Shown here: one piece after another, positions 1-64,000 of the stretch
Numbering within the stretch: the stretch's first letter is position 1
Layout: each line of letters opens with the position of its first letter
Virus record (IMG/VR): IMGVR_UViG_3300013121_000010
Coordinates: 77,903-141,902 of that record
Reading direction: 5' to 3' (one strand)
DNA from: a virus
Lineage: Duplodnaviria > Heunggongvirae > Uroviricota > Caudoviricetes
DNA length: 64,000 nt
Translations under genes and position numbers: made by a program
Notes under the pieces: model-generated
What the model was told of the DNA's origin: nothing
The model's database searches: none
What the model saw: only the letters and a program-made list of their open reading frames with translations

Positions 1-77
1 CAATACCTTTATCAGCGTTTTTTTGAATAAAGAAAAGTTCTACTTCTGTTGGTTTAATAACTACTGATGATTTTTTC

Positions 78-320
78 TTAGCCATTATCTCTATACTCCC
101 TTTGCGAATTACGCAAAATATCTGCTCTACCACTTTCTAAAAATCTGACATACATATTAAATACGTTATCATTTACTCGCCTTAACTGCCAATAATTTTT
201 ACCTTTATTTCTATCGAAAAAATTTAAAGGTTTATAAGAATCCCAAGGGTTAAAAAATTCACCTTGAGAATTCATATATATTAATTTTCTGCCATCATCT
301 TCAATTTTATACAATTCCAT
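78..320 (-). CDS. hypothetical protein
   Basis: ORF on the dominant coding strand, packed against its neighbours; no recognisable motif. Confidence 0.35.
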   Translation of the reverse strand: MELYKIEDDGRKLIYMNSQGEFFNPWDSYKPLNFFDRNKGKNYWQLRRVNDNVFNMYVRFLESGRADILRNSQREYRDNG

Positions 321-330
321 AAATACTTTA

Positions 331-669
331 TTAACTCCTACATGTAATTATAGTCATTTCTTGGTTTAAACAACCGTTTTCATCAACTTCTGATTTATTA
401 AAAATAATATCTTTATGCAAGCTTTCTTCTGTTACACCTGTATGAAATCCACCGTTGACAGTTGTTTTAAATGATTGGTCCCCGCAGTAATCACATTTAG
501 CAGTAACAATACTTACTATTTTAGCTTTAGGTTTAGTAATCCATAAATCAGCTAAAGATTTATTGCATTTTCTACATCTTATTATAAGATGCTCACCATT
601 ATCTAATTCTGTGTTTAATAACCCGCCATTAGGTAGATTATGTATCGGCGTGAAGTCTAAATTTTTCAT
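331..669 (-). CDS. hypothetical Cys-rich (CxxC..CxxC) protein
   Basis: CRKCNK...CDYCGD zinc-ribbon-like spacing. Confidence 0.35.
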   Translation of the reverse strand: MKNLDFTPIHNLPNGGLLNTELDNGEHLIIRCRKCNKSLADLWITKPKAKIVSIVTAKCDYCGDQSFKTTVNGGFHTGVTEESLHKDIIFNKSEVDENGCLNQEMTIITCRS

Positions 670-827
670 TGCAAAAATCTCTTATATTATTCTTAATTTC
701 ATCAAGATTAATTCTGTTTTGTGATGTTACTGTAAACGAAAAATGGTCAACTGAATCAGGTCTAAATTTATTTTCTGAAATATTCTCGAATTGCAGTAAA
801 TTTATTGTTATGTCAAGACTATACATC

Positions 828-1238
828 TTATATTGTTCCTTTTTCTATATAAGTTGAACGCTGTTCAGGTGTAGCACTCATAAGTTTTCTCATTTTATCT
901 TTTTCTGATTTAGACATTTTCTTCTTATTTTTTTCTAATGATGAAGCTGTCTTAAAACCACGCTCTGAAAGAACATCTTTCTTTTTATTTTTACTTTCTA
1001 AATGGTGTTTATAATCAGAACTAAACTTATTAGAATTTTCATCAGCTATTGCACCAACAGTTCTTCCTTTTATAATAAAACCTAAACCGCCAGTAACTAC
1101 CCTAAACAAAGATTTTTTCTTGCATTTAGGGCATTTTACTAGCGGTTCATCGGTTACTTTTTGAAATTCTTCAAGCGTATGCTCGCACTTCTTACACTCA
1201 TATTGATATATAGGCATATTACAATAGATACTCCACAA
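828..1238 (-). CDS. FmdB-family zinc-ribbon protein
   Basis: N-terminal YECKKCEH...CPKCKKK zinc ribbon typical of FmdB-like regulators. Confidence 0.45.
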   Translation of the reverse strand: MWSIYCNMPIYQYECKKCEHTLEEFQKVTDEPLVKCPKCKKKSLFRVVTGGLGFIIKGRTVGAIADENSNKFSSDYKHHLESKNKKKDVLSERGFKTASSLEKNKKKMSKSEKDKMRKLMSATPEQRSTYIEKGTI

Positions 1239-1914
1239 AAGGCTTCCATTCTTCCGGCATATTCTTCATGTGTTGCATATCCAAAAGCAGATGAAAAGTA
1301 CCTTGCTTAGGCGGTTTTGGTGTTTTATATTTAACCATAACACCATTCACCATTTTTTGTAGTGGCATGTAAATATGAATATCAGATTGTTCAGCCTTAT
1401 CTTTAGAATGAGCAAGGAAGAAGTTGTCCTTTTTTCTGTTGCATTTTCTACATGCTGTTACTACATTGCTCCAACAACTAGGTGAACTACTACCATTCCA
1501 CCTACTTCTAGGAACAACATGTTCAAGCTCTAAATCTACTCCAGGCTCACCACCTTTAGCTCCACAATACTGGCATGTAAAGTTATCTCTGCGAAAAATG
1601 TTAATTCTAGAGTAAGGAACCTTACGGTTACTTTGCTTACTTTGTCTTATATTCCTTATTACTGCTGGTATAAAGTGTTTACGTCCTCTACCATCAAGAA
1701 GATAATCTTCATAATAATCAATTACTTCTGCACTAGGACATACTTTAGTACCATGACACCTTATACAGTTTAAGCTATAGTTTTCTTCACAATCTGGACA
1801 AGAAGTATCTTTGTAAATACGTTTAAAAGATTCTTCCCATCCAATTATTGAAATTGGTGTCATATTAGCATTTAAAACTAAAGTTCTCTTATTAGGAATA
1901 ACGCGAGAAGTCAT
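1219..1914 (-). CDS. HNH endonuclease
   Basis: ELEHVVPRSRWNGSS...CRKCNRKK HNH motif with several CxxC pairs. Confidence 0.7.
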   Translation of the reverse strand: MTSRVIPNKRTLVLNANMTPISIIGWEESFKRIYKDTSCPDCEENYSLNCIRCHGTKVCPSAEVIDYYEDYLLDGRGRKHFIPAVIRNIRQSKQSNRKVPYSRINIFRRDNFTCQYCGAKGGEPGVDLELEHVVPRSRWNGSSSPSCWSNVVTACRKCNRKKDNFFLAHSKDKAEQSDIHIYMPLQKMVNGVMVKYKTPKPPKQGTFHLLLDMQHMKNMPEEWKPFVEYLL

Positions 1915-2635
1915 TTTTTACTGGTTCTTTCTTTTTTCGTCTTATTTCTATGATTTTTGACACAAGTGGATGACGGTTTACGTCATTAATATCTAGTTCT
2001 ATTATACCTATGCCGCTGATTTTGTCAAGGTCTGAACAAAAGTTTGACAAACCACCACTTACATCCCTACATAAATCTGTTTGTTCTGTATCACCAGAAA
2101 TAACCATTTTAGAACCATTCCCTAATCTAGTAAGTAACATTTCTAATTGTTCTTCCGAAGCATTTTGAGCTTCATCACAAATTATAAATGTATTCTCAAA
2201 AGTTCTACCTCTCATAAATTCAAGTGGGCATATTTCTATTACTTTTGAGGTTTGTAATTCATTAAGTTTCTGAGGCCCAATAAATTTATTGAACTCATCA
2301 TATAAAGGTCTTAAAAATGGACTCATCTTTTCATTTATATCACCAGGAAGATAACCAACAGCACTTCGACCTTTATTCTGTGATTGTCCAGCCTCTACCA
2401 AAGGTCTTGTAACCACTATTTTTTCTAATTTATTAGTCATTAGAAAATAAACAGCGGCACCTACAGAAACGCAGGTTTTGCCAGTTCCAGCCGGTCCAGT
2501 ACAAAAAACTATGTCATTTTCATATATAGACTTTAATAAATCTCTTTGGTTTTTACTTCTTGGTTTTATTTTTTGAAAGTTATGATTGGTATTATTAGAA
2601 TTTGCGTTTTGCTTTTTAGTTCTTTTTCTAGTCAT
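1892..2635 (-). CDS. phoH: PhoH-like ATPase
   Basis: Walker A GPAGTGKT, VVTRP and DEAQN motifs; typical phage PhoH length. Confidence 0.9.
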   Translation of the reverse strand: MTRKRTKKQNANSNNTNHNFQKIKPRSKNQRDLLKSIYENDIVFCTGPAGTGKTCVSVGAAVYFLMTNKLEKIVVTRPLVEAGQSQNKGRSAVGYLPGDINEKMSPFLRPLYDEFNKFIGPQKLNELQTSKVIEICPLEFMRGRTFENTFIICDEAQNASEEQLEMLLTRLGNGSKMVISGDTEQTDLCRDVSGGLSNFCSDLDKISGIGIIELDINDVNRHPLVSKIIEIRRKKKEPVKNDFSRYS

Positions 2636-3687
2636 GGTTGATTTTTAATTACTATTTTATTACCAGATTTTATTTTACGATTATGAGAATTGCTTTGCAC
2701 AAATATCTCATATCTATCTTTGTGTTTTTCTGGCAGCAACTTACATTCACTTGAATCAGGAAGTCCTAATAATTTCCTTGCTTGTTTTCCACCATATAAT
2801 TCTGTATTTTGTTTATCAAATATTAATATTTCTTTATTTGATTGAACAGTTTCAGGTTTTGTTAATTGATAAAATGCTAATCCAGCTTTATAAGGTCTTT
2901 TTGAAAATTGCTCTACAACTTCATTTATTTTACAATCTATCCTACAAGTAAATATACCATAAAGATGTGATAAATCATCTAATTTTTGTTGTATTTCTTT
3001 AGAATTAATGTTACTTAAATCTGGTTGAACATAAAACTTTCGTGTATTACTTACACCATAATTATTTACTGAACTATAAAAAGAATTAAGTCCTACAGAT
3101 GTTTGGTACTTTACAAATTCTACACCATCATTAGTTTGTTCCCATGCTAATATATTATCTCTGTCAACACCATATATTTCTAAGAATTCAATACCTGATT
3201 TTGGGCATTGAAATATAAGTGTGGTTTTAGAATTTTTACAATTAACAACTTCTTTAATTTGTTGAGAAAACAAACTTTTATAACGTTCTGAAGAACTATT
3301 TTCTGCTCCATCAGTTAAAACCATAACAACATGAATATCATCTTTATAAGCAGATGAAATCATCTTAATTCTATTAAGAACATTATAGGTAGCTGATATG
3401 ATAGCTGTTGAAGGACCATTAGCAATATACTTATTTTTAACATATTTAGCGTCGGAAACTAAACCTTCATAAACTTTTTGAGTTAAAAATTCAGAAGAAA
3501 AGAATGTGACTTCTAGTATATTATCTAAATTATCAGAAGCATGTTCATTAATTAAAGAATCTATTAATTCTTTTATTTTAGATTCTAAACCGTAATTTTT
3601 AATAGACATACTTTTATCAACCACTAAATGCAACCACTTTTTAATATTTTTTTTACTCATAATACTTACTCCATAACTCTTCTTCAT
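2632..3687 (-). CDS. von Willebrand factor A (vWA) domain protein
   Basis: VVMVLTDGAENSS MIDAS-like vWA signature. Confidence 0.5.
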   Translation of the reverse strand: MKKSYGVSIMSKKNIKKWLHLVVDKSMSIKNYGLESKIKELIDSLINEHASDNLDNILEVTFFSSEFLTQKVYEGLVSDAKYVKNKYIANGPSTAIISATYNVLNRIKMISSAYKDDIHVVMVLTDGAENSSSERYKSLFSQQIKEVVNCKNSKTTLIFQCPKSGIEFLEIYGVDRDNILAWEQTNDGVEFVKYQTSVGLNSFYSSVNNYGVSNTRKFYVQPDLSNINSKEIQQKLDDLSHLYGIFTCRIDCKINEVVEQFSKRPYKAGLAFYQLTKPETVQSNKEILIFDKQNTELYGGKQARKLLGLPDSSECKLLPEKHKDRYEIFVQSNSHNRKIKSGNKIVIKNQP

Positions 3688-4036
3688 TTTTATCTAAATG
3701 TTTTTCATATAGCCATATTAAAGCAAATAAATCGTCGGCATCACGACCTATATCTGTTTCTATGCTTATTTTAATATAAAATTATATGTCCCACCAAAAG
3801 CTTTTAAATCAACTTCTTTTATTTCTTCGACTCTAAGTATATTATTTTCATCTTTATAAATTGAAAACATATAAATTGAATTTAAATTACTGAAACTCAT
3901 AAGTTATATTATCCTGTGTTTGTTCCTCTGTTTCAAAATAATCATTGACTCTTTCTGAGAAAATTAATCCGTCCCTAAAATACTTTATATTATTTTCATT
4001 AAAAGAAGTGAATGTAATAAATTTTTTATATTCATT

Positions 4037-4318
4037 TTATTTAATATCCTCTGTAAACAAACTTAGTAGACCTAAAACAGAATTAACTTTATATTTACTA
4101 AAATCAAATCCATTTTTAAAATTACAATTTGGGCAAGTAAAATTACCAGAACATATACAAAGACTATCAGTTACTAAACAATAACAGTTAATACATGCTA
4201 ATGTACTTATACAACCTGTATTATTTATTCTTGCACTATAAACAGAATTATTATACTCTTTAGCCTGTTCTTTGTTATATCCTACGTTTTTAAACGTTAG
4301 CATTTTGAATATCCGCAA
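4037..4318 (-). CDS. small Cys-rich hypothetical protein
   Basis: Many CxxC pairs; overlaps the 3-prime end of the RNR gene so may be spurious. Confidence 0.2.
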   Translation of the reverse strand: MRIFKMLTFKNVGYNKEQAKEYNNSVYSARINNTGCISTLACINCYCLVTDSLCICSGNFTCPNCNFKNGFDFSKYKVNSVLGLLSLFTEDIK

Positions 4319-7300
4319 TTTTTACAGGTTACACAGCCTTCCTGTCTCACCATACTTTCAGCACCACATTCAGGACATTTTTCCTTTACTATAGTGTCGT
4401 CTGGAATATGCTTTTTAAGAACTCTAGCAATAGCCTTACTAAAACTAGAAATATTACCAGAAACCTTTTCTAACTGTAATACAATTTCATGTAATTCTGT
4501 TCCAGAACGTAAGAGTAATGATGTTAAACGTGTTACAGCTTCTTCTTCTTCATTACACGTTACTGTTATTGGTGCTAAGTAAATTTCTTTAGTGTCGTCA
4601 GCAGCTACTAGATGATAGTGTCCGCCACGCTTCTTTACTATTTTAGCATTTTTTATAGATTTGTCAAGAACACCGTTCTTACCAGCAAAAACCTCATAGA
4701 TTTTATTGTTTAAAATACCAAGCAAGACAAAGTACTGTGTTCCTTTAACTGTAACGTGATGAACTTCACAATCTAAAGCTTTAGGTCTGATGACTTCTTG
4801 AGGTTTTTTAATTTCACTAGACTTTTCTGCTGTTAATACGCCAGTTCTACAACCATCACGGTAAACAGTAATACCTTTAATAGTACCAGTTTTCCATGCG
4901 GTTTCATAAATAGTAGCTACTTCTTCTACACTTACATTATTAGGTAAGTTAATAGTAGAGGAAATACTATGGTCAACATGCTTACCAGCTAAAGCCTGTA
5001 ATTCTACACGCTTACGCCAATTTATATCATTTGCACAAGCTCCGTAATATGGTGATTTTGTAATGTCAGTTTCACCAGTAATTCTCATCCATTCTTTTAA
5101 TTTTGGATGATAAACTGGGAATTCCATCCACATATCACCATTTTGGTCAGTAAAATCACATCTAAAGTTTTCATCTTGTAAATTACCCTTCTTTTTTCTA
5201 AAATAATGAGTCATAAATACAGGTTCAATACCGGATGTAGTTTGAGTTAAAATACTAACTGTGCCAGCCGGAGAGGTTGTTAGTAAAGCTATATTGCGAC
5301 GACCATATTTTTTCATCGCGTTAAGTATATCTTTACCATATAAAGTTAAATCTTCATCTATTATTAAAGATTCATCTTCCATCCTCTTTAAGAATTCACA
5401 ATCCTTTTCAAGTTCATAGTTAAATACAGGAAATGGACCTAATTCTTTTGCCATTTCAATAGATGAAAGATAACAACCAAACTTTAATGTTTTATAAATT
5501 TTTTCAACAGTCTGTAAAGACTCATCTGAATCATATTTAAATCCACACGCAGCTATAGCGTCACCAAGAGCGGTTATTCCAGTTCCCGTCCTTCTACCTA
5601 ATTCACAATACTTTTTAATATTTTGCCACAGTTCTATTTCTCTTTGCTTTATATTTAATGGTTCTGGGTCATTTTCTATTTTATTTAGAATTCTATCTAT
5701 AGATTCTATTTCTAAATCTATTAAGTCATCCATTAAACGTTGTGCAATTATAGCATGTGATAAAAATTTCTTATAGTTAAATTTAGCATTTGCAGTAAAC
5801 GGATTGTCTACATAAGAGTATAAATTCAACAGTAATAATCTGCAAGAATCATAAATAGATAGACAAATTTCGCCACAATTTGAAACATCACAACCATTGG
5901 ACCAATATGAATTACTTTTATTATCAACTGTAATATCAAAAACCTCTTCTGTTGAAGAATATTCAGATGATTTTATATCAAAAGTTTTAAGTTCTGTTTC
6001 AGAAATAAAAATGTTTATTGTTTTAGCATATTGAGCTTCAACCTTTGTATTTTTATCATCAACAACTAATCTATGATTTTTAGTACAATAAACACAACCG
6101 GCAGTTGTAGAGTATTTATATACATCTTTAACTCCATTAGACCATTTATTTAAAACTTTAGTCCAACCTTCCTTACTCCAAATATAATCACCTATATTAA
6201 TATCAGAAAGGTTTTTAATACCACTTTCGGTTAAAATTTTAGTATGTCCAGGTTGACAAGGGTTCAGAGATTCAGTCTTAAATCCAAAAGCTGCATAACA
6301 ATCAGGTAAAGAATTTCTTAAAATAGTATCCCAGAATACTAATCCTGGTTCAGCCATTTCGTGAGCATTCTTAATAATAGCTTTCCATACTTCCTTTGCT
6401 TTTGTTTTTTTAGATATTTTAGGTGTTTTACTATCTACAGGGAAACGAAGTTCATAATCTTCATCGTTTTGTACAGCATTCAAAAATTCATCTGATAAAC
6501 GCAAGGAAATGTTAGCACCAGTCACCTTAGTTCTATCATTTTTAACAGTAGTAAAATCTAATACTTGAGGGTGATGAACATCTAATGTTAATAACATAGC
6601 ACCCCTTCTTCCATACTGACCTACTTCTCTAATAGAATTAGAATATCTTTCCATAAAAGAAAGAATACCGGTAGAAGTTCTGGAAGAATTTTTAGTAGGG
6701 CTACCTTCTGGTCTTAAATTAGAAATATCAATACCAATTCCACCACGCCTTTTACTTACATGGCTAAGCTGTTCATCTGTATGATGTATCCCACCATAGC
6801 TGTCTGCGGGGGAATTTATAACAAAACAATTTAGGCTTATCAAACCTTCTACATTATAAGAGTGGGTGTTTGAAATGCCTAACGTATAAACATATTCTTC
6901 GTTATATTTTATTTTTTCTTTTTCGTTAATTCTTACATAAATTATACCATCTATTTCTATGCTATATTGATGTTTGTTTTTAGATTCGTAATTTAACCTA
7001 TCGTCAAAATAATTTTTCTTGCAGAATTTTTTCAGATATGAATTATTAGTAAAACTTAATCTTGAATAATCTCCTGGTGGCAAACCATGTGTTATACAAG
7101 CTAGTATTCCGTGACTTCTTAGTAAATGATAGAAGCTTTCTATTAAATTACGATTATTTAAAACTACTCTTGTTGAACCACCAGAAGTTACGCAACCATC
7201 AGATTCTATTAAGCCAATTAATAGATTTTCAATTAGTTTTTTAGGCCAACTGTAAATATCATTATTTAGTCTCTTACCATTACAACCTCTACCAAATAAT

Positions 7301-8349
7301 TTATCAAATGTATAACCTATAATACCAGAGTGGAAAACTATTTGTGTAGAACCATCTATTTTAGTATTATCATTTATATCAGGTATTAAACCAAATAAAC
7401 TTGAACCATAATTAGAAACAAACTTGATTATTTCTTCTTCTTTGCTATTAAAGGTAAAAGTTATTCCTCTAATCTTATCTTTTGTTTTTGAGTCAGAAAA
7501 TATACATCCATCACCATACCATAAACCTAAAAATCTAGCAAAGTTTTCGTCAACTTTCCAGTTAGAATTAACCTCTTTGTGTTTCTTTTTATGATTTGGT
7601 TTGTAACAGTAAATAAGGTTAATTTTGTTTTCATCATAGTTTTTATTTACAATATAACTATAATCGCCATAAGTTAAATAATTACCAAATAATTCGTTTA
7701 AATTTATATCTTTGATTATTCCAACATCATTCCTTTTTGGAATAGCAATATAATCACCAGACCTTAAATACTCTACAGTATTCCAAGAAGGTTTTTCTCC
7801 CCACTTTAATTGTTCTTTGCTTATAGATAAAAATTTATGGTTATCGGTTACTTTAATTTCTGGTGTACCAAAACACTTTAATTTAAAGACTGTTCTATTA
7901 GAAAGCTTATTTTTATGTATTTGTTCTACATTTTCAACAGTACCTTTATGTGTAACAACCTTATCTCCAATAGATACATCACATATTTTTTTGACACCGC
8001 TATTTACAGTGAACACATTAGTGTCTTTATCAAAACAATTCGACAAACTTACATATTGATGTGGGTTTCCTATCCCATACATAGGCGAACCTTGTGGAAC
8101 AATATACTTGAAGTCTTTAAGTAAATTAAAAATATCCCCTTCTGATAGTGGCTCACTAAATTTCTTTGCTTCAATTCTAGCAAATTCTTTAGCAATACGA
8201 CTATGCATATCATCAGGGGTTTTTTCTAAAATATTACCTTCATTATCTCTTAATGCATATTTATCAACAAATACTTTAGCAGGTAATTCTTCGCCATTAA
8301 AATAAGAAAGAGACGCTTGAAGCGTCTCATCGTAGGTGTAAATTTTCAT
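4297..8349 (-). CDS. nrdJ: ribonucleotide reductase, class II-like (NrdJ-type), interrupted by two inteins
   Basis: 1350 aa; NPC...GEI catalytic-cysteine motif split by an insertion; C-terminal CPECG...CVTCKNCG zinc finger typical of monomeric class II RNR; two Hint-domain insertions. Confidence 0.8.
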   Translation of the reverse strand: MKIYTYDETLQASLSYFNGEELPAKVFVDKYALRDNEGNILEKTPDDMHSRIAKEFARIEAKKFSEPLSEGDIFNLLKDFKYIVPQGSPMYGIGNPHQYVSLSNCFDKDTNVFTVNSGVKKICDVSIGDKVVTHKGTVENVEQIHKNKLSNRTVFKLKCFGTPEIKVTDNHKFLSISKEQLKWGEKPSWNTVEYLRSGDYIAIPKRNDVGIIKDINLNELFGNYLTYGDYSYIVNKNYDENKINLIYCYKPNHKKKHKEVNSNWKVDENFARFLGLWYGDGCIFSDSKTKDKIRGITFTFNSKEEEIIKFVSNYGSSLFGLIPDINDNTKIDGSTQIVFHSGIIGYTFDKLFGRGCNGKRLNNDIYSWPKKLIENLLIGLIESDGCVTSGGSTRVVLNNRNLIESFYHLLRSHGILACITHGLPPGDYSRLSFTNNSYLKKFCKKNYFDDRLNYESKNKHQYSIEIDGIIYVRINEKEKIKYNEEYVYTLGISNTHSYNVEGLISLNCFVINSPADSYGGIHHTDEQLSHVSKRRGGIGIDISNLRPEGSPTKNSSRTSTGILSFMERYSNSIREVGQYGRRGAMLLTLDVHHPQVLDFTTVKNDRTKVTGANISLRLSDEFLNAVQNDEDYELRFPVDSKTPKISKKTKAKEVWKAIIKNAHEMAEPGLVFWDTILRNSLPDCYAAFGFKTESLNPCQPGHTKILTESGIKNLSDINIGDYIWSKEGWTKVLNKWSNGVKDVYKYSTTAGCVYCTKNHRLVVDDKNTKVEAQYAKTINIFISETELKTFDIKSSEYSSTEEVFDITVDNKSNSYWSNGCDVSNCGEICLSIYDSCRLLLLNLYSYVDNPFTANAKFNYKKFLSHAIIAQRLMDDLIDLEIESIDRILNKIENDPEPLNIKQREIELWQNIKKYCELGRRTGTGITALGDAIAACGFKYDSDESLQTVEKIYKTLKFGCYLSSIEMAKELGPFPVFNYELEKDCEFLKRMEDESLIIDEDLTLYGKDILNAMKKYGRRNIALLTTSPAGTVSILTQTTSGIEPVFMTHYFRKKKGNLQDENFRCDFTDQNGDMWMEFPVYHPKLKEWMRITGETDITKSPYYGACANDINWRKRVELQALAGKHVDHSISSTINLPNNVSVEEVATIYETAWKTGTIKGITVYRDGCRTGVLTAEKSSEIKKPQEVIRPKALDCEVHHVTVKGTQYFVLLGILNNKIYEVFAGKNGVLDKSIKNAKIVKKRGGHYHLVAADDTKEIYLAPITVTCNEEEEAVTRLTSLLLRSGTELHEIVLQLEKVSGNISSFSKAIARVLKKHIPDDTIVKEKCPECGAESMVRQEGCVTCKNCGYSKC
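5878..6258 (-). mobile_element. mini-intein 2 in RNR (about 127 aa) inserted at the NPC/GEI active-site motif
   Basis: Extein NP + C...VSN + CGEI restores the NPCGEI motif once the insertion is removed. Confidence 0.6.
6829..8037 (-). mobile_element. intein 1 in RNR (about 403 aa) with a LAGLIDADG homing-endonuclease domain
   Basis: Starts CFDKDTNVF (Hint block A) and ends ...ISLN followed by Cys; two LAGLIDADG-like motifs LGLWYGDGC and LIGLIESDGC. Confidence 0.65.
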
Positions 8350-8373
8350 CGTCTCAATCTCTTATATTATCTT

Positions 8374-8571
8374 TTACTTATTTTTAACATTCCTATGTGA
8401 TGAGCTAAGAGCATGATATTTTTCAGCTAGTTCTAAACCAGTATCAGCTTCTATATATCTATATGATATAATTTCGTCTGTTCTATGATGACGAATAGCA
8501 ACATTCATAGCAAACTTTTTTCCTTGTGGTTTAAATAGGTCCGCATTCAATTCTCTAAAAGGTACTGACAT
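8374..8571 (-). CDS. hypothetical protein
   Basis: ORF only. Confidence 0.3.
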   Translation of the reverse strand: MSVPFRELNADLFKPQGKKFAMNVAIRHHRTDEIISYRYIEADTGLELAEKYHALSSSHRNVKNK

Positions 8572-9040
8572 TTCTTAAATTAACTCCACATTCCTCTAAT
8601 AAAATACGAGATTTTTTAATTTCTTCTGCATATTTTATTGATTTACTAACATCTAACTCTTTATAAACTATTTCCTTAATCCCAGCTTGTACAATAGAAC
8701 AAGCACAACTCATACATGGTAAACCATGCAAATACATAATAGAATTTAAAAGACTGACACCGTTACGAGAAGCATTGCAAATAGCATTTTGTTCGGCGTG
8801 AATAATCCAGTTGTATTTTTCTGGTCTTTCTAATCGCTCTGGAACATTATCTCTAAGACCTCTTGGGAAAGAGTTATATCCGGTTGTCTTAATTTCTTTA
8901 CCTTCACCAATAATAATACACCCAACTTTAGTATGTGGGTCTTTACTTTTTGATGCGATTAATGGTAATAAGTCAAAAAAATATTCATCCCAACTTTTAT
9001 TATTTATCATGGTAGAATAATTTCTGATGGTGGCCCGCAA
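8555..9040 (-). CDS. dCMP deaminase
   Basis: HAEQNAI...PCMSCA zinc-binding CMP/dCMP deaminase motifs. Confidence 0.85.
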   Translation of the reverse strand: MRATIRNYSTMINNKSWDEYFFDLLPLIASKSKDPHTKVGCIIIGEGKEIKTTGYNSFPRGLRDNVPERLERPEKYNWIIHAEQNAICNASRNGVSLLNSIMYLHGLPCMSCACSIVQAGIKEIVYKELDVSKSIKYAEEIKKSRILLEECGVNLRNVSTF

Positions 9041-9210
9041 GCTATTTGAATTTCCTCTTGTTTTTCTTCACTACATTCACAAATTACAATTCTAGCAATA
9101 GCTTTTACTTCCTTACCATTTTCATCTTTAAATCTAGCAGATTTTGGCAAAATATAATCAATTGTATATTCACCGCGACCATTACACTTTTTACATTTAT
9201 TCTTGTTCAT
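9007..9210 (-). CDS. small zinc-ribbon protein
   Basis: CKKCNGRG...CEC. Confidence 0.35.
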   Translation of the reverse strand: MNKNKCKKCNGRGEYTIDYILPKSARFKDENGKEVKAIARIVICECSEEKQEEIQIACGPPSEIILP

Positions 9211-9433
9211 TTGTTTGTATATTCCTTATATTATCTTCTGGAACACCATGATTCTCAAAATCACTATATACAACACCAAGCAAAGATGTTCCGTCTTTTA
9301 ATAGAATATCACAATATCCATCTTCATACTTACTAATCTTCTCTGCTTCAATATATGTTTCAGAACCAATTTGTCTAATAACGCCATTATTGTCATAAAG
9401 CTCTAAATTGTATAATGCTCTAATTCTCTTCAT
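9197..9433 (-). CDS. hypothetical protein
   Basis: ORF only. Confidence 0.35.
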   Translation of the reverse strand: MKRIRALYNLELYDNNGVIRQIGSETYIEAEKISKYEDGYCDILLKDGTSLLGVVYSDFENHGVPEDNIRNIQTNEQE

Positions 9434-9450
9434 TTTATTTTTACCTTTTA

Positions 9451-9729
9451 TTAATTACAATTACAATCAGATGAAAAAGATGATTTACCAATATTTGCAT
9501 CTTTCCAAATTTCAAAATCATCCTTATTTAATTCAAATAATGAATCATCTTCAAATAATACTTCATGGAAACCATTTGAATCTACTAAAGTAACTTCTTT
9601 TATTAAATGGATAGAACCATATTCAAGATTTTTTTCTATATTGTTTATTACTATTCTAGAATCTTCTATAATAGGAATTATACCGACTATTTTTTGATTT
9701 TTAAGTGAACGTAATTTCATTTCTAGCAA
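9451..9729 (-). CDS. hypothetical protein
   Basis: ORF only. Confidence 0.35.
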   Translation of the reverse strand: MLEMKLRSLKNQKIVGIIPIIEDSRIVINNIEKNLEYGSIHLIKEVTLVDSNGFHEVLFEDDSLFELNKDDFEIWKDANIGKSSFSSDCNCN

Positions 9730-10064
9730 AGTTTATATATTAATTCAAAACCAATTTCACTATTATCTATATCTATTCCATTTTCTTGTAAACGTTTTAA
9801 TAATGATGTTTTAGCTTCCTCTAATTCAGATGGTATAAAATCACAACTATCGTAATCTCCTGATATAGAACAAAATACTTCTTCTAAACATTCATAATCT
9901 TTATTATATTTCAAATTTAAGTTTTCTAAAAGTTTTTCAAATTCTTCTTGATTTAAACACTTATGAGAAGAACCTATAAAGAAAGTTTTTTCTGTTAGTG
10001 AGGTTTTTTCTTTAATATAAACATCAACAGACAACTGTATATTTGATATAAAATCAATGCTCAT
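9723..10064 (-). CDS. hypothetical acidic protein
   Basis: ORF only. Confidence 0.35.
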   Translation of the reverse strand: MSIDFISNIQLSVDVYIKEKTSLTEKTFFIGSSHKCLNQEEFEKLLENLNLKYNKDYECLEEVFCSISGDYDSCDFIPSELEEAKTSLLKRLQENGIDIDNSEIGFELIYKLC

Positions 10065-10077
10065 AATTATTTTCCTT

Positions 10078-10150
10078 AGTACCGAAACTGAGAATCGAAC
10101 TCAGACTAAAAGCGTATGAAACTTCTGTACTACCTTTATACTATTTCGGC
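10078..10150 (-). tRNA. tRNA, anticodon CAT (Met/Ile2 type)
   Basis: Acceptor GCCGAAA/TTTCGG(T); T-arm CTGAG-TTCGATT-CTCAG; anticodon loop TTCATAC; folded by eye. Confidence 0.5.
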
Positions 10151-10242
10151 ATAAACCTAACATTTTACCGTTAAACTACCAACCACTTTCGCAGTCAGGT
10201 GAGACTCGAACTCCACATCTTTAGGGCATTTTAATTTTAAGG

Positions 10243-10313
10243 AGCCAGATACGAGAATCGAACTCGTATTCTTAACGTACCAAGTTAATGTACTACCATT
10301 GTACTAATCCGGC
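10243..10313 (-). tRNA. tRNA-Thr (GGT)
   Basis: Acceptor GCCGGAT/ATCTGGC; D stem GTAC; anticodon stem TTAAC/GTTAA with loop TTGGTAC; T-arm ACGAG-TTCGATT-CTCGT. Confidence 0.6.
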
Positions 10314-10325
10314 GATTGTACTTAA

Positions 10326-10354
10326 ATTATACCACATGTTAAGTGACTTGTCAA
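10326..10354 (-). promoter_or_regulatory. sigma70-like promoter TTGACA-17-TATAAT (minus strand) upstream of the tRNA-Thr cluster
   Basis: Reverse complement reads TTGACAagtcacttaacatgtggTATAAT. Confidence 0.55.
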
Positions 10355-11010
10355 GACACGCCTAAGGTAAATAAATAATTGAGAAGTCCACTTCTAGCTA
10401 AATCATTTGGTTCAGTATAACTATCAGCTCTATTTGGTACTAAATCATAACCAACTTTATGATAGCAATATGCTACTGCTGTAGAACAAACTGGATAAAT
10501 ATCATCTATTTTCTCTATTATAGCATCGTTAGAACTTTTGTCAAGAGACTGAAAAAGTCTTAAGCCAAACATTTTCTTTTTAGCCATCCACCATATTCTA
10601 CCCCAACCATAAGGAAGGCCAGTCATATTTCTCATTATGTTTGTTACACGGCGTGGTTCAAAATGAAATAACTCTTCCTTTACACTATTTGTAATATTGT
10701 CAAAATATAATCTTTTTAATGGTTCACTTACTCTATAAACGTCAATTCTATTTTCTTTTAAATCTTGATAGTAAGCTGTTTCTAAAGAAACAGTACGACC
10801 ACCATAACCTTCTCTAAATTCTGTTACTTCAATAAATTCTCTATCTTCTGGACATGCTAAACACTTTGGGAAAGTAGCTAAAGCCGCATGAGAATATTGA
10901 CCATCGCCAGCTTTTTGTATAATCCAAGAAACTAAACTTTTGCCTCTGAAAAGTAAAATATCACCTTCATTAATCGGAGCTTTTTTGTAGTTTACTATTA
11001 TTTTTTTCAT
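10351..11010 (-). CDS. hypothetical protein, possibly a permuted papain-fold (NlpC/P60-like) enzyme
   Basis: YSHAAL (His) precedes a conserved Cys (PVCSTAVAYC), as in permuted papain-like folds; weak. Confidence 0.3.
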   Translation of the reverse strand: MKKIIVNYKKAPINEGDILLFRGKSLVSWIIQKAGDGQYSHAALATFPKCLACPEDREFIEVTEFREGYGGRTVSLETAYYQDLKENRIDVYRVSEPLKRLYFDNITNSVKEELFHFEPRRVTNIMRNMTGLPYGWGRIWWMAKKKMFGLRLFQSLDKSSNDAIIEKIDDIYPVCSTAVAYCYHKVGYDLVPNRADSYTEPNDLARSGLLNYLFTLGVS

Positions 11011-11461
11011 TTGTTATAGCCTCAAGTAAAGCTTCTATCTTACCGATTTTTAATGTAAGTTGTAATTCTCTATCTAAATGTTTATCAACAATATTTTTAA
11101 TATCATTAGATTTTTCATTATAATAAGCAAAGGAAGTCCATACAGGAGCCATAATTGCTGCAATTATTATACATATAGCACCTACCATAGTCCAAAAACT
11201 TTGCCAATCAGTTTTGTTTATATTAGATATTTTGTCAGCTAAAGAATTATAAGTAAGATTATGATTGTCACTTAATCTTGTTATAGCATTTGTTAGTTGT
11301 ATACCCTGTTCTTTTACAGAAGTAGATAATTCTAGTAAATCACGTTGTATAGCTTCTTGTCCCTTTTCAAGAACACTAACTCTTGGTTCAATTTCATGCA
11401 ATAATTTTTCATTTAAGGTGTTACTTGCCATAAAAAAATGGGGATAGTTTCCTACCCCCAT
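10970..11461 (-). CDS. coiled-coil membrane-anchored protein
   Basis: Coiled-coil N-terminal half plus a hydrophobic helix TMVGAICIIIAAIMAPVW. Confidence 0.35.
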   Translation of the reverse strand: MGVGNYPHFFMASNTLNEKLLHEIEPRVSVLEKGQEAIQRDLLELSTSVKEQGIQLTNAITRLSDNHNLTYNSLADKISNINKTDWQSFWTMVGAICIIIAAIMAPVWTSFAYYNEKSNDIKNIVDKHLDRELQLTLKIGKIEALLEAITNEKNNSKLQKSSD

Positions 11462-11487
11462 CCTTGAATTTTAAATTATGTTTTAAA

Positions 11488-12027
11488 TTAGCCAGATGTT
11501 TTAGCTTCGTAATCTGCACGCAATGGAATAGCTAAAGCACCAGTACCAGCTAAACCATGGTCTGAATAGACATATTCACCCGGCAATGCTCTTGTTGGTC
11601 TAGCAGCATCATCGGTGCCAAAACTATCATTAGTTCCTGCACCCTTAGTAGCAACGCCAGTTTCATAATTCCAACTTGTTATATGATATGAACGGCGGTT
11701 TTCTTTAACATGAATACTACGACGGGTTACTGTTCTATGAATACCAGGAGAGTTCAATAAATCACTAGAAGCTCCATTTAAGTATCCATAACCACGAACA
11801 ATAAATTGACCTTCAAACATTCCTCTTGCGAATGTATTAGCTGTAATAGCTTTCATAGTTCCAACATTTGAACTATTTATAGGAAGATTGCCTTGTTTTG
11901 TTATATTACCTTGTGTTAAATTATTTGGTGCTGTAGTTACATTTCTACCATCTACATTACCAGCACGCGGAATAACCGCACCATTATTGTTAGTAGAACC
12001 AGACCCCTTAGCTGTAGTTGTAGCCAT
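11488..12027 (-). CDS. hypothetical protein, possibly a virion component
   Basis: Low-complexity G/N/T-rich sequence; the gene is preceded by a good RBS. Confidence 0.35.
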   Translation of the reverse strand: MATTTAKGSGSTNNNGAVIPRAGNVDGRNVTTAPNNLTQGNITKQGNLPINSSNVGTMKAITANTFARGMFEGQFIVRGYGYLNGASSDLLNSPGIHRTVTRRSIHVKENRRSYHITSWNYETGVATKGAGTNDSFGTDDAARPTRALPGEYVYSDHGLAGTGALAIPLRADYEAKTSG

Positions 12028-12093
12028 ATTATTTAATTCTCTTTACTTATCTTCTTTCCTGCTTTCCTACATTAATTTATGTTCCTATCATTG

Positions 12094-12609
12094 CTAATGT
12101 ATATACACCATTTTTTCTCTTAATATATTTATAGATTTTTCTATTCTGTTCTTTATTGTTTGTGTTGAATACTTTAGTTTAATACCTATATCTTTTAATG
12201 ATAAACCTTCTAAATATCTCATTTTAAGTATTTTGATATTTTCTTCGTTTATATGTTTATTTATTTCATTAAATATATACTCATATTCATCTTTATTTTC
12301 TTCATTATAAACTACATCACAATCTGAAATTTTAACTTTTTTATGTTTTTTTCTATCTTTTCTAATATCAATAATTTTTTGTTGGCATTCCCACTTAATA
12401 AATTTCCATAAAGAACTTGTAAATTTAGTGGTGTACTTTTCTCCATTATGAAATTGTAAAGCTCTCCACAAACCATGTATACCACACTCTTTTAATGTAT
12501 CACCATCTAAAATACCTGAGTATTTTTTTAACACTGATTTTATTATGTTTGAATTATCTTTATTGTTTATAGCTTCTAAATACTCTTCATTACTTATTTG
12601 TTTCTTCAT
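12094..12609 (-). CDS. sigma-70 family (ECF-like) RNA polymerase sigma factor
   Basis: Region 2-like GIHGLWRALQF...FIKWECQ and region 4.2 HTH LSLKDIGIKLKYSTQTIKNRIEKSINILR. Confidence 0.55.
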   Translation of the reverse strand: MKKQISNEEYLEAINNKDNSNIIKSVLKKYSGILDGDTLKECGIHGLWRALQFHNGEKYTTKFTSSLWKFIKWECQQKIIDIRKDRKKHKKVKISDCDVVYNEENKDEYEYIFNEINKHINEENIKILKMRYLEGLSLKDIGIKLKYSTQTIKNRIEKSINILREKMVYIH

Positions 12610-12886
12610 ATTTTCTATAACCTAAATCCCAAAGAGCATTAGCTAAATCACTTGCTGTATTATGTACCCAAGTTTCATCGCCAAATTTTGCACAACCATG
12701 TAGCATTTCATGTAGATAAGTGTCTAACTCATCTTTACCAACTAACCCCTTTCTAATTCCTATTGTACCTAAAAACTTATTTTTTTCAGATGGATAAATT
12801 ATATATCCATAATTTTTAGTTTTACTACGCTTGACAATCTTATATTTAGAATTATCAAGTGTAATTATCATAAATACAACCACCAA
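12590..12886 (-). CDS. small HExxH metallopeptidase-like protein
   Basis: LHEMLHG (HExxH) motif in a 98-aa protein. Confidence 0.35.
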   Translation of the reverse strand: MVVVFMIITLDNSKYKIVKRSKTKNYGYIIYPSEKNKFLGTIGIRKGLVGKDELDTYLHEMLHGCAKFGDETWVHNTASDLANALWDLGYRKYEETNK

Positions 12887-13454
12887 CTAATTTATGTGTA
12901 TTTTTGAATAAATTTACCTTTTCTATAAATTCATCATTAACAATAACACTTTTTACGACATCAAATTTACCGTTTGGCATTATATACATACACCACAAAA
13001 CGCCCTCATTATTTAATGAATCTATCTTTTCTTTAATTTGTTTAAGAGACTCATCATCCAACTTATCATTGATATTAAATTCTAATGGTAGATTTTCTTC
13101 CATTGTAAGTAAATCTTGTAAATTTTTCTTACATTCTGTTATATCAAATAATCCAGTCGTAGGGAAACCAACAACAAACGAATATCTTGACACAGGCAAA
13201 AATAGAGAAACCCCCTCAGCTTTTATAATTTTCTTACCAATATCCTCAGTAATATCAAAATTAGTGTTTGCTAACCAAGTATCAAAATGCCTAGATGCTA
13301 AAGAAGAATCTTTTACTGTAATAGCTCCTAAACTTGTAATTAATATACGGTCTTTTCTAATATCTTCAAGATTAGACTCTTCCTTTGTATCTTCATCTAA
13401 TTCTAATTTTAGTGGGTCATCCCATTTTTCCCAAACAATCTTTTTTCTTTTCAT
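12855..13454 (-). CDS. hypothetical protein
   Basis: ORF only. Confidence 0.35.
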   Translation of the reverse strand: MKRKKIVWEKWDDPLKLELDEDTKEESNLEDIRKDRILITSLGAITVKDSSLASRHFDTWLANTNFDITEDIGKKIIKAEGVSLFLPVSRYSFVVGFPTTGLFDITECKKNLQDLLTMEENLPLEFNINDKLDDESLKQIKEKIDSLNNEGVLWCMYIMPNGKFDVVKSVIVNDEFIEKVNLFKNTHKLVGGCIYDNYT

Positions 13455-14341
13455 TATACAGTTATCTCCATCTTAATATTTGGATGAAATTTATAATTTA
13501 TTAATTCATAATTATTGTAAGTCCAATCAAATATAGAAGTAAAGTTATTTACTAGCATAGTTGGCAATTCAAATTCTTCTCTATTCAATATAATTTTTGC
13601 TGCTTCTAAATGATTTTCATAAATATGACAATCAACAAAACAAGCGGACAAATTTCCAGGTTTTAACCCGGTTTCTTTACAAAGCAAGAGAAGTAACATA
13701 CCATAGTGAGCTATATCAAACGGTACGCCAAGCATAAAGTCAGCAGAACGCTGTACCCAAAAGAGATTTAATGTATCATTATTACTAACAGTACAATTCC
13801 AAGCATAATGGCATGGTGGTAAGGCCATTTCATTTAATTTAAGTGGATTCCAATAACTAACAACCAATCTTCTATCATTAGGTGTTCTTTTTAATGTTTC
13901 AACTAATATATGCAGTTGGTCACACTTATCACCATTAAAGTTTCTTCCTTGAGAACCATATATAGGGCCTAAATCATCTGTTTTAAGAGCTATTTTTTTA
14001 TAATCATTAAAATTAGCAGAGTTTTCTTTAACGACTTTTGGATTTGCCCATTCATTCCAAATATTACAACCTCTTTCCTTATACCAATTTTTAGACCTAA
14101 TACCTTTGATAAACCCTTCTAATTCAACCATTATTGAATTTATATGGAGTTTTCTTAGTGTTAATAAAGGAAAACCATCAGACATTTCATGTGTAAAAAA
14201 CTGGTTTGGCAACATTATTGTTCCAGTTTGAACTGGTTCTGAACCAATAACCTTGCCATTATCGTCTAAAACATTTCTAGTAGCGACCTTTCTAGTACCG
14301 CTGTTTAATATTCTTAATCCTATATCTTTATAATTTTTCAC
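13454..14341 (-). CDS. thyA: thymidylate synthase (ThyA type)
   Basis: FPLLTLRK, LPPCHYAW, QRSADFMLGVPFDIA and DCHIYENH motifs. Confidence 0.9.
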   Translation of the reverse strand: MKNYKDIGLRILNSGTRKVATRNVLDDNGKVIGSEPVQTGTIMLPNQFFTHEMSDGFPLLTLRKLHINSIMVELEGFIKGIRSKNWYKERGCNIWNEWANPKVVKENSANFNDYKKIALKTDDLGPIYGSQGRNFNGDKCDQLHILVETLKRTPNDRRLVVSYWNPLKLNEMALPPCHYAWNCTVSNNDTLNLFWVQRSADFMLGVPFDIAHYGMLLLLLCKETGLKPGNLSACFVDCHIYENHLEAAKIILNREEFELPTMLVNNFTSIFDWTYNNYELINYKFHPNIKMEITV

Positions 14342-14796
14342 TTTGGTTCTCCAAAAAGTTGATGTGGCCCCACTATTGGAGCATTGTACTCATCTGAGTA
14401 TAATGACCAAGAATTTAATATTTCAGAGGCTAATTTGTCAGTTTTATTAGCTTCCGCCCATCTTAGTAAGTAAACAATAATATTGGTTTTTAACTGACCT
14501 GTATTTAATTTGTGAAATAAATTACCTACATTTCTACAAATATTTTTAGCTGTATCATAATCAGAAAATGATGTTTTAAATCTCACATTTCCTTCATCAT
14601 CTAAGTTAATAACAAATGTAAAACTATTATTTCTGTGTATATCATTAGATAACATTAGAGATTTATAAGCTTCTTGATAAGCAATAACTTCATCTATAGT
14701 TAAACCAGTTGCTTCTGAAAGCATATTGGGTTCTAATTCTATATTTTTTTCTATAAAATCACTTTGAGCTATTGTCATTTTAGACATTTTGAACAC
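14338..14796 (-). CDS. hypothetical protein
   Basis: ORF; translationally coupled to thyA. Confidence 0.35.
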   Translation of the reverse strand: MFKMSKMTIAQSDFIEKNIELEPNMLSEATGLTIDEVIAYQEAYKSLMLSNDIHRNNSFTFVINLDDEGNVRFKTSFSDYDTAKNICRNVGNLFHKLNTGQLKTNIIVYLLRWAEANKTDKLASEILNSWSLYSDEYNAPIVGPHQLFGEPK

Positions 14797-15130
14797 CCAT
14801 TATTATTATTTTTTTGCTAATTTCATCTGTTATAACATTAATGTCATTGCACCAATAAGCATCGTTCCAAGTTTCATGCCCAGGCTCAATCTTAAATCTA
14901 TAAACCAAATGAACACAATTATTGTTATAGTCTATGAAAAATGTATATGGTTCAGTTATTAGCCAATATGGTGGATACATTAAGTATTTGTTTAAAATAC
15001 TGGAAATATCATTATTGATATTAAAATCACAATCCCTACTTATAATCTTATTATCTTTCAATAATAAAAATTCTGGTTGTCCACTATTCCTGTCGTAAGA
15101 TAAAACAATAGCGTGTTCAAATACCTTCAT
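14780..15130 (-). CDS. hypothetical protein
   Basis: ORF only. Confidence 0.35.
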   Translation of the reverse strand: MKVFEHAIVLSYDRNSGQPEFLLLKDNKIISRDCDFNINNDISSILNKYLMYPPYWLITEPYTFFIDYNNNCVHLVYRFKIEPGHETWNDAYWCNDINVITDEISKKIIIMGVQNV

Positions 15131-15608
15131 TTATAATTTTCCTAAAATTAGATATACTTATATTATCTACTCTTTTGAATATATCATTTAATATCTCATT
15201 ATCCTTATATAGTTTAATACAAGCGTTATTATCGCCTACATTAACTAAATCTTTTAATGGTTTAACATATTGAACATATTCTTTCAACACATTTGTTTTG
15301 CAAATCCAAACGCTTTTATGTAAAACACAAAACCAAAAATTAGATTTTGTTATAGATATACCTGACGGAGAACATTTTTTGCTATTATAGTATTCTATTG
15401 CTATATTACCGCTTTTTTCTTGATATGAATCAAATTTTACTTCCGAAGTAAAAGTAAATTTGCAACACAGTGACTTACTAACTAAATCATAGTAAGACAG
15501 TTCATCTTTGTCAATATTAAAAGATGTTTTGTAGCCAGAATTTTCTAGAATTCTAAATACTAATTTTTCAGCTACTTTAGCAAGATTATTATCATTCAGA
15601 AATGACAT
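15117..15608 (-). CDS. hypothetical protein
   Basis: ORF only. Confidence 0.35.
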   Translation of the reverse strand: MSFLNDNNLAKVAEKLVFRILENSGYKTSFNIDKDELSYYDLVSKSLCCKFTFTSEVKFDSYQEKSGNIAIEYYNSKKCSPSGISITKSNFWFCVLHKSVWICKTNVLKEYVQYVKPLKDLVNVGDNNACIKLYKDNEILNDIFKRVDNISISNFRKIINEGI

Positions 15609-16152
15609 ATTTTTTAATTTTATTTAAACCAGCATTATATATTTGATGAACTCTCTGTTTAGTTAATGATAGGTCATTGCTTATTTGTTCAAAAGTATCA
15701 CTTGTCAGTATTCTTCTGCTTACACATTCATGTTCATGCTTAGTTAAATTACTATTTGATAATATCTCATTAAAATTATCTTCTGAATACTCAGTTTTAT
15801 TAAATAATGCTATCTTATCATTTAATTCTGAAATTGTTCCGCTTTTCTTCTTTTGTTTAATATATTCAGAAAAATATTTTTTAGCACCTTGATTAATACA
15901 ATAGATTATATATCTTTCAATTGATAGATTTGATGAAGAATCATATCTCATGTGACCACAAACTGCATAATATAACAAAAATGTTATAAAATCTTCATTG
16001 TTTATTAACCTAGCTTTATTTCTATGGTAAGTTATAATAACTTTTTTAATTAAATCGACATATTTTTTTTCTTCCCATAAGTCTATACCACTACTATTTA
16101 CCATAGTATTATTTTTTAATGATTTAGTCACATTTATATCAGATAAATACAC
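15592..16152 (-). CDS. sigma-70 family sigma factor-like protein
   Basis: C-terminal region 4.2-like HTH ISNDLSLTKQRVHQIYNAGLNKIKKY. Confidence 0.45.
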   Translation of the reverse strand: MYLSDINVTKSLKNNTMVNSSGIDLWEEKKYVDLIKKVIITYHRNKARLINNEDFITFLLYYAVCGHMRYDSSSNLSIERYIIYCINQGAKKYFSEYIKQKKKSGTISELNDKIALFNKTEYSEDNFNEILSNSNLTKHEHECVSRRILTSDTFEQISNDLSLTKQRVHQIYNAGLNKIKKYVISE

Positions 16153-16154
16153 AA

Positions 16155-16637
16155 CTATTTTCCTTTATTTTTAACAAACGAATTTTCTAATAAAATATCT
16201 ACAAATTTCTTTATTGTTCTATATACATTAGATTTTTTTGTAAAAGAATACTTTTCTAATGCTTCATCTTCTATCCAATCTCTTAAAGATGAACCAAACT
16301 CTTGACTTCTAGCTAACCAATCACATACCATTTCAGCTAAAGCTACATCTGGCATTTCATTAATACCACCCCAAAATTCAGGATGATGGTCATTAGAAGA
16401 TTGATGTTCTATAATAGCTAATTCTAGAAATTTTGGGTCTACTTTAATACCCTGATGTAGATAATCCCATTCGATACCAGTAAACTTAGAATTGTCGTGA
16501 CGGTATCCTCTAGCTATTAATTCTCTGCCTACAACCTCATCGCCTTGTTTTATTAATCTATTGCCAAGTAATAAACATGCTTCTCTTACTAAATCTATAT
16601 GTCTTGTAAGATTATCTAAATGTTCTTCCGTATCCAT
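16155..16637 (-). CDS. hypothetical protein
   Basis: ORF only. Confidence 0.35.
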   Translation of the reverse strand: MDTEEHLDNLTRHIDLVREACLLLGNRLIKQGDEVVGRELIARGYRHDNSKFTGIEWDYLHQGIKVDPKFLELAIIEHQSSNDHHPEFWGGINEMPDVALAEMVCDWLARSQEFGSSLRDWIEDEALEKYSFTKKSNVYRTIKKFVDILLENSFVKNKGK

Positions 16638-16663
16638 TTTTCTCCCTTTTATTATTAATAAAG

Positions 16664-16735
16664 TGTCTCTACTAGGAATTGAACCTAGACCATTACGTTA
16701 GGACCGTAAGATGCTATCCTTTACACTATAGAGAC
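16664..16735 (-). tRNA. tRNA-Arg (CCT)
   Basis: Acceptor GTCTCTA/TAGAGAC; anticodon stem TTACG/CGTAA with loop GTCCTAA; T-arm CTAGG-TTCAATT-CCTAG. Confidence 0.55.
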
Positions 16736-16797
16736 ATTTGTGATAGCTCAAGCGTATTTATAACAACAATAAATACACGAACGCTATCACTTTGAAG

Positions 16798-16869
16798 TAC
16801 CCTAGCTAGGATTTGAACCCAGTCTAATTCTTTCGTAGAGAATCGTGCTATCCATCACACTCCAAGGGC
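16798..16869 (-). tRNA. tRNA-Arg (ACG)
   Basis: Anticodon stem ATTCT/AGAAT with loop CTACGAA; T-arm CTGGG-TTCAAAT-CCTAG. Confidence 0.5.
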
Positions 16870-16878
16870 ATTCTAAAG

Positions 16879-16951
16879 TCCGCTCACAGAGACTTGAACT
16901 CTGAACTCACAGGGTAAGAGCCTGGGATGTTGCCGCTAACACCTTGAGCGG
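16879..16951 (-). tRNA. tRNA-Lys (CTT), tentative
   Basis: Acceptor CCGCTCA/TGAGCGG; T-arm CAGAG-TTCAAGT-CTCTG; anticodon loop CTCTTAC. Confidence 0.45.
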
Positions 16952-16986
16952 GTGTTTCTTAATTATATCAGAAACTTCGTTTGTTG

Positions 16987-17418
16987 TCAAGCACCTCTAA
17001 ATTTATGTCCAAGCTCATCAGCCTCACTATTAAGCTCTCTACCAACCCAACCAAAGTGGAACCTATCTATATAATATAAAGCATTTAAACTTTCATATAT
17101 TTTCCTTGCATTACCAATTATTAATTGTAAATTTTCAGATTTGCAAGCATATTCACCAGTAATTTGTCTTACAACTAATTGACTGTCACCAACAATTTGA
17201 ATATGTTTATACCAATCTTTATATGAATAAGCAAATAATAGAGCTTGGTAAGCAGCAAAAGCTTCTGCAACATTATTAGTTTGTGGCAAATCAACTGGAC
17301 ACCTTCCAGCTAATTCACAAAGCTTTCTTTTGGTGGTTAAACACTTACCAACTACTGACCAAACAGCATCGCCGTTTGTATTCCCACCGTCAAAATTTAA
17401 AACTAATGAATTAGACAT
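16987..17418 (-). CDS. rnh: ribonuclease H
   Basis: DGG..G, AEAFA, GDSQLVV and NSEADELG blocks of RNase HI. Confidence 0.75.
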   Translation of the reverse strand: MSNSLVLNFDGGNTNGDAVWSVVGKCLTTKRKLCELAGRCPVDLPQTNNVAEAFAAYQALLFAYSYKDWYKHIQIVGDSQLVVRQITGEYACKSENLQLIIGNARKIYESLNALYYIDRFHFGWVGRELNSEADELGHKFRGA

Positions 17419-17710
17419 TAATAACCTTTTTTAATTGAAAATAATCGCCGTTATGGTATCTAACTCTAATATCATAAGGAAGATTTAACGGTAAACAAAA
17501 ACCTTCTTTTATTGACTGTAACCAACAAGCATGAAATAATATTGGATTAAACAAATTATTATTGAAATTGTAAACATAAAATTCATAAATAAATTGAGAA
17601 TTTTTATTGTCTTTAACAAGAACCTCTAATTTGCTTTCAAGAGGAAATCCATAACCAATATAACTTATATCACATTGAAGTATCTCTATATTTAATTCAG
17701 GAATTTTCAT
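17411..17710 (-). CDS. hypothetical protein
   Basis: ORF only. Confidence 0.3.
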   Translation of the reverse strand: MKIPELNIEILQCDISYIGYGFPLESKLEVLVKDNKNSQFIYEFYVYNFNNNLFNPILFHACWLQSIKEGFCLPLNLPYDIRVRYHNGDYFQLKKVINV

Positions 17711-17928
17711 TAGGATATATCCTCTAATTTTTTCATAAAATCTAATATATGTTGATAAGCCTGCATTCTTGCTGTAGCATCTATATAATTTTCTGATTTA
17801 CTAGAGTATTGACCATCAGCACAATATCCTATATTTTCCAGTATTTCGTCTTTTAAATCATGCCACATTAATTCGTAATCTCTCATTTTCAAACACCTCT
17901 TTCCAATAAGAAAGTTTAACTTTCTCAT
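17710..17928 (-). CDS. hypothetical protein
   Basis: ORF only. Confidence 0.3.
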   Translation of the reverse strand: MRKLNFLIGKRCLKMRDYELMWHDLKDEILENIGYCADGQYSSKSENYIDATARMQAYQHILDFMKKLEDIS

Positions 17929-18805
17929 AACTTATGTCTTTAAAACTATTTTTACCGTATTCAACCAAATCTTTAATAGCATTTTTGCTTAAAAATAAAC
18001 TTTTCAAAACTAACATTGGTAATTCTCTGTATGTTAAAGCAAGAGAAGGATTATCTACTAATGGCAACACACCTAAATATATAGCTTCCAAATTCCTGTA
18101 ACAATCAATACCATTTCCGCACGGTGATATTACAGTATGATGCTGTGCTAAATCCATCAAGTATTCTTTATAAGGTTTCTTTTCTTCTGCTTTAATTACC
18201 GTTGCAAAATCTGAATTTTGATAGTAAGATTCTAATTCTGCTCTTTCATAAGTGTAATTAGTCCAGTTTACATAAACTAGAGAACGTTTTTGAATATCAA
18301 TATCAATTTGATTTAATATATCATCTTGTGAATTAGCTGGTACTCCAAATGGTATTTGTATTATTCTATTATCATCAATAGTTTGGCAGTTGGTCGTAAA
18401 CCATCTTACTATATTACTAGGAATATTATTAAATGTGTAAGTAGTCCATGCATAACACTTAACTGAATATTTATCACTTAATTTACACTTATCAACATCA
18501 CATCTTGGACCAATATTTATTCCATTATAACCAATTTCCGGTGTAACACACATTCTAGCCCATTTAATTAAATCAAAACACGGTTGATTGTATAATTGTT
18601 CAGTTACACCAAAATCAGAACAAGAGCTAACAACAACAAATTTTAAATATGGGTTTTCTTTACAATACTCAAAGAAACTTTGCATTTCTTCTAGATTAAC
18701 ATGTATAAGACCGCTTTTTGGCTTATCTCCAATCTTATAAACACTATCACAAAGACCTTTATAAGACTCACAAGTTATAATATCTTCTTTTTTTATAGAT
18801 AACAT
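17858..18805 (-). CDS. hypothetical protein
   Basis: 315-aa ORF in an operon with the ATP-grasp gene. Confidence 0.35.
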   Translation of the reverse strand: MLSIKKEDIITCESYKGLCDSVYKIGDKPKSGLIHVNLEEMQSFFEYCKENPYLKFVVVSSCSDFGVTEQLYNQPCFDLIKWARMCVTPEIGYNGINIGPRCDVDKCKLSDKYSVKCYAWTTYTFNNIPSNIVRWFTTNCQTIDDNRIIQIPFGVPANSQDDILNQIDIDIQKRSLVYVNWTNYTYERAELESYYQNSDFATVIKAEEKKPYKEYLMDLAQHHTVISPCGNGIDCYRNLEAIYLGVLPLVDNPSLALTYRELPMLVLKSLFLSKNAIKDLVEYGKNSFKDISYEKVKLSYWKEVFENERLRINVA

Positions 18806-19536
18806 TTATTTACAGCCTCAGCAAATTTAACTCTATCACAAGCATATAATCCAGAAGTGTGAATACTATTATATTCAACAACTTTGTATTCACCGTTTCT
18901 TCTCATACAAACATCAATAATGTAACCCTTTTGAGGATTGAACATACTTATAATTTTTTTTGTATAACCAATAGCTTTATCTGGTACTTTATTATCTATT
19001 TTAACACCTAAAAAATCTCTATATTTAGAACATGTAATTATTTCTTTATTTATTACAACAAATCTATATTCTTCCTGTATATATTTATCTAGCGGTGACA
19101 CAAAAATAAGTTCACTATTTGGTACTTTTAAAAGTTCACAATTAGCAATAAAATCATTAACTTGTGAAATATGTAAAAGTGTGCCAGGGAAAGTTCTAAC
19201 CGGAGAGATAGGTTTAATAAAAATATCAGTATATATATAATCTTTATTTCTAATTCTATTCTTGAATATTTGATATGTCATTATGTTAGAATAATAATTA
19301 AGTGCTTCATCACCTAATTTACCAACATAAGTAAGATAGTCTAAATTTTCACATAATTTTTTTCGATAATAAACTAAAGCTCCGTTTATACTAGAATAAA
19401 CAAAACGTTTAGATTTTTCTGCTCTAGAATAATCAATTATATCATGGTAAGAAACTAACTTATAAGGTGTTTTAGTATCTTCTAGAGCTTGACACATAAG
19501 TTCAGATTCTAAAAAGTCTTTTTCAACTAACCACAT
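18793..19536 (-). CDS. ATP-grasp fold protein
   Basis: EYRFVVINKEII and IIDVCMRRNGEYKVVEYNS resemble ATP-grasp C-terminal motifs. Confidence 0.45.
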   Translation of the reverse strand: MWLVEKDFLESELMCQALEDTKTPYKLVSYHDIIDYSRAEKSKRFVYSSINGALVYYRKKLCENLDYLTYVGKLGDEALNYYSNIMTYQIFKNRIRNKDYIYTDIFIKPISPVRTFPGTLLHISQVNDFIANCELLKVPNSELIFVSPLDKYIQEEYRFVVINKEIITCSKYRDFLGVKIDNKVPDKAIGYTKKIISMFNPQKGYIIDVCMRRNGEYKVVEYNSIHTSGLYACDRVKFAEAVNKCYL

Positions 19537-19939
19537 TTTCCACCTTGTAAATATATACTGGCTTACCTAATTTCTTCATATAATTAATCATGTGAGCAGT
19601 TCCACTACTTACACCATCCCATATAGCTAAGCAAGCATCAGCAAAATCACCCATTTTAATATTTCTATCAAGTCCAGCCCTAGCATTGTAATAACCTTCA
19701 TCATCGCCCGGTCTAACATCTACTATAGCACCCGGAGCTTTTAAGTCATGCCATAAAGCCTGGAAAACTTGATATTTTATACCATTTTCCTTTGCATACC
19801 TTTCGCCTAACTTATCAACGCCTTTTGCTCCACCACTAACTATTAAAGTGGCTTTTTTATGAGTATTAGACTTTTTAATTGCGTCTAAAACTATATTGTA
19901 GTCTGTTATTGAACGACTACCGCAAATTATTATTTTCAT
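19523..19939 (-). CDS. SLOG/DUF2493-like nucleotide-binding protein
   Basis: IICGSR...VSGGAKGVD Rossmann-like SLOG pattern. Confidence 0.4.
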   Translation of the reverse strand: MKIIICGSRSITDYNIVLDAIKKSNTHKKATLIVSGGAKGVDKLGERYAKENGIKYQVFQALWHDLKAPGAIVDVRPGDDEGYYNARAGLDRNIKMGDFADACLAIWDGVSSGTAHMINYMKKLGKPVYIYKVENVVS

Positions 19940-20216
19940 AAATTGTAATCTCTTTTGAATTTGGAAGAATAATTAATCCATAATCCCATTCTTGTAATAA
20001 GTAAAAAATACACATTGATATATTTATATCATTTGCTATACTTTCACTTACTAAAATTTCAAACTCTCTAGTTATTTCACAAGCATTATTTTTAAGATAG
20101 TCCTCACAAAAACTTTGTAAGTCACCGTGCAAATATTTAGAACGCCATTCGTTTGGAAGCTTTTCTTCCATAAGTTTGGTTACATGAGCTAAAACTTCAC
20201 TAGACGCCTGCGGCAT
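19917..20216 (-). CDS. hypothetical protein
   Basis: ORF only. Confidence 0.3.
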   Translation of the reverse strand: MPQASSEVLAHVTKLMEEKLPNEWRSKYLHGDLQSFCEDYLKNNACEITREFEILVSESIANDINISMCIFYLLQEWDYGLIILPNSKEITIYENNNLR

Positions 20217-21261
20217 TTCTTATACTCCTTGAACTCAAATCTACAGGAACAAAATCTTCTTGAAATTCAAAGAAATTCTCATAACCACTAATAAGCTTTT
20301 CATTACCTCTTGGGAAAACAGCAAATTTGTTATTGTATATAAAACAATATTCAAGTAATTTACCTAATGATTCTTTATGTCTTATTATTCTATTAGCAGT
20401 ATCAACACCTACTAAATAGGTAGAATTTATTGGGTATAAGTGAAATTTATCTATAAATAAAGGAGCTTTAGTAAAACAAACAGCATTTATATTATTTTCT
20501 TTATACAAAACACTTCTATTTCTATAATCAAGATAATCAAGATTAGGTTTATCGAAATTTTGTACAGATATGTCTAACGTTACTTTTTGTTTAAATTTAT
20601 TAGCCGAATAATTTATTATAGCACGATGACCATCATGTAATGGATTAAAAGAACCTGAATATATAAGATTGCTGCATTTTTCACTATTTATAATAACTTG
20701 CTTAAGAGCAAACTGTTCTTTAGTATCAAAAAATAATCTTGGTGTATCTTCTTCGTGCTGGAAATAGAATTTTTCAGATTTTACACAATCCCATTCATCT
20801 TCTGATAAATGAAAAGTTCCCATTTCAAGACCATCTAGAATTACTTCACTTACTAATTCTTCTTCTTCTTGTCTGCTTCTATTTTCAAGCAATTTAAAAC
20901 TTGTACTACAAATAACTTCACGTTCTAAATATGTAATGTGAAATGAGTGTTCTCTACCAACCCTCTCTACATTACTAGAACGCAAACTTGCACAACAAGC
21001 AAGAGAAACGCACTCATTGAAATCATAACCCAAATCTAACATCTTTTGCATACCGGCCATTGCAAGTTGTCTTGATGTTAGTTGTGAATTATATTTTTCA
21101 GGTTTAAAACCAAGAAAATCATCTACACATTTTGTAGAATATGGAACGTAAGCACCGGCAAAATAGCTTGACGCACCACCATTTCTTAGTATTTTACCTA
21201 TAGCTTCTGTGCCACCGCCAGTAATAGTCAGAAAAAGTTTTTTATCCATAATTAATACCAT
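20200..21261 (-). CDS. nicotinamide-nucleotide adenylyltransferase domain protein (NatV-like)
   Basis: GSFNPLHDGHRAII HxGH nucleotidyltransferase motif in the C-terminal half; lies beside nadV. Confidence 0.65.
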   Translation of the reverse strand: MVLIMDKKLFLTITGGGTEAIGKILRNGGASSYFAGAYVPYSTKCVDDFLGFKPEKYNSQLTSRQLAMAGMQKMLDLGYDFNECVSLACCASLRSSNVERVGREHSFHITYLEREVICSTSFKLLENRSRQEEEELVSEVILDGLEMGTFHLSEDEWDCVKSEKFYFQHEEDTPRLFFDTKEQFALKQVIINSEKCSNLIYSGSFNPLHDGHRAIINYSANKFKQKVTLDISVQNFDKPNLDYLDYRNRSVLYKENNINAVCFTKAPLFIDKFHLYPINSTYLVGVDTANRIIRHKESLGKLLEYCFIYNNKFAVFPRGNEKLISGYENFFEFQEDFVPVDLSSRSIRNAAGV

Positions 21262-21525
21262 ATTAGATTATTGAATAGTTATCTCATAGCCGCGATTCTG
21301 TTAATGTTTATGGTCGCCCATATAACATCGTTTAATATTTATCTGTTTAGTAAACTAAACCGGAGTATTAACTTCCGCGCCTTAACCCGAATATCATAGG
21401 CCCGCAATCCGCCTAATTCTGTTTAAGTTGCTGCCATCTGCGTGATACAAACGAAACCACGATTAAAACGGGTTTCTCTCACGGTCTGCGGAGCAGTCAC
21501 GAACTTCCTCGGGGTTTCCCCCGCA

Positions 21526-24006
21526 TTAAACCGAATAACTTTTCAATAATCTTTGCTTTATATAACTTAAATTTGTTGTTTTCTCAGAATATCCATTGTA
21601 AAATACTGTCTGTAAACAATCTAAACTGTTATATATTTTTTTACTTACAGTTTTATAACTCCCGTTTTCTTTAATGAGAGATAAACGCCCTCTTTTTGAA
21701 GTCTTAAAAGATTGTCCAACAGGCTCTTTATAAACATCATATTCTTCATCATCAATTGCAATACTACTACACTTTATAGCAAACCCCATTGTATCTCTAT
21801 CTAATTTTTGTAAAAGACCACCGCCACTTCCAAATGTTAAATTATCTAGTGACCACTTGTTTGTTAAACAAACTGTATCAAGAATATTGAGTAAACTATT
21901 TCTATTAATTCCATCACCCTGAATAACCCTTACTTTAGGATTTAGAACTTTAAATCCTTTGGAGTTAGTAGTGTAACCAAACTTTTCTCCTAGAACATTT
22001 AAGATTTTAGGTAGAACTTCAAGTGGGTCGCCAGAGTTACCACTAATAGATATTCTATGGTTTCTACGAACTATAATAGCCCCACTAGGAACAGTAACAC
22101 AATATACTTTACCATCATAATTTTTAAAAGTTTTTTCTATACCTTGCCCATCTATAAAATCTTGTTTTATAATATGAACAGTATGTACATCATTAAAAAT
22201 ATCTTTTCTATTATCTTTAGCTATACTGTATTTAGTTTTATACCCAGAAAAACAAGCTAATAATTGCACTATTTCAGCATTAATACCAATAGTTGTATCA
22301 TATTTAAATCTTTTATCACTTCTTCTTGTACCATCCCAATAAGAACACTCTTCTATAAATTGTTGACAGTATTTATAATCTATGTTATTAATAATATCAT
22401 TAACCCATTTAAAATCTTTAAAAATACTAAAAGGTACTTTTACATATATAGTTTTTTGATTCTCTCTTTCTTTTTCTTGATGTATAGAATATTCATAACA
22501 TCCTTCTTCACAAATTTTTATAATACGTTCTATTTTTCTTTGTTTGGTAAAATTAAATCTAATCTTAGTAAAACCATTTTTAAATGAATTTTCTTGATTA
22601 TGATTACTTTCATAAGAACCATCTGCTTGAAACGCTATTTTAATAGCGTGTTCTGGAGTAAATAAAATTGGATTTAAACAAGTTAATTTACCAGCCATTA
22701 TATGATTTCTATCATGGTAATACTTAATATCTTTAGCTTGTTTTACAAATATTTCCCCCTTTTTATTTTTAGTATAACATCTATGATTTGGAGTAACTAA
22801 TAAGTCTACCCCACGTTTATCATTAAAAATACTTACCATTTCGCCAATATAATCTTGGCATATGTATTTTACTGGTTTAACAAACTCTATATTACCATTA
22901 TTATATTGAGCTACATATGTATTAATATTGATACTGTTAAATAACTTCCATCCATCATTTGTTAATATTTCAGTTTTTTCATCATAACAGTCTGGCCTAA
23001 CTACAAGCACACCATCCCTATTTAAAACTTTATCTCTTAGTTCTCCACCCCAAATATTTTCACAAGCATTAAAAATGTCATAGCTATCACTAACACAAGC
23101 AACAAAACCTTCTGGATACACTTTAAGCATATTTCTGTATGCCTCTACTTCTCTGCTTTTACCCCACGAAGTAATAGTTGAATGTTCACTTGCCGGTATA
23201 GAGCTTCCACAACTGGAAGTTGTTTCATCAGCATAATATTCATCTAAAAGTTGAATACCTGCAAGAGTATCAGTACCTTTAAAATTTAATAGGTGAGCAG
23301 CAGCACCAATAGCTGCCGTTTCCATACTAGAAACACCTCTAAAACCGAAATCATGCAGTTTATAATCTACATAACTTTCTGGTTCGTCAGAACTAAGTCT
23401 ATGAAACTTTAAAAGTTTCTTTTTAAGGTAATAAGATTGAGAAGCTACAGTAATAGGATACCAAACTTGCATAAGTAAGGTTTCCAAATAATTTGTAAGC
23501 CAAAAGAACCTATCATCTGTATTTTCAATAATCATTAGGACATTTCCTACTGGAACTACTGAACCTTCTGGAACCGCGTTAATAATAACTGGTAAACGCC
23601 CACCGTATTCTTTATACATTTCAGCCCAACCTTGAGTGTTGAACTTGCAATTTGGCATATATTTAGAATGAAAAGCTTCAGCATCTTTAATATCATTCAT
23701 GTTAAATACATGACCAGTTAAATGCTTTTCAATTAAGTATTGTAGACCGAAAAATACGGTTTCTCCATTACCAAAATCATCTTTACCACCACGAGCTTCT
23801 AAATAAGAATAAATTCCTTTTGTTCCTGGTGGGTATTGCTCATAGTGTGATAACTTATAACCGTCTGTTTTAAGAATTAAGTTCACTGTAAAGTTCCTTT
23901 GCTGAATTTTCCCAACTAAACATTTTAGCAGTTTTAATGCCTTCGGCATTTTCAACGCCTGTCTTGCTCTGTAAGAGATTATACATGACTTCGGCAACGC
24001 TGTCAA
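21526..24006 (-). CDS. nadV: nicotinamide phosphoribosyltransferase (NadV/NAMPT) interrupted by an intein
   Basis: LILKTDGYKLSHYEQYPP N-terminus; the RPD-SGDP active-site motif is split by a 318-aa Hint insertion; the true start is probably an internal Met near 23949 (MPKALK...). Confidence 0.8.
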   Translation of the reverse strand: MTALPKSCIISYRARQALKMPKALKLLKCLVGKIQQRNFTVNLILKTDGYKLSHYEQYPPGTKGIYSYLEARGGKDDFGNGETVFFGLQYLIEKHLTGHVFNMNDIKDAEAFHSKYMPNCKFNTQGWAEMYKEYGGRLPVIINAVPEGSVVPVGNVLMIIENTDDRFFWLTNYLETLLMQVWYPITVASQSYYLKKKLLKFHRLSSDEPESYVDYKLHDFGFRGVSSMETAAIGAAAHLLNFKGTDTLAGIQLLDEYYADETTSSCGSSIPASEHSTITSWGKSREVEAYRNMLKVYPEGFVACVSDSYDIFNACENIWGGELRDKVLNRDGVLVVRPDCYDEKTEILTNDGWKLFNSININTYVAQYNNGNIEFVKPVKYICQDYIGEMVSIFNDKRGVDLLVTPNHRCYTKNKKGEIFVKQAKDIKYYHDRNHIMAGKLTCLNPILFTPEHAIKIAFQADGSYESNHNQENSFKNGFTKIRFNFTKQRKIERIIKICEEGCYEYSIHQEKERENQKTIYVKVPFSIFKDFKWVNDIINNIDYKYCQQFIEECSYWDGTRRSDKRFKYDTTIGINAEIVQLLACFSGYKTKYSIAKDNRKDIFNDVHTVHIIKQDFIDGQGIEKTFKNYDGKVYCVTVPSGAIIVRRNHRISISGNSGDPLEVLPKILNVLGEKFGYTTNSKGFKVLNPKVRVIQGDGINRNSLLNILDTVCLTNKWSLDNLTFGSGGGLLQKLDRDTMGFAIKCSSIAIDDEEYDVYKEPVGQSFKTSKRGRLSLIKENGSYKTVSKKIYNSLDCLQTVFYNGYSEKTTNLSYIKQRLLKSYSV
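22036..22989 (-). mobile_element. intein in NadV with a LAGLIDADG-like endonuclease domain
   Basis: VVRPD + C YDEKTEILTNDGW ... ISISGN + SGDPLEV; FQADGSY LAGLIDADG-like motif. Confidence 0.6.
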
Positions 24007-24967
24007 CGGTCACGCTGGCCCAATTACCAACCATCCCGTCAAACCAAATTCCATCCCAGGCAGGTTCTAAACCTTTTGGTTTTATAAGAATTGAATTTTT
24101 ATCACTACAGAATTGAGTATGTGCAGAGTAATCGGTAATACCAATCCACTTACCACAAGCAAGCATTTCAAGGGCTTCTAAATTCCAACCTTCTGCTCTA
24201 GATGGAAAAATACCAAAGTCTGCCTCATTCATAATTGCGGCGACTTCTTGTTGGGTTTCTACTCTTCCAAGTAGTTTAACTCTACTATCTTCTGCATAAG
24301 GTTTTACCCATTGTTTTGTTTGTTGTTCACTTAAAAATGGGTTATGATTCATCATCCATAATTCAACGTCGTCTCTACCTTTAAAAGCTTTTTGAAAAGC
24401 AGAAAGAAGTATATCGTGACCTTTTCTTATTTCCCATTTACCTATATTAAGAAATACGATTTTGCCATCCTTTCTTTTTTTAGGTTTAGGATTAAAGATT
24501 GATGTATCTACACCAAGGGGAATAACGGAAGTTTTAATAGAAGAACAATCTTCAACTACTTCCTTAGCCCAATCTGAACAAACAAAAACTCTGTCTAAAG
24601 CTGATAGGTGCCACAACTCTCTACTTGTAAACTTATTAAGTTCAAATATTGGAAAACCTATACGCTCACCCTTACCTATATGTTTTGCCATATCAAACTG
24701 ATGCCAAATCAGTAAGGACGGTGCAAGAGGGTCATACATATTTTGACGGTCAATACAACACCCGATAATCGTTTTATCTAAGTCAGAACATTTATAAACT
24801 ATATTTCCAATTGGAAAAAGGGTTGTTTCAAATAACCCACTATTTTCCATTGCTTTTAGAAGGTGAAACCCAGTTTGACCATATCCTAGTGAATTTATAG
24901 GACATTGAAGATTAATATTCATTTTACCACCTACTAATTGAAGTTTCACCAATAATACCTTCTTCAT
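23870..24967 (-). CDS. glycosyltransferase family 1 (GT4-like)
   Basis: C-terminal GT-B motifs EADFGIFPSRAEGWNLEALEMLACGK. Confidence 0.65.
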   Translation of the reverse strand: MKKVLLVKLQLVGGKMNINLQCPINSLGYGQTGFHLLKAMENSGLFETTLFPIGNIVYKCSDLDKTIIGCCIDRQNMYDPLAPSLLIWHQFDMAKHIGKGERIGFPIFELNKFTSRELWHLSALDRVFVCSDWAKEVVEDCSSIKTSVIPLGVDTSIFNPKPKKRKDGKIVFLNIGKWEIRKGHDILLSAFQKAFKGRDDVELWMMNHNPFLSEQQTKQWVKPYAEDSRVKLLGRVETQQEVAAIMNEADFGIFPSRAEGWNLEALEMLACGKWIGITDYSAHTQFCSDKNSILIKPKGLEPAWDGIWFDGMVGNWASVTVDSVAEVMYNLLQSKTGVENAEGIKTAKMFSWENSAKELYSELNS

Positions 24968-25325
24968 TTATTTTATAAAAAATTATAAAATTTCTATTTA
25001 CATAATCATTAATTAAAATAGCAAATGAATGACTAAATACACAGTGATTATCCTTACGTTTACATTCCTTAATTAAATCTTCTACGCATTCTAAGAATGT
25101 GCTAAAATTAAAATAATTTACGGCAAAAGCAAAGGAAAAGATACTACCTTTAGCTGATTCATTAATATATTTTCCAGCACCACCATTCTTTTTAATAGCC
25201 GCCCAAATATTCCAGTGAGAATTATCAATTTCTGTATATCTATCTAAATTGCTATTTAAATATTTTTCAAACTTATCTGAATCACAAATTTCTAATGTAA
25301 AAGTTATATTGCTAACACTACTCAT
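24924..25325 (-). CDS. hypothetical protein
   Basis: ORF only. Confidence 0.3.
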   Translation of the reverse strand: MSSVSNITFTLEICDSDKFEKYLNSNLDRYTEIDNSHWNIWAAIKKNGGAGKYINESAKGSIFSFAFAVNYFNFSTFLECVEDLIKECKRKDNHCVFSHSFAILINDYVNRNFIIFYKINEEGIIGETSISRW

Positions 25326-25684
25326 TAATAAACCTCATAGTTTATGTAAACAGGAATATTATATTCATTAGATATATCAGTAAAAACCTTTTCTAAGTAA
25401 TTTTTCTTTTCTGCAAAAACTTCACCTTTAATATCTATATTAACTTTTAAGTGTTTATAGAAAAACAAGAAATAAGCTTCTTTATTAATAGTAATAGTTA
25501 CATTAACTCCATTATATTCTCCGGAGAAATTAAGAATAGTAAAGAAGGGGATAGAATAGGTGAAAATGACATAACTATTGATATAATATTCATTTTCATA
25601 TTCTCTTAAATATTTTAATATTTTTTGTTTTAACATACGCCATAAATATTTTTCTTCATTTATATTATTTATCTTAATTGACAT
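25325..25684 (-). CDS. hypothetical protein
   Basis: ORF only. Confidence 0.3.
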   Translation of the reverse strand: MSIKINNINEEKYLWRMLKQKILKYLREYENEYYINSYVIFTYSIPFFTILNFSGEYNGVNVTITINKEAYFLFFYKHLKVNIDIKGEVFAEKKNYLEKVFTDISNEYNIPVYINYEVY

Positions 25685-26376
25685 TTCTTAATTTCCCTTT
25701 TATTCAATTGTCTTTTAGATACAATCACTTTATTGTAAGAGTAAGTATTACGAGAACCATAAACACCAGTTCTATTAATATTGTATTTTATATAATGTAG
25801 ATAAGAATGTCTATCAAAAGCATCTGGGAAAAACCACCCTTTCTTAGCAATTTTAACTTCTACTTCATACCATATACCTTCTCTCTTATAATAATTCTTA
25901 CCATCTATTAACTTAATCTGATTAAAAGAATTAGAAGTTTTACGATAAACCTTTTTGTTTTCTGATTTTTGCAAGCATCCATTTTCATTTACAAAGAAAA
26001 TATCATTAAGACCAGAATATCTTTTGTCTAGTACCCGTCTATTTATAATCAAATTCAGAATATAACGTTCTTGCTGTTTTGTATAGATTGAGTAAAGTTC
26101 AGACTTTATATCATTAAAGTTTCTACCAATGTTTTTGTTTAAGAAGCCAAGAATAGGCTGGTCATAATAAGACCAACTCTTTGTGTCCCAACCGTAAACT
26201 TTACGAAGGTTTCCATTATCAGCAATATTTGATTTTTTACCATTTCTTACAGCTTTGTAAGATGGTAAGAAAGACGGTCTTTTAGAACCAATCGCTATTT
26301 TCTTTTTACTTTTCATAGACGCTAATAGCAGAATCGAACTGCCTACCGTAAATTTTGCAGATTCATGCCGGACCAC
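25669..26376 (-). CDS. hypothetical protein
   Basis: ORF only. Confidence 0.35.
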   Translation of the reverse strand: MVRHESAKFTVGSSILLLASMKSKKKIAIGSKRPSFLPSYKAVRNGKKSNIADNGNLRKVYGWDTKSWSYYDQPILGFLNKNIGRNFNDIKSELYSIYTKQQERYILNLIINRRVLDKRYSGLNDIFFVNENGCLQKSENKKVYRKTSNSFNQIKLIDGKNYYKREGIWYEVEVKIAKKGWFFPDAFDRHSYLHYIKYNINRTGVYGSRNTYSYNKVIVSKRQLNKREIKKCQLR

Positions 26377-26397
26377 CCGACTTTCGGTTTATTAGCG
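26319..26397 (-). tRNA. tRNA-Cys (GCA)-like with an enlarged D region
   Basis: Acceptor CGCTAAT/ATTAGCG; anticodon stem TGAAT/ATTTA with loop CTGCAAA; T-arm GGCAG-TTCGATT-CTGCT; D region about 6 nt longer than canonical. Confidence 0.45.
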
Positions 26398-26402
26398 AAA
26401 AG

Positions 26403-26473
26403 TGCCTGTAGACAGAATCGAACTGTCGAAGTTTGATTGGAAGTCAAACAGTTTACCACTAACTTACACAGGC
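26403..26473 (-). tRNA. tRNA-Gly (TCC)
   Basis: Acceptor GCCTGTG/TACAGGC; D stem AGTT/AACT; anticodon stem TTTGA/TCAAA with loop CTTCCAA; T-arm GACAG-TTCGATT-CTGTC. Confidence 0.6.
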
Positions 26474-26490
26474 TTAGAAGCTCACGTTTT

Positions 26491-26519
26491 ATTATATCGC
26501 AAGAAGGTCGTTTTGTCAA
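26491..26519 (-). promoter_or_regulatory. sigma70-like promoter TTGACA-17-TATAAT (minus strand) upstream of tRNA-Gly
   Basis: Reverse complement reads TTGACAaaacgaccttcttgcgaTATAAT. Confidence 0.55.
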
Positions 26520-26788
26520 TATATTTTCATATTTATGATATAATTAAACTTATCAACAATATAATCAATTATATATGTTTTCCTAATATTCTTTGCAAAG
26601 CAAACATAAATAAAAATGTAGCTTAAAGGAAATGGTTGAATTGCTATCATAAAAGCAACTAGCAAATCAGTAAATATTAATTCGCATAACTCTCTTCTAA
26701 AACAACCTATTATTTTTAGTAGAGTAATTAGTGAAATTAAAACGTAAATTAATATAAAGTAATACATAATTTTATTCTTGAAAATCAT
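26516..26788 (-). CDS. small membrane protein
   Basis: Two or three hydrophobic helices. Confidence 0.3.
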   Translation of the reverse strand: MIFKNKIMYYFILIYVLISLITLLKIIGCFRRELCELIFTDLLVAFMIAIQPFPLSYIFIYVCFAKNIRKTYIIDYIVDKFNYIINMKIY

Positions 26789-26851
26789 CAGCTACAATAT
26801 AACTATTTAACATTTACCGCTTTACGAATTGTATTTTTCTCTGTTCTTCTT

Positions 26852-26916
26852 TAAAAGTAGAACATTTAGATGCAAATTCTTTAGTGTAGAACATTTAGAT
26901 GCAAATTCTTTAGTTA
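26852..26916. repeat. tandem direct repeat, about 31 bp x2
   Basis: gtagaacatttagatgcaaattctttagt occurs twice in tandem. Confidence 0.6.
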
Positions 26917-27020
26917 TGCCAATTTGTCTATTAAAATAGAATATTTTTTTACTTCTATTTCTTTTTATTTTTGCACTTAAAAGCAAAGGAAGTGAAAATA
27001 AATAAAATATGAAATACCTT

Positions 27021-27386
27021 CTATTCAATTGCTAATTCCTTACACTTATTAATAAGTAATTTTAAATTTTTTTCTGTTTTTGTACAAATATCTTTAATCA
27101 TCCAACTAAAGAATACATTAGCAATATTATTAGTAACATCTTGTACATTTGAACTGTAACCAAAAACTGTCATCATATTAACAAACTCATTATAAATTGC
27201 ACAATATGCATTTTCTCCATTAAGATAAATTTTAACATCTTCTAAAGATGGAGTATTAGAAGAATGATAAGAATATACTTGATTATGGTTTTCACATGGA
27301 ATCCCGCGAGGAACCACTAAAACAAGACCATCACCATAAGGATTATAATCTACATAAAGTGGTGTATTAGGTATCTGTACGCTCAT
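27021..27386 (-). CDS. hypothetical protein
   Basis: ORF only. Confidence 0.35.
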   Translation of the reverse strand: MSVQIPNTPLYVDYNPYGDGLVLVVPRGIPCENHNQVYSYHSSNTPSLEDVKIYLNGENAYCAIYNEFVNMMTVFGYSSNVQDVTNNIANVFFSWMIKDICTKTEKNLKLLINKCKELAIE

Positions 27387-27456
27387 AATTGTCTCCTTTA
27401 TTCAAAACATATTCTTCCCAGGTTTGCTGCTAAACTACTTCGCGTTATCTCCAAAG

Positions 27457-27527
27457 TGCGATATACCGTAATCGAAACGGTGACTAAAATTTGGTAAATT
27501 TTTATTTTTCCACTAAACTAATATCGC
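27457..27527 (-). tRNA. tRNA, anticodon uncertain (loop TTACCAA)
   Basis: Acceptor GCGATAT/ATATCGC; T-arm ACCGT-TTCGATT-ACGGT; AT-rich body. Confidence 0.4.
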
Positions 27528-27535
27528 GTTACACA

Positions 27536-27610
27536 GTCCTACCATTAAGAATCGAACTTAACGTCTCAATGTTATCAGCATTGATTTAGCAACCAGCTAA
27601 ACTAGTAGGA
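27536..27610 (-). tRNA. tRNA-Ile (GAT)
   Basis: Anticodon stem CAATG/CATTG with loop CTGATAA; T-arm TTAAG-TTCGATT-CTTAA. Confidence 0.55.
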
Positions 27611-27619
27611 TAAATTAAG

Positions 27620-27711
27620 CGAAGGCTGAGGGAGTCGAACCCTCACCGGATTTTACTCGCGGATTAGTTTAGCAAACTAACGTAACAAAACCACATTTTT
27701 ACCTAACCTTC
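27620..27711 (-). tRNA. tRNA-Ser (GCT), type II
   Basis: Acceptor GAAGGTT/AGCCTTC; anticodon stem TTAGT/ACTAA with loop TTGCTAA; long variable arm; T-arm GAGGG-TTCGACT-CCCTC. Confidence 0.5.
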
Positions 27712-27722
27712 ATTGCTCTTAT

Positions 27723-27751
27723 ATTATACCGGACGGTTCCCGTATTGTCAA
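27723..27751 (-). promoter_or_regulatory. sigma70-like promoter TTGACA-17-TATAAT (minus strand)
   Basis: Reverse complement reads TTGACAatacgggaaccgtccggTATAAT. Confidence 0.55.
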
Positions 27752-27786
27752 GTCAAGTGGCGGTTATACCGCATAAGCTAAATTCT

Positions 27787-28068
27787 CTAAACTTTCTGAC
27801 TTTTGCATAATTCCTCAAATATCTTTACAATAATATCACCGTGGCAAGCCAGCGGTTTACAATAACAACCAAGCCTAGCATCGCCTTTGTGACACAGTGA
27901 TTTTATATGATTCATAATGACTGGACTAGAACGAGCATATTCCTCGTACTTCATTATAACGGTTTCTCGGTCGCCGTCAACCCCTATAACGTAGGGATTC
28001 CCAAACGGAGAACCACGACCTATGTATATATCGTATGGTTCTTTTTTAAGATTAACTACTGTTAACAT
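27787..28068 (-). CDS. DUF4326-like protein
   Basis: YIGRGSPFGNPY...CYCKPLACHGDII pattern. Confidence 0.45.
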   Translation of the reverse strand: MLTVVNLKKEPYDIYIGRGSPFGNPYVIGVDGDRETVIMKYEEYARSSPVIMNHIKSLCHKGDARLGCYCKPLACHGDIIVKIFEELCKSQKV

Positions 28069-28070
28069 TT

Positions 28071-28265
28071 CTAGCAGGAACCTTCAGGTTGGTTCTGAAA
28101 TGGAACTCCGTAATTCTGGTAGATACCATGCTTAAGACCTGTTTTCTTGACAAGTACTAAATCTAAATGCTCATTTATACATTTAATTTGTTCTTCATTC
28201 AGTTTCTTCGGTTCGCCCAATTCTAAAAAACCACGCAACCAATAGCAAAAATTCAAACTTTCCAT
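28071..28265 (-). CDS. hypothetical protein
   Basis: ORF only. Confidence 0.3.
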   Translation of the reverse strand: MESLNFCYWLRGFLELGEPKKLNEEQIKCINEHLDLVLVKKTGLKHGIYQNYGVPFQNQPEGSC

Positions 28266-28277
28266 TTCTTATTCCTT

Positions 28278-28481
28278 TTAACTTTTCCCAACATATTCAT
28301 TATTCCAAAAGTTCTTACACATAGCAACCCATCTATCATTAGAGATTCCATGTAATTTATTTCTATTTGTTAGTAGAAAGCATATTCCGGCAGGTGTATT
28401 TATATCAAACCCCTTTCTTTCCATTTCCATTAAACAGAATTCTACAGCAGCTTTTTGTTTTTCATTTAAAGTAAAATACAT
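28278..28481 (-). CDS. hypothetical protein
   Basis: ORF only. Confidence 0.3.
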   Translation of the reverse strand: MYFTLNEKQKAAVEFCLMEMERKGFDINTPAGICFLLTNRNKLHGISNDRWVAMCKNFWNNEYVGKS

Positions 28482-28565
28482 AATTTATTCATCCATAAGT
28501 TTATAAACAATAGATGCAAGGAAAACTGCAAATATTGTTGAAACGATAAAAATAAACATTTTACA

Positions 28566-29777
28566 TTATAAAATCTGTTTAGCTGGACCTTCAACAAAAT
28601 ATCTAGGTCTACCAGATAAGTCTGTTACCTGTTCTTTTGGGTTAATTCCACCGTGTAGTAGAATAGTATTTAGTAAGTCAATAGGTTGATAGCTTTCAGA
28701 TTTTGGAGCCATACCGTCTTTGTCCACTTCACCAATTACGGAGCCTCCAAAATTACCGCCACCTAGCATTAAAGGCACCGCTCTTGCCCAGTGGTCGCGT
28801 CCAGAGTCCTTATTTATTAAAGTTCTGCCAAACTCGGTTGTGACGACAACCAATGTATCTTTAAGCATACCACGGTCACGCAAGTCTGTCAATAGGGCAG
28901 CTACGCCATTATCAAGTTCTGGACCGCGATTTTCCCAACCATTCTTAATATTTTGGTGCATATCCCAACCACCACTACCAATAGTTACAAATCTAACACC
29001 ATTTTCAACAAGTCTACGAGCTAACAAACAAGATTGACCAAATTGAGTGGAACCATATAACTTATGCATAGATTCAGGTTCGTTCTTAACTTCAAAAACT
29101 TCTCTTACACCACCGATAAGCATATTCTTACCTTGTGTTTTATAACCATCAATATCATTAGCTGTTCTAGTGCCCTTAAACTTTGTATCCATTTGTTCTA
29201 ACATATAGAAACGTTGTGCGAAACGTTCTTTTTCAAGAGAAAGTTGTAAATTCTTCTTTCCTTCTGCACTTACACTAAATGGATTATATGTAGAACCAAT
29301 AAAGGAAGCACCTTCTGCGTGCAATCTGCTAGTAGCTACATAAGCTGGAATGCCACTATTATTTGTTGGCCCATACTTATATGAGAAAATAGCACCAATA
29401 CCAGGGTGATTGATTTGTTCTTCTCCTGTACTATTATAGCCGGTCATTGTATAGTGACTAGCACTACCATGCGAAGCGTTATTGTGTCCATAATTATGTA
29501 CTAAACTATAAGTATCACTTATATTAGCTAATTTTGTAAAAGTGCCACCTAAAAGAAATCCGTTTCTTGTTTTATTATAACCTGTTACAGATAAAGCTCT
29601 TTCATTTACGCTATCTTTACAAATAAACGATTCTTGATGAGAAGCTCCACCTTGCAAGAAAATAAATATAATTGATTTTCTACCAGTTTTTACTTGTTCT
29701 GCATCAATTATATTATTTAATCCAAAACAACTAAAACCACTTAAAATACCAGCTTGCACAAAAGTTCTTCTATCCAT
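28566..29777 (-). CDS. DUF1501-like protein with an N-terminal twin-arginine (Tat-like) signal
   Basis: MDRRTFVQAGILSGF Tat-type leader; GSGGWDMHQN...TTEFGRT blocks typical of the DUF1501 family (sulfatase/phosphatase-like fold, abundant in Planctomycetes and Verrucomicrobia). Confidence 0.5.
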   Translation of the reverse strand: MDRRTFVQAGILSGFSCFGLNNIIDAEQVKTGRKSIIFIFLQGGASHQESFICKDSVNERALSVTGYNKTRNGFLLGGTFTKLANISDTYSLVHNYGHNNASHGSASHYTMTGYNSTGEEQINHPGIGAIFSYKYGPTNNSGIPAYVATSRLHAEGASFIGSTYNPFSVSAEGKKNLQLSLEKERFAQRFYMLEQMDTKFKGTRTANDIDGYKTQGKNMLIGGVREVFEVKNEPESMHKLYGSTQFGQSCLLARRLVENGVRFVTIGSGGWDMHQNIKNGWENRGPELDNGVAALLTDLRDRGMLKDTLVVVTTEFGRTLINKDSGRDHWARAVPLMLGGGNFGGSVIGEVDKDGMAPKSESYQPIDLLNTILLHGGINPKEQVTDLSGRPRYFVEGPAKQIL

Positions 29778-30510
29778 TTTTTATTTTCTCCGAAACTTTA
29801 CAACATAAATATTTAAATAAATCTTCACTTAAACCCATTTTCATGATATTTATATGTTTATGAACCCATTGAACATTATTTTCTAAATAACCTATATTAG
29901 AATCAATTCTATCTAAAGAAGCTGTTATATCAAAATCAAAACCAATATAAATTGGTAAGTCAGATAAAGCACATTTAAAGTTTTGTTTTTTTAATAAATT
30001 ATCTATATATTCTATAGAAATTTTAAATTCAAGATTTCTCTTTTTAGCATTATGATAAATACCATTAAAATATGTTCCAGTTACATATTCACAGCCTTTA
30101 TAATTAAAGCTTTTACGACCAGAAAAATTTAGTGTTTTACATTTTACACAACCAATATCGCGTTCTATATCACTTACTCTTTTTTTTATTATATCATTAC
30201 ATAAACATACGACTATATATGTATTATCATTGATATCATAATCAGCTATTATGAAACCAGAATTAGTTATATCTCCAATTTTATATTTTCTTGTACTTAC
30301 TATAAAACACTTTTTACAAACTTTACTATGGTTTAATCTTTTTAGATTGTAATCAATAACATCTATTACAATACCACATTTACATCTACATTTATAGTAA
30401 TGCCTTTTATTTTTGATAAAATGAGATTCAACGGTAAAATATCCGTATTTTTTATTTATTTCTAAATTTATTTTCTCTTGAGATTTTTTAGGCATATCTA
30501 TCTTATACAC
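29770..30510 (-). CDS. HNH_3-type homing endonuclease
   Basis: C-terminal ASLDRIDSNIGYLENNVQWVHKHIN motif of HNH_3 endonucleases; Cys-rich N-terminus. Confidence 0.5.
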   Translation of the reverse strand: MYKIDMPKKSQEKINLEINKKYGYFTVESHFIKNKRHYYKCRCKCGIVIDVIDYNLKRLNHSKVCKKCFIVSTRKYKIGDITNSGFIIADYDINDNTYIVVCLCNDIIKKRVSDIERDIGCVKCKTLNFSGRKSFNYKGCEYVTGTYFNGIYHNAKKRNLEFKISIEYIDNLLKKQNFKCALSDLPIYIGFDFDITASLDRIDSNIGYLENNVQWVHKHINIMKMGLSEDLFKYLCCKVSEKIKNG

Positions 30511-30527
30511 CTACTCCAAAATCTATG

Positions 30528-31556
30528 TTATATACACACAAAACTCCCACACTTAGGCAAATCTTTTAATCTAGAAGCACCAACATAAGTACAAGCACTA
30601 CGAACACCACCTTTAATTTGTTGTATTACTTTTGAAACTGGACCTTTGTATGGATATTTAACCTCAAAACCTTCTTCTGCTTTATATTCATCAAATTTAC
30701 CATAATACTTTTCCATCATTTTTCTTGATGACATTCCATACGCTAATAGAAAATCCTTATCATCAGATTGAGTGTATTCATTATATTTGTAAAACCAATC
30801 TCCATCACACTCATCTGTTCCGCCCAACATTCCATTGCCGAGCATAACAAAATCGGCACCGGCAACAAACGCTTTTACAACATCCCCAGGTTCCTTACAA
30901 CCGCCATCCGAGCATATATGGGCACCAAGACCGTGAGCAACATCAGAACATTCCATTATAGCAGAAAGTTGTGGAATACCAACACCAGTGACCTTTCTAG
31001 TAGAGCAGTTAGCACCGCTTCCTAAACCAACCTTTACTATATCAACTTTACCATTTATAATCAATTCTTGAGTCATTTCGCCAGTAACTACATTACCAGC
31101 CATTATTATAGAATCAGGACATTTATTGCGAATTTCAGCACAAAATTCAACAAACTTTTGTAAATATCCGTTTGGTACATCAATACATATAAACTTTGGC
31201 TTTTCATTATTTTCTATGAAGCATTTAAAATCACCGTAATCTTCTTCTCTAATTCCTAAAGTATAAAATGAATGTGAATAACCATCATCTTTACAATATT
31301 CACGAAGTACAGTATAGTCGTGAAACTTATGTAAGGCTGTTAAACATTGTTCATTTTTAAGAGCTTCAGCCATTTTGCGTGAACCAGTAGTTTCCATATT
31401 AGCTGCTATAATTGGAAATCCTCTCCAAGTCCTATTAGAATTCTTAAATGCAAAACTTCTATTTATATCTACATCTTTCCTAGAAGAAATTGTAGAACGT
31501 TTTGGTTTAATAAGAACATCTTTAAAATCTAGTAATCTTTGATATTCAATCTTCAT
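30528..31556 (-). CDS. guaC: GMP reductase (GuaC-like, IMPDH/GMPR family)
   Basis: FKDVLIKPKRSTISSR N-terminus, PIIAANMETTGS, GLGSGANCSTR and the active-site Cys loop. Confidence 0.75.
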   Translation of the reverse strand: MKIEYQRLLDFKDVLIKPKRSTISSRKDVDINRSFAFKNSNRTWRGFPIIAANMETTGSRKMAEALKNEQCLTALHKFHDYTVLREYCKDDGYSHSFYTLGIREEDYGDFKCFIENNEKPKFICIDVPNGYLQKFVEFCAEIRNKCPDSIIMAGNVVTGEMTQELIINGKVDIVKVGLGSGANCSTRKVTGVGIPQLSAIMECSDVAHGLGAHICSDGGCKEPGDVVKAFVAGADFVMLGNGMLGGTDECDGDWFYKYNEYTQSDDKDFLLAYGMSSRKMMEKYYGKFDEYKAEEGFEVKYPYKGPVSKVIQQIKGGVRSACTYVGASRLKDLPKCGSFVCI

Positions 31557-31561
31557 ATTAT

Positions 31562-32425
31562 TTACTTATTTCCTGTAGGGACAGTCAAGAAAGGCATATT
31601 ATTAGAATTACCCATATATGTTGGAAGTTTACCATCCCACTTCTGTAAAGCTTCATATTGTAGGAGTTCCGGCTTTAAACTTTCCGTTAGTAGGCGGTTT
31701 GCTTCCGCATCAGCCTTAGCTTTTAATAGTCGGGCTTGTGCTTCACCCTCAGCCTTAGCTTCGGCCTGTCTAGCCTCAGCTTCAATCTGACGAACCTTAT
31801 TTTCTGCTTCAATAGCTAGATTAGTAGCTGTAATAGTTTTATTAATGCTTTGGCTAACAGTATTATCTACTCTAAATTCAGAAATAAAAGAAATATTATC
31901 TATAATAAAACCTTCGTGTTCAAGCTCTGCAACTAATTCATTTTTTACAATTTCAAGAAGCTTAGCCTTACCAACACCAAATATATCAGTAACCTTCATT
32001 TCGGCAGCGTGTTTATTTAATCCGTCTCTAACTTTTGTTCTTAAATAACCATGAGTTAAAGCATCTGCGTCTTTTCTAAACTTAACAAATATGTGAGGAA
32101 TTTTAGATTCCTGTATTTGGTATGCTATACCTACATCTACATTTAAACTAGCACCTTCAATACTATTAAATGTTACAGATTCATCTGTAGGTGAACCTTC
32201 TGTTGCATCCTTAGTCCAAACGGCATTTTGCATAAAAGTTGGAAACTCATAAATAACTTCTGTCATTGGGTTATAAAATACACGTCCAGTTACAAGTGGA
32301 GAATCTTCAACACCCTTACTATTACCATACATATTTACGCGAATACCAGAATGCCCTGGTTCGACATAAGTACAACCAACAAAACAAGAAATAAACGCAA
32401 GAGAAAGAAGTGTGTAAGCTTTCAT
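31562..32425 (-). CDS. SPFH/band-7 domain lipoprotein
   Basis: Lipobox LAFISCFVGC; C-terminal Ala/Glu-rich coiled region typical of HflK/C and stomatin. Confidence 0.65.
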   Translation of the reverse strand: MKAYTLLSLAFISCFVGCTYVEPGHSGIRVNMYGNSKGVEDSPLVTGRVFYNPMTEVIYEFPTFMQNAVWTKDATEGSPTDESVTFNSIEGASLNVDVGIAYQIQESKIPHIFVKFRKDADALTHGYLRTKVRDGLNKHAAEMKVTDIFGVGKAKLLEIVKNELVAELEHEGFIIDNISFISEFRVDNTVSQSINKTITATNLAIEAENKVRQIEAEARQAEAKAEGEAQARLLKAKADAEANRLLTESLKPELLQYEALQKWDGKLPTYMGNSNNMPFLTVPTGNK

Positions 32426-32584
32426 TAAAATTTTCCTTTAAAAGAAACATAAACCAAATAAACTGATAATAAAATTGAGAACAAACCTAGACCGTTTAAT
32501 ATTGAATCTGGTGCTGATAATAATCTACTAGATATGAAAAATGTAATTAGACAAGATAAAATTGTTAATATTCTAAGCATATAC

Positions 32585-32803
32585 TTATTCCTTAGTTATA
32601 GCAGCCATGACTATACATAAAATGCTAAACATCAACAATAAAATTAAAACAAGTGCTATTGGTCCATAAATCGGAAGTAAAACCCACCACCAAGACCAAT
32701 CAATGTATCCAGCAAGTTTTAACCCTATAAATAAAATACCAAGTAAACCAAAAAATCCAACGCCATTATAATTAACAACATTATTTTTTTCTTTCATTTC
32801 CAC
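32585..32803 (-). CDS. small membrane protein
   Basis: Two transmembrane helices. Confidence 0.35.
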   Translation of the reverse strand: MEMKEKNNVVNYNGVGFFGLLGILFIGLKLAGYIDWSWWWVLLPIYGPIALVLILLLMFSILCIVMAAITKE

Positions 32804-33134
32804 ATCCCCTTTTTATCATTTCATCCTTAAAAGATGAACCGTCACTTAAATAAACATGTCCTAATATACGTCCAAGAGAAACAGAGTCCATTAAATGTAG
32901 TGGATTATTAGTAGGAATTTCAAGTATAACTTCTGAACCAATTGGAAGTAATTTACAAGCTTCTTCTTTTGCTCTTATTCCACTACCATCTTTAACACTT
33001 AATTCTGGACAATCTAAGTCTAAAACTCTAACAGGAAAAGTAAGCTCTACCGAAAGAGTTGGTGTATCTCCATCATGTATTGACTCTACTTTAGCTTTAA
33101 AAATAACCGCTGGCTCCTTTGTCTTTGTACTCAT
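32781..33134 (-). CDS. SNase (thermonuclease)-like fold protein
   Basis: IHDGDTPTL...VRVLDLDCPE resembles SNase DGDT/GIDAPE blocks. Confidence 0.35.
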   Translation of the reverse strand: MSTKTKEPAVIFKAKVESIHDGDTPTLSVELTFPVRVLDLDCPELSVKDGSGIRAKEEACKLLPIGSEVILEIPTNNPLHLMDSVSLGRILGHVYLSDGSSFKDEMIKRGCGNERKK

Positions 33135-33137
33135 TTT

Positions 33138-33956
33138 TTAAATCCTCTCTAACATATCAATTGAAACTTCTAATTGTTTTATAACTAAATCAATTTTACT
33201 TTTACTAACTTTATACTTAGTATATTCACACTTACTTATAGTTTTAGCTTCTTTATGAAAACTAACAGTGTTTTTATAGAACTTGTTTTTTTTGTCTTTT
33301 AACGCCAAAACACCTTTTGGTGAAACAGTTAATTTTGAAGCGTGTAACTTATAATTATCAAAGAAATTAAGTAAAGCTGTATTTTGTAATTTCATGTTAC
33401 ACAAATCTAGCCTATTTATACATTCAAAACTTTGCTTACCTTCCCATTTCTTATACCAAACTGATTCTGGTACTCTAAATAATTGATTAGCCCTTAAACA
33501 ATTAGGGTCAGGAGTTATACCTTTCTCATCAAACCAATGCCAAAGTTTACTTTGATATTCATTAAATTTACTTAGATGATATGTTAGGTTTTTATAGAAC
33601 CAAATAAGTTGAAAACCATTTCTAGTCTCTGTAACAACACTTGGTTTAACTGGAAAAGCCTTTATAACCTTCTCTGCTTTTTTCTTAAAAGTATTTACTT
33701 CTCTTAGACTTTTATATTTACCATTAGAATCTCTACCGGCGTCTAAGTCTAAAAATAAAGCTCTAAACTTTTTGATATCTTCAACTTTAGTGCCACCTTC
33801 ATTTAAGTAAAAATAAATATCTTTTCCATAATTAAGATTTTGCTTTACAATAAAATCATATTTTTGTGAAGTTTGCATTGGTGTTTTTTTTGTTAACCCA
33901 CCAACATTATAAAGTATATTTTTACCTAAAAACTTATCAAGAATACTATTATTCAT
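33138..33956 (-). CDS. hypothetical protein
   Basis: ORF only. Confidence 0.35.
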   Translation of the reverse strand: MNNSILDKFLGKNILYNVGGLTKKTPMQTSQKYDFIVKQNLNYGKDIYFYLNEGGTKVEDIKKFRALFLDLDAGRDSNGKYKSLREVNTFKKKAEKVIKAFPVKPSVVTETRNGFQLIWFYKNLTYHLSKFNEYQSKLWHWFDEKGITPDPNCLRANQLFRVPESVWYKKWEGKQSFECINRLDLCNMKLQNTALLNFFDNYKLHASKLTVSPKGVLALKDKKNKFYKNTVSFHKEAKTISKCEYTKYKVSKSKIDLVIKQLEVSIDMLERI

Positions 33957-34353
33957 TGTATAATTTTCCTCTTTCTACCCAATGTTCCTCAAACTTTGAA
34001 CATCCAAAACTTTCTACAAAAAAATCTCTAATCTTATCTTTTTCAAAAAAGTTACATGAATAAATATCTATTGTAGAAAACCTTTTTTCTTCACATGAGT
34101 GAATTTGCAAGCCACTGGTTATTAATCCTACCCAACCACTAACACCTGCCTTATCTGGATATAGTTCATAACGTTTACCATTTTTAAACTCACAAGGAGC
34201 ATGAATAACAATAGGTGGGGTCATTGCTGTCATACCTAATCTATAAACAGCTTCTTCAAGAAACCTATAATGTAACTCTAAATCATCACAAGCTCCAACT
34301 TTACAATCATAAGCATCTAACAAATAAGAATATCCAAATGGTTTATTATTCAT
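33949..34353 (-). CDS. speD: S-adenosylmethionine decarboxylase proenzyme (SpeH/SpeD class 1)
   Basis: DAYDC...L, GVSGWVGLITSGLQIHSCEE and IDIYSC blocks characteristic of the small bacterial AdoMetDC. Confidence 0.6.
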   Translation of the reverse strand: MNNKPFGYSYLLDAYDCKVGACDDLELHYRFLEEAVYRLGMTAMTPPIVIHAPCEFKNGKRYELYPDKAGVSGWVGLITSGLQIHSCEEKRFSTIDIYSCNFFEKDKIRDFFVESFGCSKFEEHWVERGKLYNE

Positions 34354-34675
34354 TAATCACCTGTAAATCACTAGTAAATAAAAATTTGATATTATTAGTT
34401 GTAATGTATGTATCATTATTATCTATTTTTAATAATGTGTAAGGGTTCAATTTCAAATAAAACTCTAAATTATCTGGGTGTATATCAGAATAATAATACC
34501 CTGTATATTCACTACCACCTTCAAAATAGAAATGAATTCTGTAATAATACTTTGTATTTATACTATTATCTATTCTTATGATATTATTTAAATCTAAATT
34601 CGTTTTTTTGTAATATATGTTATAACATCCTATACTAGAAATAAGCACAAGTGATAGTAAAAATAACCTTTTCAT
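34346..34675 (-). CDS. secreted hypothetical protein
   Basis: Signal peptide MKRLFLLSLVLISSIGC. Confidence 0.35.
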   Translation of the reverse strand: MKRLFLLSLVLISSIGCYNIYYKKTNLDLNNIIRIDNSINTKYYYRIHFYFEGGSEYTGYYYSDIHPDNLEFYLKLNPYTLLKIDNNDTYITTNNIKFLFTSDLQVINE

Positions 34676-34677
34676 AT

Positions 34678-34908
34678 TTACTCCTTAATTATTGTATCAT
34701 TTTCATAGAAAGAACAAAGTATTGGTATTTCTTTTAAACAATCAATTGGGTTATTAAAATCAATAAAGTCAGTATCATATATGTAAAACTTATCTAAATC
34801 ATTTTGGTCTACAAAGAAAACCTTTTTACCATATTCATCTGTATGACAATATCCATATAAAGGTTGGTTATAATACATAATTTCATTTAGATTTATTCTT
34901 ACTTCCAT
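34678..34908 (-). CDS. hypothetical protein
   Basis: ORF only. Confidence 0.3.
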   Translation of the reverse strand: MEVRINLNEIMYYNQPLYGYCHTDEYGKKVFFVDQNDLDKFYIYDTDFIDFNNPIDCLKEIPILCSFYENDTIIKE

Positions 34909-35107
34909 AACTTTTACCTAAATAAGAACCGTTCGGTGAATAATAAAAACTTTGTGTTCTTCCGTTATTATAGCGATAGATTCGTTCGTTATAAAGCTGA
35001 CGACCTGATTTATCGAAATAGCGAGAAGTTGAATAGAAATTATCACTTGCTTCGGAAGTTAAATTACTAATTAGAATTAGAGTCGTTATTATTAAGTTCT
35101 TTATCAT
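34883..35107 (-). CDS. secreted hypothetical protein
   Basis: Signal peptide. Confidence 0.3.
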   Translation of the reverse strand: MIKNLIITTLILISNLTSEASDNFYSTSRYFDKSGRQLYNERIYRYNNGRTQSFYYSPNGSYLGKSYGSKNKSK

Positions 35108-35631
35108 TTAATTCTCCAATTATTGAAATCAACGTAATTAGATAAACAAAGAGTTGGTGGATATTCTGGCATACCTATAAATTCATTAGAAAATGGATAA
35201 AAATTATGAGAATATGCAAACTTAAAAGATTTACCAAGATGCGAAACACATCTTTCTAAATGTTGTGGAAAACTATCATGTAAGATAATTACATCACACT
35301 TATCAGAAAGATATTCTACTAACTCACAACGTTCATTCCAATTATCACCATCTATAAAAGCAAAGGAATATCTAAGCTCTGGTTTATTATGTTTCCATTG
35401 AAATTTCACAGCCTCTAAGTAGTTCTCATCATGGTATATATTATGATTATCATCTTTAAAGATTAATAGTTTTTGAAACCAATCGTAATTATTTTCAAAT
35501 GTAATACTTTTCTTGCTTTTCTTAATAATTAATGGTGTAGAAAACAAGCCGCCACCACATTCAATAACAAATTCATTATAATGTTCTAATACGTATTCTA
35601 AAATTGGAATATGAGTATTAAACGGAGACAT
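35104..35631 (-). CDS. hypothetical protein
   Basis: ORF only. Confidence 0.35.
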   Translation of the reverse strand: MSPFNTHIPILEYVLEHYNEFVIECGGGLFSTPLIIKKSKKSITFENNYDWFQKLLIFKDDNHNIYHDENYLEAVKFQWKHNKPELRYSFAFIDGDNWNERCELVEYLSDKCDVIILHDSFPQHLERCVSHLGKSFKFAYSHNFYPFSNEFIGMPEYPPTLCLSNYVDFNNWRIK

Positions 35632-35888
35632 TACTTAGTTCCCTTGTCTTTTAGTAAAATATCAAGCTTAGAATTTACTTCGTCTACAACTTCAAGTTTA
35701 CTTTCAACAGCTTCAACTCTTTGTGTAAGCTTACTTACTCCATAAACATCTGGCAATTGTTCGTATAAACGGTCAACATTACCACCAGCAGCACCAAAAA
35801 GCACTAAAATTGCAGCCCAAGCATAATTCTTAACATCTTTCCACGTTACTGTTTCTAACTTAATTTCAAGACTCTTATCATCATTCAT
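35631..35888 (-). CDS. membrane-anchored hypothetical protein
   Basis: Hydrophobic helix AWAAILVLFGAAGG. Confidence 0.3.
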   Translation of the reverse strand: MNDDKSLEIKLETVTWKDVKNYAWAAILVLFGAAGGNVDRLYEQLPDVYGVSKLTQRVEAVESKLEVVDEVNSKLDILLKDKGTK

Positions 35889-35890
35889 TT

Positions 35891-36403
35891 TTAATTCTCC
35901 AATAGGCGATTAGTCGCTTGATACATTGCAATTGCAGAAGCACACCCAACATTTAGAGAGCGAACACTCCCATACTGTTTAATATAGATTGTAGCAGTAG
36001 CTACGTCAAGTATTTCCTGAGGAACACCAACATTTTCTTCGCCAAAAGCTAAAAGAAAGTATTCACTAGGAAAAGTAAAAGTCGAAATATCAACAGCACT
36101 ACCAATATTGTCAACAGCGATGATTGGAACGTTTCTTGGTAATTCATCTACTTCCTTAACATGTTTAAAATTTGTATAGTTTTGAGTACCTACAGCACCC
36201 CTTCTATCAAACTTTTTACGTCCATATATAATAACTTCTTTAGCAAGAAAGGCGTTGGCATTGCGGATTACGCTTCCTAAATTCAAATCACCTTGTATAT
36301 TAGCACATATAACACCATAGTTAAATCTTTTTTCATTTAAATCTGCTAATATAGCCTCTGTTTTCCAATATTTATAATAGTCGATTACGTTTCGGTTGTC
36401 CAC
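35891..36403 (-). CDS. SpoU/TrmH-family RNA 2-prime-O-methyltransferase
   Basis: SPOUT motifs: LLAFGEENVGVPQEIL and SLNVGCASAIAMYQ. Confidence 0.7.
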   Translation of the reverse strand: MDNRNVIDYYKYWKTEAILADLNEKRFNYGVICANIQGDLNLGSVIRNANAFLAKEVIIYGRKKFDRRGAVGTQNYTNFKHVKEVDELPRNVPIIAVDNIGSAVDISTFTFPSEYFLLAFGEENVGVPQEILDVATATIYIKQYGSVRSLNVGCASAIAMYQATNRLLEN

Positions 36404-36418
36404 TATGTTTTCCTTGCT

Positions 36419-36619
36419 TTAACAACTACCAAATCTATATGAAATAAATGCATATTTTTGTTTTATAAACCCTAGTTCACGCAAAGTTTCAATATCTTCT
36501 TCTGATACAGCGTCTACATCTTCTAAACAGATATATATAACATCATGTTCACATTGAATTGGATTTCTAGAATTTTCATATTTTAAGAAAATCTGTAAAG
36601 CTTTGATTAAATCATTCAT
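36419..36619 (-). CDS. hypothetical protein
   Basis: ORF only. Confidence 0.3.
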   Translation of the reverse strand: MNDLIKALQIFLKYENSRNPIQCEHDVIYICLEDVDAVSEEDIETLRELGFIKQKYAFISYRFGSC

Positions 36620-37160
36620 GGCTAAATCCTTTCTTACTATTTAAAATTTTCTGAATTTCTTCAAAAGAAAACGGTCTGTAAGTACCCAGGAGCTTAAATG
36701 CATTATCAACGCCAACATCCATGCTAAGCCTTTCTGGCATTATTTTATCTAGATTTTCTTCTGCATTTGAATGAGAATGACCATACAGATGAATTGAGCT
36801 ATGATGGGATTTTTCCCAGATAGCCATTGCATAATGACACAAGATTACATCTTGGTCACACACCTTGATTCTTTTGAGGTCAAAGCAAGGAAGAATATTA
36901 GAAAGTTCTTTTCTATGAGACTTATCGTGATTTCCATAAATAAGATTTATGTTTTTACAGTTTATTCTGTCTAGATAATGAGATATATTACGAAATGAAA
37001 AATCACCCAGGTGATATAGCATGTCAGTTGGTTTTACAACTTTATTAATTTCATAAAGTAAACTCTCATCCATATCATAAATAGATGAAAATGGTCTGTT
37101 ACAATACTCTATAATGTTTGTATGACCAAAGTGAGTGTCGGAAGTAAACCAAACTGTCAT
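36612..37160 (-). CDS. calcineurin-like metallophosphoesterase
   Basis: GDxxFR...GNHD...H motifs (LGDFSF, GNHDKSH). Confidence 0.7.
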   Translation of the reverse strand: MTVWFTSDTHFGHTNIIEYCNRPFSSIYDMDESLLYEINKVVKPTDMLYHLGDFSFRNISHYLDRINCKNINLIYGNHDKSHRKELSNILPCFDLKRIKVCDQDVILCHYAMAIWEKSHHSSIHLYGHSHSNAEENLDKIMPERLSMDVGVDNAFKLLGTYRPFSFEEIQKILNSKKGFSHE

Positions 37161-37414
37161 TAGTTAAATACCACCACTTTCTTATTAAACTTTTTTATTT
37201 CAATTTTAACATCAAGACCGTTAGACTGACATTTTTGTATAATTGAATTTGCCGATTTCTTATATCTATCAGAATATTTCTTAGCCTTACCTTTTAAGGT
37301 GGCACCAGAAATAGCATGAATACCAAGAAGAATTGACTGTTGATAAGTAGAAGATTTCCTACAAAGTTTTAAAGCCTTATCAAGAGTCTCTTTGTTATTA
37401 ACCTCATTATACAT
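37160..37414 (-). CDS. hypothetical protein
   Basis: ORF only. Confidence 0.3.
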   Translation of the reverse strand: MYNEVNNKETLDKALKLCRKSSTYQQSILLGIHAISGATLKGKAKKYSDRYKKSANSIIQKCQSNGLDVKIEIKKFNKKVVVFN

Positions 37415-37673
37415 TTTTGCTTAACTCACTTTCTATAAGGCGGTCATGTTGAATACAACCTCTATATTCACCATTAGTAATTCTACTATAAGACTTTCTA
37501 AGAGCTTCTACTTCTGGACCATCTAGTTTTTCAACAAAACATTTTTCTACAGCCATTCTATAAAGAGGAATAACTTGAATACCAACAGACTCATCATAAT
37601 CAAAAAGATGAGAATATCCAAGTTTACTGAACATTTTTTGTTCTGGAACTGATAGTATAGATTTTAATTTCAT
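37407..37673 (-). CDS. hypothetical protein
   Basis: ORF only. Confidence 0.3.
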   Translation of the reverse strand: MKLKSILSVPEQKMFSKLGYSHLFDYDESVGIQVIPLYRMAVEKCFVEKLDGPEVEALRKSYSRITNGEYRGCIQHDRLIESELSKNV

Positions 37674-37675
37674 AG

Positions 37676-37746
37676 TACCCAGTAACAGAATCGAACTGTT
37701 TTAACTAAAATGTAAACTTAGTGTTTTACCATTAAACTAACCGGGC
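37676..37746 (-). tRNA. tRNA-Val (TAC)
   Basis: Acceptor GCCCGGT/ACTGGGT; D stem GTTT/AAAC; anticodon stem CTAAG/TTTAG with loop TTTACAT; T-arm AACAG-TTCGATT-CTGTT. Confidence 0.6.
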
Positions 37747-37752
37747 ATAGTT

Positions 37753-37830
37753 TAGAGAACAGTTAAACAGGTTAGTTGCTTACGCAACATTCAGTTACAA
37801 TGATTGAAGTAACCCATTTATTCACATCTA
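37753..37830 (-). repeat. conserved 78-nt element, copy 1 (second copy at 41185-41261), immediately upstream of a tRNA
   Basis: TAGAGAACAnTTAAACAGGTTAGT + hairpin + ATTGAAGTAACCCATTTATTCACATCTA; the hairpin is GTTGC-TTAC-GCAAC here and GTGC-TTTC-GCAC in copy 2, a compensatory change. Confidence 0.5.
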
Positions 37831-37842
37831 AACTACACTATC

Positions 37843-37870
37843 ATTATACCGCAAAAAAAATTTTTGTCAA
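37843..37870 (-). promoter_or_regulatory. sigma70-like promoter TTGACA-16-TATAAT (minus strand)
   Basis: Reverse complement reads TTGACAaaaattttttttgcggTATAAT. Confidence 0.5.
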
Positions 37871-37925
37871 GTGGGTGGGGTGATTTATTTTTCTTGGTGT
37901 ATAAAATACTAACCGGAGAAAACGT

Positions 37926-38636
37926 ATGACACCCCTCTTTACACAACAAGAATATAAAATATGTAAGTTACACGAAAAGTTACCTTTAGAGTGTAAACAA
38001 TGTAAAAATAAATTTTTCCAAACAAAAAAACAAATAAATAAAGCTTATAGATTTTTATCTGGTGAGTATTTAGCGAACGGTATTACTTGTGATTTTTGTT
38101 CTAAAAAATGTTCTGGAAAACATAAAACTTTAATTAATAGGACTTATATTAACTGTAAAAACTGTAATAAGATAATTTATCTACAAAATAAAGCTGTAAA
38201 AACAAATAATTTTTGTTCTAAATCATGTGCTGTAACATATAATAATAAAAATAAAAAATATGGAACTAGGGTAAGTAAACTTGAAATTTGGCTACAAAAC
38301 CAATTAAAAATTAAATTTCCTAATCTAGTATTTGAATTCAACAAAAAAGAATATATAAAATCTGAACTTGATATTTATATACCTTCTTTGGGCTTAGCTT
38401 TTGAACTTAATGGAATCTTTCATTACGAACCAATTTACGGAGAAGAAAAACTAAAGTCTATACAAAATAATGATTTTAGAAAATTCCAAGCGTGTTTGGA
38501 AAACAATATAGAATTATGTATTATAAACACATCAAATCAAAAACATTTTACAGTAAAAAGTGGCCAAAAATATCTTGAAATTATCTATAATATCATTAAT
38601 GTTAAGTTAAAGGGAGATATATCAGAATCGAACTGA
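37926..38636 (+). CDS. free-standing endonuclease-like protein (DUF559/Vsr-like fold) with a Cys-rich N-terminus; probable homing endonuclease
   Basis: The only plus-strand gene in the tRNA cluster; ELDIYIPSLGLAFELNGIFHYE resembles the DUF559 motif V-D-F...IEvDG..H; RBS ggagaaaacgtATG; its 3-prime end overlaps tRNA-His. Confidence 0.45.
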   Translation: MTPLFTQQEYKICKLHEKLPLECKQCKNKFFQTKKQINKAYRFLSGEYLANGITCDFCSKKCSGKHKTLINRTYINCKNCNKIIYLQNKAVKTNNFCSKSCAVTYNNKNKKYGTRVSKLEIWLQNQLKIKFPNLVFEFNKKEYIKSELDIYIPSLGLAFELNGIFHYEPIYGEEKLKSIQNNDFRKFQACLENNIELCIINTSNQKHFTVKSGQKYLEIIYNIINVKLKGDISESN

Positions 38637-38685
38637 CACCTTTTCATTCACAGTGAACTATGCAGACCTCTACACTAATATCTCC
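38612..38685 (-). tRNA. tRNA-His (GTG)
   Basis: 8-bp acceptor GGAGATAT/ATATCTCC, consistent with the His G-1 position; anticodon loop CTGTGAA; T-arm GTCAG-TTCGATT-CTGAT. Confidence 0.55.
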
Positions 38686-38692
38686 ATACAAG

Positions 38693-38766
38693 TGGGCAAC
38701 TTGAGATTTGAACTCAAACTTTACTGCTTTTGAGACAGTTGCTTCTGCCAATTGAGCGAGTTACCC
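38693..38766 (-). tRNA. tRNA, anticodon tentatively CAA
   Basis: Acceptor GGGTAAC/GTTGCCC; T-arm TTGAG-TTCAAAT-CTCAA; anticodon stem ACTGT/GCAGT with loop CTCAAAA; short variable arm. Confidence 0.4.
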
Positions 38767-38782
38767 GTTTCTTATTATAAAA

Positions 38783-38857
38783 TTCGGGGGTAAGGAATCG
38801 AACCTTAGCATTCTTCGTTCAAAGCGAAGTAGGATTACCAACAACCCCAGCCCCCGA
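38783..38857 (-). tRNA. tRNA-Gln (TTG)
   Basis: Anticodon stem CTTCG/CGAAG with loop CTTTGAA; T-arm TAAGG-TTCGATT-CCTTA. Confidence 0.55.
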
Positions 38858-38858
38858 G

Positions 38859-38929
38859 TACCCACTACAGGAATCGAGCCTGTTTCTTAACTTTGTCACA
38901 GTTACATTCTACCATTGAACTAAGCGGGT
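38859..38929 (-). tRNA. tRNA-Val (GAC)
   Basis: Anticodon stem TAACT/AGTTA with loop GTGACAA; T-arm ACAGG-CTCGATT-CCTGT. Confidence 0.5.
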
Positions 38930-38950
38930 GTGTTATTTTCAATAACTTAG

Positions 38951-39023
38951 TGACTGCTCTCAGAATCGAACTGAGTTCCGAAGTGCTTCAAACTTCTGCT
39001 ATAACCATATCAGCTAAACAGTC
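38951..39023 (-). tRNA. tRNA-Phe (GAA)
   Basis: D stem GCTG/TAGC; anticodon stem GAAGT/ACTTC with loop TTGAAGC; T-arm CTCAG-TTCGATT-CTGAG. Confidence 0.6.
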
Positions 39024-39029
39024 ATTTGT

Positions 39030-39195
39030 ATTTCTTTAATGTCTAATACTAAAGACAGGGGCGGTAGGCCCTCCACCAGTTAGATAAATCTAACAGTGAC
39101 GCATACGGGTACTGCCCCCGTCTATTCTGGTTGAAAGCCAGACTACCTCACTTGATGTATAATGCGCCGTCTGTGGGACAGTTTCCATCCCACTT
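39030..39195 (-). ncRNA. GC-rich structured RNA immediately downstream of the Ro60/Rsr gene; candidate Y-RNA-like ncRNA with its own promoter
   Basis: About 50% GC in a 30% GC genome; hairpins GUGGGA-UGGAAACUG-UCCCAC, ACGGG-GGCAGUA-CCCGU and GUUAGAU-UUAUCUAAC; no credible ORF; the promoter at 39201-39229 fires into it. Confidence 0.4.
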
Positions 39196-39200
39196 GTTTT

Positions 39201-39229
39201 ATTATACCAGGAACTTAGCGTTCTGTCAA
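39201..39229 (-). promoter_or_regulatory. sigma70-like promoter TTGACA-17-TATAAT (minus strand) inside the 3-prime end of the Ro60 gene
   Basis: Reverse complement reads TTGACAgaacgctaagttcctggTATAAT. Confidence 0.55.
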
Positions 39230-40780
39230 GTCCGACATTTCCTTTGCATATCTTAAAATTCCGTCGCTCCATCCACCTAAGATATAAGTTCTGTCGTATA
39301 CTTCTGGCATAATAGTATCAGTATATCCAGCGACCTGCACAAGATATACATTTACCTTTGGATTGACGTTCTTTCTATAGGTGTTCACCAACATAGGAAC
39401 ATCAATACAATATGAATGATACCATAAATACTTTGAGTATTCATCTGGGTTCCTACCATAAAGTCCACCATGACCAGCTTGCATATCACTATAGATGAAA
39501 ACATTATCCCAATGTTCAGCTTTAGCTATAGCATCACGCCAAAACAACCAAATTCCATTTTCAGTTGATTTACCAATTCTGTTAGCTAAACTATTAGCAT
39601 TTTTTAAATCATCAAAAATACTAGAATTTTTGCGAATACTGAAAGTTTCCAGTTTATCACCAAAAACACCTAAATATCCATCATTAGAAACCTTACCAGT
39701 AATAATACCAGTTAAGTTCGCAATTTCAGATACCTTAACAGAACCATATTGACTAGTAGTTGTACCTTGTGCCGAACCACTATTATCGCAAAGCGACATA
39801 GTACGTCCTTTAAACTGAGGTAGTGAATGCAAGGAAATATTCAGGCAGTTTTCAATTGCATCCAAAACACTACCAGGAGCATTTACAGCTTTCAGTTCTT
39901 TGTAAGCCGTCCAATACCTAAACGGCAGTTGCTTACCTTTTTCGGCAGTTTTAACCAACTTATCTAGAACAACTTCCATATTAGCATTATTTTCAACAAA
40001 ATTTCTCAAATTGCGAAGTAATGCCATGTGCCCCATAACTGGAACGCATTCATCCCAACTTTTACCTTGAGAACGCATACTTTCCCAAGTTTCAGTATTT
40101 TTCAAAGTACCCTTTACAAGCCCATCAATAGCTGGTGTAGGAACAGGGTGAACCAAGTTAATAACATCTACTGTCTTAACTTCACGATTCTCCATTTTGT
40201 ACTTAGCAAGTTCATACTCACTAAATGTTGTTAAAACATAAGCTAAGGCTCGCTTTAAAGAGCTAGGGATAGCCACGCCTTTGAATGCGGACTTGTGATA
40301 AGCCACACAAACAGCAGGTTCATCCGCCCTCTTAACTATTTCCTTTGCATATCTGCGTATTAATTGAGTGCCTTTACTACCTTTATGGTTTGCAGCCCTT
40401 ACCAAAATAACTTGTGGTGTAGTTCTGATATTATCAGTATTACGCAAATGAGCGGCAAGTTCTAGAGTTTGTTTAACACTAAAATCTAAAGCCTTATCAA
40501 TACACTTCTCAAGAGTATTCTTAGCAGTATCACCTTCTAGCTCTACCAAAACCTTACCAAGTTGCTTAGTTAGGTCAAACTTAACCTTAAAAGTAGGAGA
40601 AGCCTTTTGAGTTTCTCCATAATAAGTTGGTTCGCCAAAGAAACAGCTTGCTGCTGCAACACGAAGTTTATGAATTGGATTGGAAATATCAAAGGATGTT
40701 CCATCCATAAAATTACGATGAGAGTTCTTATGAACTCTCTTTTCGTTTAGTGAGTTTACTCTTTTAGAATTTACAGCCAT
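39215..40780 (-). CDS. rsr: Ro60/Rsr orthologue (TROVE domain plus C-terminal vWA with MIDAS)
   Basis: N-terminal TROVE-like ...AAASCFFGEPTYYGE...; C-terminal vWA with DxSGS MIDAS (LCDNSGSAQG); 521 aa, matching Ro60 domain order and size. Confidence 0.6.
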   Translation of the reverse strand: MAVNSKRVNSLNEKRVHKNSHRNFMDGTSFDISNPIHKLRVAAASCFFGEPTYYGETQKASPTFKVKFDLTKQLGKVLVELEGDTAKNTLEKCIDKALDFSVKQTLELAAHLRNTDNIRTTPQVILVRAANHKGSKGTQLIRRYAKEIVKRADEPAVCVAYHKSAFKGVAIPSSLKRALAYVLTTFSEYELAKYKMENREVKTVDVINLVHPVPTPAIDGLVKGTLKNTETWESMRSQGKSWDECVPVMGHMALLRNLRNFVENNANMEVVLDKLVKTAEKGKQLPFRYWTAYKELKAVNAPGSVLDAIENCLNISLHSLPQFKGRTMSLCDNSGSAQGTTTSQYGSVKVSEIANLTGIITGKVSNDGYLGVFGDKLETFSIRKNSSIFDDLKNANSLANRIGKSTENGIWLFWRDAIAKAEHWDNVFIYSDMQAGHGGLYGRNPDEYSKYLWYHSYCIDVPMLVNTYRKNVNPKVNVYLVQVAGYTDTIMPEVYDRTYILGGWSDGILRYAKEMSDLTER

Positions 40781-41109
40781 TTTTAAATCTCCTAATCCTA
40801 GATTTCTAACCTTTCTTTAATAAGTTTTGTAAAATAATCGAATGCTATCTGTTTAGCTTTTTCAATACCTTCATCTACTGGACAAAGAACAATTTTTGTT
40901 TTTATAACTAGAAATTGGGTCCATTACCTTATAACATTCAGAAAGAGTATGTGGATACCATCCTTTAAAGATTTTCATATTATCTAACCTTTCATTTTAA
41001 AAGATATTCTTAGAGAACATAACTATAAAGTGTTTTTAATCCCAATTTTTTGATGGACGGGATTTTCAATTTTAAATGAAGTAACTCTATATCTCACATC
41101 TAAAAATAA

Positions 41110-41184
41110 GTGGACCTTGAGGGAGTCGCACCCTCTATCAGAATTTGCAGGATTCCAAATTTACCTCTAAAAAGGCCCATTTTG
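41110..41184 (-). ncRNA. tRNA-like RNA with non-canonical T-loop TGCGACT and anticodon-like loop CCTGCAA (Cys-like GCA); lies upstream of rsr
   Basis: Acceptor GGGCCTT/AAGGTCC; T-arm GAGGG-TGCGACT-CCCTC (G in place of the universal U55); C at position 33 of the anticodon loop. Confidence 0.45.
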
Positions 41185-41261
41185 TAGAGAACAATTAAAC
41201 AGGTTAGTGCTTTCGCACGACTAATTAATTCTAATTGAAGTAACCCATTTATTCACATCTA
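41185..41261 (-). repeat. conserved 78-nt element, copy 2
   Basis: See copy 1 at 37753-37830. Confidence 0.5.
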
Positions 41262-41265
41262 CAAG

Positions 41266-41338
41266 CACCAATAACGGGAATCGAACCCGCCGCGATAGGA
41301 TAGACAGTCCTACATCACCCCCAGATGAACTTATTGGT
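41266..41338 (-). tRNA. tRNA-Asp (GTC)
   Basis: Anticodon stem TAGGA/TCCTA with loop CTGTCTA; T-arm GCGGG-TTCGATT-CCCGT. Confidence 0.5.
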
Positions 41339-41349
41339 ATATCAAACAG

Positions 41350-41433
41350 TCTCGGAGACAGGATTTGAACCTGCATGGTCATTAAGACCGGAAACTTCTA
41401 AGGTTTCTGCGTATCCCTTTCCGCCACTCCGAG
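41350..41433 (-). tRNA. tRNA-Leu (TAG), type II
   Basis: Anticodon stem GAAAC/GTTTC with loop CTTAGAA; variable-arm hairpin GGTC-TTAAT-GACC; T-arm GCAGG-TTCAAAT-CCTGT. Confidence 0.55.
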
Positions 41434-41546
41434 ATAAAATTAAGCTAGTAGGTCAGGTAACGCTCCTGCAACAACGGATTAACAGTCCGCCCGAAAAACT
41501 TCTTTCATCCTACTAATATGAGAGGAATCCTCTCATTTGTTCTTTC

Positions 41547-41575
41547 ATTATACCGGAAGCTTTCCTTCCTGTCAA
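41547..41575 (-). promoter_or_regulatory. sigma70-like promoter TTGACA-17-TATAAT (minus strand) with a structured roughly 95-nt leader before tRNA-Leu
   Basis: Reverse complement reads TTGACAggaaggaaagcttccggTATAAT; the leader holds hairpin GAGAGGAUUCCUCUC and a long-range stem TAGTAGG...CCTACTA. Confidence 0.55.
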
Positions 41576-41589
41576 GCCCCATCTCTAAA

Positions 41590-41960
41590 AATTTTTAAAG
41601 CGTAGCTTTACCATAAAACGGAGTTTTTAACTCATTAAACCTATCAGCATCAAAGTTTAAAATAAAATCCGTAGTACCATCATCAAAGATATATTCTTTA
41701 TCGCCGATTGATACTGAACATGTACGCACACTTATTATAAGCAACGTATTTACCAACTTCGATAGAACTTCCAGCTAAATCTAACATATCTTTACAACTT
41801 TCTTTTCCTGAAAACCTTTATATGTTTCTTTAAGTGTAACACTTAAAACTTTAGAGTCATCACCGTTAGAATCTTTAACGAGAACCTCAAGTTCTCCGTC
41901 TAGCTTTTCAAGTTCTTTGATTAAGTCTTTAACCAACATAGTGCTATACACTCCTTACAA
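41590..41960 (-). pseudogene. decayed fragments of the CPIALAIKEK-family / MLDSVGKK-family gene pair
   Basis: Minus-strand frames encode ...FDADRFNELKTPFYGKATL (matches the C-terminus of ORF 43889-44185) and MLDLAGSSIEVGKYVAY (matches the N-terminus of ORF 43563-43895), interrupted by stops. Confidence 0.45.
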
Positions 41961-42053
41961 CTCAAGAGTTACGACAAACGGGGTTTTTAGTAACCAGTCG
42001 TTACCTTCATCAAAGTTATTAACAAAATTCTTTTTCTTTTTTGCTTGAAAATA

Positions 42054-42140
42054 AACAGTCCCGAATAAAGGAATTGAACCTCTTGACCGCCACCATACTT
42101 AATAGGTCAACTGTTTTACAGACAGCCGTATGGGATAGCC
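42054..42140 (-). ncRNA. tRNA-Tyr (GTA)-like gene lacking a canonical D-arm, with a large variable stem-loop (paralogue of 44204-44288)
   Basis: Anticodon stem GCTGT/ACAGT with loop CTGTAAA; only about 10 nt (ATCCCATACG) between acceptor and anticodon stem; variable stem TTGACC/GGTCAA. Confidence 0.4.
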
Positions 42141-42174
42141 GGGGATTAAGTAGCGCAATCAGGACTCGAATCAG

Positions 42175-42247
42175 CACCATCAGCAGGAGTCGAACCCGCA
42201 TAGAACTGTTTAGAACACAGACACACTATCCGTTGTGTTATGATGGC
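42175..42247 (-). tRNA. tRNA-Arg (TCT)
   Basis: D stem ACAC/GTGT; anticodon loop GTTCTAA; T-arm GCGGG-TTCGACT-CCTGC. Confidence 0.5.
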
Positions 42248-42347
42248 GTTTTCTTAGGTATTCCTTTTAATTTTTATTCCCTAAGTGGCAAAACTTTAGT
42301 ATTAGAAGGCTTCTGTGACCAACATAACTAAAATCTTGTCAAAGTGT

Positions 42348-42420
42348 TAGATACTGGAGTCGCACCAATCAGTCCTACCTTATGAGGGTTGGTTGAGCCT
42401 ACGCCCATCTGGCTTGTTCA
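42348..42420 (-). ncRNA. tRNA-Met (CAT)-like with T-loop TGCGACT and a mismatched acceptor stem
   Basis: Anticodon stem AACC/GGTT with loop CTCATAA; T-arm ATTGG-TGCGACT-CCAGT; paralogue at 44488-44560. Confidence 0.4.
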
Positions 42421-42423
42421 TTC

Positions 42424-42452
42424 ATTATACCGGAAGCATCGCTTCCTGTCAA
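42424..42452 (-). promoter_or_regulatory. sigma70-like promoter TTGACA-17-TATAAT (minus strand)
   Basis: Reverse complement reads TTGACAggaagcgatgcttccggTATAAT. Confidence 0.55.
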
Positions 42453-42453
42453 G

Positions 42454-42524
42454 TCCCCATTGCTGGAATCGAGCCAGCTTCTTATCCGTGTCATAGATAC
42501 ATTCTACCATTGAACTAAACGGGG
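42454..42524 (-). tRNA. tRNA-Val (GAC), second copy
   Basis: Anticodon stem TATCT/GGATA with loop ATGACAC; T-arm GCTGG-CTCGATT-CCAGC. Confidence 0.45.
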
Positions 42525-42529
42525 GTTAA

Positions 42530-42610
42530 GCAGGTTTGTGACAAATCGAATGCCCTAGCTTTCGCAACTGTTTTGGAGGCAGTTTCCCATCCCACTGGGG
42601 AGCAAACCTG
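42530..42610 (-). tRNA. tRNA-Trp (CCA) with an 8-bp terminal helix and a long variable region
   Basis: Terminal stem CAGGTTTG/CAAACCTG; D stem CCCC/GGGA; anticodon loop CTCCAAA; paralogue at 44561-44640 has terminal stem CATATTTG/CAAATATG (compensatory). Confidence 0.45.
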
Positions 42611-43230
42611 TATTACATTGGAAGGATTATTGATTACCTTCAACCATCCTTAAATCCGATATTGTTCAGCCATACACTTATAGAGTAGCTAGTTCTATAA
42701 TTAACGTGTAGCTCGTTTGGTTACAAGCAAAGGAAAGCAGACTTCAACATTGTTCTTATTCCTTACCACCCTCACATCAGGTTGGCCAACCCAATGCTAT
42801 TAGTGCTTTATACCGAATTTACATTCTGAACGTTAGTAGGACACTTTTCAGTGTACTCCCAACTGTATTTAGGGCAGTCAACCCTATTTTCTACCACAAT
42901 GTAAGTAGCCCCGCATGGAAGTCGAACCATGTTCCCAAGATTAACCTACTACTATTAGTTTCCTAATCAGAAATATTTTTATTTCTTTGTAGTCTGGACT
43001 ATATCATCAACCAAATTGGTTGTTTCGCGTTTAGTCTCTGAGGAACCCTTTCGGTTTCCTGCTGATTGCCCAATATTTTAGATTGTCACGATTGTAATCG
43101 TACTAAAATCTCTAAGGGGTTTCCAGCATATAGCGAAATTCATTTTACATATTACTATGTAAACGCTCTTATTTTATGGAATCAAGTCTTGTGCTAATCC
43201 AGTTAAAGCTTCGGAGCCATTTTCTTCTTA

Positions 43231-43259
43231 CATTATATCAGATGCTTCGCATCTTGTCA
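43231..43259 (-). promoter_or_regulatory. sigma70-like promoter TTGACA-17-TATAAT (minus strand) firing into the ORF-free 42610-43225 region
   Basis: Reverse complement reads TTGACAagatgcgaagcatctgaTATAAT. Confidence 0.55.
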
Positions 43260-43553
43260 AGTTCTCTCTATTGTAAAACTAATTTCTCTCAATTTGTTAA
43301 AATTTGCTGTATCAAAATTCTTAATAAACTTATCAACTTTATTACAATCTTTAATAGAAGTAACTTTATATCTCTTCTTAGTATATCTATCTATAAATAT
43401 TTCAATAGACCCAGAATCACCAACAATTGCTGTTTTATGTAGCTTTTCTTTAATAGCTAAAGCAACTGGGCAAAATTGACATATATCCAGTGACTTTATT
43501 TTATTTTTAGCCTGTTCAATATGCTTACGCTTAACTTCAATTTTAATACTCAT
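43257..43553 (-). CDS. CPIALAIKEK-motif family protein (paralogue A2)
   Basis: KRKHIEQAKNK...CQFCPVALAIKEKLHK; three intact paralogues plus one decayed copy. Confidence 0.5.
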   Translation of the reverse strand: MSIKIEVKRKHIEQAKNKIKSLDICQFCPVALAIKEKLHKTAIVGDSGSIEIFIDRYTKKRYKVTSIKDCNKVDKFIKNFDTANFNKLREISFTIERT

Positions 43554-43562
43554 AATAAATCC

Positions 43563-43895
43563 TTAATCGCTAAAATCTAACACACCTTTATGTAACCACT
43601 TTTCTATACACTTTTTAAGTGTACATGAATTTGGTATACCATTAAAAAAATCTTTTACAATTTCTAGCGGTTCAACCACTACAAACTTTCCTGCTTCTTT
43701 AAAAGTTGTAATAATTTTAATTGTTAGTTGTGGTTTATAGTCTACGCTAAGTCTTTGAATTTTAACCTTATTTTTATTTTCATCAATATCAATAACTTTT
43801 CCGGTTATCATTCCATATTCAGCGTCAACATTACCTTTACCCCCATAAGAGATAAAATCACCAATATTAACCTTTTTACCAACAGAATCTAACAT
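43563..43895 (-). CDS. hypothetical protein (MLDSVGKK family)
   Basis: Translationally coupled to the upstream paralogue; a fragment homologue lies in the 41590-41960 pseudogene. Confidence 0.45.
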   Translation of the reverse strand: MLDSVGKKVNIGDFISYGGKGNVDAEYGMITGKVIDIDENKNKVKIQRLSVDYKPQLTIKIITTFKEAGKFVVVEPLEIVKDFFNGIPNSCTLKKCIEKWLHKGVLDFSD

Positions 43896-44185
43896 AGTTT
43901 TACAACTTCCAATGTAAGATAAAATGGTGTTTTCAATTCATTATATTTTTCACCATCAAAAGATTCTACAAAATCTTTAACGTGCAAATTGCCATAACTA
44001 TAACGCTTATCATCTATGAAGATTCTAGCACCACTATCAACATCAACCCTCTTATGAGTTTTCTCTTTAATAGCTAGAGCAATAGGGCAGCATGAGCTTA
44101 AAACAATACCATTTTTATGTCTAATTTTCTTTGCTCTTTCAATATGGCGTTTAAGAACTTTTACTTTAATCAACTTCATACCCAT
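43889..44185 (-). CDS. CPIALAIKEK-motif family protein (paralogue A1)
   Basis: KRHIERAKKI...SCCPIALAIKEKTHK. Confidence 0.5.
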   Translation of the reverse strand: MGMKLIKVKVLKRHIERAKKIRHKNGIVLSSCCPIALAIKEKTHKRVDVDSGARIFIDDKRYSYGNLHVKDFVESFDGEKYNELKTPFYLTLEVVKLC

Positions 44186-44203
44186 TCCTTTCTTTTAGTG
44201 CCA

Positions 44204-44288
44204 ACCAAGGGAATCGAACCCCCTGCCGCCACCATACATATTAATGGCAGTTGATTTACAGTCAACCGTATGGGATAGCTGGCTTAAG
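44204..44288 (-). ncRNA. tRNA-Tyr (GTA)-like gene lacking a canonical D-arm (paralogue of 42054-42140)
   Basis: Acceptor GCCAGCT/GGTTGGC; anticodon stem GTTGA/TCAAC with loop CTGTAAA; variable stem CTGCC/GGCAG enclosing an 18-nt loop; T-arm GGGGG-TTCGATT-CCCTT. Confidence 0.4.
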
Positions 44289-44359
44289 TCTCGCAGGCAA
44301 GAATCGAACTTGCATTTTGAGCTTATGAAGCTCACGAATTGCCATTACTCTACCGCGAA
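44289..44359 (-). tRNA. tRNA-Met (CAT)
   Basis: Acceptor TTCGCGG/CTGCGAG; anticodon stem TGAGC/GCTCA with loop TTCATAA; T-arm GCAAG-TTCGATT-CTTGC. Confidence 0.5.
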
Positions 44360-44360
44360 G

Positions 44361-44433
44361 TAACCACGGTCGGTCTTGCACCGACATCTGACAATTTAGA
44401 AGATTGCCGCTCTATCTATTAAGCTACGTGGTC
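44361..44433 (-). tRNA. tRNA-Arg (TCT)-like with T-loop TGCAAGA
   Basis: D stem GCTT/GAGC; anticodon stem GCAAT/ATTGT with loop CTTCTAA; T-arm GTCGG-TGCAAGA-CCGAC (G55). Confidence 0.45.
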
Positions 44434-44448
44434 GTGTTTTGTTCTTTC

Positions 44449-44477
44449 ATTATAACAGAGGGAAAACCTCTTGTCAA
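44449..44477 (-). promoter_or_regulatory. sigma70-like promoter TTGACA-17-TATAAT (minus strand)
   Basis: Reverse complement reads TTGACAagaggttttccctctgtTATAAT. Confidence 0.55.
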
Positions 44478-44487
44478 GTGGCAGATA

Positions 44488-44560
44488 TTGGAGTCGCACC
44501 AATCAAATTAACCTTATGAGGGTTAGTCGAGCCTTCGCCCATCTGCAAGCATATTTGTGA
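44488..44560 (-). ncRNA. tRNA-Met (CAT)-like with T-loop TGCGACT (paralogue of 42348-42420)
   Basis: Anticodon stem AACC/GGTT with loop CTCATAA; T-arm ATTGG-TGCGACT-CCAAT. Confidence 0.4.
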
Positions 44561-44640
44561 GGAATCGAACCCCTTAGCGTTTAGCAACTGTTTTGGAGGC
44601 AGTTTCCCATCCCACTGGGAAGCAAATATATGAGCCGTAA
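44561..44640 (-). tRNA. tRNA-Trp (CCA), paralogue of 42530-42610
   Basis: D stem TCCC/GGGA; anticodon loop CTCCAAA; T-loop TTCGATT. Confidence 0.45.
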
Positions 44641-44649
44641 AACGGCAAG

Positions 44650-44741
44650 CGGAAAGTAAGGGAATCGAACCCTCATTGCATTTTCAGGTGCAACCTAGTT
44701 TTCAAGACTAGTGCGACCTACCAATAGTCGCCAATCTTTCC
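44650..44741 (-). tRNA. tRNA-Ser (TGA), type II
   Basis: D stem GCGAC/GTCGC; anticodon stem CTAGT/ACTAG with loop CTTGAAA; variable stem TTGCA/TGCAA; T-arm GAGGG-TTCGATT-CCCTT. Confidence 0.55.
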
Positions 44742-44780
44742 ATTTATAGGATTTTGTCCTACTTTGTATTATATCGGAAG

Positions 44781-45089
44781 TTACGGTTTATGTAAAGTGT
44801 CCCTAGCAATTTTAAATTTAATTGGGCGAGCTTTATTAAATAAACCGTTATCAAAATTACTAATAAAATTATCAATTGCGGAAACATACCTGTTTCCTAA
44901 AACTTCGTATACTTTACCATCTATATTAATATCTTCTGGAGATATAACATAAACTTTTTTATGAGTCTTTTCCTTAATTGCTAATGCAATTGGACAAGAA
45001 TTAGAGCTAACGCAATCATATTTTTGTGCAATTTTAATTGCATCTTTAATATGTTTTCTAGTAACTTGAATTTCAATCATATGTTTCAC
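44781..45089 (-). CDS. CPIALAIKEK-motif family protein (paralogue A3)
   Basis: RKHIKDAIKI...NSCPIALAIKEKTHK. Confidence 0.5.
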   Translation of the reverse strand: MKHMIEIQVTRKHIKDAIKIAQKYDCVSSNSCPIALAIKEKTHKKVYVISPEDINIDGKVYEVLGNRYVSAIDNFISNFDNGLFNKARPIKFKIARDTLHKP

Positions 45090-45104
45090 ACTTTTCCTTT
45101 CTAG

Positions 45105-45175
45105 TTAGTAAACTTGGATTTGAACCAAGACAGAGACTTTCAGAGAGTCTAATGCTACCATTACATTATTTACTA
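45105..45175 (-). tRNA. tRNA-Gln (CTG)
   Basis: Anticodon stem AGACT/AGTCT with loop CTCTGAA; T-arm CTTGG-TTCAAAT-CCAAG. Confidence 0.55.
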
Positions 45176-45176
45176 G

Positions 45177-45249
45177 TCGGGCATATCAGATTTGAACTGC
45201 TTCTCGAAATCCCAAATTTCGCGTGTTTCCAGGTTACACCATACACCCG
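45177..45249 (-). tRNA. tRNA-Pro (TGG)
   Basis: Anticodon stem CGAAA/TTTCG with loop TTTGGGA. Confidence 0.5.
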
Positions 45250-45325
45250 TTATTAACCTTCTCTGCTGTCTATAGCCAGCATCGCCATTTGTGTTTAAGT
45301 GCTTAATGGTTTCTGGTCAGGTTAG

Positions 45326-45408
45326 TGTCTGAGGTGGGAGTCGAACCCACAAGGTTTAATACCGACAGTGTTTAAGACTGTTGCGTTTGCCAGTTACGCC
45401 ACTCAGAC
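45326..45408 (-). tRNA. tRNA-Leu (TAA), type II
   Basis: Acceptor GTCTGAG/CTCAGAC; anticodon stem ACAGT/ACTGT with loop CTTAAAC; T-arm GTGGG-TTCGACT-CCCAC. Confidence 0.55.
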
Positions 45409-45419
45409 TTGTCTTTTTC

Positions 45420-45448
45420 ATTATAGCAGATGGTTTACCATCTGTCAA
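45420..45448 (-). promoter_or_regulatory. sigma70-like promoter TTGACA-17-TATAAT (minus strand) upstream of tRNA-Leu
   Basis: Reverse complement reads TTGACAgatggtaaaccatctgcTATAAT. Confidence 0.55.
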
Positions 45449-45450
45449 GG

Positions 45451-45521
45451 GGCCGAAGGGGTGAATCGAACACCCGTAGTAAATTTACAAGATTTACGTC
45501 CTACCACTGAACGACTCCGGC
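45451..45521 (-). tRNA. tRNA-Thr (TGT)
   Basis: Acceptor GCCGGAG/CTTCGGC; anticodon stem TAAAT/ATTTA with loop CTTGTAA; T-arm GGGTG-TTCGATT-CACCC. Confidence 0.55.
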
Positions 45522-45535
45522 TAACTTACTCTTAC

Positions 45536-45564
45536 ATTGTACCAGACGTTTCGTATTTTGTCAA
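45536..45564 (-). promoter_or_regulatory. sigma70-like promoter TTGACA-17-TACAAT (minus strand)
   Basis: Reverse complement reads TTGACAaaatacgaaacgtctggTACAAT. Confidence 0.5.
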
Positions 45565-45902
45565 GAGCAAATTTCTTCAACACTAATCTCTTCGCTATAA
45601 TAACCGTTTGATTCTCCTATCCACCTAGTTGTTACTGTAGAATCATCAACAAAAAAAGTTATAAGTGTTATTGTTTTACTTCCATGTCCCAATTCATCAC
45701 TAAATTGTTTAGACATGTGAGTAAAATCTTCTATAACTTTACCTTTTAAGTTTTTGATATTACCATTAATATCAACAAGCCTAACACTTTCACAACAATC
45801 TTGTTTATGGTAAATAAGAAAAACACGACCAGATTCAGTCTCTACTCTTATTTGATGGTCATATTCATCAACATCAATATATTTAATTGTTTCGCCAATC
45901 AT
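45561..45902 (-). CDS. hypothetical protein
   Basis: ORF only. Confidence 0.35.
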   Translation of the reverse strand: MIGETIKYIDVDEYDHQIRVETESGRVFLIYHKQDCCESVRLVDINGNIKNLKGKVIEDFTHMSKQFSDELGHGSKTITLITFFVDDSTVTTRWIGESNGYYSEEISVEEICS

Positions 45903-46069
45903 AAAATATACTTTTTATTTCCAATGTTTCTTTTGGTGTTCTTTACATATTTTATTGAAACATACTTGATGAACATACAAAGAAATATTAGGTGGATAAC
46001 CAATTAGTTTACCATCTTTTTTACCACAAGCAATACAATAATTCAAAGTTTCTTTGTTTTTCATGTAAG

Positions 46070-46098
46070 TATTCTAACACAGATTAGCCGTCTTGTCA
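46070..46098 (-). promoter_or_regulatory. sigma70-like promoter TTGACA-17-TAGAAT (minus strand)
   Basis: Reverse complement reads TTGACAagacggctaatctgtgtTAGAAT. Confidence 0.45.
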
Positions 46099-46116
46099 AG
46101 TGGGCGAAGCCGCCCA

Positions 46117-46392
46117 CTAAACAAACTTCCTTACATTAAATTGTTCTCTTAATAAGAGAAGTAAATTTTCAGTAATGTATTGAGAAGATTCAGCTTCCAT
46201 CACAGCCATTACAGGTTCATCAGGCAGAAAATTAATAATGCGATTTAAAACATCTTCAAGCTCCTTTTTATTTTCAGAAGCAGCTTGATAAGCGGCAGTT
46301 TCTAAAACTGCAATAAACTGTTTAGAAGAAAGACAATGATTACATTTACCACCACTGTCTAAACAATGAATGCACTTAATTGTATTTTTCAT
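46117..46392 (-). CDS. hypothetical protein
   Basis: CxxC...CxxC N-terminus. Confidence 0.35.
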   Translation of the reverse strand: MKNTIKCIHCLDSGGKCNHCLSSKQFIAVLETAAYQAASENKKELEDVLNRIINFLPDEPVMAVMEAESSQYITENLLLLLREQFNVRKFV

Positions 46393-46734
46393 AAGTGGAC
46401 CGGGCGGGTACTGCCCCCGCGTACTAAAATAAATTTAAAGATTTGAATAATATACAGGTTTCTTTAAGATTTTAAGGTAATCTTATAACCTACCTTACGA
46501 TTTGAATTTTAACTATTAAAGGTTTTAAGTTAAAACCACTCTAATTAAAGAGCAAATGAGTAATCGACGTTTTTGTTGCTCTTACGAGCAACTTTAGTGC
46601 TTGTTGCACTCAAACCACGAACACTGAACATACTATCGTTTGCTGTTACTTTTTTGACTGTTTTTAGGTAGCCTCAGCCTCTACCACCTGCCAGCACTTT
46701 AAATTTAAGCTAGGCGAATCTATTTCCGGCCCAT

Positions 46735-46775
46735 AAAAAAGCCAGCCGGGATTTTAATTACCGGCTGACAGTATT
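46735..46775 (-). terminator. candidate intrinsic terminator (minus strand) overlapping a promoter
   Basis: Minus-strand RNA CAGCCGG-uaauuaaaauc-CCGGCUG followed by GCUUUUUUAU. Confidence 0.45.
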
Positions 46776-46809
46776 CTATCACAAAAATGTTGGCTTGTCA
46801 AACAAACCT

Positions 46810-47148
46810 TTATTCTACTTCATTATAAAGAGAATTTACTTCTTCTAATGTAAGTTCAGAACCAGTTTTTACTAAAGCTTCTACTAAATTTTCACCTTCT
46901 CTTCTCATAGCTTTAAAACCGCCTAAATGTTGACGAACTGCACGGCGTGCAACTTGTTTTTCCCAAAAGTTTGGATTCTTACTTGATTTTAAAGCATCAG
47001 AAGGTGTTTTCTTACAGTTTTTAAAATTACCAATTAAACTGGTAATAATATCCATAATTGTAAAAATCATAGATGGGTCGAAAGCAGCTTCTTTATCACC
47101 CAACTTATAGTTATCAACTACTTTAATTGATATGGATTGTAAAGACAT
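46810..47148 (-). CDS. hypothetical protein
   Basis: ORF only. Confidence 0.35.
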   Translation of the reverse strand: MSLQSISIKVVDNYKLGDKEAAFDPSMIFTIMDIITSLIGNFKNCKKTPSDALKSSKNPNFWEKQVARRAVRQHLGGFKAMRREGENLVEALVKTGSELTLEEVNSLYNEVE

Positions 47149-47153
47149 AAATG

Positions 47154-47501
47154 TTATCTCCTAGGTCCAATTCTATTACGACCTACGTTAACATCAACAT
47201 TAACACGACCACGATTAGCATCTCTTACTACTACTCTTTCTACAACATTAACATTAGCAGAATGATGATGACCATCTACAAAACGTTCTCTAACAATAAT
47301 TCTTTCTGCTGGAACTTCAACATGTTGAACAACTCTTACACGTTCTACAACAGGAGCTACAACTACACGTTCTACAACTTGTGCATGATGACCATGACCA
47401 TGTACAACTTGACGTTGAACTACAGCTTGTCCACAATTACCAGCAAAAGCTGTTGCAGCACCTAGAAAGAATACAACAAATGATACAATTAAACTCTTCA
47501 T
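47154..47501 (-). CDS. secreted His/Val/Arg-rich repetitive protein
   Basis: Signal peptide MKSLIVSFVVFFLGAATAFA; repeated V-V-E-R-V-V-V / H-G-H-G-H-H units encoded by acgttctacaac-type DNA repeats. Confidence 0.45.
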   Translation of the reverse strand: MKSLIVSFVVFFLGAATAFAGNCGQAVVQRQVVHGHGHHAQVVERVVVAPVVERVRVVQHVEVPAERIIVRERFVDGHHHSANVNVVERVVVRDANRGRVNVDVNVGRNRIGPRR

Positions 47502-47516
47502 AAATTTTCTCCTATT

Positions 47517-48107
47517 TTACTCATACACCTTTTCTAACAACCACTCATAAACTAAAAGAACCTCTTCATCTGTTAAGTTACCACCTTTAGGCATTTTAGC
47601 TAAACCTCTCTCTTGAAGTTTATAACCATAAACTCTATCATAGGTTTTAATTCTATCAACTAAAGGTAAATCAACTAACTCATTGCTTTTTACTAATGAT
47701 AAACCATTATTTTGAGGAACAGAGCCATGACAATTAACACATTTCTTATTCCACAACGCTATTATTCTTGAATTAACAGATGGTTTTTCAGGGGTTTCTT
47801 CTGGTTGAGGCTCAGGTTTTACGCCACCTTTTAAAGCTCCAGACTCAATAAGCTTTAATAATAATTCTAATTTTGCTTTAAGCTCTTTAACTTCATCGTC
47901 CCTACTTTGATTTTTTTCCTGAACAAATTTTTCGCCTAATTGATAATAATAATCAGTTCCGCGAAAATATTCAGAATCAAATTGAACGGTTTTTTGTGGA
48001 ACTATTACCGTTTCAACCTTTTTTTGTACAAAATCATCTGCTGATAGATAAAAATTACCATAAGCAAGGAAAGCTATGGCAGCTAATAATATTTTACTTA
48101 CTTTCAT
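47517..48107 (-). CDS. secreted protein with a c-type cytochrome CxxCH motif
   Basis: Signal peptide; KKCVNCHG heme-binding-like motif; translationally coupled to the upstream 592-aa ORF. Confidence 0.45.
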   Translation of the reverse strand: MKVSKILLAAIAFLAYGNFYLSADDFVQKKVETVIVPQKTVQFDSEYFRGTDYYYQLGEKFVQEKNQSRDDEVKELKAKLELLLKLIESGALKGGVKPEPQPEETPEKPSVNSRIIALWNKKCVNCHGSVPQNNGLSLVKSNELVDLPLVDRIKTYDRVYGYKLQERGLAKMPKGGNLTDEEVLLVYEWLLEKVYE

Positions 48108-49882
48108 TTTTCTACATCCTCACTCTTAATAAACCCATTTTTACCATTATATTCTACACCTAACCAGCCTTCTACTGTACTATCTGTTTTTGATTTTTTA
48201 ACTTTTTCGCCAACTTTTAACATTTGGTTTACAGCTATTGTATTAGAATTAGGTGAAGTATAAATGTAAGTTTGTTTTTTAACAACATAATCAATAACTT
48301 TTACAGTCTCAACTTCTATAGCCACATCTTCTTTAACTATTTGTGTAAGACCATTGATTAAAATCATTGACTGTTGAAATAAACCAGGACGACCATCTTG
48401 ACCAGGATGTTCCCATACTTCACGTGGTATAGCTTCTTTATTAGATAGCAACAAAGCTAATCTAAAAGGAACCTTATTTTCTTCTATCTTATTTTCCTTG
48501 CTTAATCCTCTTATAAATTCAGCGGGTTCTAAACCACATTCAAAAGCAGCCTGTTCAAGAGTAATACCTTGATTGTACTTAGAAACTATACTTAAATAAG
48601 CCTTAGCATTTTCATCTGGTTTTAATCCATTTACTTTAGATAACGCTTTTTCAAATAACAATTGATGTTCTTCTATAGAATCCTCAAAGCGACCATCTAG
48701 ATAGACCCGTTTTGTTCTCAAATAAGTATCTTGGTCAGAAATATATGCTTTAGCTTTAGATTGTAATAATTCTTTTAATGAATTTTCACTAGGAATAGGA
48801 CCAGCAGCATGACAATCAAAACAACCGATAGGTGTTCTAACTCTAGCATCAGCAGTAACATCAGTAATATGACGTACTAATGTTGGGTCAGCAAAATCAG
48901 CAAGTTCTTCCTTGTCATTATAAAGGTCGTATACTTGTAATTTCATAAAATTAGTAGCAAATATTTCACCACCATCAAAAACTGTTGGTGGGCCACCTTT
49001 AAAGTCTAATATAGCATCACCATAATCTCTAAGACCTCTCATAAATTTAACATCATAACTTCTATAATACCAACCTAACTCTGTTTCATATCCTATTAAA
49101 GTTCTGTTATGTCTAGAAACCGCTTTAGATTTAGTAACTACCACGCCAAAAATATTGCCTATTTCAGCAGCTTTAGCGGTATCAATTGACCATGCTGTTT
49201 CAAATTCTTTTACTGTTGTAGGTATTTTATCTAAAGTACCATATAGAAATTCCTTATAAATCTTAACTTTAGAACCAGTATCGCTTTGTTTAGTTAAATC
49301 AGAAGCGTGAACGATAAACCAATCAGCACGCACAACAGCATTTCCAGAAATCAATCTAAGTAATGAATTGGCGTCGTGAGTAACGATAGGCTCAACAAAA
49401 TACCCATCTTCTGTACTCATTGATTCCCAGGCTTTCTCAGTCCAGTTGAATTCTCTTATATCTACCCACCATAATGTATCTGAACCAGGAACCTTTCTTA
49501 AAGCTTCAAACTTTCCATCTTCTGTTCTTCTTGCTAATGGATAAAAACCACCACCTTGAAAATCTTTAGTAACCGCACCTGTCAAGCTATGACATATAAA
49601 AGACAGAATTAAAGCTAAATCTTCTCTTGATTTTTCATCTTGTTCAGCATAAGTAGTAAAAAATCTAATATACTTTTTATCTTCTTCACTTTTAAAGTTT
49701 TCTTCTAAGAAAACAATAGCGTCCTTTACCTCTTGGTCTGGTGTTACCAACTTAGGTTTATTTTTTAATAAAGTTGCGGCTGGAAGTGGGGCAGCATCTT
49801 TTGTTTCTTGAGCAATAACAGTATTTACCACTATTAAAGATAGTAGTATTACAAATAAAATTATTTTCCTCATACTTATCAT
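48104..49882 (-). CDS. large secreted protein with a CxxCH motif, possibly of the planctomycete DUF1549/DUF1553 type
   Basis: Signal peptide MISMRKIILFVILLSLIVVNTVIA; GCFDCHAAGP CxxCH motif; 592 aa. Confidence 0.4.
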   Translation of the reverse strand: MISMRKIILFVILLSLIVVNTVIAQETKDAAPLPAATLLKNKPKLVTPDQEVKDAIVFLEENFKSEEDKKYIRFFTTYAEQDEKSREDLALILSFICHSLTGAVTKDFQGGGFYPLARRTEDGKFEALRKVPGSDTLWWVDIREFNWTEKAWESMSTEDGYFVEPIVTHDANSLLRLISGNAVVRADWFIVHASDLTKQSDTGSKVKIYKEFLYGTLDKIPTTVKEFETAWSIDTAKAAEIGNIFGVVVTKSKAVSRHNRTLIGYETELGWYYRSYDVKFMRGLRDYGDAILDFKGGPPTVFDGGEIFATNFMKLQVYDLYNDKEELADFADPTLVRHITDVTADARVRTPIGCFDCHAAGPIPSENSLKELLQSKAKAYISDQDTYLRTKRVYLDGRFEDSIEEHQLLFEKALSKVNGLKPDENAKAYLSIVSKYNQGITLEQAAFECGLEPAEFIRGLSKENKIEENKVPFRLALLLSNKEAIPREVWEHPGQDGRPGLFQQSMILINGLTQIVKEDVAIEVETVKVIDYVVKKQTYIYTSPNSNTIAVNQMLKVGEKVKKSKTDSTVEGWLGVEYNGKNGFIKSEDVEK

Positions 49883-49887
49883 TTCCT

Positions 49888-50784
49888 TTAAGAAATCTTT
49901 GTTATTCTATATCCAGGTATTGAAATACTTTCTACATTACCATTTATAGAAATTATGGTAGTCTTAGAATCTTTCGGTGGTGGTGTTGGTTCAGGTTCAG
50001 GATTAGGTTTAGAAACTACTGGTTTACCATAAAGATTTTGTAATCTTGGTATATCATCATTTTGTTGTGGAACAGCTATAGAAGGTGAATAAATAGGAGC
50101 CATTAAAGCCGAATTTACTTTACTGTGTCTTAGACCTAAACCATGACAAATTTCATGTGTTGCCACATTCAATAAATAGATACCACGACCAGACTGACCA
50201 TTACCAAGCCAAAATTCATCTAAGTCAAACTTACCAGATAATCTACCCATAAAGTTAGATGTTGTTGGTAATTGAAACCAAGCTAAAGTACCACTTGAAC
50301 CATCAAAATCATCAGAGCGACCTCTACCAGTATCTAAAACCAAGTTAGATTGACTTAAAGAATTTACTTGTGTAAATGTAAGACCACAAATAGCAGATAT
50401 ATTATCAAAAGCTTTTTTTATAGTAGCAAACCACAATTCTTTTGACATATCACCATCAGTTGATGCTATAAAATAATTAAGTTCTTTCTTACCCCATTTA
50501 GCAAAATCACTTGCATTTTCAACAATATCTTCATCTTCATAAATATCTGGTAAACTACATCTTGGATAATCCATTATTCTTAATGTTTGACCATCAAGAA
50601 TTCCAGTTTGATTGATACCGGAAATAGATTGAAACTTATTTATTACTAATAATAAATCTTCTACAGATTTTACTTCTTTTCTTAAATATCCATACTTTTT
50701 AAGATAGGAAATAGCTTTATTTATATTTCCTTCATTTTTAATAGCAAAATCGGCAACCTTGTCAAAAAAATCTAAAATACTCAT
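49888..50784 (-). CDS. matrixin-like (M10) zinc metalloprotease with a peptidoglycan-binding-like prodomain and cysteine switch
   Basis: HEICHGLGLRHS (HExxHxxGxxH); PRCSLPD cysteine-switch-like motif; PG-binding-like N-terminal region. Confidence 0.6.
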   Translation of the reverse strand: MSILDFFDKVADFAIKNEGNINKAISYLKKYGYLRKEVKSVEDLLLVINKFQSISGINQTGILDGQTLRIMDYPRCSLPDIYEDEDIVENASDFAKWGKKELNYFIASTDGDMSKELWFATIKKAFDNISAICGLTFTQVNSLSQSNLVLDTGRGRSDDFDGSSGTLAWFQLPTTSNFMGRLSGKFDLDEFWLGNGQSGRGIYLLNVATHEICHGLGLRHSKVNSALMAPIYSPSIAVPQQNDDIPRLQNLYGKPVVSKPNPEPEPTPPPKDSKTTIISINGNVESISIPGYRITKIS

Positions 50785-50798
50785 ATAGTGTACCTCAT

Positions 50799-51356
50799 TT
50801 ATTTATACACTTGTGATTGCAACTTTGCGTAATCAAAAAACATCCATCTTTTCTTTCTTTCTTTAAAACTCGGATTAACAGCAACATCTATAAGATAAGT
50901 TTTTAGTTTATCAAATGAATCGAAAAACCAATCATTTGGTAAGGTCCAAAAAAGCCAGTCTGGTAGTTTACCTACACCATCTTCACAAACAATTAATATA
51001 GGTTTTTTCTGTCTATTAGCTAAGAATATTTCTTCATAAGAACCGCATAAATGAAAATTCATGTCTATTTTACAAACTAAAAAATCAGAAACATCAACCA
51101 TTCTTAAATCTACAGCACGAACTTCTTTATCATTTAAAACTGGTCCGTAATCATTCATCATCTTAGCTTTTTGTCTTATATTTCTTATTTCCTTATTTTC
51201 TATACCAAAATTACATGGTTTATTAGTAGGGTCCATAACAACCACACCAATACTTCTTAAAAATGGAGTGATTTTTAATCTCCACTCTGTTCCACCATCA
51301 GGAACTCTATCCATACCACCACATAAATAACATCTATGATATAGCAATCTGCTCAT
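50799..51356 (-). CDS. nucleoside 2-deoxyribosyltransferase-like protein
   Basis: YLCGGMD...WR N-terminal motif and CGSYEEIFLANRQKKPIL catalytic-Glu region typical of PF05014. Confidence 0.45.
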   Translation of the reverse strand: MSRLLYHRCYLCGGMDRVPDGGTEWRLKITPFLRSIGVVVMDPTNKPCNFGIENKEIRNIRQKAKMMNDYGPVLNDKEVRAVDLRMVDVSDFLVCKIDMNFHLCGSYEEIFLANRQKKPILIVCEDGVGKLPDWLFWTLPNDWFFDSFDKLKTYLIDVAVNPSFKERKKRWMFFDYAKLQSQVYK

Positions 51357-51868
51357 TTATTTATTAAACCTCTATTGAATATTAATTTTATGTTTGAATT
51401 AAAACCATTATTATCTCTATTTTCAGCTTCTCTATCATACATTGTAAGAGTTGTAATACTATTTACAAACTTGATTTTAATAAAATCGCCGTTATGATAA
51501 GAATAATAGACTTTATTATTATAGTCTATAGTAACATCTAATCGTTGTTTTAGATAAAAATTTATTGGTTGAGGTGGCGAACTAGAACTTGATGTAAAAT
51601 TCTTAACTATATGCCAAAATTGTATTTTATCATCAGTCCAAAATATAGATTGGCAAAATATAGGTCTTAATGTTAAAAAACTTCTATCTATTCCTTCTAC
51701 AGGAAATACTTCATAAACTACAGTATCATCAAAGAAATAGTTTAATTCAAATAACTCAACTTTATTAGTGTTTAATATTTGTATATCGTCATTAGCCTTA
51801 CCTATTGTCGCCGTCACCACGAATAGTATTGTTATTAAGACGATTTGTAAGAGTTTTGAAGTTTTCAT
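51353..51868 (-). CDS. secreted hypothetical protein
   Basis: Signal peptide. Confidence 0.35.
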   Translation of the reverse strand: MKTSKLLQIVLITILFVVTATIGKANDDIQILNTNKVELFELNYFFDDTVVYEVFPVEGIDRSFLTLRPIFCQSIFWTDDKIQFWHIVKNFTSSSSSPPQPINFYLKQRLDVTIDYNNKVYYSYHNGDFIKIKFVNSITTLTMYDREAENRDNNGFNSNIKLIFNRGLINK

Positions 51869-52124
51869 CCATAATATCCTCTGCTTTCAAACCTAATTCA
51901 TTACAAAGTTGATATAAATACCAAAATACACCGCCAAGTTCCTTAGATATACCTTCCTTTGCTTCTTCTAAAGTCTTATCACCGCGAAGCACTTTTTTAA
52001 ATTTATTTGATGTTTCTCCAACCTCACCAGCAAGACCAATAATCGTATAGGATATTGCTGGTAAACTTCCAGTATTACAATCTGGATAAACAGCTAGTTT
52101 TTTAATATTTTGTTGATAACTCAT
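51798..52124 (-). CDS. mazG: MazG-like nucleotide pyrophosphohydrolase
   Basis: IIGLAGEVGE EVGE motif; 108 aa. Confidence 0.65.
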   Translation of the reverse strand: MSYQQNIKKLAVYPDCNTGSLPAISYTIIGLAGEVGETSNKFKKVLRGDKTLEEAKEGISKELGGVFWYLYQLCNELGLKAEDIMDENFKTLTNRLNNNTIRGDGDNR

Positions 52125-52691
52125 TTACTTTTTCTCCTCTGGTGCAGGTAATTGTTTTTCTGATTTGAAGAAAATCATTTTTCTTGGACTATATTCATAC
52201 CAAACCTTTTCAGATTTACTATATTTTAAAGTTGTACCTAAGATAAAATCATTATCACCAAATTCTAAATAAGTAGCTGGAACATTAGTTCCTTTAAAAT
52301 AATATTGTTTATCTTCACCTTTAAGTATTGTAAATCCATTTATTTCAATAGCTGACTTTTCATCCCTTTTAATAGATTTATATTCTATCAAGTCTACAGG
52401 CCATTGTTCTTTAATAATTGAATAATCATTTATTCTTAAAATAATAGAATTATCATCTTCTCTAACCCTATATTTACCTTCTACTTTTACCCAAACATTA
52501 TCTTCAAAAATTTCTTTTTGTTTTGTATCATTATTATTATAAATACTATATTCATTATTAAATGCATAAATACCTACATTACCATCTAAAGACTTAAAAC
52601 TCCTATCCTTATAAAGTTTTACAACCAATTCGTCACAAAAAACAGTAGAACTAAACAACAATAATAAAATACTACTTAATAAAGTTTTCAT
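52125..52691 (-). CDS. secreted hypothetical protein
   Basis: Signal peptide MKTLLSSILLLLFSSTVFC. Confidence 0.35.
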   Translation of the reverse strand: MKTLLSSILLLLFSSTVFCDELVVKLYKDRSFKSLDGNVGIYAFNNEYSIYNNNDTKQKEIFEDNVWVKVEGKYRVREDDNSIILRINDYSIIKEQWPVDLIEYKSIKRDEKSAIEINGFTILKGEDKQYYFKGTNVPATYLEFGDNDFILGTTLKYSKSEKVWYEYSPRKMIFFKSEKQLPAPEEKK

Positions 52692-53187
52692 ACCAATCAG
52701 GTGACTTTCGCCCCTTCTCCCATTTACAACCAGTTTTCATTTCATACCTTTTAACAAGATTATAATAATTGCGGTATCCCGCAACACTATCATTTAAATC
52801 AATACATTCATTACCATACTTGCCAAAACATTGAGGTATAGCTAAGCCTTTATTAGTATAGCTCTTTAAACGAAAAAATCCAGCCCATTCCAAAACAGAA
52901 TGGCTGGCGTGTTGTTTTCCATATCTGAATATGTATTCAGTTGATATAGCTAAACCATGAGTAAGTGCCCACTCATAATTATCTTCACTATCTTGACACC
53001 ATAAAACAGTTGGGTGTTTTAAATGTGGTTTATTTTCCTTATATGGTATATCTGCTTTATAAGTACCCATATTATGATGAGCAAAACATAAAATTTGTGC
53101 GGTTTCCAACACCATTTTATGTACATGTCTATCACATAAAAATTCAGCAGCTTTTACTGGATTGTTATCTAGTCTAAATATATTCAT
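52672..53187 (-). CDS. hypothetical protein
   Basis: ORF only. Confidence 0.35.
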   Translation of the reverse strand: MNIFRLDNNPVKAAEFLCDRHVHKMVLETAQILCFAHHNMGTYKADIPYKENKPHLKHPTVLWCQDSEDNYEWALTHGLAISTEYIFRYGKQHASHSVLEWAGFFRLKSYTNKGLAIPQCFGKYGNECIDLNDSVAGYRNYYNLVKRYEMKTGCKWEKGRKSPDWYENFIK

Positions 53188-53780
53188 TTTTGTAGCTGAA
53201 GCTTTCGTTTTTGCTTTCGCTTACGCAACGCTCGTTCGCCCCTTGTCTTTCGTTCATATTGAGGCTTAAAAAGAATTTCTTCTTTTTCTCCTTTAATAAT
53301 AGCTTCGTGATAATCAATCAGTTTTGAAACACTATCAAATCTCTTGACCAAAGCAAGGAAGTTATTAGGCTGATATTTAGAAAGTGAGTAATAAGGGGTG
53401 GTTTCGTGAGCTTCCATATCACCATAAATACTTCTAGCTGGAACACTAAAGAAATGGCTATATTGTCTCACTCTATATTTACCACACTTACTTTCATAAA
53501 CATTTACCTTATTTCCATAAAGTTCCTTTTCCCTAAGAGTTGGTTCTACTGAAATAAAATATTCTGAAAGTTCACGAAGATATTTTGGTTCCTCATTAAT
53601 TTCAGTATCAGCGACAACTTTACTCTTTTCCTTTGCTCTCTCAATAGACAATCTAATGTCAGCTTGAGTTGGCTTGCTACCATTCTTAAAAGTAAATGGG
53701 CTACCACACTTTACACAGACAAAAGAACGCGGGCCGCAGTTATGGCCGCAGCTAGGACAGGTTTTGGACCCCTTAGGCAT
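53184..53780 (-). CDS. zinc-ribbon protein with a basic C-terminus
   Basis: CPSCGHNCGPRSFVCVKCG. Confidence 0.35.
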   Translation of the reverse strand: MPKGSKTCPSCGHNCGPRSFVCVKCGSPFTFKNGSKPTQADIRLSIERAKEKSKVVADTEINEEPKYLRELSEYFISVEPTLREKELYGNKVNVYESKCGKYRVRQYSHFFSVPARSIYGDMEAHETTPYYSLSKYQPNNFLALVKRFDSVSKLIDYHEAIIKGEKEEILFKPQYERKTRGERALRKRKQKRKLQLQK

Positions 53781-53820
53781 TTTAATTTCCCTTTCTGCGT
53801 CCTATCTTACCACATTTTTT

Positions 53821-54591
53821 TTAATTGTCAAGCTGTAAAATATTTTCAAAACCAGAGTTTTTTGAATATATTAATTTATCATCAGTGGATAGTTCTTTAA
53901 TTGGAGTATATCTACAACATCTAATTTTTGCATATTCTTTCTTAGGGACAGAAACAATATCAGTTGGGTCTACTTTTACAAGTAAAATACAAGGTTCTGT
54001 TTTTACATAATCATAAGTACCTACATGCAAACCGCTTGCACTACACATAGCATCATTTAATTCTACTTCATGTCTTGGCATTTCAACAGGTATATCTATT
54101 TTAATAGACATTTTTTCAGTGTGACAATCAGTATAACAATTATCGCCAGTCTTTTTTACATATTTAAAACCAAGAATATTACCTTCTTTATCAATAGCAA
54201 CACCATTATTACCCATCCACCTTAGTACAGACTCTCTACTTTGTTCTATAGGATTTTTTTCAAGTTTTTCCATAAATCTAAGTAATGGTAATGCTTCACA
54301 CCCATTTTCTATAATCTCATTAATCATCTTTTCAATAGCTAGATTGTCATAAGCAATATTATTGTATAATAGTTCTCCATCTTTAATAGAAAAATAACAA
54401 CTTTCTAATTTAGTTTTTAATTCATTATACATTTTTGTAATTTTATAAACCTTATATCTATAAGAAAAGTTTGATGTTAATGCAGAATAAACATCTTTAT
54501 ATCTAATATGATTAATAGGAAAATGATATTCCTTACCTTCAATAAAGATATTTAGACCAGATTTAGATGAGTTTGAGTAAGTGATATACAT
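53821..54591 (-). CDS. rIIB: rIIB protein
   Basis: C-terminal half aligns with T4 rIIB: DCHT/MPRHEV/CSASGLHVG/VKVDPTDIVSVP/AKIRCCRY against T4 DCHS/MPRTRV/CSRGLHVC/VKVHPRDVVSIP/AKMRTCQY. Confidence 0.8.
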   Translation of the reverse strand: MYITYSNSSKSGLNIFIEGKEYHFPINHIRYKDVYSALTSNFSYRYKVYKITKMYNELKTKLESCYFSIKDGELLYNNIAYDNLAIEKMINEIIENGCEALPLLRFMEKLEKNPIEQSRESVLRWMGNNGVAIDKEGNILGFKYVKKTGDNCYTDCHTEKMSIKIDIPVEMPRHEVELNDAMCSASGLHVGTYDYVKTEPCILLVKVDPTDIVSVPKKEYAKIRCCRYTPIKELSTDDKLIYSKNSGFENILQLDN

Positions 54592-54595
54592 ATTT

Positions 54596-56716
54596 TTAAT
54601 TCTCCTTATTTATTTGCTTGATATAATCTAAAACATCATCATTTACATGATTAACATATTTTAACATTGGATATGTCTTAAATATATCTGGTATTTCAAC
54701 AGCTTGTTCATTATAAGTAATAAACTTTTTGTATAAATTATAATAATATACAGCTTTATTACCTTCATCTGATATGTATTTTAAAATACTTTTATCAAAA
54801 TTTCTTATGTGTTTATGTATTTTTACTAATATTTGCCTGTAATTTTTATCAGTTTTATCATAAAAATAACACATTTTCAATATATCATCGTTGAATAAAT
54901 CTTTGATATAATCTTTTAACTTTATTAACTTAATAGACTGAGATTGTTTTTCTTTATTTTTTCCTTTTAATTTAATACCTATGAGTGAAAATTTACTTCC
55001 GCTAATATTTAATAAATCATTATGATATGTTGTAAAAACATCAGGGTTAATACCATCTATATTAAGTGTATTATCAAGTAAAACATAACAGCTATATTTT
55101 TTAACGTCAAAATTGTTTATTTTGTTCCAAAAACGACACTTACCTCTACTTCTACTTCTATAATAACCACCATAATATTCTTTATATTCATAATATTCTA
55201 CATCTTCATTTTTAATAGTAGAATTTTTATGTTTTTTAGGCATTGGTAATGCACTAACTTTTGTAAAAGTGAATGAGTCCGGTAAACCTATTGTTTTTAT
55301 AGCGTGTTTTCTAGCATTATCATTATTTTTGAAATCAAATAGATAAATTACATTATATTTTTCACTATTATTTCTTAAGAATTCTTTACTTCTACTAAAA
55401 AATGAATTATAACTATCTAATTCTATAAACAATTCTTTACCAGAAAATTCGTAAAAACTATTTTCTATATTATTAGATTTAGAAGAATCTTTTCTTAAAC
55501 TCTTAATTACATAATTATTATTCTTATTTTGATAATCTATATTTCCAGTATTTTGAGTTTTTTCAAGAGAAATACCATTCCAAATAAGATTTGGTCTATA
55601 ATAAAACAATTCAAAATTAAGATTATTATACTTAACTCTAGCTTCATATAAACTTTTACAAGAACTAATTTCTTGATTATATTCACTTACAATTTTATTG
55701 TATATATTATCTATTCTTTCTTGCAGTTTACTTATAGTTTTATCATCATAAGATAAATGTTCTCTACTTGGAGTTATATCTAACTCACCAATATTAAACT
55801 TAATTATAATACATTTTAATTTTTTGTTGTATTTACTATCTATTGGATAAACAATATTTCCTATTAAAGCACAAGCTCCATTCTTAATATTTTTATCTAC
55901 ATAATAATCACCACAATCTTTATAAGAAAGCCTGTATTCTTCAATTCTTTTAGATAAAAGTGAATCGCCTACAAACACAGGAAGTTTATTAAAATATTTG
56001 TATACATCAAATATACTACTAGTAAAATTATTTATATCAGTAATATCCACATTTACTTTTATAAGCAAACCGTTTTGCTCATCGCAATCAGTTTTACTTA
56101 CCATATTTATTTTAGGTATACCATTATTAAGATAAGCAGTATAGATATACTTTATACCATTCCAGTAAGAAGTAACAGTAAAATTATCTGTATAAGCAAA
56201 TGGGCTTTTACTACCTAAACCCATACAACCAACATAATCATTACTTGTTGTTTTATTACTAAAGAAATATTGAGTATACAATTGTTCAATAAATTCTGGT
56301 GATAAACCAGTACCAAAATCCCTGATAGAAAACCAAGGTTCGTTCCTGTTTGGTATATGAACTATATAATTATGCTCTTTTAAGTCAGATAAATTATAGT
56401 TTGGATATTTTTCAAGCAAGGAAAATTCATTATCTATAAATTCCTTTGAAAATAAATCACTATCAAGGTTGATAAAATTAAAAAATGGTAAATTATTTTT
56501 TATTAATGTATGAAAACGACTTACTTTCTTAGCATCAATTGTAGCATCATTAGCATTTGTGCTAAGTTCTCTTACAACAGCCAGAATTTTGTTAGAGTAT
56601 ATATTATCAGATAGAATCTTAAAACTCTTTGCGTTAGCACGAATAGTAAAGTCTTGACTTGTATTATTACTATTGACCAATTCTATAGTAGATTCTTCTT
56701 TGTTTAAAATAGCCAT
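54596..56716 (-). CDS. rIIA: rIIA protein (GHKL ATPase N-terminus)
   Basis: N-terminal SQDFTIRANAKSFKILSDNIYSNKILAVVRELSTNANDA closely parallels the T4 rIIA N-terminus (...[29 protein letters not shown]). Confidence 0.8.
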   Translation of the reverse strand: MAILNKEESTIELVNSNNTSQDFTIRANAKSFKILSDNIYSNKILAVVRELSTNANDATIDAKKVSRFHTLIKNNLPFFNFINLDSDLFSKEFIDNEFSLLEKYPNYNLSDLKEHNYIVHIPNRNEPWFSIRDFGTGLSPEFIEQLYTQYFFSNKTTSNDYVGCMGLGSKSPFAYTDNFTVTSYWNGIKYIYTAYLNNGIPKINMVSKTDCDEQNGLLIKVNVDITDINNFTSSIFDVYKYFNKLPVFVGDSLLSKRIEEYRLSYKDCGDYYVDKNIKNGACALIGNIVYPIDSKYNKKLKCIIIKFNIGELDITPSREHLSYDDKTISKLQERIDNIYNKIVSEYNQEISSCKSLYEARVKYNNLNFELFYYRPNLIWNGISLEKTQNTGNIDYQNKNNNYVIKSLRKDSSKSNNIENSFYEFSGKELFIELDSYNSFFSRSKEFLRNNSEKYNVIYLFDFKNNDNARKHAIKTIGLPDSFTFTKVSALPMPKKHKNSTIKNEDVEYYEYKEYYGGYYRSRSRGKCRFWNKINNFDVKKYSCYVLLDNTLNIDGINPDVFTTYHNDLLNISGSKFSLIGIKLKGKNKEKQSQSIKLIKLKDYIKDLFNDDILKMCYFYDKTDKNYRQILVKIHKHIRNFDKSILKYISDEGNKAVYYYNLYKKFITYNEQAVEIPDIFKTYPMLKYVNHVNDDVLDYIKQINKEN

Positions 56717-56733
56717 AATTTTCCTTTCTTTTT

Positions 56734-57096
56734 TTAATTACGATTAAAAATTCTTCTACGTCTCTTCTGTTCTTCTTCAATTCCAATTAAATCAATGACT
56801 TCTTGGCGTGAGCGTGGCCCAGGCTGTAGTGACTTTATAACTTTCCCATCGTCACTCAACCTACTAATTTGAGGTATGTATTTAAATCCATTTTCATTAA
56901 ACAATTTAAAACCTTCCTCGGTATCTATTGATACTTTTTTTATACGTTTAGATTCAATCAAATCTTTTATGGTAGATTCTTGTGTTTTACAAGGTCCACA
57001 ACTCACAGAACTAAAAAAGATTACTTCGTCTGCGGCGGTAAAACTGCCTGTAAGTAATAGTAAAATAAATGTCAGGGCTTTACTTTTCATTTTCAA
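56734..57096 (-). CDS. secreted thioredoxin-fold protein (CGPC)
   Basis: Signal peptide followed by SCGPCK thioredoxin active site. Confidence 0.55.
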   Translation of the reverse strand: MKMKSKALTFILLLLTGSFTAADEVIFFSSVSCGPCKTQESTIKDLIESKRIKKVSIDTEEGFKLFNENGFKYIPQISRLSDDGKVIKSLQPGPRSRQEVIDLIGIEEEQKRRRRIFNRN

Positions 57097-57111
57097 TTAT
57101 CTCCATAATTT

Positions 57112-57414
57112 TTAATTATAAGGTTCAGTACTTTTATATGTAGGCATAGTTATAACCTTCGATATTTTTGACTCAAGTTCCTGCAATTCTTCCAGTTCCT
57201 TTATACTCTTTAAGAATGCTTCTTGTTTTCGTTTGTATTCTTCTGTTTTTAACTCAAGTTTATTTAATTTTACATTTACATTTTGTTTATATTTATTTTC
57301 TACATAATCACTAATTTGTACACATATAAATAGACCTACAAATAAACATAATGTCATTAAACAATAAACACATAAATCAAGAGTTCTTTTGATATATTCA
57401 ATATTATTTTTCAT
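57112..57414 (-). CDS. membrane coiled-coil protein
   Basis: Transmembrane helix plus coiled coil. Confidence 0.35.
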   Translation of the reverse strand: MKNNIEYIKRTLDLCVYCLMTLCLFVGLFICVQISDYVENKYKQNVNVKLNKLELKTEEYKRKQEAFLKSIKELEELQELESKISKVITMPTYKSTEPYN

Positions 57415-58039
57415 TTATTAGACCATTAATTCTTTCTTCATACTTAGAATCATCTTCATTAAACATATCTACTTGGCCAGAAACCTCATCTAAAGCCTTT
57501 ATTGTAGCTTCAATATTTTCTATTTCTTCTTCTAAAACCTTATTATTAAAGGATTCCTTAGAATATTTATCTCTAATAGAAATTAAATTCTTTTTAACTT
57601 CTAGTTCTATACGCTTAGATGATAGTAAATCTTTCTTAAGTGCATTATCAAATTGTGCTTTATCTAAATTAGTTTCTGAATTCTTGAGAGATAGTAATAC
57701 TTTTTCATACTCATTTAAAGTAGACTTTGTATTATCAATTTTTTGGTAAAGCAACTTAAGTTGTTTCTTAAGTAATTCACCTTTTTCTGTTGCATAATTT
57801 TGCTTGTAAGAACTCTCTAGTAATTCTTTTTGTTTTTCAAAGTTATCAACTTTATTACTTAATAAGTAGACTTTTGATTGTGCTTCTACAATACCATTAA
57901 AAATTTCAATCTTTGTCACTTCTTTATTGCATAAAAAATTAAGACTATACTCATCAATAAGGGCACCTGTAATAAAAAACATTAAAGTACATGAAAGTAA
58001 AATACATGAAATAACAAATACACCCTTACTCATACTCAT
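57404..58039 (-). CDS. membrane-anchored coiled-coil protein
   Basis: N-terminal transmembrane helix plus long coiled coil. Confidence 0.35.
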   Translation of the reverse strand: MSMSKGVFVISCILLSCTLMFFITGALIDEYSLNFLCNKEVTKIEIFNGIVEAQSKVYLLSNKVDNFEKQKELLESSYKQNYATEKGELLKKQLKLLYQKIDNTKSTLNEYEKVLLSLKNSETNLDKAQFDNALKKDLLSSKRIELEVKKNLISIRDKYSKESFNNKVLEEEIENIEATIKALDEVSGQVDMFNEDDSKYEERINGLINEK

Positions 58040-58532
58040 AAACCTCCCAATCTAAATCCATATCACTAAACACTTTTAAAATTAATGCCTCAATTTTATT
58101 CCAATCACCACCAGCAAGACCAGAACCAAATTTCGGAGAACAAACAACAACATTTTCTTTTAATAATTTTATTTCAATTTTCAATCTTAATAAACACTCG
58201 TGTAATGAATCATAACGAAGATTAGGAATTCCTAGAAGAATACCTTCATGTGAAAGTCTACCACCGCAATCTCTTTGAGCAATCATATTTACAACAAAAA
58301 CATTATCATTAATTAGAACTTTTTGTATTTGTCCAAGTTTAAAATCATCTAACCTAGAGAATATTCTATATTCCTCTCTTGGTTTCATAGAAACTTTATT
58401 TATTGCTAAAACAAAACCAGAACCCCAACCACCAACATCATTACACACATGTGGTATAAATATAACTTTATCTTTTCTATTTATTACTGCTGGTGATAAA
58501 CAATCACCTTTAATATAGTTTAGTTTAAACAT
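58026..58532 (-). CDS. macro domain (ADP-ribose binding/processing) protein
   Basis: GDCL...IFIPHVCNDVGGWGSGFVLAI resembles the macro domain GD...AIVNAAN..GGGV..AI. Confidence 0.45.
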   Translation of the reverse strand: MFKLNYIKGDCLSPAVINRKDKVIFIPHVCNDVGGWGSGFVLAINKVSMKPREEYRIFSRLDDFKLGQIQKVLINDNVFVVNMIAQRDCGGRLSHEGILLGIPNLRYDSLHECLLRLKIEIKLLKENVVVCSPKFGSGLAGGDWNKIEALILKVFSDMDLDWEVYEYE

Positions 58533-58533
58533 A

Positions 58534-59217
58534 TTATTTTATACAACCAACCTTTCCATTTTCTACATCAACATAAGCAAGTTCATTCAAACAAATAAAT
58601 CTTGTATTATTTATTACTTTATCAAAATTAAGATGGTGATGACCAAAAATCCAATTATCTACAACTAAATTAGTATATATTTCATTTAATAATCTAGAAG
58701 TGTAACTTGGTTTTATTTCACTACAATTAGAATATTTTGTTATCAAGTGTTTTTCATCAAGTAAAAATGACGGGCATTCATGTGTAATCATTATGTGGAC
58801 ATACTTTTTCTCATTAAAATATTCAATAGCCTTATTTCCTTGTTCATTTGTTAATTCTTCATTAACCCAATAATCATATCCAACAGTCCTACAAAATCTA
58901 TCTATAGAAAAAGCACCACGAACAAAAGAAAAACTATGACTATCAATATTATAGGTTCCATAATCGCCTAAACTATGAGGTATAATTCTATCATAATCAT
59001 CGTGATTACCTAAAACTACCCTATGTCTAAATTCGTCAACTTGACTCATCTTTTTGTGAAAATATTTGCCGTATCCCATATCGCCGACCTGAATACTATA
59101 GCGACACCCCTTTATTAAATCAAGGTATGTTCTTTTGGTTGCGTCTGGATTAAAAGAAAAACCATCCTTGCGATGCTCATCTATAAGATTGTGTACATCA
59201 CCAATTATTCTAACCAT
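58534..59217 (-). CDS. calcineurin-like metallophosphoesterase
   Basis: GDVHN, GDMGYG, GNHDDYD and GHHH motifs. Confidence 0.7.
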   Translation of the reverse strand: MVRIIGDVHNLIDEHRKDGFSFNPDATKRTYLDLIKGCRYSIQVGDMGYGKYFHKKMSQVDEFRHRVVLGNHDDYDRIIPHSLGDYGTYNIDSHSFSFVRGAFSIDRFCRTVGYDYWVNEELTNEQGNKAIEYFNEKKYVHIMITHECPSFLLDEKHLITKYSNCSEIKPSYTSRLLNEIYTNLVVDNWIFGHHHLNFDKVINNTRFICLNELAYVDVENGKVGCIK

Positions 59218-59723
59218 TAATTAATAATATCCTTTAAATAAAAACAACCATTTCTTTCTAAACTGAATTTATTTTTATTAGAATAAATGTATAGTTCAGT
59301 CCTGTGTGGACCATTTAAATTGTAATAATGCTCTATAAAACTTTTCCAATTTTTAAGATTTGGTACTCGAACGTGAGTGCGTGGGTCAAAAGGTGTTGAC
59401 CAAATAGGTAAGTTACACTCCATATACTCTGAATATTTATACTTTTTAAGTACATACTCAGATGAATATAATTCTTTTGTTTTTCTACCTAACAATATTG
59501 AAACACAACGGTGATGACCGTTATGAATCATAATTCGTCCATCCTCGAACTCAACAAGCTCAACAAGACCGTCAAGAGTTCGCTTATTAGTAGATAGTAA
59601 AATATGAGCATTGATAGCACTTAAAGTATAAATATGTCCATTCTTAACATATTCAATCATCTGTTTTAGTTCATTTTTATTTCTCAACCCAATTTGAGAA
59701 ACCCAAATATCATTTAGTTTCAC
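59217..59723 (-). CDS. ParB-like nuclease domain protein
   Basis: IHNGHHRCVSILLG resembles the ParB/Srx motif. Confidence 0.4.
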   Translation of the reverse strand: MKLNDIWVSQIGLRNKNELKQMIEYVKNGHIYTLSAINAHILLSTNKRTLDGLVELVEFEDGRIMIHNGHHRCVSILLGRKTKELYSSEYVLKKYKYSEYMECNLPIWSTPFDPRTHVRVPNLKNWKSFIEHYYNLNGPHRTELYIYSNKNKFSLERNGCFYLKDIIN

Positions 59724-60039
59724 GCTTTTTCTTATTCCTTTCTTCTGCTTCTATTTGTTTTTTCTTTTTTATTAACCATTCATTATTAATAAATTCTTCT
59801 GGTGTAAGAATACCTCTCTTCTTATTACATTTTTTACAAGCAATTTTGCAATTAGATAAGCAGTCCTCACCACCCATAGAAACAGGTTTTATATGTTCTA
59901 TTGTAGAAATTTCATAAGTTAAGTGATAACCGCACCAGTAGCATGGCTGAGTTTGTTGACCATTAAACAATTGCTGTTTAATTATTCTAAAATTCTCTAA
60001 TTTAATCTTCCAGTTCATTTTTATATGGAATAAATTCAT
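59710..60039 (-). CDS. HNH endonuclease
   Basis: CYWCG...EHIKPVSMGGEDCLSNCKIACKKCNKKRG. Confidence 0.7.
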   Translation of the reverse strand: MNLFHIKMNWKIKLENFRIIKQQLFNGQQTQPCYWCGYHLTYEISTIEHIKPVSMGGEDCLSNCKIACKKCNKKRGILTPEEFINNEWLIKKKKQIEAEERNKKKRETK

Positions 60040-60259
60040 TATTCTTTGTTAATTTCAAACAACCATCATCAATTTCAGTATCAATTTTACTACAACAAAC
60101 ATAACCTTGAATAACTTTTAAGTCTGGTGTCATACCACCCTCAGACCTATAGCCATCAGCGGTTGTGTGTTGAGAACATTGTTTTTGATGATAACAGCCA
60201 ACAATATTACAAACACCATCCCATTTTCTAACTTCACCTATTTTGTAAAATACTTTCAT
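60002..60259 (-). CDS. Cys-rich hypothetical protein
   Basis: ORF only. Confidence 0.3.
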   Translation of the reverse strand: MKVFYKIGEVRKWDGVCNIVGCYHQKQCSQHTTADGYRSEGGMTPDLKVIQGYVCCSKIDTEIDDGCLKLTKNNEFIPYKNELED

Positions 60260-60796
60260 TTAAATTTCACCTGCTTTCAAGAATTGAATAGTAGAATTTG
60301 GTGTGTCAAATTCGCCGCACTTTGGGCACTTTACCAATTTTTGCTTCATATACAGATTACCGCGACGAACAGAAAATTCAATTGATGAATATTTACATTT
60401 TTGACAGTTATACTTACATCTGTTGCCAAAAGAATATCCATAACAATGATAGGGATTTGGGTTTCTATACCCAAGTTCAATCATAAGATTCTTCCAAACA
60501 TCTTCATGTCCTTGAGTTCTATTGTACATATAGATATTACGTTTAGCAATACCCTTTTGATGACGATAAGAATCAACAATATGGCAGGCTTCATGCCTCA
60601 GCGTTTCAATCTTATCAGTATCAGAAGCAAAATTCCAGTATTTAGAACTGATTTTGATTTGCTTTTTAATGTAGCTGGCAGATGCGGCAGCTACATTCAT
60701 TCGATTACAAAATTCCACATTGATATAATTTACAAGTTGTGGATGACCAAAAAACTCAAAAACATCGTTAATTTCGTCTTTAACGTTAGTAATCAT
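60260..60796 (-). CDS. SprT-like zinc metallopeptidase domain protein
   Basis: RHEACHIV HExxH motif; C-terminal Cys cluster; tandem paralogue of 60818-61423. Confidence 0.5.
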   Translation of the reverse strand: MITNVKDEINDVFEFFGHPQLVNYINVEFCNRMNVAAASASYIKKQIKISSKYWNFASDTDKIETLRHEACHIVDSYRHQKGIAKRNIYMYNRTQGHEDVWKNLMIELGYRNPNPYHCYGYSFGNRCKYNCQKCKYSSIEFSVRRGNLYMKQKLVKCPKCGEFDTPNSTIQFLKAGEI

Positions 60797-60817
60797 GTTT
60801 ACTATTTTACCACACTT

Positions 60818-61423
60818 CTATTGCTCTGTCAATACCCTCTTTGTAATCCTTTCGCTCCTTATGATACTTTTACAATTACTACAATATCTTTTACTAGACC
60901 CATTTTTAATCCTTAAATATAAATTATGAGTAAGAATGTCTCTATTAGGACAATCATAACAGTTATTAACGTAAAATGGAATTCCGTTTAAAGTGTAAAT
61001 TTGTGAGTTTGGTTCATAACTTAAGAATTTCATAAGAAATGACCAACCTTCACCATGTCCATTAGTTGATTTGTTTTTTGAATCGAATTTACGCCATTCA
61101 TTTGAAATACTTCTAAAATAATCATTTACAATATGACAGCTTTCATGTATAATCAATTCTTTAATTTTATCTTTATTATTATGTTTTAGAAAATGAGAAG
61201 ATATTCGTATAATTTTTCTATCAAATGAAGCATCACCAGCAATCGTTTTTAAATTTACAAGTTTTACATCTATAGTTCCAACTAATTCATCACAACCTAA
61301 AAAATAAAATGTATCATTAACAATTTTTAATATTTGAGTCAAAGTTAAAATATGAGCCACTTTTACCTCTTTTTTCATGTAATGTATTTGCCATGTGATT
61401 ATGTACCCACACATCATCATCAT
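60818..61423 (-). CDS. SprT-like zinc metallopeptidase domain protein (paralogue)
   Basis: IHESCHIV HExxH motif; shares the GH.E.W..LM..LGY block and C-terminal Cys cluster with its neighbour. Confidence 0.5.
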   Translation of the reverse strand: MMMMCGYIITWQIHYMKKEVKVAHILTLTQILKIVNDTFYFLGCDELVGTIDVKLVNLKTIAGDASFDRKIIRISSHFLKHNNKDKIKELIIHESCHIVNDYFRSISNEWRKFDSKNKSTNGHGEGWSFLMKFLSYEPNSQIYTLNGIPFYVNNCYDCPNRDILTHNLYLRIKNGSSKRYCSNCKSIIRSERITKRVLTEQ

Positions 61424-61985
61424 AGTAATTACATATTGAATTATAAGATTTTACAACATCATCTTCACTCAATAGACAATAATGATTTGCGTCAACACCA
61501 ACATTTAACATATTTTTCTGTACTCTCCAAGAACTATGTATATGACCAACTAAATTAAAAGCATCTGGTGTTGACAGTCTTGGATAATGATTCAAACTAA
61601 CGTTTAATTTACAATCTAAAACTAAGTTTATACTTATGCCTTCTTCAAATATTTCTGTGATACCCAAACGTTTAAAAAATGCATCAGAATAGTTTCTATC
61701 GTGATTACCTCTAAGTAATGTTACTTTATTAAATTTTGAAAACAATAAAAATATTTTTTCTGCGGCAAAACGGTACTCATGGATTTGTTCATAAGCATTT
61801 TTGCAAAATAAATCACCTAAAATAAATAGACTATCATTATCTGAATTAACATATCTACGATTATCTGATAATTTATTTAAGAACCAACTATCAGTATAGT
61901 ATTTAGGTCTATTCAATACTGATAAACGAGCTTCGGTTTCGCACAAATGCCAATCTGATGTAAAATATATCATTAATCGACCCAC
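61317..61985 (-). CDS. calcineurin-like metallophosphoesterase
   Basis: DWH, ILGDLF, RGNHDRNY and GHIH motifs. Confidence 0.7.
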   Translation of the reverse strand: MGRLMIYFTSDWHLCETEARLSVLNRPKYYTDSWFLNKLSDNRRYVNSDNDSLFILGDLFCKNAYEQIHEYRFAAEKIFLLFSKFNKVTLLRGNHDRNYSDAFFKRLGITEIFEEGISINLVLDCKLNVSLNHYPRLSTPDAFNLVGHIHSSWRVQKNMLNVGVDANHYCLLSEDDVVKSYNSICNYYDDDVWVHNHMANTLHEKRGKSGSYFNFDSNIKNC

Positions 61986-62254
61986 ATTTCTAATTCACTT
62001 TCATAAAAGTCAATATACTTAAAATCAATACTATCTTTATTTAAAGTAACAAAAGAACATTTACAGCCATAAGCTTCATAAGAAGCAGTATGAAAATCAA
62101 AATTATACAACAATCTTACTACTAACATTTTCTTTTCAGGATTTAGTTTATGTCTTACAATATCACCACATTTAAATTTAAAATCATTAACTGTTGGTGG
62201 TTTCATAAATCCAAAAACATATAAAAAAAGCTTATACCAAAAATTATTTTTCAT
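61973..62254 (-). CDS. hypothetical protein
   Basis: ORF only. Confidence 0.3.
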   Translation of the reverse strand: MKNNFWYKLFLYVFGFMKPPTVNDFKFKCGDIVRHKLNPEKKMLVVRLLYNFDFHTASYEAYGCKCSFVTLNKDSIDFKYIDFYESELEMWVD

Positions 62255-62306
62255 GTTTATCTCCCAAATTTTCTATTTATGTTTTCAGTAGTATAAAATA
62301 TATTAA

Positions 62307-63407
62307 TCAATGGTATTCAGTACCCCATTTCCTATTCAAATAGTCAAAACTTATATTTTTTAATTGTCTACGACTAAAACATTTATTGTGAGTAATTGCA
62401 CTTTGTTCAAATTTACTTGTAATAACTATACCTTCTCTAATTTGCTCAGGGTATAAAGTAGACTTTCCATCAGTAAGACTTTCTACAATTTCATGACTAA
62501 ATAAACCATCATAAAGTACAGGAACGTGATTTACTCCAAATTGGTTAAATAACTTAATCTTGTTATGATAAGATAGGTATGAGCCATTAAATGTAATATC
62601 AAAAGCAAGGAAATTAACCTCACCATTCTTTAACCCGTAAGTCAAATCTTGAATACCGCTTCCAAACATTTCACCAAATAGTACGGCACCCCTAGGAAGT
62701 TCAGTTTCACTTTCGTATGTAGAACCATCAATTTCATCTATATGTTTATCTATACCAATAAGATGAGCTAGTAAGGCTTTTACATTATCAGTTAGGTGCT
62801 TCCAGTAAACAGACTCTACGCCATTTTTATCAAATCTACGGCGACGTACATTATGAGAACCAGCAGCCCAAGTCCATACACCATCTTCTACTATAAGACC
62901 TAACCTTAAGTTTTGCCCGTGAACCTTTTCCGTTATAATTACACTATCAATACCAGGTTCAAACAGATTTGGGTAGTGCTTATAATTTTCCATATCATAA
63001 TATCTATGAAATAGAGAACAATCACGTTCAGCATCACCGCAAACCTGCTTTACAGGCGGCTCATACTTTTTAATTTCAAGTAAGTTGGCTACATCGTCCC
63101 CCTCTTTCATACTTTTTAATTCTGGACGCAAATCAAGAGACATTACAGCCCCATAAGACTTCTTCCCCCTAAGGTTAGCACAAAGAACACGCCCCTTAGA
63201 AAGATACTTAGTAATCTTCATATCGTCACTAAGTGAACTTGGTAGAATAGAATCTGGTGGGAAATAAACTACTAATTCTCCTTGCTTATGTTTACCTTTA
63301 GGAACACAGCTTTCCCAACCTTTAATGACAGCAACTTCTAAAGAGTCAGCATTAGGATGAGGAACTATCTTATCAATCTTACAAATTTCTACTATTAAAC
63401 TACTCAT
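62307..63407 (-). CDS. RNA ligase (Rnl2/DraRnl-like nucleotidyltransferase) with an N-terminal tRNA-binding-type OB domain
   Basis: N-terminal KIVPHPNADSLEVAVIKG...ELVVYFPPDSI matches the Trbp111/CsaA-type tRNA-binding OB motif; lysine adenylyltransferase motif I TEKVHGQN. Confidence 0.6.
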   Translation of the reverse strand: MSSLIVEICKIDKIVPHPNADSLEVAVIKGWESCVPKGKHKQGELVVYFPPDSILPSSLSDDMKITKYLSKGRVLCANLRGKKSYGAVMSLDLRPELKSMKEGDDVANLLEIKKYEPPVKQVCGDAERDCSLFHRYYDMENYKHYPNLFEPGIDSVIITEKVHGQNLRLGLIVEDGVWTWAAGSHNVRRRRFDKNGVESVYWKHLTDNVKALLAHLIGIDKHIDEIDGSTYESETELPRGAVLFGEMFGSGIQDLTYGLKNGEVNFLAFDITFNGSYLSYHNKIKLFNQFGVNHVPVLYDGLFSHEIVESLTDGKSTLYPEQIREGIVITSKFEQSAITHNKCFSRRQLKNISFDYLNRKWGTEYH

Positions 63408-63631
63408 AAATTATCCTCTATTTCTAATTCATTCAATCTATGTTTTAATAATGAAATATTAATAAATTACCTTCCTATTATATGTCTATTACTTGCTATT
63501 CTTTGACTCTAAAACTTTAATTCTATTTTCCAAACGTACAATATAGTCAAGAAGAAAACCAAAAATGCATGTGGAAATTGCCATGAATATGATTGTTAAA
63601 AGTGTCATAATTAGTGTAGTAAAAACCTTTC

Positions 63632-63877
63632 TTAAGAATTTTTCAATCTTCTTAAATTATAAATCTTAATTTCATTTACACTACTAATATGTTTGTCTGC
63701 TTTATCTAAAACTTCTTCTATAGTTTTACCATAAAACCACTGTTTTTCCCCTTGAAAAGGGCCAAAACCAACACCCCACCCTACCCAATCTTTTAATAAA
63801 ATTCTATTCAAAACAGTACCAGGAATACTATCCCCAAACTTCTTCTCAATACTACATATTCTCTCTACAATAGACAT
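63632..63877 (-). CDS. hypothetical protein
   Basis: ORF only. Confidence 0.3.
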   Translation of the reverse strand: MSIVERICSIEKKFGDSIPGTVLNRILLKDWVGWGVGFGPFQGEKQWFYGKTIEEVLDKADKHISSVNEIKIYNLRRLKNS

Positions 63878-64000
63878 TAGTTAAAAACCCCACCTATAAA
63901 CCAATAAACCTAGTAGTAAGGGATGGGGAGTGAGTGGCTTAACGGTGTTAAATTGTACATTTAAAACAGTAATTGGGGGGAACAGAGAATAAGATGTCAC

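What the first reader, a model, noticed from the sequence alone, without database searches (positions are those of the whole stretch)
10326..53830. Family of near-perfect sigma70 promoters (TTGACA-17-TATAAT, minus strand), each with a different GC-rich dyad symmetry in the spacer
At least 14 sites (10326, 26491, 27723, 37843, 39201, 41547, 42424, 43231, 44449, 45420, 45536, 46070, 46764 and about 53795) match TTGACA-N16/17-TATAAT exactly or with one change. Most lie directly upstream of tRNA genes. Nearly every spacer contains its own GC-rich inverted repeat, for example ggaag-gaaag-cttcc, agagg-ttttc-cctct, gatgg-taaa-ccatc, agatgc-gaa-gcatct and ggaag-cgatg-cttcc. Spacers do not normally carry conserved sequence, so recurrent but different dyads suggest structural DNA features (cruciform or supercoiling sensitivity) or sites for a dimeric regulator with relaxed specificity. 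At 46735-46796 the promoter sits immediately before an intrinsic-terminator hairpin, so a transcript started at the promoter would begin inside the 5-prime arm of the hairpin and may escape termination, while read-through from upstream would stop.
Basis: seen in the sequence. Interest (0 to 1): 0.6.

Follow-up and report, generated by a model that had tools for sequence, protein, structure and literature searches.

The report
Phage promoters with built-in stem-loops
An uncultured large phage drives its tRNA genes from about 20 near-perfect host-type promoters, and six of them carry a short hairpin-forming sequence between the two promoter boxes; this composite promoter/stem-loop design was already described in T4-type phages ("PeSL" cassettes), so it is a variant of a known element rather than a new mechanism.

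Summary
The promoter family is real. There are 14 exact TTGACA-N16-18-TATAAT sites, all on the minus strand, against 0.18 expected, plus about 8 sites with one mismatch. Most sit 10-26 nt upstream of tRNA genes or 40 nt upstream of a tmRNA gene.

The dyad claim is only partly right. Six of 23 spacers (27751, 41575, 42452, 43260, 44477, 45448) fold significantly better than shuffles. Five have perfect stems of at least 5 bp, against 0.3 expected. The other spacers are at chance.

The arms differ between sites and covary, which argues for base pairing rather than a shared protein operator.

This architecture matches the "promoter-early stem-loop" (PeSL) cassettes of T4-type phages (Arbiol 2010; Comeau 2014). 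Those have near-perfect sigma70 promoters with a stem-loop most often between -35 and -10, and the stem-loop attenuates read-through. I reproduced the pattern in phage phi1 (6 of 26 promoters).

The window phage encodes rIIA and rIIB. It also shows a shared 47-nt cassette, duplicated tRNA modules and a decayed -35-only remnant, which fits cassette-mediated shuffling.

It differs from described PeSLs in three ways: there is no AT-rich upstream tract, the downstream genes are tRNAs rather than ORFans, and the stems are weaker.

Verdict: a variant of a known kind, of modest interest.

The parts
41547..41575 (-). Exact TTGACA-17-TATAAT promoter. Spacer dyad GGAAG-gaaag-CTTCC at 41555-41569. It follows a decayed small ORF; tRNA-Leu lies 113 nt downstream.
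   Evidence: (-7.5 kcal/mol; 0 of 200 shuffles as stable)
42424..42452 (-). Exact promoter. Spacer dyad GGAAGC-gat-GCTTCC at 42432-42446. It starts 1 nt after the discriminator base of tRNA-Val(gac).
   Evidence: -9.0 kcal/mol
43232..43260 (-). Exact promoter. Spacer dyad AGATGC-gaa-GCATCT at 43240-43254. The TGA stop of ORF 43257-43553 lies inside the -35 box. It ends 13 nt upstream of an intron-containing tRNA-Lys(ttt).
   Evidence: (-6.3 kcal/mol)
44449..44477 (-). Exact promoter. Spacer dyad AGAGG-ttttc-CCTCT at 44457-44471. In RNA it can extend to 9 pairs, including one G-U pair, reaching into both hexamers. It abuts tRNA-Met(cat) 44478-44547 and ends 15 nt upstream of tRNA-Arg(tct).
   Evidence: (-8.3 kcal/mol)
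45420..45448 (-). Exact promoter. The 7-bp dyad CAGATGG-taaa-CCATCTG at 45427-45444 uses the last two bases of the -35 box and the TG of the extended -10. It lies between tRNA-Thr(tgt) and tRNA-Leu(taa), 11 nt upstream of the latter.
   Evidence: (-9.7 kcal/mol; 0 of 200 shuffles as stable)
27723..27751 (-). Exact promoter. Spacer dyad ACGG-gaa-CCGT at 27733-27743. A second hairpin, GCGGT-ata-ACCGC, lies just upstream. It ends 11 nt upstream of a tRNA called by Rfam at 27620-27711.
   Evidence: (-6.9 kcal/mol)
39201..39229 (-). Exact promoter with a weak 4-bp dyad GAAC-gctaa-GTTC (39211-39223), not significant by energy. The TAA stop of the TROVE gene lies in the spacer. A strong hairpin (-12.8 kcal/mol) follows downstream.
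16962..16990 (-). Exact promoter with a weak AT-rich 4-bp dyad AAAC-gaa-GTTT (16972-16982), not significant. The TGA stop of the upstream ORF lies in the -35 box. It ends 10 nt upstream of tRNA-Lys(ctt).
10326..10354 (-). Exact promoter without a dyad. The TGA stop lies in the -35 box. It ends 12 nt upstream of tRNA-Thr(ggt).
26491..26519 (-). Exact promoter without a dyad. The TGA stop lies in the -35 box. It ends 17 nt upstream of tRNA-Gly(tcc).
37843..37870 (-). Exact promoter with a 16-nt spacer (A5T8 run) and no GC-rich dyad. It ends 96 nt upstream of tRNA-Val(tac).
2001..2028 (-). Exact promoter (16-nt spacer) inside the PhoH-like ORF, without a dyad.
10517..10544 (-). Exact promoter (16-nt spacer) inside ORF 10351-11010, without a dyad.
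23978..24006 (-). Exact promoter inside the 3' part of the glycosyltransferase ORF, ahead of the NAMPT gene. No spacer dyad. The hairpin AATGCC-gaa-GGCATT lies at 23936-23950 downstream.
45536..45564 (-). One-mismatch promoter (TACAAT) with only a 3-bp dyad. The TGA stop lies in the -35 box. It ends 14 nt upstream of tRNA-Thr(tgt).
44768..44796 (-). One-mismatch promoter (TTTACA) without a dyad. It ends 26 nt upstream of tRNA-Ser.
46071..46099 (-). One-mismatch promoter (TAGAAT with a TGTG extended -10) that drives a small ORF.
46099..46118 (-). Strong hairpin AGTGGGCG-gctt-CGCCCACT that overlaps promoter 46071-46099 by one base, its last T being the first base of the -35 box. It has no U-tract and directly follows the stop codon of ORF 46117-46392. 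This is a stem-loop placed upstream of and overlapping the -35 box.
   Evidence: -14.7 kcal/mol
46773..46801 (-). One-mismatch promoter (TAGAAT) for the tmRNA gene. A G-U-containing hairpin at 46792-46808 overlaps its -35 box, and a T5 run lies in the spacer.
46735..46769 (-). Terminator-like hairpin (9-bp stem, 11-nt loop, T6 run) that begins 4 nt after the -10 box of promoter 46801 and ends 3 nt before the tmRNA 5' end.
   Evidence: -15.1 kcal/mol in read-through RNA; -8.0 to -12.3 if the transcript starts at 46765-46767
46393..46732 (-). tmRNA gene driven by promoter 46801.
   Evidence: RF00023, 50.1 bits, E=8.6e-17
60804..60832 (-). One-mismatch promoter (TAAAAT with a TGTG extended -10) without a dyad, upstream of an ORF.
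41537..41582 (-). A 47-nt cassette (8 nt upstream of the -35 box to 10 nt past the -10 box) that is 89% identical to 42414-42460. The sequences flanking the two copies are unrelated.
42319..42342 (-). Decayed promoter copy TTGACAAGATTTTAGTTATGTTGG after a pseudo-tRNA(CAT). It is homologous to promoter 44477 but has lost both dyad arms and the -10 box, like a 'half-PeSL' remnant.

Best explanation
WHAT IT IS. These are strong host-sigma70-type early promoters of a large phage that carries rIIA and rIIB. Each one drives a tRNA, a small group of tRNAs, the tmRNA or a small ORF. [quoted passage not shown] This composite promoter/stem-loop layout is the one described as PeSL (promoter-early stem-loop) in T4-type phages.

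MOST LIKELY MECHANISM. The dyad acts in RNA, not in DNA. RNA polymerase arriving from an upstream unit transcribes the hairpin, followed by the A/U-rich -10 sequence (UAUAAU). It is then attenuated or terminated inside the next promoter. Transcripts started at that promoter begin about 7 nt past the -10 box and never contain the hairpin, so they are unaffected. Each tRNA unit is thereby insulated and dosed by its own promoter in a genome with almost no intergenic space.

SECOND CONSEQUENCE. The repeated cassettes of about 30-50 nt may serve as recombination points that duplicate and reshuffle tRNA modules.

SHOWN: the promoter family, the excess of dyads, covariation of the arms, equivalence to the layout in phage phi1, and cassette and module duplication.

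INFERRED: promoter activity, terminator or attenuator activity, and recombination through the cassettes.
For: PROMOTER FAMILY. 14 exact sites against 0.18 expected, all on the coding strand.

DYAD EXCESS. 5 spacers with perfect stems of at least 5 bp against 0.30 in shuffles. Summed folding energy is 4 sd below shuffles.

COVARIATION. In the fixed register i+j=16, 52 of 102 cells are Watson-Crick pairs against 39.6 by column permutation (p=0.0014). The pair 4:12 occurs as A-T, T-A, G-C and C-G.

SPACER COMPOSITION. Spacers are GC-enriched in an AT-rich genome (AT 0.555 against 0.69).

LITERATURE. [quoted passage not shown] One such stem-loop reduced lacZ expression as much as rrnB T1 did. In T4/PST the stem-loops are often AGNA-loop-TCNT (PMC2839356; PMC4122927). 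The arms here are AGAnG/CnTCT.

DIRECT CHECK IN PHAGE PHI1. 6 of 26 consensus promoters in 50 kb carry spacer dyads of at least 5 bp against 0.38 expected. That is the same fraction as here.

CONTROLS. The feature is not generic. Among 98 unique viral spacers with the same promoter grammar, 2 have such dyads, which is chance (1.4). Two phage contigs with 18 and 23 dense consensus promoters have none.

PHAGE CONTEXT. rIIA (E=8e-110), rIIB, thymidylate synthase, PhoH and RNR.

SHUFFLING SIGNS. A 47-nt cassette shared at 89% identity between unrelated contexts, duplicated tRNA modules, and a -35-only remnant.
Against: 1. The stems are weaker than in phi1 (-6 to -10 against -13 to -15 kcal/mol).
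2. Only 3-4 U follow each stem in the next 8 nt, so they fail a standard intrinsic-terminator criterion.
3. There is no excess of G-U over A-C mismatches (11 against 13), so nothing shows directly that the pairing is in RNA rather than DNA.
4. Three dyads follow tRNA 3' ends, where a hairpin could hinder exonucleolytic 3' trimming.
5. Two descriptive PeSL features are absent: the AT-rich tract upstream of the -35 box (AT 0.60 against a genome value of 0.69), and the downstream Shine-Dalgarno sequence plus ORFan.
6. Hairpins in the wider promoter neighbourhood are only weakly enriched (p=0.02-0.09).
7. T4-type affiliation rests on rII and nucleotide-metabolism genes only.
8. The published terminator test covers a single stem-loop from a different phage.
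Confidence: 0.55

Rival explanations
1. RNA hairpins that act as stability or processing punctuation rather than terminators. After RNase P or another endonuclease cuts the polycistronic precursor, the hairpin blocks 3'-to-5' exonucleases and defines the 3' end of the upstream mRNA or tRNA precursor.
For: Three of the six strong dyads (27751, 41575, 43260) lie a few nt after ORF stop codons; for 43260 the stop is inside the -35 box. A similar hairpin without a U-tract sits directly after the stop of ORF 46117-46392. The weak U-tracts argue against efficient termination.
Against: All three tRNA-promoter-tRNA junctions carry strong dyads, although tRNA 3' ends need trimming rather than protection. 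tRNA-tRNA junctions without a promoter (38.6-39.0 kb) have no such hairpins. The hairpin therefore tracks the promoter, not the 3' end.
Confidence: 0.15
2. A DNA-level structure. Negative supercoiling extrudes a small cruciform or hairpin in the spacer, which changes the -35/-10 geometry and makes promoter strength depend on supercoiling.
For: Pairing covaries without strand asymmetry (G-T 11 against A-C 13), which is compatible with DNA. Three loops are GAA closed by C-G, including GCGAAGC in 43260. From memory, this is a very stable DNA mini-hairpin motif, and small hairpins extrude at phage N4 early promoters. All six strong dyads are in promoters with perfect hexamers and 17-bp spacing.
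Against: The stems are only 5-7 bp, and predicted single-strand DNA hairpin energies are -3.4 to -6.0 kcal/mol. No helper protein or virion RNA polymerase is evident in the window. The identical layout in phi1 was tested as an RNA-level terminator. Most promoters of the family lack the dyad, so it is not needed for promoter function.
Confidence: 0.1
3. An operator for a dimeric phage or host regulator that sits in the spacer and switches these promoters on or off.
For: The consensus half-sites RGAnG and CnTCY are centred about 10 bp apart, one helical turn, as in helix-turn-helix operators. Spacer operators do exist. LexA-type AGAAC-N4-GTTCT boxes appeared in 11 of 121 metagenomic promoters with an 18-nt spacer. 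An identical CGGAAG-aaa-CTTCCG dyad recurs in two promoters of an unrelated viral contig.
Against: In those true or probable operators the arm sequence is the same at every site. Here the arms differ (GGAAG, AGATGC, AGAGG, GATGG, ACGG), and the variable position stays complementary, which a protein does not require. The register shifts by one in 45448. The shared positions (T-17, C-16, Y-15, G-14) are also conserved in promoters without a dyad, so they look like RNA polymerase contacts.
Confidence: 0.08
4. No function. The conserved spacer ends (RRA... and ...TCY) are complementary by accident and give 3 bp for free. Duplication of cassettes, plus correction of quasi-palindromes by template switching, then produces and maintains perfect short palindromes.
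For: Column composition alone already gives 39% pairing in the register. Promoters 41575 and 42452 are duplicates. Only a minority of promoters have the dyad. A decayed copy lost both arms together.
Against: Pairing exceeds the column-permutation null (p=0.0014). GC-rich spacers run against the genome's composition. The same nested layout recurs independently, with quite different arms, in phi1/RB49, but not in other phages with dense consensus promoters.
Confidence: 0.12

Closest known systems
PeSL (promoter-early stem-loop) cassettes of coliphages RB49 and phi1 (Arbiol et al. 2010, PMC2839356)
   Same: Near-perfect TTGACA-N17-TATAAT promoters in many copies on the early-gene strand. A subset has a GC-rich stem-loop filling the spacer between -35 and -10 (6 of 26 in phi1, 6 of 23 here). 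The arms differ between copies. The stop codon of the upstream gene lies at or in the cassette. There is a conserved initial transcribed sequence. The cassettes sit at the edges of duplicated or rearranged modules.
   Different: The phi1 stems are Gn/Cn tracts of 6-7 bp (-13 to -15 kcal/mol), while here they are 5-7 mixed bp (-6 to -10 kcal/mol). phi1 has an A-rich tract upstream of the -35 box (AT 0.68 against a genome value of 0.60), while here the upstream region is less AT-rich than the genome (0.60 against 0.69). phi1 cassettes end in a Shine-Dalgarno sequence plus the ATG of an ORFan, while here most end 10-26 nt before a tRNA. Terminator activity and mini-circle formation were shown for RB49/phi1, not here.
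PeSLs of T4/PST and KVP40/nt-1 (Comeau et al. 2014, PMC4122927)
   Same: T4/PST stem-loops are often AGNA-loop-TCNT, close to the AGAnG-loop-CnTCT arms seen here. 'Half' PeSLs that keep only the -35 box are reported next to indels, as at 42319-42342 here.
   Different: In PST and nt-1 the stem-loop usually lies just upstream of the promoter, and the hexamers are degenerate (TTTACW / TAYWAT). Here the hexamers are perfect and the stem-loop lies in the spacer.
Canonical intrinsic terminators that overlap the next promoter in compact phage genomes
   Same: A hairpin at the end of one unit lies directly next to or overlaps the next promoter. The element at 46735-46769 is a standard hairpin plus T6 run.
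   Different: The spacer hairpins are followed by GGUAUAAU or similar (3-4 U in 8 nt) rather than a U-tract.
Phage N4 early promoters, which are DNA hairpins recognised by the virion RNA polymerase (PMC4496689 listed; details from memory)
   Same: A 5-7 bp stem with a 3-nt purine-rich loop inside a phage early promoter.
   Different: N4 promoters have no sigma70 hexamers and are read by a phage-encoded virion polymerase. Here the hairpin is flanked by perfect host-type -35 and -10 boxes, and its centre lies near position -23.
Repressor operators in promoter spacers (for example LexA boxes)
   Same: [quoted passage not shown]
   Different: Operators keep the same arm sequence at every site (AGAAC-N4-GTTCT in 11 unrelated contigs). 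Here the arms differ and covary.

Membership tests
PeSL (promoter-early stem-loop) cassette | Near-consensus sigma70-type early promoter (TTGACA-N17-TATAAT) present in many copies | tested here: met
   14 exact and 8 one-mismatch sites, all on the coding strand, against 0.18 and about 2 expected
PeSL (promoter-early stem-loop) cassette | [quoted passage not shown] | tested here: met
   Six of 23 spacers fold significantly. The fraction in the reference phage phi1 is the same. Other placements occur (overlapping the -35 box at 46099 and 46801; downstream of the -10 box at 46801, 41575 and 39229), but overall neighbourhood enrichment is weak.
PeSL (promoter-early stem-loop) cassette | AT-rich tract upstream of the -35 box | tested here: not met
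   The 25 nt upstream have AT 0.60 against a genome value of 0.69. In phi1 the values are 0.68 against 0.60. A conserved C precedes TTGACA here.
PeSL (promoter-early stem-loop) cassette | 3' end carries a Shine-Dalgarno sequence and the start codon of a downstream (often ORFan) gene | tested here: not met
   Ten promoters are followed within 10-40 nt by a tRNA or tmRNA. Only a few (46099, 60832, 24006) precede ORFs.
PeSL (promoter-early stem-loop) cassette | Located in hyperplastic regions of a T4-type genome | tested here: inconclusive
   The dyad-bearing copies cluster in the 41.5-45.5 kb region of tRNAs, small paralogous ORFs and pseudogenes. T4-type affiliation rests on rIIA/rIIB (about 32% identity), Td, PhoH and RNR. 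No structural core genes lie in the window.
PeSL (promoter-early stem-loop) cassette | The stem-loop terminates or attenuates upstream transcription | not testable with these tools
   Only energetics are available: -6.3 to -9.7 kcal/mol, with 3-4 U in the following 8 nt.
PeSL (promoter-early stem-loop) cassette | Cassettes serve as recombination points (indels, module shuffling, decayed half-cassettes) | tested here: inconclusive
   A 47-nt cassette is shared at 89% identity between unrelated flanks. tRNA modules are duplicated at 44.2-44.6 and 42.1-42.6 kb. A -35-only remnant lies at 42319-42342. No close relative exists for an indel comparison.
Intrinsic (Rho-independent) terminator | GC-rich hairpin followed directly by a U-tract | tested here: not met
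   None of the spacer hairpins was reported by the terminator scan (at least 5 T in 8 nt), and they have 2-4 T in that stretch. The criterion is met only by 46735-46769 and, roughly, by 46792-46808.
Operator of a sequence-specific dimeric repressor | The same half-site sequence recurs at all regulated promoters | tested here: not met
   The arms are GGAAG, AGATGC, AGAGG, GATGG and ACGG. The variable position 4:12 occurs as four different Watson-Crick pairs. This contrasts with the invariant LexA-type boxes.
N4-type hairpin promoter | Hairpin promoter without sigma70 hexamers, read by a phage virion RNA polymerase | tested here: not met
   The hairpins are flanked by perfect -35 and -10 hexamers at 17-bp spacing. 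No giant polymerase ORF lies in the window; the largest ORF is the RNR with an intein. The N4 features are recalled from memory.

The most novel reading that the evidence does not exclude
The cassettes are the engine that builds and reshuffles this phage's tRNA repertoire. Each tRNA, or small group of tRNAs, would be a mobile unit bounded by promoter/stem-loop cassettes that recombine with one another, as PeSL mini-circles do for ORFans. This would explain why nearly every tRNA has its own perfect promoter, and why modules are duplicated and decaying. A more radical version is that the spacer hairpins extrude in DNA and act as supercoil-sensitive switches of otherwise over-strong promoters.
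Probability: 0.25. Interest if true: 0.5.

Novelty: new variant of a known kind. Interest (0 to 1): 0.3.

Why it matters
It extends the PeSL promoter/stem-loop design from a few cultured T4-type phages (of E. coli, Yersinia and Vibrio) to a distant uncultured AT-rich phage. It also extends the design from ORFan genes to tRNA, tmRNA and other stable-RNA genes. If the nested hairpins do attenuate read-through, they are a very compact insulator: a terminator hidden inside the next promoter and invisible to that promoter's own transcripts. That would be useful as a design idea and for annotating transcription units in metagenomic phages. If the cassettes also mediate recombination, they offer a mechanism for how phage tRNA arrays are assembled and turned over. 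The basic phenomenon is published, so the gain is incremental.

Tried and rejected
1. CLOSE RELATIVES FOR ORTHOLOGOUS COMPENSATORY CHANGES. None exist. There was no megablast hit in 50,697 phage records. The best non-self TROVE homologue among 5.8 billion proteins is 61% identical. The source contig (148.7 kb, JGI) could not be fetched.

2. DISTANT RELATIVES L001-L010 (43-61% TROVE identity). They have sigma70-like promoters but no excess of spacer dyads, so the dyads are not a family-wide conserved trait.

3. PATTERN SEARCH for TTGACA-RGAnG-N5-CnTCYGn-TATAAT in IMG/VR gave 0 hits.

4. METAGENOME SCAN. I mistakenly wrote 13 N instead of 12, which gave an 18-nt spacer. The hits still served as a control. 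They revealed LexA-type spacer operators; apart from these only 4 of 121 spacers (about 3%) had dyads of at least 5 bp.

5. THE CORRECTLY SPACED PATTERN in viral contigs gave a chance-level dyad frequency.

6. G-U AGAINST A-C ASYMMETRY, used to separate RNA from DNA pairing, was uninformative (11 against 13).

7. TWO-MISMATCH PROMOTER CANDIDATES were rejected as noise (22 on the minus strand, 18 on the plus strand).

8. IDEAS CONSIDERED AND DROPPED. Shine-Dalgarno/anti-Shine-Dalgarno mimicry by the arms: the spacing to the ATG in TATAATG is about 17 nt. boxB-like antitermination hairpins: the loops are not conserved. A MerR-type operator: the spacer is 17 bp, not 19-20 bp. CRISPR-like or MITE-like repeats: the 29-nt units lie 0.1-1.2 kb apart and have no terminal inverted repeats.

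9. Rfam found no family for the spacer hairpins or for the suspected intron.

10. LITERATURE. General searches on spacer inverted repeats and cruciforms found nothing specific. The term 'PeSL' did.

Full report
CONTEXT

The window is about 30% GC, and every credible gene is on the minus strand.

It encodes these proteins:
- a ribonucleotide reductase large subunit with an intein;
- NAMPT;
- a TROVE/Ro60 homologue;
- DUF1501;
- an RNA ligase;
- rIIA (PHROG E=8e-110) and rIIB;
- thymidylate synthase, PhoH and HNH endonucleases.

It also carries 26 tRNAs at default settings. More appear at relaxed settings, together with a tmRNA.

rIIA is about 32% identical to that of T4-type phages. The source is a 148.7-kb metagenomic contig. 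Its nearest relatives in 5.8 billion proteins are only about 60% identical in the TROVE protein. It is absent from the phage and IMG/VR collections at the DNA level. The window is therefore the early or auxiliary-gene region of a large, uncultured, distantly T4-like phage.

THE OBSERVATION

TTGACA-N16-18-TATAAT occurs exactly 14 times, always on the minus strand, against 0.18 expected. One mismatch adds 8 sites. Two-mismatch sites are no more frequent on the coding strand than on the other strand.

The family has further conserved positions:
- a C before the -35 box;
- T at -17 and G at -14, each in 15 of 17 promoters;
- C or G at -16, and T or C at -15;
- a purine-rich initial transcribed sequence (GAAAGAACAA).

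Nine promoters end 10-26 nt before a tRNA, and one ends 40 nt before the tmRNA. In five cases the TGA inside TTGACA is the stop codon of the upstream ORF. The genome is extremely compact.

THE DYADS

Five of 22 spacers hold perfect stems of at least 5 bp, against 0.30 in composition-preserving shuffles (none of 2000 shuffles exceeded 3). Ten hold stems of at least 4 bp, against 2.1.

By energy, six promoters stand out: 27751, 41575, 42452, 43260, 44477 and 45448, at -6.3 to -9.7 kcal/mol. The other 17 are indistinguishable from shuffles. 'Nearly every spacer' is therefore wrong, and 'a significant subset' is right.

In the fixed register where spacer position i pairs with position 16-i, 52 of 102 cells are Watson-Crick pairs. 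Column permutation, which preserves the conserved and partly self-complementary consensus, gives 39.6 (p=0.0014). Position 4:12 appears as A-T, T-A, G-C and C-G. This is covariation, which points to base pairing rather than to a shared protein site.

G-T and A-C mismatches are equally frequent (11 against 13), so the data do not say whether pairing matters in RNA or in DNA.

Promoters 41575 and 42452 are copies of one 47-nt cassette (89% identity). The number of independent dyads is therefore about five.

WHAT IT IS

The layout is the one published as PeSL, 'promoter-early stem-loop'. In coliphages RB49 and phi1, repeated cassettes combine a promoter identical to the sigma70 consensus with a stem-loop. 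[quoted passage not shown] One such stem-loop reduced lacZ expression as much as the rrnB T1 terminator did. Recombination between cassettes shuffles the flanked genes (PMC2839356). A follow-up paper found PeSLs in T4/PST and KVP40/nt-1. The T4/PST stems are often AGNA-loop-TCNT, and decayed half-cassettes lie beside indels (PMC4122927).

I applied my own scan to 50 kb of phage phi1. Six of 26 consensus promoters carry spacer dyads of at least 5 bp (for example TTGACA-GGGGATCggtGATCCCCt-TATAAT), against 0.38 expected. That is the same fraction as in the window.

The feature is not a general property of phage consensus promoters. Among 98 unique viral spacers with the same grammar (C-TTGACA-N12-TCYGn-TATAAT-G), 2 have such dyads, which is chance. 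Two viral contigs with 18 and 23 densely packed consensus promoters have none.

HOW IT PROBABLY WORKS

A hairpin in the spacer lies entirely upstream of that promoter's own start site. It can therefore appear only in RNA made by polymerases reading through from upstream. Followed by the A/U-rich -10 sequence, it would attenuate or stop those polymerases inside the next promoter. The promoter's own transcripts would be untouched. Each tRNA unit would then be insulated and expressed from its own promoter. This step is inferred by analogy.

Here the stems are weaker than in phi1 (-6 to -10 against -13 to -15 kcal/mol). Only 3-4 U follow them, so I expect attenuation rather than full termination.

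The tmRNA promoter shows related placements. One hairpin overlaps its -35 box, with a T5 run in the spacer. A canonical hairpin plus T6 run starts 4 nt after its -10 box. A transcript starting at 46765-46767 keeps 5-7 of the 9 stem pairs (-8 to -12 against -15 kcal/mol).

SIGNS OF CASSETTE-ASSOCIATED REARRANGEMENT

- The 47-nt cassette is shared between unrelated flanks.
- The Trp / tRNA(CAT) / Arg(tct) / Tyr-like module at 44.2-44.6 kb is duplicated at 42.1-42.6 kb, with an inserted Val(gac)-plus-promoter unit.
- The copy of promoter 44477 in the duplicate has lost both dyad arms and its -10 box, leaving TTGACAAGATTTTAGTTATGTTGG.
- Three paralogous ORFs of about 100 aa, plus a decayed fourth copy, lie among the cassettes.

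These signs fit PeSL-type shuffling. They do not prove it, because no close relative is available for comparison.

DIFFERENCES FROM DESCRIBED PeSLs

[quoted passage not shown] It is less AT-rich than the genome (0.60 against 0.69), whereas phi1 shows the opposite.
- Most cassettes are followed by a tRNA rather than by a Shine-Dalgarno sequence and an ORFan.
- The stems are mixed sequence rather than G/C tracts.
- T4-type membership of the phage is only partly established.
- Hairpins in the wider promoter neighbourhood are only weakly enriched.

Because two descriptive PeSL features fail, I file this as a variant that works like a PeSL, not as a plain member.

RIVALS

1. RNA hairpins as 3'-end stabilisers. 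This suits the ORF-proximal cases. It does not suit the three tRNA-promoter-tRNA junctions. It also does not explain why tRNA-tRNA junctions without promoters lack hairpins.
2. DNA cruciform or supercoiling switch. This is not excluded. GAA triloops, including GCGAAGC, are suggestive. However, the stems are short, and most family members lack them.
3. Operator of a dimeric regulator. This is disfavoured because the arms differ and covary. Real spacer operators recovered as a by-product (LexA-type AGAAC-N4-GTTCT in 11 contigs) keep identical arms.
4. No function (chance complementarity of conserved ends plus duplication and quasi-palindrome correction). This is weakened by the permutation test, by the GC enrichment and by the independent recurrence in phi1.

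VERDICT

The promoters are real and the dyads are real in a subset. The closest match is a published element class. The novelty lies in the tRNA and stable-RNA context and in the distant, uncultured host phage. Interest is modest.

Noticed in passing
window 42905-43218 (minus): tRNA-Lys(ttt) interrupted in the anticodon loop by a 239-nt intron. ARAGORN finds it only with the intron option. By eye the intron carries group-I-like motifs (cagagactaaa, gatatagtcc), but Rfam reports no Intron_gpI match. It is driven by promoter 43260.
   Followed up: partly
window 46393-46732 (minus): A phage-encoded tmRNA (RF00023, 50 bits). By eye it has a G3-U70 acceptor pair and an unusually long tag reading frame that ends ...DYSFAL. 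ARAGORN did not call it.
   Followed up: partly
window 39215-40780 and 39024-39200 (minus): A TROVE/Ro60 homologue is followed by promoter 39229 and 177 nt of non-coding sequence, which begins with a strong hairpin (-12.8 kcal/mol), before tRNA-Phe. This could be a Y-RNA-like partner RNA. TROVE homologues are widespread in related large phage contigs (3279 hits at E<=1e-30).
   Followed up: no
window 44478-44547, 42530-42609, 27620-27711, 42340-42413, about 44195-44280 and about 42060-42150 (minus): tRNA genes missed at default settings: tRNA-Met(cat), a second tRNA-Trp(cca) and a 92-nt tRNA called by Rfam. There is also an apparent pseudo-tRNA(CAT), and two odd Tyr(GTA)-like structures with long extra arms that no tool calls.
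   Followed up: partly
window 10351-10353, 16987-16989, 26516-26518, 43257-43259, 45561-45563: In five promoters the TGA within the -35 hexamer TTGACA is the stop codon of the upstream ORF. In 39229 the stop codon lies in the spacer.
   Followed up: yes
window 41185-41261 and 37753-37830: A repeat of about 78 nt (83% identity). One copy lies downstream of tRNA-Asp and the other downstream of promoter 37870. Its nature is unknown; it could be a small RNA or the start of an ORF.
   Followed up: no
window 42610-42904 (minus): About 300 nt with no ORF and no Rfam match, between the intron-containing tRNA-Lys and the second tRNA-Trp. It could be an uncharacterised non-coding RNA.
   Followed up: no
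window 43257-43553, 43889-44185, 44781-45089; decayed copy at about 41590-41800: Three paralogous ORFs of about 100 aa (47-48% identity, conserved CPIALAIKEK motif, phrog_19191, function unknown) are interleaved with the tRNA units. By eye, a fourth, frameshifted copy precedes promoter 41575.
   Followed up: partly
window 4297-8349 (minus): The ribonucleotide reductase large subunit is interrupted by an intein with a LAGLIDADG homing-endonuclease domain.
   Followed up: no
L012-L131 (metagenome hits): Eleven unrelated metagenomic contigs carry TTGACA-(18-nt spacer)-TATAAT promoters with an AGAAC-N4-GTTCT dyad in the spacer. This is the Gram-positive-type LexA box (recalled from memory) and is probably from lexA or recA-type promoters.
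   Followed up: no
L246 1812 and 3059; L248 8036 and 8630: A 52% GC viral contig has two promoters that share the same spacer dyad, CGGAAG-aaa-CTTCCG. The identical arms suggest an operator, or a PeSL-like cassette in an unrelated phage.
   Followed up: no

Follow-up and report, generated by a model that had tools for sequence, protein, structure and literature searches.

In the window, by which we mean the whole 64,000-nucleotide stretch of phage DNA analysed here, two genes of NAD salvage follow each other on the minus strand. As the initial annotation had proposed, the upstream one is nadV, coding for a NAMPT/NadV protein (PF18127 and PF04095), and the downstream one is NMNAT-like, coding for a cytidylyltransferase-like protein of 353 aa (PF01467). 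Mobile DNA is abundant nearby: nadV contains an intein, an indel of 1.2 kb is present, and relatives have homing-endonuclease genes. Between the two protein-coding genes, and not adjoining a tRNA, lies a structured element on the same strand as the 26 tRNA genes of the window. The element stands out by its base composition, since its GC content is 0.432 over 21262-21525 and 0.417 over the whole RNA, the window average being 0.307; the value of about 50% given previously holds for the peak of 100-nt windows across the element (0.46–0.50), not for its mean. Folded as minus-strand RNA it reaches −87.6 kcal/mol, compared with −68.1 ± 4.9 kcal/mol in 200 dinucleotide shuffles (z = −3.94), none of which folded as well. 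The plus strand gives a similar value (z = −4.12), so that energy alone cannot choose the strand; the minus strand, which is that of the genes, was picked by the G-U pairs in the covarying helices.

The initial annotation had placed the element at 21262-21525 (264 nt). It is real, but its boundaries had to be corrected to 21265-21552, 288 nt: the first 27 nt overlap the 3' end of nadV (its final 9 codons plus the stop), 3 nt separate the 3' end from the NMNAT-like ORF with its first ATG, and a weak promoter-like site is found upstream, at 21616-21588. The element is a stand-alone, structured and conserved RNA gene, the parts of which are listed in Table 1; among the candidates put forward before, a small ncRNA was therefore right in kind.

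Table 1. Parts of the RNA gene, in 5' to 3' order of the RNA (window coordinates).
Feature	Position	Strand	Remarks
Whole RNA gene	21265..21552	-	288 nt; RNA position 1 is window position 21552; based on closing helix, fold, helix map and 24 relatives
P1 5' strand (AGAUUAUUGAAAAGUUAU)	21535..21552	-	inside the last nadV codons; pairs with 21265-21282
P2 5' strand (GUUUAAU)	21525..21531	-	contains the nadV stop UAA; pairs with 21330-21336
P3 hairpin CGGGG-GAAA-CCCCG	21510..21523	-	in all members, length and sequence vary; 3/5 closing pairs compensatory
J3/4 and P4 5' strand, AGGA-AGU(U)CGUGA	21497..21509	-	bulged U; CR-I equivalent
P5 5' strand (CUGC)	21493..21496	-	pairs with 21431-21434; pairs 2-4 covary
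P6 5' strand (CCGCA), pseudoknot	21487..21491	-	pairs with UGCGG 21402-21406 in the P16/17 loop
Reduced specificity domain	21441..21483	-	helix CGUGA/UCACG, internal loop GA / GUUUGUA, P12-like hairpin
P5 3' strand (GCAG)	21431..21434	-	pairs with 21493-21496
J5/15 CAA	21428..21430	-	equivalent of E. coli C247 A248 A249; invariant in 21/21 members
P15 (CUUAA/UUAAG), L15 (ACA / GGG), P16 (GAAU/AUUC), P17 (AGGC/GCCU)	21381..21427	-	P17 loop holds the P6 3' strand
Two P18-position hairpins, CGGAAG-UUAAUA-CUCCG and UUUAG-UUUA-CUAAA	21346..21377	-	from the helix map
J18/2 CAGAUAAAU	21337..21345	-	CR-IV equivalent; family consensus (U)AGAUAAAU
P2 3' strand (AUUAAAC)	21330..21336	-	pairs with 21525-21531
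Extra hairpin within J2/4	21304..21328	-	shared with L006 and L007 only
J2/4 UAACAGAA and P4 3' strand UCGCGGCU	21288..21303	-	CR-V equivalent
P1 3' strand (AUAACUAUUCAAUAAUCU)	21265..21282	-	ends 3 nt before the NMNAT-like first ATG

The RNA has 24 distinct relatives, and together they form a previously unannotated family that is nearly confined to large phages, where tRNA gene arrays are its usual location. The fruitful probes in IMG/VR were a 20-mer from CR-V and two-part patterns; 17 of the 17 pattern matches there were true members, compared with 1 of 42 in 185,579 cellular genomes, and a single 17-mer from CR-I gave in IMG/VR chance matches only, in high-GC phages. Against 50,697 phage records, short-motif BLAST returned only DLP6 and LR756501/LR756503; neither the element (blastn) nor 20 kb of the window (megablast) matched any of these records, and the full-length DLP6 and LR756501 elements matched by BLAST themselves only. 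The member in the cultured Stenotrophomonas phage DLP6 (KU682439.2, 105774-106019) is unannotated and lies within a tRNA cluster, with a tmRNA-like gene ~3 kb upstream; LR756501.1 is a huge phage of 735 kb. Most members measure 213–290 nt, and up to about 350 nt is reached, L021 being longer by an inserted 198-aa GIY-YIG ORF in its P18 region. Dense same-strand tRNA arrays surround the RNA at most member loci, in L024 and L036 with tRNA genes 1–10 nt away on both sides. The flanks differ in every case, and each locus holds one copy. The window and L007 share 86% identity over the RNA, compared with 78% over the flanking nadV DNA and 69% over the NMNAT DNA, identities which suggest that the RNA is under purifying selection.

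Covariation was counted on an anchor-cut block alignment of 21 members, in which the P1 strands were chosen by hand. Helix cells were paired in 93.8% of cases, against 67.4% in shuffles and 26–42% with slid partners, and cells changed on both sides numbered 213, against 67 in shuffles. In P2, 99.2% of the cells were paired and all six pairs (6/6) were compensatory; compensatory pairs were also counted in P1 (6/6), P15 (4/5), P16 (3/4), P3 (3/5) and P5 (4/6, only the first four pairs being general). P1 is kept in relatives with unrelated sequences, 6/6 sampled pairs having changed on both sides. From a plain MAFFT alignment and without guidance, RNAalifold recovered P1, P2, P3, P15 and P16; of the 33 pairs, 24 were compensatory. 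P4, in which GAGGA-AGU-U-CGYGA pairs with UCGCGGCU to give 8 bp and a bulged U (3 bp + U + 5 bp, or 2 + 6 if the other U is bulged), was 100% paired in 21/21 members, but shows no covariation of its own, being invariant except for one U-G / C-G alternation and having been partly fixed by the search patterns. Two pseudoknots are found at RNase P positions, one in which P4 crosses P2 and the other, P6, between the segment after P5 and the P16/17 loop. P6 is supported by an own-versus-foreign loop test, in which about 15 different sequence pairs gave a mean of −11.0 kcal/mol with their own loops compared with −6.8 kcal/mol with foreign ones.

These results also decide on the two hairpins singled out in the initial annotation. 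CGGGG-GAAA-CCCCG is real and is retained as the P3 hairpin in all relatives; CUGC-UCC-GCAG is not conserved, and in the family the same bases make long-range helices instead, CUGC with GCAG at 21431-21434 (P5) and CCGCA with UGCGG at 21402-21406 (P6). Of the two findings that it had set against its own reading, the lack of an Rfam match was in fact obtained, whereas conservation and covariation in relatives proved to be both strong.

The helices of the phage RNA are those of the C domain of E. coli rnpB, alike in set and order (P1–P3, P4, P5, P6, P15, P16/17 and the P18 position). Both RNAs run from P2 through GC, P3 and GAGGA into 3 bp, a bulged U and 5 bp, and in both GAGGAA-P4 with its bulged U is followed by P5, CAA, P15 and a GGG(U) L15 loop. 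J3/4 and the P4 5' strand, invariant in the family except for one U/C still paired with G, align ungapped to E. coli GAGGAAAGUCCGGGC, the differences falling at paired P4 positions with complementarity kept, and the family P4 strands align ungapped to E. coli 61-75 and 347-361. P5 comes directly after P4, at the position of E. coli C75-C78 with G243-G246, and P6 starts 1–3 nt later, with the topology of E. coli 82-85 with 276-279. In J5/15, E. coli 247-249 are CAA as in the family; in L15 the 3' side is GGG in 20/21 aligned members (AGG in L026), with U always next, corresponding to GGGU at E. coli G291-U294, where the sequence continues as GGGUA. The 3' part of both RNAs consists of J18/2 UAGAUAAAU, P2, ACAGAA, the P4 3' strand and P1. 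In the family, UAGAU(A/G)AAU leads into the P2 3' strand, 4–5 nt, ACAGAA, the 8-nt P4 3' strand, 2–5 nt and the P1 3' strand, as in E. coli, which has UAGAUGAAU at the place of J18/2, directly before the P2 3' strand. AACAG(A/G)AUCGCGGCUA, spanning J2/4 and the P4 3' strand, is invariant across the family, and E. coli has ACAGAA-CCCGGCUU-A at the same place.

Checked against the bacterial type A RNA, the phage RNA contains a P4 with the conserved bulged U made from CR-I (GAGGAAAGUCC...) and CR-V (ACAGAA...GGCUUA), a P2 3' strand upstream of the P4 3' strand, which creates the P4 pseudoknot, with covarying P1, P2 and P3, a CR-IV in J18/2 directly 5' of the P2 3' strand, and the P5-J5/15-P15/P16/P17 arm, with covarying P5, P15 and P16, an L15 motif that may bind the tRNA 3' RCCA, and the P6 pseudoknot. 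The specificity (S) domain, P7–P14 with CR-II and CR-III, is the part that does not correspond, no CR-II or CR-III being recognisable between the P5 strands of the family members. This interval is ~50–70 nt long in most members, up to 191 nt with insertions, and folds into a single helix, a GA / GUUnGnA internal loop and a hairpin, an architecture predicted alike in most members, with a helix that covaries by eye (GUGA/UCAC, GUAG/CUAC, GUGG/CCAC). The phage RNA is smaller than that of E. coli (213–290 nt in most cases versus 377 nt, with an S domain of ~40–60 versus ~164 nt), and differs from bacterial type A (RF00010) in being phage-encoded, in having P7–P14 cut to one helix and a hairpin, and in its P18, which is variable or absent (missing from L013, L024, L026, L034 and L039).

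The comparison with Rfam proposed in the initial annotation was run as cmscan on two spans of the window, 1.2 kb and then 311 nt long, and on L007, L018, L029 and L035. It gave no RNase P match at E ≤ 10 with the models RF00010, RF00011, RF00373, RF00009 and RF02357, which cover bacterial A and B, archaeal, nuclear and type T RNAs, nor any riboswitch or intron match at that threshold; significant matches were to neighbouring tRNAs only, and the rest were unrelated families at E values of 0.2–9. Membership in the RNase P class therefore rests on structural mapping and not on a calibrated score, and, since the Rfam models miss it, the family has stayed unannotated in phage genomes.

One of the related known systems is the type T (type P) RNase P RNA of Pyrobaculum and other Thermoproteaceae (RF02357), which is nearly without a specificity domain (PMC4919922; PMC3579882). 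Both RNAs keep the catalytic domain and lose most of the specificity domain. Type T RNA, which is active, comes from archaea, as do its protein partners; the phage RNA has instead the type A P6, P15-P16-P17 arm and P18 position, a small S-domain remnant and, in its arm, a loop of the CCA-binding type, a bacterial type A feature, and it gave no Rfam match to RF02357. The RNase P-like RNA of an orthopoxvirus (camelpox) has some likeness in secondary structure and did not process pre-tRNA in vitro (PMC3001073); it belongs to a eukaryotic virus and its similarity is limited to that 'some', whereas in the phage family every C-domain motif is kept and there is linkage to tRNA arrays. Theta (HDV-like) ribozymes are reported to adjoin tRNAs in gut phages and to be implicated in tRNA maturation (PMC10879173). 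Like the phage RNA, they are phage-encoded and physically linked to phage tRNA genes, but small, self-cleaving, cis-acting and of another fold, whereas the phage RNA is of the RNase P type and would act in trans. Other non-tRNA RNA genes occur in the tRNA clusters of large phages, namely tmRNA and the stable RNAs of T4, species 1 and 2. The phage RNA has no sequence or structural similarity to phage tmRNA or to these two species; a tmRNA or tRNA-like RNA had also been considered for the element, and ARAGORN calls nothing there.

Several lines of evidence, namely conservation, covariation, the topology and motifs of E. coli rnpB, the restriction to phages and the linkage to tRNA arrays, make homology to bacterial RNase P RNA, the ribozyme that removes the 5' leaders of pre-tRNAs, well supported. 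The hallmarks of the RNase P C domain are CR-I, CR-IV, CR-V, P4, the universally conserved U and the pairing of L15 GGU with RCCA (PMC4919922). We consider it likely that the gene at 21552..21265 (-) encodes a miniature RNase P RNA, a phage-borne homologue of the bacterial type A C domain that matures phage tRNAs; its catalytic activity, its protein partner and its benefit to the phage are inferred. More guardedly, we lean towards the general view of large phages equipped with a miniature RNase P ribozyme that is catalytically active and would mature their tRNA arrays, independent of or competing with the host rnpB, and working with the host RnpA or protein-free.

In such a mechanism, the RNA would be co-transcribed with its neighbours, here by read-through from nadV or from a start at 21616-21588 and, in most relatives, as part of the tRNA array, and would fold around the P4 pseudoknot. 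A phage pre-tRNA would then be bound via its acceptor stem and, at residue −1, via J5/15 (CAA), as E. coli A248 touches residue −1 of pre-tRNA (PMC6582537). The L15 GGG(U), whose E. coli counterpart GGU pairs with the RCCA 3' end of tRNA (PMC4919922), may also contact the pre-tRNA where a 3' CCA is present; the tRNA genes here lack an encoded CCA, so that this contact would be possible only after CCA addition. Finally, the 5' leader would be cleaved off, most likely by a holoenzyme with the host RnpA protein, a partner assumed from the host since a crude RNR-motif scan of the window gave no convincing RnpA-like protein. The outcome would be an own capacity for tRNA 5' maturation in large phages with 20–36 tRNA genes.

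A different role for the same homology would be that of a mimic or decoy, which retains the C-domain surfaces for RnpA and tRNA, sequesters host RnpA or pre-tRNAs and redirects or shuts down host tRNA maturation without cleaving. The regions P2/P3, J18/2, J2/4 and P15, conserved here, reportedly contact the protein in the structure of the T. maritima holoenzyme; little is left of the S domain, a contributor to substrate affinity; the sole earlier viral RNase P-like RNA, that of orthopoxvirus, was inactive in vitro (PMC3001073), and an Rfam match is lacking. On the other hand, positions not known to serve anything but catalysis or active-site geometry, namely the bulged U, the preceding AG, ACAGAA and the AA of J5/15, are invariant in 21/21 members, and the RNA is associated with phage tRNA arrays, probably sharing their transcripts, which suits a maturation helper better than an inhibitor. 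In addition, type T archaeal RNAs are a recognised RNase P type though nearly without an S domain (PMC4919922). On this evidence we regard a decoy as unlikely.

We judge it improbable, too, that the family is an RNase P-derived ribozyme or RNP with another substrate, such as polycistronic transcripts cut at tRNA-like or hairpin sites, mRNAs or other ncRNAs, in the way RNase MRP evolved from RNase P. The CR-II and CR-III of the S domain dock the T and D loops of tRNA, and in the family this domain is remodelled around a conserved GA / GUUnGnA loop with no obvious bacterial counterpart; moreover, the window RNA sits apart from tRNA genes, and L021 tolerates the GIY-YIG ORF in its P18 region. Against another substrate, the tRNA-specific contact motifs, L15 GGG(U) and J5/15 AA, are kept, and tRNA arrays are the strongest genomic association of the family.

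The initial annotation had placed the element in the leader of the NMNAT gene and had named as candidates, besides a small ncRNA, a cis-regulatory RNA such as an NAD riboswitch and the remnant of a self-splicing element. A cis-acting leader or riboswitch (e.g., for NAD+) controlling this gene would agree with a position between two NAD-salvage genes and 3 nt from the NMNAT-like first ATG, but the comparative data contradict both this and a degenerate group I intron, and we hold them to be very improbable. Five homologues of the NMNAT-like protein were found among 5.8 billion proteins, and the RNA is present only at the closest, L007 (48% identical), where an extra 112-aa ORF separates it from the NMNAT gene; the more distant homologues lack the leader, those 30% identical having no spacer. 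A tblastn search with this protein against phages gave one weak match, and a scan of IMG/VR proteins found nothing. NAD genes are not linked to the RNA in the other members with flanks examined, where it is usually among tRNA genes; L014 carries a TATAAT-like box of its own and, behind P1, a run of U, and P1 joins both ends with no visible expression platform. NAD+ riboswitches (nadA / pnuC) and other riboswitches were set aside for the missing Rfam match and the gene context, which is not conserved. A group I intron was considered because of the GIY-YIG ORF inside one member and of ACAGAC-type motifs recalling the R element, and was rejected by topology, the absence of a consistent interrupted host gene, the missing Rfam match and the end-to-end pairing as P1, as the 5' and 3' ends of group I introns do not pair with each other. 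A miniature mobile element (MITE-like), for which near-perfect 18-bp terminal inverted repeats as DNA-level ends and the mobile DNA of the neighbourhood (the nadV intein, the 1.2-kb indel, the homing endonucleases of relatives) could speak, is hardly credible, given that the repeats are wholly different between members yet complementary, with G-U pairs that function at the RNA level only, that the interior pseudoknots are conserved, and that the locus holds a single copy with no target-site duplications.

To our knowledge, RNase P has been treated as a universal cellular enzyme, and we found no report in the literature of an RNase P RNA carried by a phage. Genes for tRNAs, tmRNAs, aminoacyl-tRNA synthetases and ribosomal proteins are known from phages; a phage RNase P would extend the translation functions of large phages to the 5' maturation of tRNA. 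If the reading as a catalytically active phage RNase P is true, this enzyme would be the first functional one to be encoded by a virus, and its RNA, a C domain with a ~40-nt S-domain stub, among the smallest of the bacterial type. It would also raise the question of why the host RNase P is insufficient or unsuitable during infection, possibly for reasons of capacity in the presence of 20–36 extra tRNAs, host shut-off, a defence targeted at tRNA processing, or unusual phage pre-tRNAs. The family would then represent a natural minimisation of the bacterial type A ribozyme, in which P7–P10, P13/14 and often P18 are dispensable and the other parts untouchable. DLP6 and its host S. maltophilia D1571 are a cultured, tractable phage-host pair carrying one member.

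The spacer between nadV and the NMNAT-type gene lies in a region in which all genes are on the minus strand, and holds what we read as a miniature RNase P RNA. Its GC content is 0.432, with a peak of 0.46–0.50 in 100-nt windows, against 0.307 for the window, and the RNA of the minus strand has a folding energy of −87.6 kcal/mol, compared to −68.1 ± 4.9 kcal/mol for 200 dinucleotide shuffles (z = −3.94). The strand was assigned as minus from the G-U pairs present in several helices. Since an 18-bp helix closes the fold, the element measures 288 nt and extends 27 nt inside the end of nadV, overlapping its stop codon, and the NMNAT-like ORF begins 3 nt past it. The final 9 codons of nadV and the stop codon double as the 5′ strands of P1 and P2; these bases are constrained both by coding and by RNA structure. 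In the related locus L007 this overlap is one codon shorter, and the P1 3′ strand is altered to match.

Coordinates of the element and of features discussed in the text (window positions unless a locus or accession is named)
Feature	Position	Strand
nadV (NAMPT/NadV ORF), end at 21526	21526-24006	minus
Spacer	21262-21525	
Cytidylyltransferase-like (NMNAT-type) ORF, 353 aa	start at 21261	minus
Element (phage RNA)	21265-21552	minus
Closing helix	21535-21552 / 21265-21282	
nadV end doubling as P1-P2 5′ strands	21525-21552	
Same overlap in L007	L007:372-398	
Additional J2/4 hairpin	21304-21328	
GC/GC alternative pairing (A3 columns 51-52 + 79-80)	21430-21431 + 21379-21380	
Weak promoter-like site	21616-21588	
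26 tRNA genes	10079-45521	minus
Locus with ~130 extra nt in the P12-like hairpin	L013:3183-3535	
Locus with ~60 extra nt in P3	L018:289-605	
GIY-YIG ORF, 198 aa	L021:551-1144	
tmRNA-like gene of DLP6	L022:2808-3151 = KU682439.2 ~102807-103150	
nadV insert, ~306 aa	~22072-22989	minus
1.2-kb segment	18897-20106	
R2K-clade ATP-grasp ORF, 247 aa (on segment)	18793-19536	
YspA/SLOG (DprA-like) ORF, 138 aa (on segment)	19523-19939	

Searches against known families returned little. Queried first with 1.2 kb and then with 311 nt, Rfam 15 (E-value mode, E ≤ 10) gave no riboswitch, intron, RNase P or other plausible match, ARAGORN made no call at the element, and blastn of the element against 50,697 phage records found no match. 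Rfam 15 does not contain this phage RNA family, and its models probably fail on it because the specificity (S) domain is reduced and P18 is variable or absent. Relatives were instead recovered by sequence. The exact NMNAT-like protein occurs on L006, a strain 99.7% identical, and L007 carries a homologue with 48% identity. The L007 RNA matches that of the window at 86% identity, compared to 78% for the flanking nadV DNA and 69% for the NMNAT DNA; the RNA is thus under purifying selection. The conserved block AACAGAATCGCGGCTATGAG retrieved L013 and L014 from IMG/VR, and a somewhat shorter block retrieved L015, L018/L020 and L021 from JGI metagenomes. BLAST with short queries added DLP6, a cultured Stenotrophomonas phage (KU682439.2), and LR756501.1, a phage of 735 kb. 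Two-part patterns added 16 further IMG/VR loci, all of them true members. On 185,579 cellular genomes a two-part pattern gave 42 matches, only one of which is a member, on a 3-kb contig assigned to a Roizmanbacteria bin. The family, with 24 distinct members recovered, is essentially restricted to phages.

To evaluate the secondary structure, 21 members were cut by script at invariant sequence anchors into fixed-length blocks, with P1 strands picked by hand, and aligned with MAFFT (117 columns, gapless). Paired cells amounted to 93.8%, against 67.4% in shuffles (0/500 as high) and 26–42% with the partner slid by 1–3 columns, and cells with changes on both sides numbered 213, against 67 in shuffles. 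Compensatory pairs were observed in P1 (6/6, on the hand-picked strands), P2 (6/6, with 99.2% of cells paired), P3 (3/5), P5 (4/6, general for its first four pairs only), P15 (4/5) and P16 (3/4). P4 showed none, being 100% paired and invariant apart from one U-G/C-G alternation, an invariance that is in part ascertainment because the search patterns fixed P4. Unguided RNAalifold on a plain MAFFT alignment of full sequences recovered P1, P2, P3, P15 and P16, with 24 of 33 pairs compensatory. P6 forms a second pseudoknot between the segment just past the P5 5′ strand and the loop that ends the P16/17 arm; in about 15 different complementary sequence pairs, the pairing energy averaged −11.0 kcal/mol with the own loop and −6.8 with foreign ones. 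RNAalifold also proposed that an invariant GC at the P5/J5-15 boundary pairs with an invariant GC past the P15 3′ strand, an alternative to the first P5 pair in which all four positions are invariant; E. coli rnpB likewise has GC at 246-247 and 300-301. As for the hairpins named in the initial annotation, CGGGG-GAAA-CCCCG is real and CUGC-UCC-GCAG is unconserved.

For comparison we took E. coli rnpB, annotated as 'RNase P RNA component class A', and checked its helices on the sequence; the phage RNA shares its modules and their order.

Modules of E. coli rnpB and their counterparts in the phage RNA
Module	E. coli	Phage
Start	P1, P2 5′ strand, GC, P3 hairpin	P1, P2 5′ strand, GC, P3 hairpin
J3/4 + P4 5′ strand	GAGGA-AAG-U-CCGGG	GAGGA-AGU-U-CGYGA
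P5, immediately past P4	CUCC/GGAG	CUGC/GCAG (window)
P6 5′ strand, distance past P5	3 nt	1-3 nt
J5/15	CAA (C247 A248 A249)	CAA, invariant
L15 3′ side	GGGUA	GGG(U)
J18/2	UAGAUGAAU	UAGAUAAAU
Past P2 3′ strand	CACGACAGAA	4-5 nt + ACAGAA
P4 3′ strand	CCCGGCUU	UCGCGGCU
End, before P1 3′ strand	2 nt	2-5 nt

In both RNAs P4 consists of 3 bp, a bulged U and 5 bp, readable also as 2 + 6 because either of two adjacent Us may bulge, and the differences between them fall at base-paired positions with strand complementarity kept. The catalytic (C) domain comprises P1/P4/P5, P2/P3, P6/P15/P16/P17 and P18, with the conserved regions CR-I, CR-IV and CR-V, and the L15 GGU pairs with the tRNA 3′ RCCA (PMC4919922), while A248 is reported to contact residue −1 of the pre-tRNA (PMC6582537). 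The phage RNA has all of these helices, the three regions and the L15 GGU, a correspondence of homology grade.

The S domain, by contrast, is strongly reduced: in E. coli it takes up 164 nt (positions 79-242), whereas in the phage RNA it amounts to one helix of 4–6 bp, one hairpin and an internal loop with GA on its 5′ side and GUUnGnA on its 3′ side, the span between the P5 strands being ~50–70 nt in most members, and CR-II and CR-III are not recognisable. P18 is variable and missing from five members. An isolated bacterial C domain can cleave pre-tRNA when the RNase P protein RnpA is present. For an RNase P RNA that lacks almost the entire S domain, Pyrobaculum offers a precedent (PMC4919922; PMC3579882). 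Peripheral variation includes lineage-specific extra nucleotides in a P12-like hairpin (L013) and in P3 (L018), and an additional J2/4 hairpin in the window and L007. In L021 (metagenome contig Ga0058863_10146724) the P18 region contains a GIY-YIG homing-endonuclease ORF (PF22945, E 1e-13), with its stop codon at the boundary of J18/2 and P2. The core motifs are all intact; it is unusual for a gene of an RNase P-type RNA to contain an ORF.

At most loci the RNA is accompanied by closely packed tRNA genes of its own strand, as many as 36 within 13 kb. In L024 it lies 1 nt past tRNA-Asn and 4 nt ahead of tRNA-Val, in L036 between tRNA-Gln and tRNA-Lys (gaps of 5 and 10 nt), and in DLP6 within an annotated 30-tRNA cluster, ending 7 nt ahead of tRNA-Arg(CCG); the DLP6 GenBank record carries no annotation for it and the DLP6 paper no mention. 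L014 is organised as an independent RNA gene would be, with an upstream TATAAT-like box and a run of U immediately past P1. ARAGORN found all 26 tRNA genes of the window on the minus strand, none encoding the 3′ CCA (in almost all, C and then T come after the discriminator base), so that an L15-CCA contact is possible only after CCA addition; the DLP6 tRNA-Arg encodes CCA. DLP6 also has a tmRNA-like gene (ARAGORN, asterisk flag; tag peptide ANDDSFAPMAIAA), which lies for the most part between annotated CDSs and is absent from the GenBank annotation.

We infer that the phage RNA is a trans-acting RNase P ribozyme, which would most likely assemble with host RnpA, trim the 5′ leaders from the numerous pre-tRNAs of the phage and so benefit it. 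As it overlaps the nadV stop codon, with the NMNAT-like ORF 3 nt on, the window RNA would need either to be excised from a larger transcript or to be transcribed from the weak promoter-like site. It is rather unlikely that the RNA is a non-catalytic decoy for RnpA or pre-tRNA, a less economical reading given that the nucleotides of the active site are invariant and that the RNA is found together with phage tRNAs. An RNase P-derived enzyme acting on other substrates, as the remodelled S domain could suggest, seems slightly less probable still. The comparative data contradict both a MITE and the riboswitch, NMNAT leader or intron remnant suggested initially, and make each highly improbable. An extra 112-aa ORF parts the RNA from the NMNAT gene in L007, and NMNAT homologues at 30% identity lack the spacer, so the RNA is no leader tied to that gene. 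What would be new here is an RNase P RNA borne by a phage, with a minimised S domain. None was found in the literature searched, although most subscription journals were outside its coverage and an earlier description is possible; the sole viral precedent found, the orthopoxvirus 'RNase P-like' RNA, is inactive in vitro (PMC3001073).

In the window nadV carries an in-frame insert missing from L006, whose NadV has 468 aa. Its first residue is Cys, preceded by ...VVRPD; it ends in ...ISGN followed by Ser and gives a weak Intein_splicing match (E 1.8e-4, under the Pfam cut-off). It resembles an intein within a phage NAMPT. The 1.2-kb segment with the ATP-grasp and YspA/SLOG ORFs is also missing from L006.

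Follow-up and report, generated by a model that had tools for sequence, protein, structure and literature searches.

The nadV locus examined here lies on the minus strand of the window, by which we mean the whole 64,000-nucleotide stretch of phage DNA that was analysed. Its open reading frame encodes a NAMPT/NadV protein that is interrupted in frame by 318 residues, very probably an intein with an internal homing endonuclease. The features of the locus are collected in Table 1, where, as in the text, an arrow marks an extein-intein boundary or the site of insertion. We take GTG 23886 as the likely start codon because the sequence AAGGA stands 9 nt upstream and a database protein (P0122) is identical to the 786-residue product from that position. 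An alternative start at ATG 23949 would give a protein of 807 aa. The insert occupies residues 300-617 of the 786-residue precursor. Its GC content is 0.249, compared with 0.348 and 0.300 in the two exteins, and the reading frame stays open across all 786 codons, including this 25% GC stretch.

Table 1. Features of the nadV locus, in window coordinates
Feature	Position	Strand	Remarks
Open reading frame	21526..24006	-	Contains ...VLVVRPD↓CYDEKTEILTNDGW...RRNHRISISGN↓SGDPLEV
nadV/NAMPT precursor gene	21526..23886	-	786 aa from the likely start GTG 23886; stop codon 21526..21528
N-extein (NAMPT residues 1-299, ends ...VLVVRPD)	22990..23886	-	Aligns to mouse NAMPT up to R311-P312-D313
C-extein (from Ser+1, SGDPLEV..., including stop codon)	21526..22035	-	Aligns to mouse NAMPT from S314, gapless junction
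Predicted intein, 318 aa, Cys1 to Asn318	22036..22989	-	In frame; splits RPD↓SGDP; supported by homologues, AF2 model and empty contig L010
Hint domain, N-terminal part, intein aa 1 to ~105	22675..22989	-	Beta-strand region of the model; boundary approximate
Predicted LAGLIDADG homing-endonuclease domain, intein aa ~106-282	22144..22674	-	Model helices, fold matches and conservation; boundary approximate
Hint domain, C-terminal part, intein aa ~283-318	22036..22143	-	Strands 285-299 and 304-317 in the model
Divergent (co-conversion-like) tract, upstream part	22990..23089	-	20 of the 28 L010 mismatches, at -99..0
Divergent tract, downstream part	21996..22035	-	L010 mismatches at +3, +6, +7 and +40

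Judged by its sequence, the host protein is NAMPT/NadV. The curated NCBIfam family NF006629 matched the flanking halves in two stretches with a score of 544.7 bits (cut-off 405, E = 1.6e-163), and the Pfam families NAMPT_N and NAPRTase match the gene product. The active-site motifs are conserved, with PASEHSTITSWGK and RPDSGDP aligning to PAAEHSTITAWGK and RPDSGNP of mouse NAMPT (2h3d). When the exteins were joined in silico, the spliced protein aligned to 2h3d in one stretch (E = 7.8e-136) with a gapless junction, at which rpdsg-dpl pairs with RPDSG-NPL. This comparison of the extein halves with a NAMPT structure, suggested in the initial annotation, thus rebuilds a full NAMPT. It places the insertion between D313 and S314 (mammalian NAMPT numbering), in agreement with the earlier claim that the element sits within the active-site motif RPDSG.

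The initial annotation had also described an insert of 318 residues that starts with Cys and ends with Asn before a Ser at +1, and its coordinates proved exact. Within the insert, block A contributes Cys1, the first residue, and G13, block B the residues T66-P-N-H69, and block F the sequence VYCVTVP with Cys297 at position F:4. Block G ends in ...ISISGN, where Gly317 is followed by the terminal Asn318 and then by the extein Ser+1. The LAGLIDADG-like motif pointed out earlier is the first of two: motif 1 reads IKIAFQADGSY (D123, G124), with the first helix carrying AIKIAFQADGSY, and motif 2 reads FIEECSYWDGT (D219, G220). The sequence of this second motif, QFIEECSYWDGT, was missing from the initial annotation.

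A PDB sequence search with the intein returned nothing significant, only a single chance match at E = 0.29, and a fold search was therefore used. The AF2 model of the intein has a pLDDT of 95.8 and a pTM of 0.92, and its helices 112-123 and 205-216 are the two LAGLIDADG helices. The top PDB matches by Foldseek were the endonuclease-containing inteins TliVMA, PI-PfuI and PI-SceI (7qsu, E = 3.9e-14; 1dq3, 1.5e-12; 1vde, 3.3e-11). The middle domain matched the homing endonucleases I-SceI (1r7m), I-DmoI (2vs7) and I-Tsp061I (2dch) with probability 1.00, and the model also matched the hedgehog autoprocessing domain 1at0. Likeness in fold to PI-SceI, PI-PfuI and I-DmoI, together with the aspartates of the two motifs, bears out the LAGLIDADG assignment. 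The profile search for a Hint domain came out less cleanly: Pfam PF14890 (Intein_splicing) scored 21.8 bits against the window sequence, below its cut-off of 35.8 (E = 1.8e-4). No Pfam LAGLIDADG model, PF14528 (LAGLIDADG_3) included, matched the window sequence at E<=1, and an NCBIfam search with the intein alone returned no family. Some of the homologues carry PF14890 and many carry PF14528. The fold and the family evidence make up for the sub-threshold Hint profile.

Searches recovered 122 database homologues of the intein (best E = 3.2e-75), the nearest of which is 48% identical. Homologues in this number and at this significance, with the confidence of the model, place the insert far beyond chance. 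Their host proteins include NAMPT, RNR beta and alpha, PhoH, PolA, GTP cyclohydrolase I and ThyX. Every one of these inteins starts with C, and nearly all finish with GN ahead of a C, S or T residue. The same boundaries in many unrelated hosts, the Hint fold and the residues C1, T66xxH69 and N318↓S+1 uphold the earlier identification of the insert as an intein. A signature, C[YF]xxxTEILT...VTPNHR...VYCVTVP...VRRNGKxxIxGN, is common to this intein and to phage RNR, PhoH and PolA inteins, and metagenomic members in RNR-beta, PhoH and PolA are 27-37% identical to it. In a neighbour-joining (NJ) tree of family inteins, built without bootstrap support, the NAMPT inteins at RPD↓SGDP (site a) form one clade. 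Identities quoted throughout are from BLAST; those from the NJ script count gap columns and were not used. Long NAMPT proteins of 658-814 aa (P0123-P0130 and P0140) were considered as intein carriers and rejected, as they are tandem NAMPT duplications.

Conservation was counted in an alignment of 51 family members, 50 rows of which reach past the intein. The Hint residues are kept almost throughout (C1 51/51, T66 50/51, H69 51/51, C297 50/51, G317 50/51 and N318 49/51), and 49 of the 50 rows that extend to it have C, S or T as the +1 residue. The endonuclease residues are retained to a similar degree, with D/E123 and G124 each in 50 of 51 members, K191 in 46 and D219 in 48. Splicing is normally assisted by a penultimate His (G:6) and by block F residues, Asp at F:4 and a His (PMC7765530). 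In this family F:4 is Cys297 rather than Asp and G:6 is Gly317 rather than His, and block F lacks a His in the alignment. Neither the G:6 His nor the F:4 Asp is obligatory in an intein. A working intein that lacks the G:6 His is known in Mja KlbA (PMC7765530). Because these departures in blocks F and G are common to 50 of 51 members, in essential proteins, they point to variant chemistry and not to a dead element.

An allele without the intein was found in a short metagenome assembly. Apart from exactly 954 nt that it lacks, contig L010 (Logan SRR28714614) runs colinear with window positions 25077..20833, and its intein-less junction (nt ~2040-2140) reads ...GCTATCCGTCCAGAT↓TCAGGAAACCCACTT... 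Outside the intein the two sequences are 99.6% identical, with 28 mismatches in 3,291 nt. The mismatches are not evenly spread: 24 of the 28 fall between -99 and +40 nt around the insertion point. There are none in the 1,989 nt upstream of the -99 tract, and after +40 they resume only at +753..+780. As read from the alignment of the two alleles, this clustering is the mark that recent gene conversion leaves, whether by homing or by loss. A nearly identical genome without the intein and a conversion tract at the very site require that recombination has very recently added or removed the intein, and the event could have run in either direction.

We therefore favour, with high confidence, a bona fide class-1-type intein with a two-motif LAGLIDADG endonuclease, seated between the Asp and the Ser of RPD↓SGDP in a phage NAMPT/NadV. 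We infer that the precursor would actually splice and that the intein would act as an endonuclease. The 786-residue precursor would be translated and would be inactive as an enzyme, because the 318 residues part the PRPP/ribose-binding residues. The Hint domain would then carry out an N-S acyl shift at Asp(-1)-Cys1, the thioester would be transesterified to the hydroxyl of Ser+1, cyclisation of Asn318 would release the intein, and an O-N shift would leave a normal peptide bond. The predicted products are a 468-residue NAMPT with an intact RPDSGDP and a free 318-residue intein. The latter would serve as a site-specific DNA endonuclease on the intein-less nadV of co-infecting related phages, and repair from the intein-plus allele would copy the intein along with short stretches of adjoining extein sequence.

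Several other readings of the locus were weighed. Inteins are known to pass through a stage at which the endonuclease decays. A splicing element whose endonuclease has decayed, immobile and inherited only vertically, is rather unlikely yet the alternative to take most seriously. It gains from the lack of a Pfam LAGLIDADG match to the window sequence and from the distance of the nearest database intein, just 48% identical, so that no recent donor is visible. The acidic residues D123 and D219, the glycines and K191 nevertheless fit the family consensus, the endonuclease domain is modelled at high confidence, and the intein-less near-twin with its conversion tract speaks for very recent gain or loss. 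Splicing by another route is improbable. In that case Cys297 at F:4 would either be a nucleophile, with a class-3-like branched intermediate, or form a redox-sensitive disulfide with Cys1, and NAMPT maturation would be conditional. The F:4 Cys and penultimate Gly, each in 50 of 51 members, and the absent block F His all lend themselves to such a route, the class 3 AceL NrdHF intein is among the fold matches, and class 3 inteins have a Trp-Cys-Thr triad with the F:4 Cys as their hallmark nucleophile (PMC7765530). Cys1, however, is invariant although class 3 does not need it, and the AceL match reflects the common Hint fold. The B:12 Trp of the triad is also missing (position 71, a Cys in the window intein, is M, L, C or A across the family, with Trp never the majority), and G:5 (position 316) is Ser and varies in the family (S 24, T 11, C 9). 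It is a still fainter prospect that the combination of Cys1, F:4 Cys and penultimate Gly marks a family with hybrid or redox-gated splicing, for example by way of a disulfide between Cys1 and Cys297 or of a branched intermediate at F:4. If redox gating were true, the maturation of the phage's NAD-salvage enzyme would be switched by redox conditions in the infected cell, and the intein would have a regulatory role besides its selfish one.

The insert might instead be what remains of a dead intein, or a domain that has been inserted permanently, with NadV either inactive or working with the insert in place; we hold this to be very improbable. The non-canonical residues of blocks F and G could be read in this way, and in P0004, a related protein from a metagenome, the +1 position is Leu, which shows that non-splicing NAMPT inteins may exist. 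On the other side, the nucleophiles C1, N318 and S+1 and the block B TxxH are all intact, the frame is open despite its low GC content, and the residue pattern persists in those family members that interrupt essential RNR and DNA polymerase genes. From the alignment, moreover, an insert of this size at D313/S314 would be incompatible with the NAMPT fold. Removal at the RNA level, as a group I or II intron whose in-frame ORF encodes an endonuclease, deserves almost no credence. Pectobacterium phage CB7 is a precedent for a phage nadV interruptible by intron/HNH elements (PMC7344957). The insert here is in frame with both exteins, bears intein boundary residues and has the fold of a LAGLIDADG domain enclosed by a Hint domain. 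A group I intron was rejected, since no Rfam intron family was found in 21000..24500, even at E<=0.1.

Taken as a splicing and homing intein, the element is of interest on several counts. Inteins are catalogued mostly in replication and nucleotide-metabolism proteins, and NAMPT/NadV is a little-documented host. Intein-plus and intein-minus alleles of what is essentially one phage, with a conversion tract between them, offer a natural test system for homing in an uncultured population. The unusual residues (F:4 Cys, penultimate Gly and Ser+1 after Asp-1) may interest protein engineers, and phage NAMPT genes of ~790-890 aa deserve annotation as intein-containing.

Among solved inteins, PI-SceI (yeast VMA1), PI-PfuI and TliVMA/PhoVMA share the architecture of a LAGLIDADG endonuclease within a Hint domain. 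They are only ~10-14% identical to the window intein and longer, at 361-454 residues compared with 318. They also have the canonical penultimate His, whereas the window family has Gly and the F:4 Cys. Much closer are the RNR inteins of the Staphylococcus Silviavirus phages Romulus, Remus and Stau2, which belong to the same family (~31% identity over 318 aa); these and the related RNR, PhoH and PolA inteins occupy other host proteins and other sites. A second NAMPT position (site b) is occupied in the Staphylococcus phages phiSNIID and Stab23, in an IMG/VR contig (L005) and in the metagenomic proteins P0007, P0017 and P0033. The site-b inteins are members of the window intein's family (35% identity) and likewise lie in an active-site motif, ~66 residues upstream, at SIPA↓C...GN↓(S/T)EHS and immediately ahead of the NAMPT catalytic His, yet in the NJ tree they form a clade apart from site a. 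One intein family occupies two active-site positions of NAMPT and also spreads through RNR, PhoH and DNA polymerase genes, a distribution that agrees with the idea of phages carrying inteins from one conserved site to another.

The nearest parallels share the insertion point itself. Identical NAMPT insertion was found in the Kayvirus Staphylococcus phages vB_Sau_Clo6 (ORF113), vB_SauM-T-SE-G1/G2, V1SA09 and Stab20 and in Citrobacter phage Tr1, and RPD↓C...GN↓SGDP is present in the window, in vB_SauM-T-SE-G1 and in Tr1. Over all 318 aa the window intein is 41.5-41.8% identical to the Staphylococcus Kayvirus inteins, and it is 40.3% identical to that of Tr1. These inteins, of 307-309 aa, have the same architecture (Hint, two LAGLIDADG motifs, F:4 Cys and penultimate Gly) and fall into the same NJ clade. 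Presence varies among close Staphylococcus phages, with a NadV of 489 aa in fRuSau02 and of 796 aa in Clo6. The phages themselves are unrelated to the window phage, which is AT-rich and has rIIA/rIIB and many tRNA genes. Megablast of window positions 40000-60000 against INPHARED gave no match and the window rIIA protein is ~27-33% identical to rIIA of cultured phages, so the window phage is taken to be uncultured. An IMG/VR scan with the precursor likewise found distant NAMPTs only, at 36-48% identity, one of them the site-b carrier L005. The GenBank records of the Kayvirus/Tr1 phages leave the NAMPT intein unannotated. For Clo6 a 796-aa Hint-containing NAMPT was noted in 2017, without boundaries or insertion site (PMC5526547), and we found no description of an intein in NadV/NAMPT in the literature searched beyond that report. 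With homologous inteins at this site in six GenBank phage genomes, the guarded suggestion in the initial annotation that the insertion site may be new does not hold. The window intein is a further case at an already occupied NAMPT site and not a new kind of thing, and it leaves the current understanding of inteins unchanged.

The initial annotation placed an intein with a homing-endonuclease domain in the active site of NadV, the phage nicotinamide phosphoribosyltransferase (NAMPT), and translation of the long nadV reading frame gave the same position and the same size for the insert (...RDGVLVVRPD^CYDEKTEILTNDGW...IIVRRNHRISISGN^SGDPLEVLPK...; carets mark junctions). The precursor most likely starts at GTG 23886, which has AAGGA located 9 nt to its 5' side; an alternative start is ATG 23949. 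The 786-residue product from the GTG is identical to a database protein (P0122) from a 148,730-bp JGI contig, and in its numbering the intein occupies residues 300-617. The NCBIfam model NF006629 (nicotinate/nicotinamide phosphoribosyltransferase) scored 544.7 bits on the full ORF (cut-off 405), matching in two stretches whose break coincides with the insert, and Pfam recognized NAMPT_N and NAPRTase domains. When the 318 residues were removed in silico, the protein aligned to mouse NAMPT (2h3d, E 7.8e-136) in a single stretch with a gap-free junction (vvrpdsg-dpl versus IIRPDSG-NPL), so that the two extein halves rebuild a full NAMPT. In mammalian NAMPT numbering, this alignment places the intein between D313 and S314, after correction for three extra N-terminal residues in the 2h3d chain (cf. 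2gvl). In NAMPT structures these residues are part of the PRPP/ribose-binding active site.

The Hint motifs that had been expected from a profile search were recovered weakly, with Pfam Intein_splicing scoring 21.8 bits on the insert, under its 35.8 cut-off. Pfam LAGLIDADG models gave no match to the nadV sequence at E ≤ 1, and neither NCBIfam profiles nor a PDB sequence search matched the insert. With only the insert as query, a database search returned 122 homologous proteins (top E 3.2e-75), hosted by NAMPT, both the beta and alpha subunits of ribonucleotide reductase (RNR), PhoH, DNA polymerase A, GTP cyclohydrolase I, ThyX, helicases and uracil-DNA glycosylase. The homologous segments always begin with Cys and nearly always end in Gly-Asn followed by Cys, Ser or Thr. 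Since a movable, fixed-ended element in the conserved motifs of different enzymes defines an intein, this distribution identifies the insert as one. In an alignment of 51 sequences (A1), C1, G13 and H69 are invariant, and T66 (of the block B TxxH), G124, K191, D219, G220, C297, G317 and N318 are at least 90% conserved. An AlphaFold2 model built from A1 (mean pLDDT 95.8, pTM 0.92) had as its top PDB fold matches endonuclease-containing inteins throughout: TliVMA (7qsu, E 3.9e-14), PI-PfuI (1dq3, 1.5e-12), PI-SceI (1vde, 3.3e-11) and PhoVMA (7qst). Both ends of the model match mini-intein and hedgehog Hint domains, while its middle matches I-SceI, I-DmoI and I-Tsp061I. An Rfam scan of 21000..24500, group I and II introns included, found no family even at E ≤ 0.1. 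The intein is more AT-rich than its exteins (GC 0.249 versus 0.348 and 0.300). With homologues, conserved residues and predicted fold in agreement, we consider the assignment as an intein with an endonuclease domain, predicted from sequence and model, to be settled.

Coordinates of the nadV intein, its predicted domains and other features (window positions unless stated)
Feature	Position	Strand	Remarks
nadV long ORF	21526..24006	-	ORF call
Insert (intein)	22989..22036	-	exactly 318 aa
Hint, N-terminal part	intein aa 1 to about 105		boundary approximate
LAGLIDADG domain	intein aa about 106-282		boundary approximate
LAGLIDADG helices	intein aa 112-123 and 205-216		IKIAFQAD123G; FIEECSYWD219G
Hint, C-terminal part	intein aa about 283-318		boundary approximate
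NMNAT-like ORF	20200..21261	-	353 aa; directly downstream of nadV
RNR large-subunit ORF	4297..8349	-	1,350 aa; C-terminal TSCPD domain
RNR intein 1	6829..8037	-	403 aa; LAGLIDADG; VSLSN^CFDKDT...GLISLN^CFVINS
RNR apparent mini-intein	5878..6258	-	127 aa; splits NPCGE; SLNP^CQPGHTKILT...CDVSN^CGEICL
TROVE-domain (Ro60-like) protein	39215..40780	-	Pfam E 6.4e-10; adjoins tRNA cluster
tmRNA match (Rfam RF00023)	46393..46732	-	50.1 bits, just over gathering score 47
RNA ligase	62307..63407	-	elsewhere in window
Site-b NAMPT, Staphylococcus phage phiSNIID (LC788704)	1998..4436 of that record		related intein
Site-b NAMPT, IMG/VR UViG_3300035208_002255	4001..6295 of that record		SIPA^C...GN^(S/T)EHS

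The splicing residues of this family depart from the usual set, in which a penultimate His, an Asp at block F position 4 (F:4) and a block F His assist the reaction (PMC7765530). In 50 of the 51 aligned members the penultimate residue is Gly, the canonical His being missing, and in 50 of 51 F:4 is Cys rather than Asp; the block F His is likewise missing from A1. In class 3 inteins a Cys at F:4 serves as the initiating nucleophile (PMC7765530), but this family falls outside the definition of that class: across the 51 sequences, Cys1 is invariant, B:12 is a residue other than Trp and Thr is not consistently present at G:5. We classify the element as a putative class-1-type intein whose assisting residues are non-canonical. 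There is a small chance that Cys297 takes part in catalysis or redox control.

Using the spliced extein as query, we recovered a 468-residue NAMPT (P0121), 98% identical and without the intein, on a 3,291-nt metagenomic contig (L010, Logan assembly of SRR28714614). L010 has the same GT4 glycosyltransferase gene upstream of nadV and is colinear with window 25077..20833, minus exactly the 954 intein nucleotides. Reading frame and catalytic motif are intact in both alleles (...LRDKVLNRDGVLVVRPD^SGDP... in the window, ...LQDKVLNRSGTLAIRPDSGNP... in L010). The two sequences differ at 28 of 3,291 nucleotides. Twenty-four of these differences lie at -99 to +40 nt of the insertion point, 20 of them at -47 to +7, and there are zero over the 1,989 nt further upstream of the tract; divergence is about 17% in this 140-nt tract and about 0.13% elsewhere. 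The other four cluster at +753..+780 from the junction (window ~21256..21283), in the nadV/NMNAT-like intergenic region.

Such clustered divergence is the footprint that gene conversion is expected to leave at a homing site. The intein may have been gained along with short flanks from a donor, or lost via recombination with a diverged intein-less allele; gain or loss, the event is very recent compared with the time since the two genomes diverged. A recent event at the site gives indirect support for an endonuclease that is active or was so until very recently. A natural empty-site allele carrying a conversion tract is a useful bonus.

The window derives from an uncultured, large, AT-rich phage (31% GC) and encodes rIIA and rIIB homologues, thymidylate synthase, a GMP-reductase-like protein and a DUF1501 protein. 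The ORF following nadV has a C-terminal cytidylyltransferase-like (NMNAT-type) domain (PF01467, E 8.3e-6) but is without a PHROG match; paired with NadV, its product would complete a phage two-step NAD salvage route. Two further inteins interrupt the RNR gene, making the genome intein-rich. Both are unlike the NadV intein in sequence; the larger scores 47.5 bits with Pfam Intein_splicing and 41.1 with LAGLIDADG_3, and the apparent mini-intein has sub-threshold Hint matches only. Twenty-six tRNA genes, all on the minus strand, form several clusters over 10079..45521, mainly at 37675..45521, and the 6.7-kb stretch 40781..47516, which has no ORF of at least 150 aa, is largely a tRNA/tmRNA region. 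ARAGORN on the window did not report the Rfam tmRNA match as a tmRNA. The TROVE protein and RNA ligase may constitute an RNA quality-control or repair module; no Y-RNA was listed in the general Rfam scan of the whole window.

The proposal that this is a new insertion site was not borne out. A tblastn search of 50,697 phage records found 11 genomes whose NAMPT holds a member of this intein family, and six are filled at the window's own site (site a, RPD^C...GN^SGDP): the Staphylococcus Kayvirus phages vB_SauM-T-SE-G1, G2, V1SA09, Stab20 and vB_Sau_Clo6, and Citrobacter phage Tr1. All of the GenBank records leave the intein unannotated. The Clo6 NAMPT was reported in 2017 as 796 aa, 307 aa above other staphylophages, with a Hint-containing insertion related to the inserts that phages Romulus and Stau2 have in RNR (PMC5526547). 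NadV of the related phage fRuSau02 has 489 aa, and the difference of 307 equals the length of the extracted Clo6 intein. Site-a NadV inteins were therefore already in the public record, superficially described. A metagenomic site-a intein near-identical to the Staphylococcus phage one (P0004, Logan) has Leu in place of Ser at +1 (GN^LGDPVKI), a substitution expected to prevent splicing; either the allele is dead or the Leu is a sequencing error. Nine NAMPT-like proteins of 658-814 aa (P0123-P0130 and P0140, one from a protist transcriptome) were rejected as intein carriers, being tandem NAMPT duplications or read-throughs.

The other five genomes (phiSNIID, O1-102, B2-102, T2-102 and Stab23) carry a related intein at a second site, b (SIPA^C...GN^TEHS), about 66 residues upstream of site a and immediately before the catalytic His region; this position was confirmed by alignment for phiSNIID and inferred for the other four from identical match statistics. 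In phiSNIID and the IMG/VR contig L005 (UViG_3300035208_002255), site b is occupied and the RPDSGDP site empty. Metagenomic fragments hold the intein at site a in 11 cases and at site b in 7. In a neighbor-joining tree built with no bootstrap, inteins cluster by host protein and site, with all seven site-a NAMPT inteins, the window's included, in one clade and those of site b in another. The window intein is 41.5-41.8% identical to the Kayvirus site-a inteins and 40.3% to that of Tr1, in each case across all 318 residues; identity to the site-b inteins of the phiSNIID group is 35%. It is a new and divergent addition to an existing, poorly annotated intein allele.
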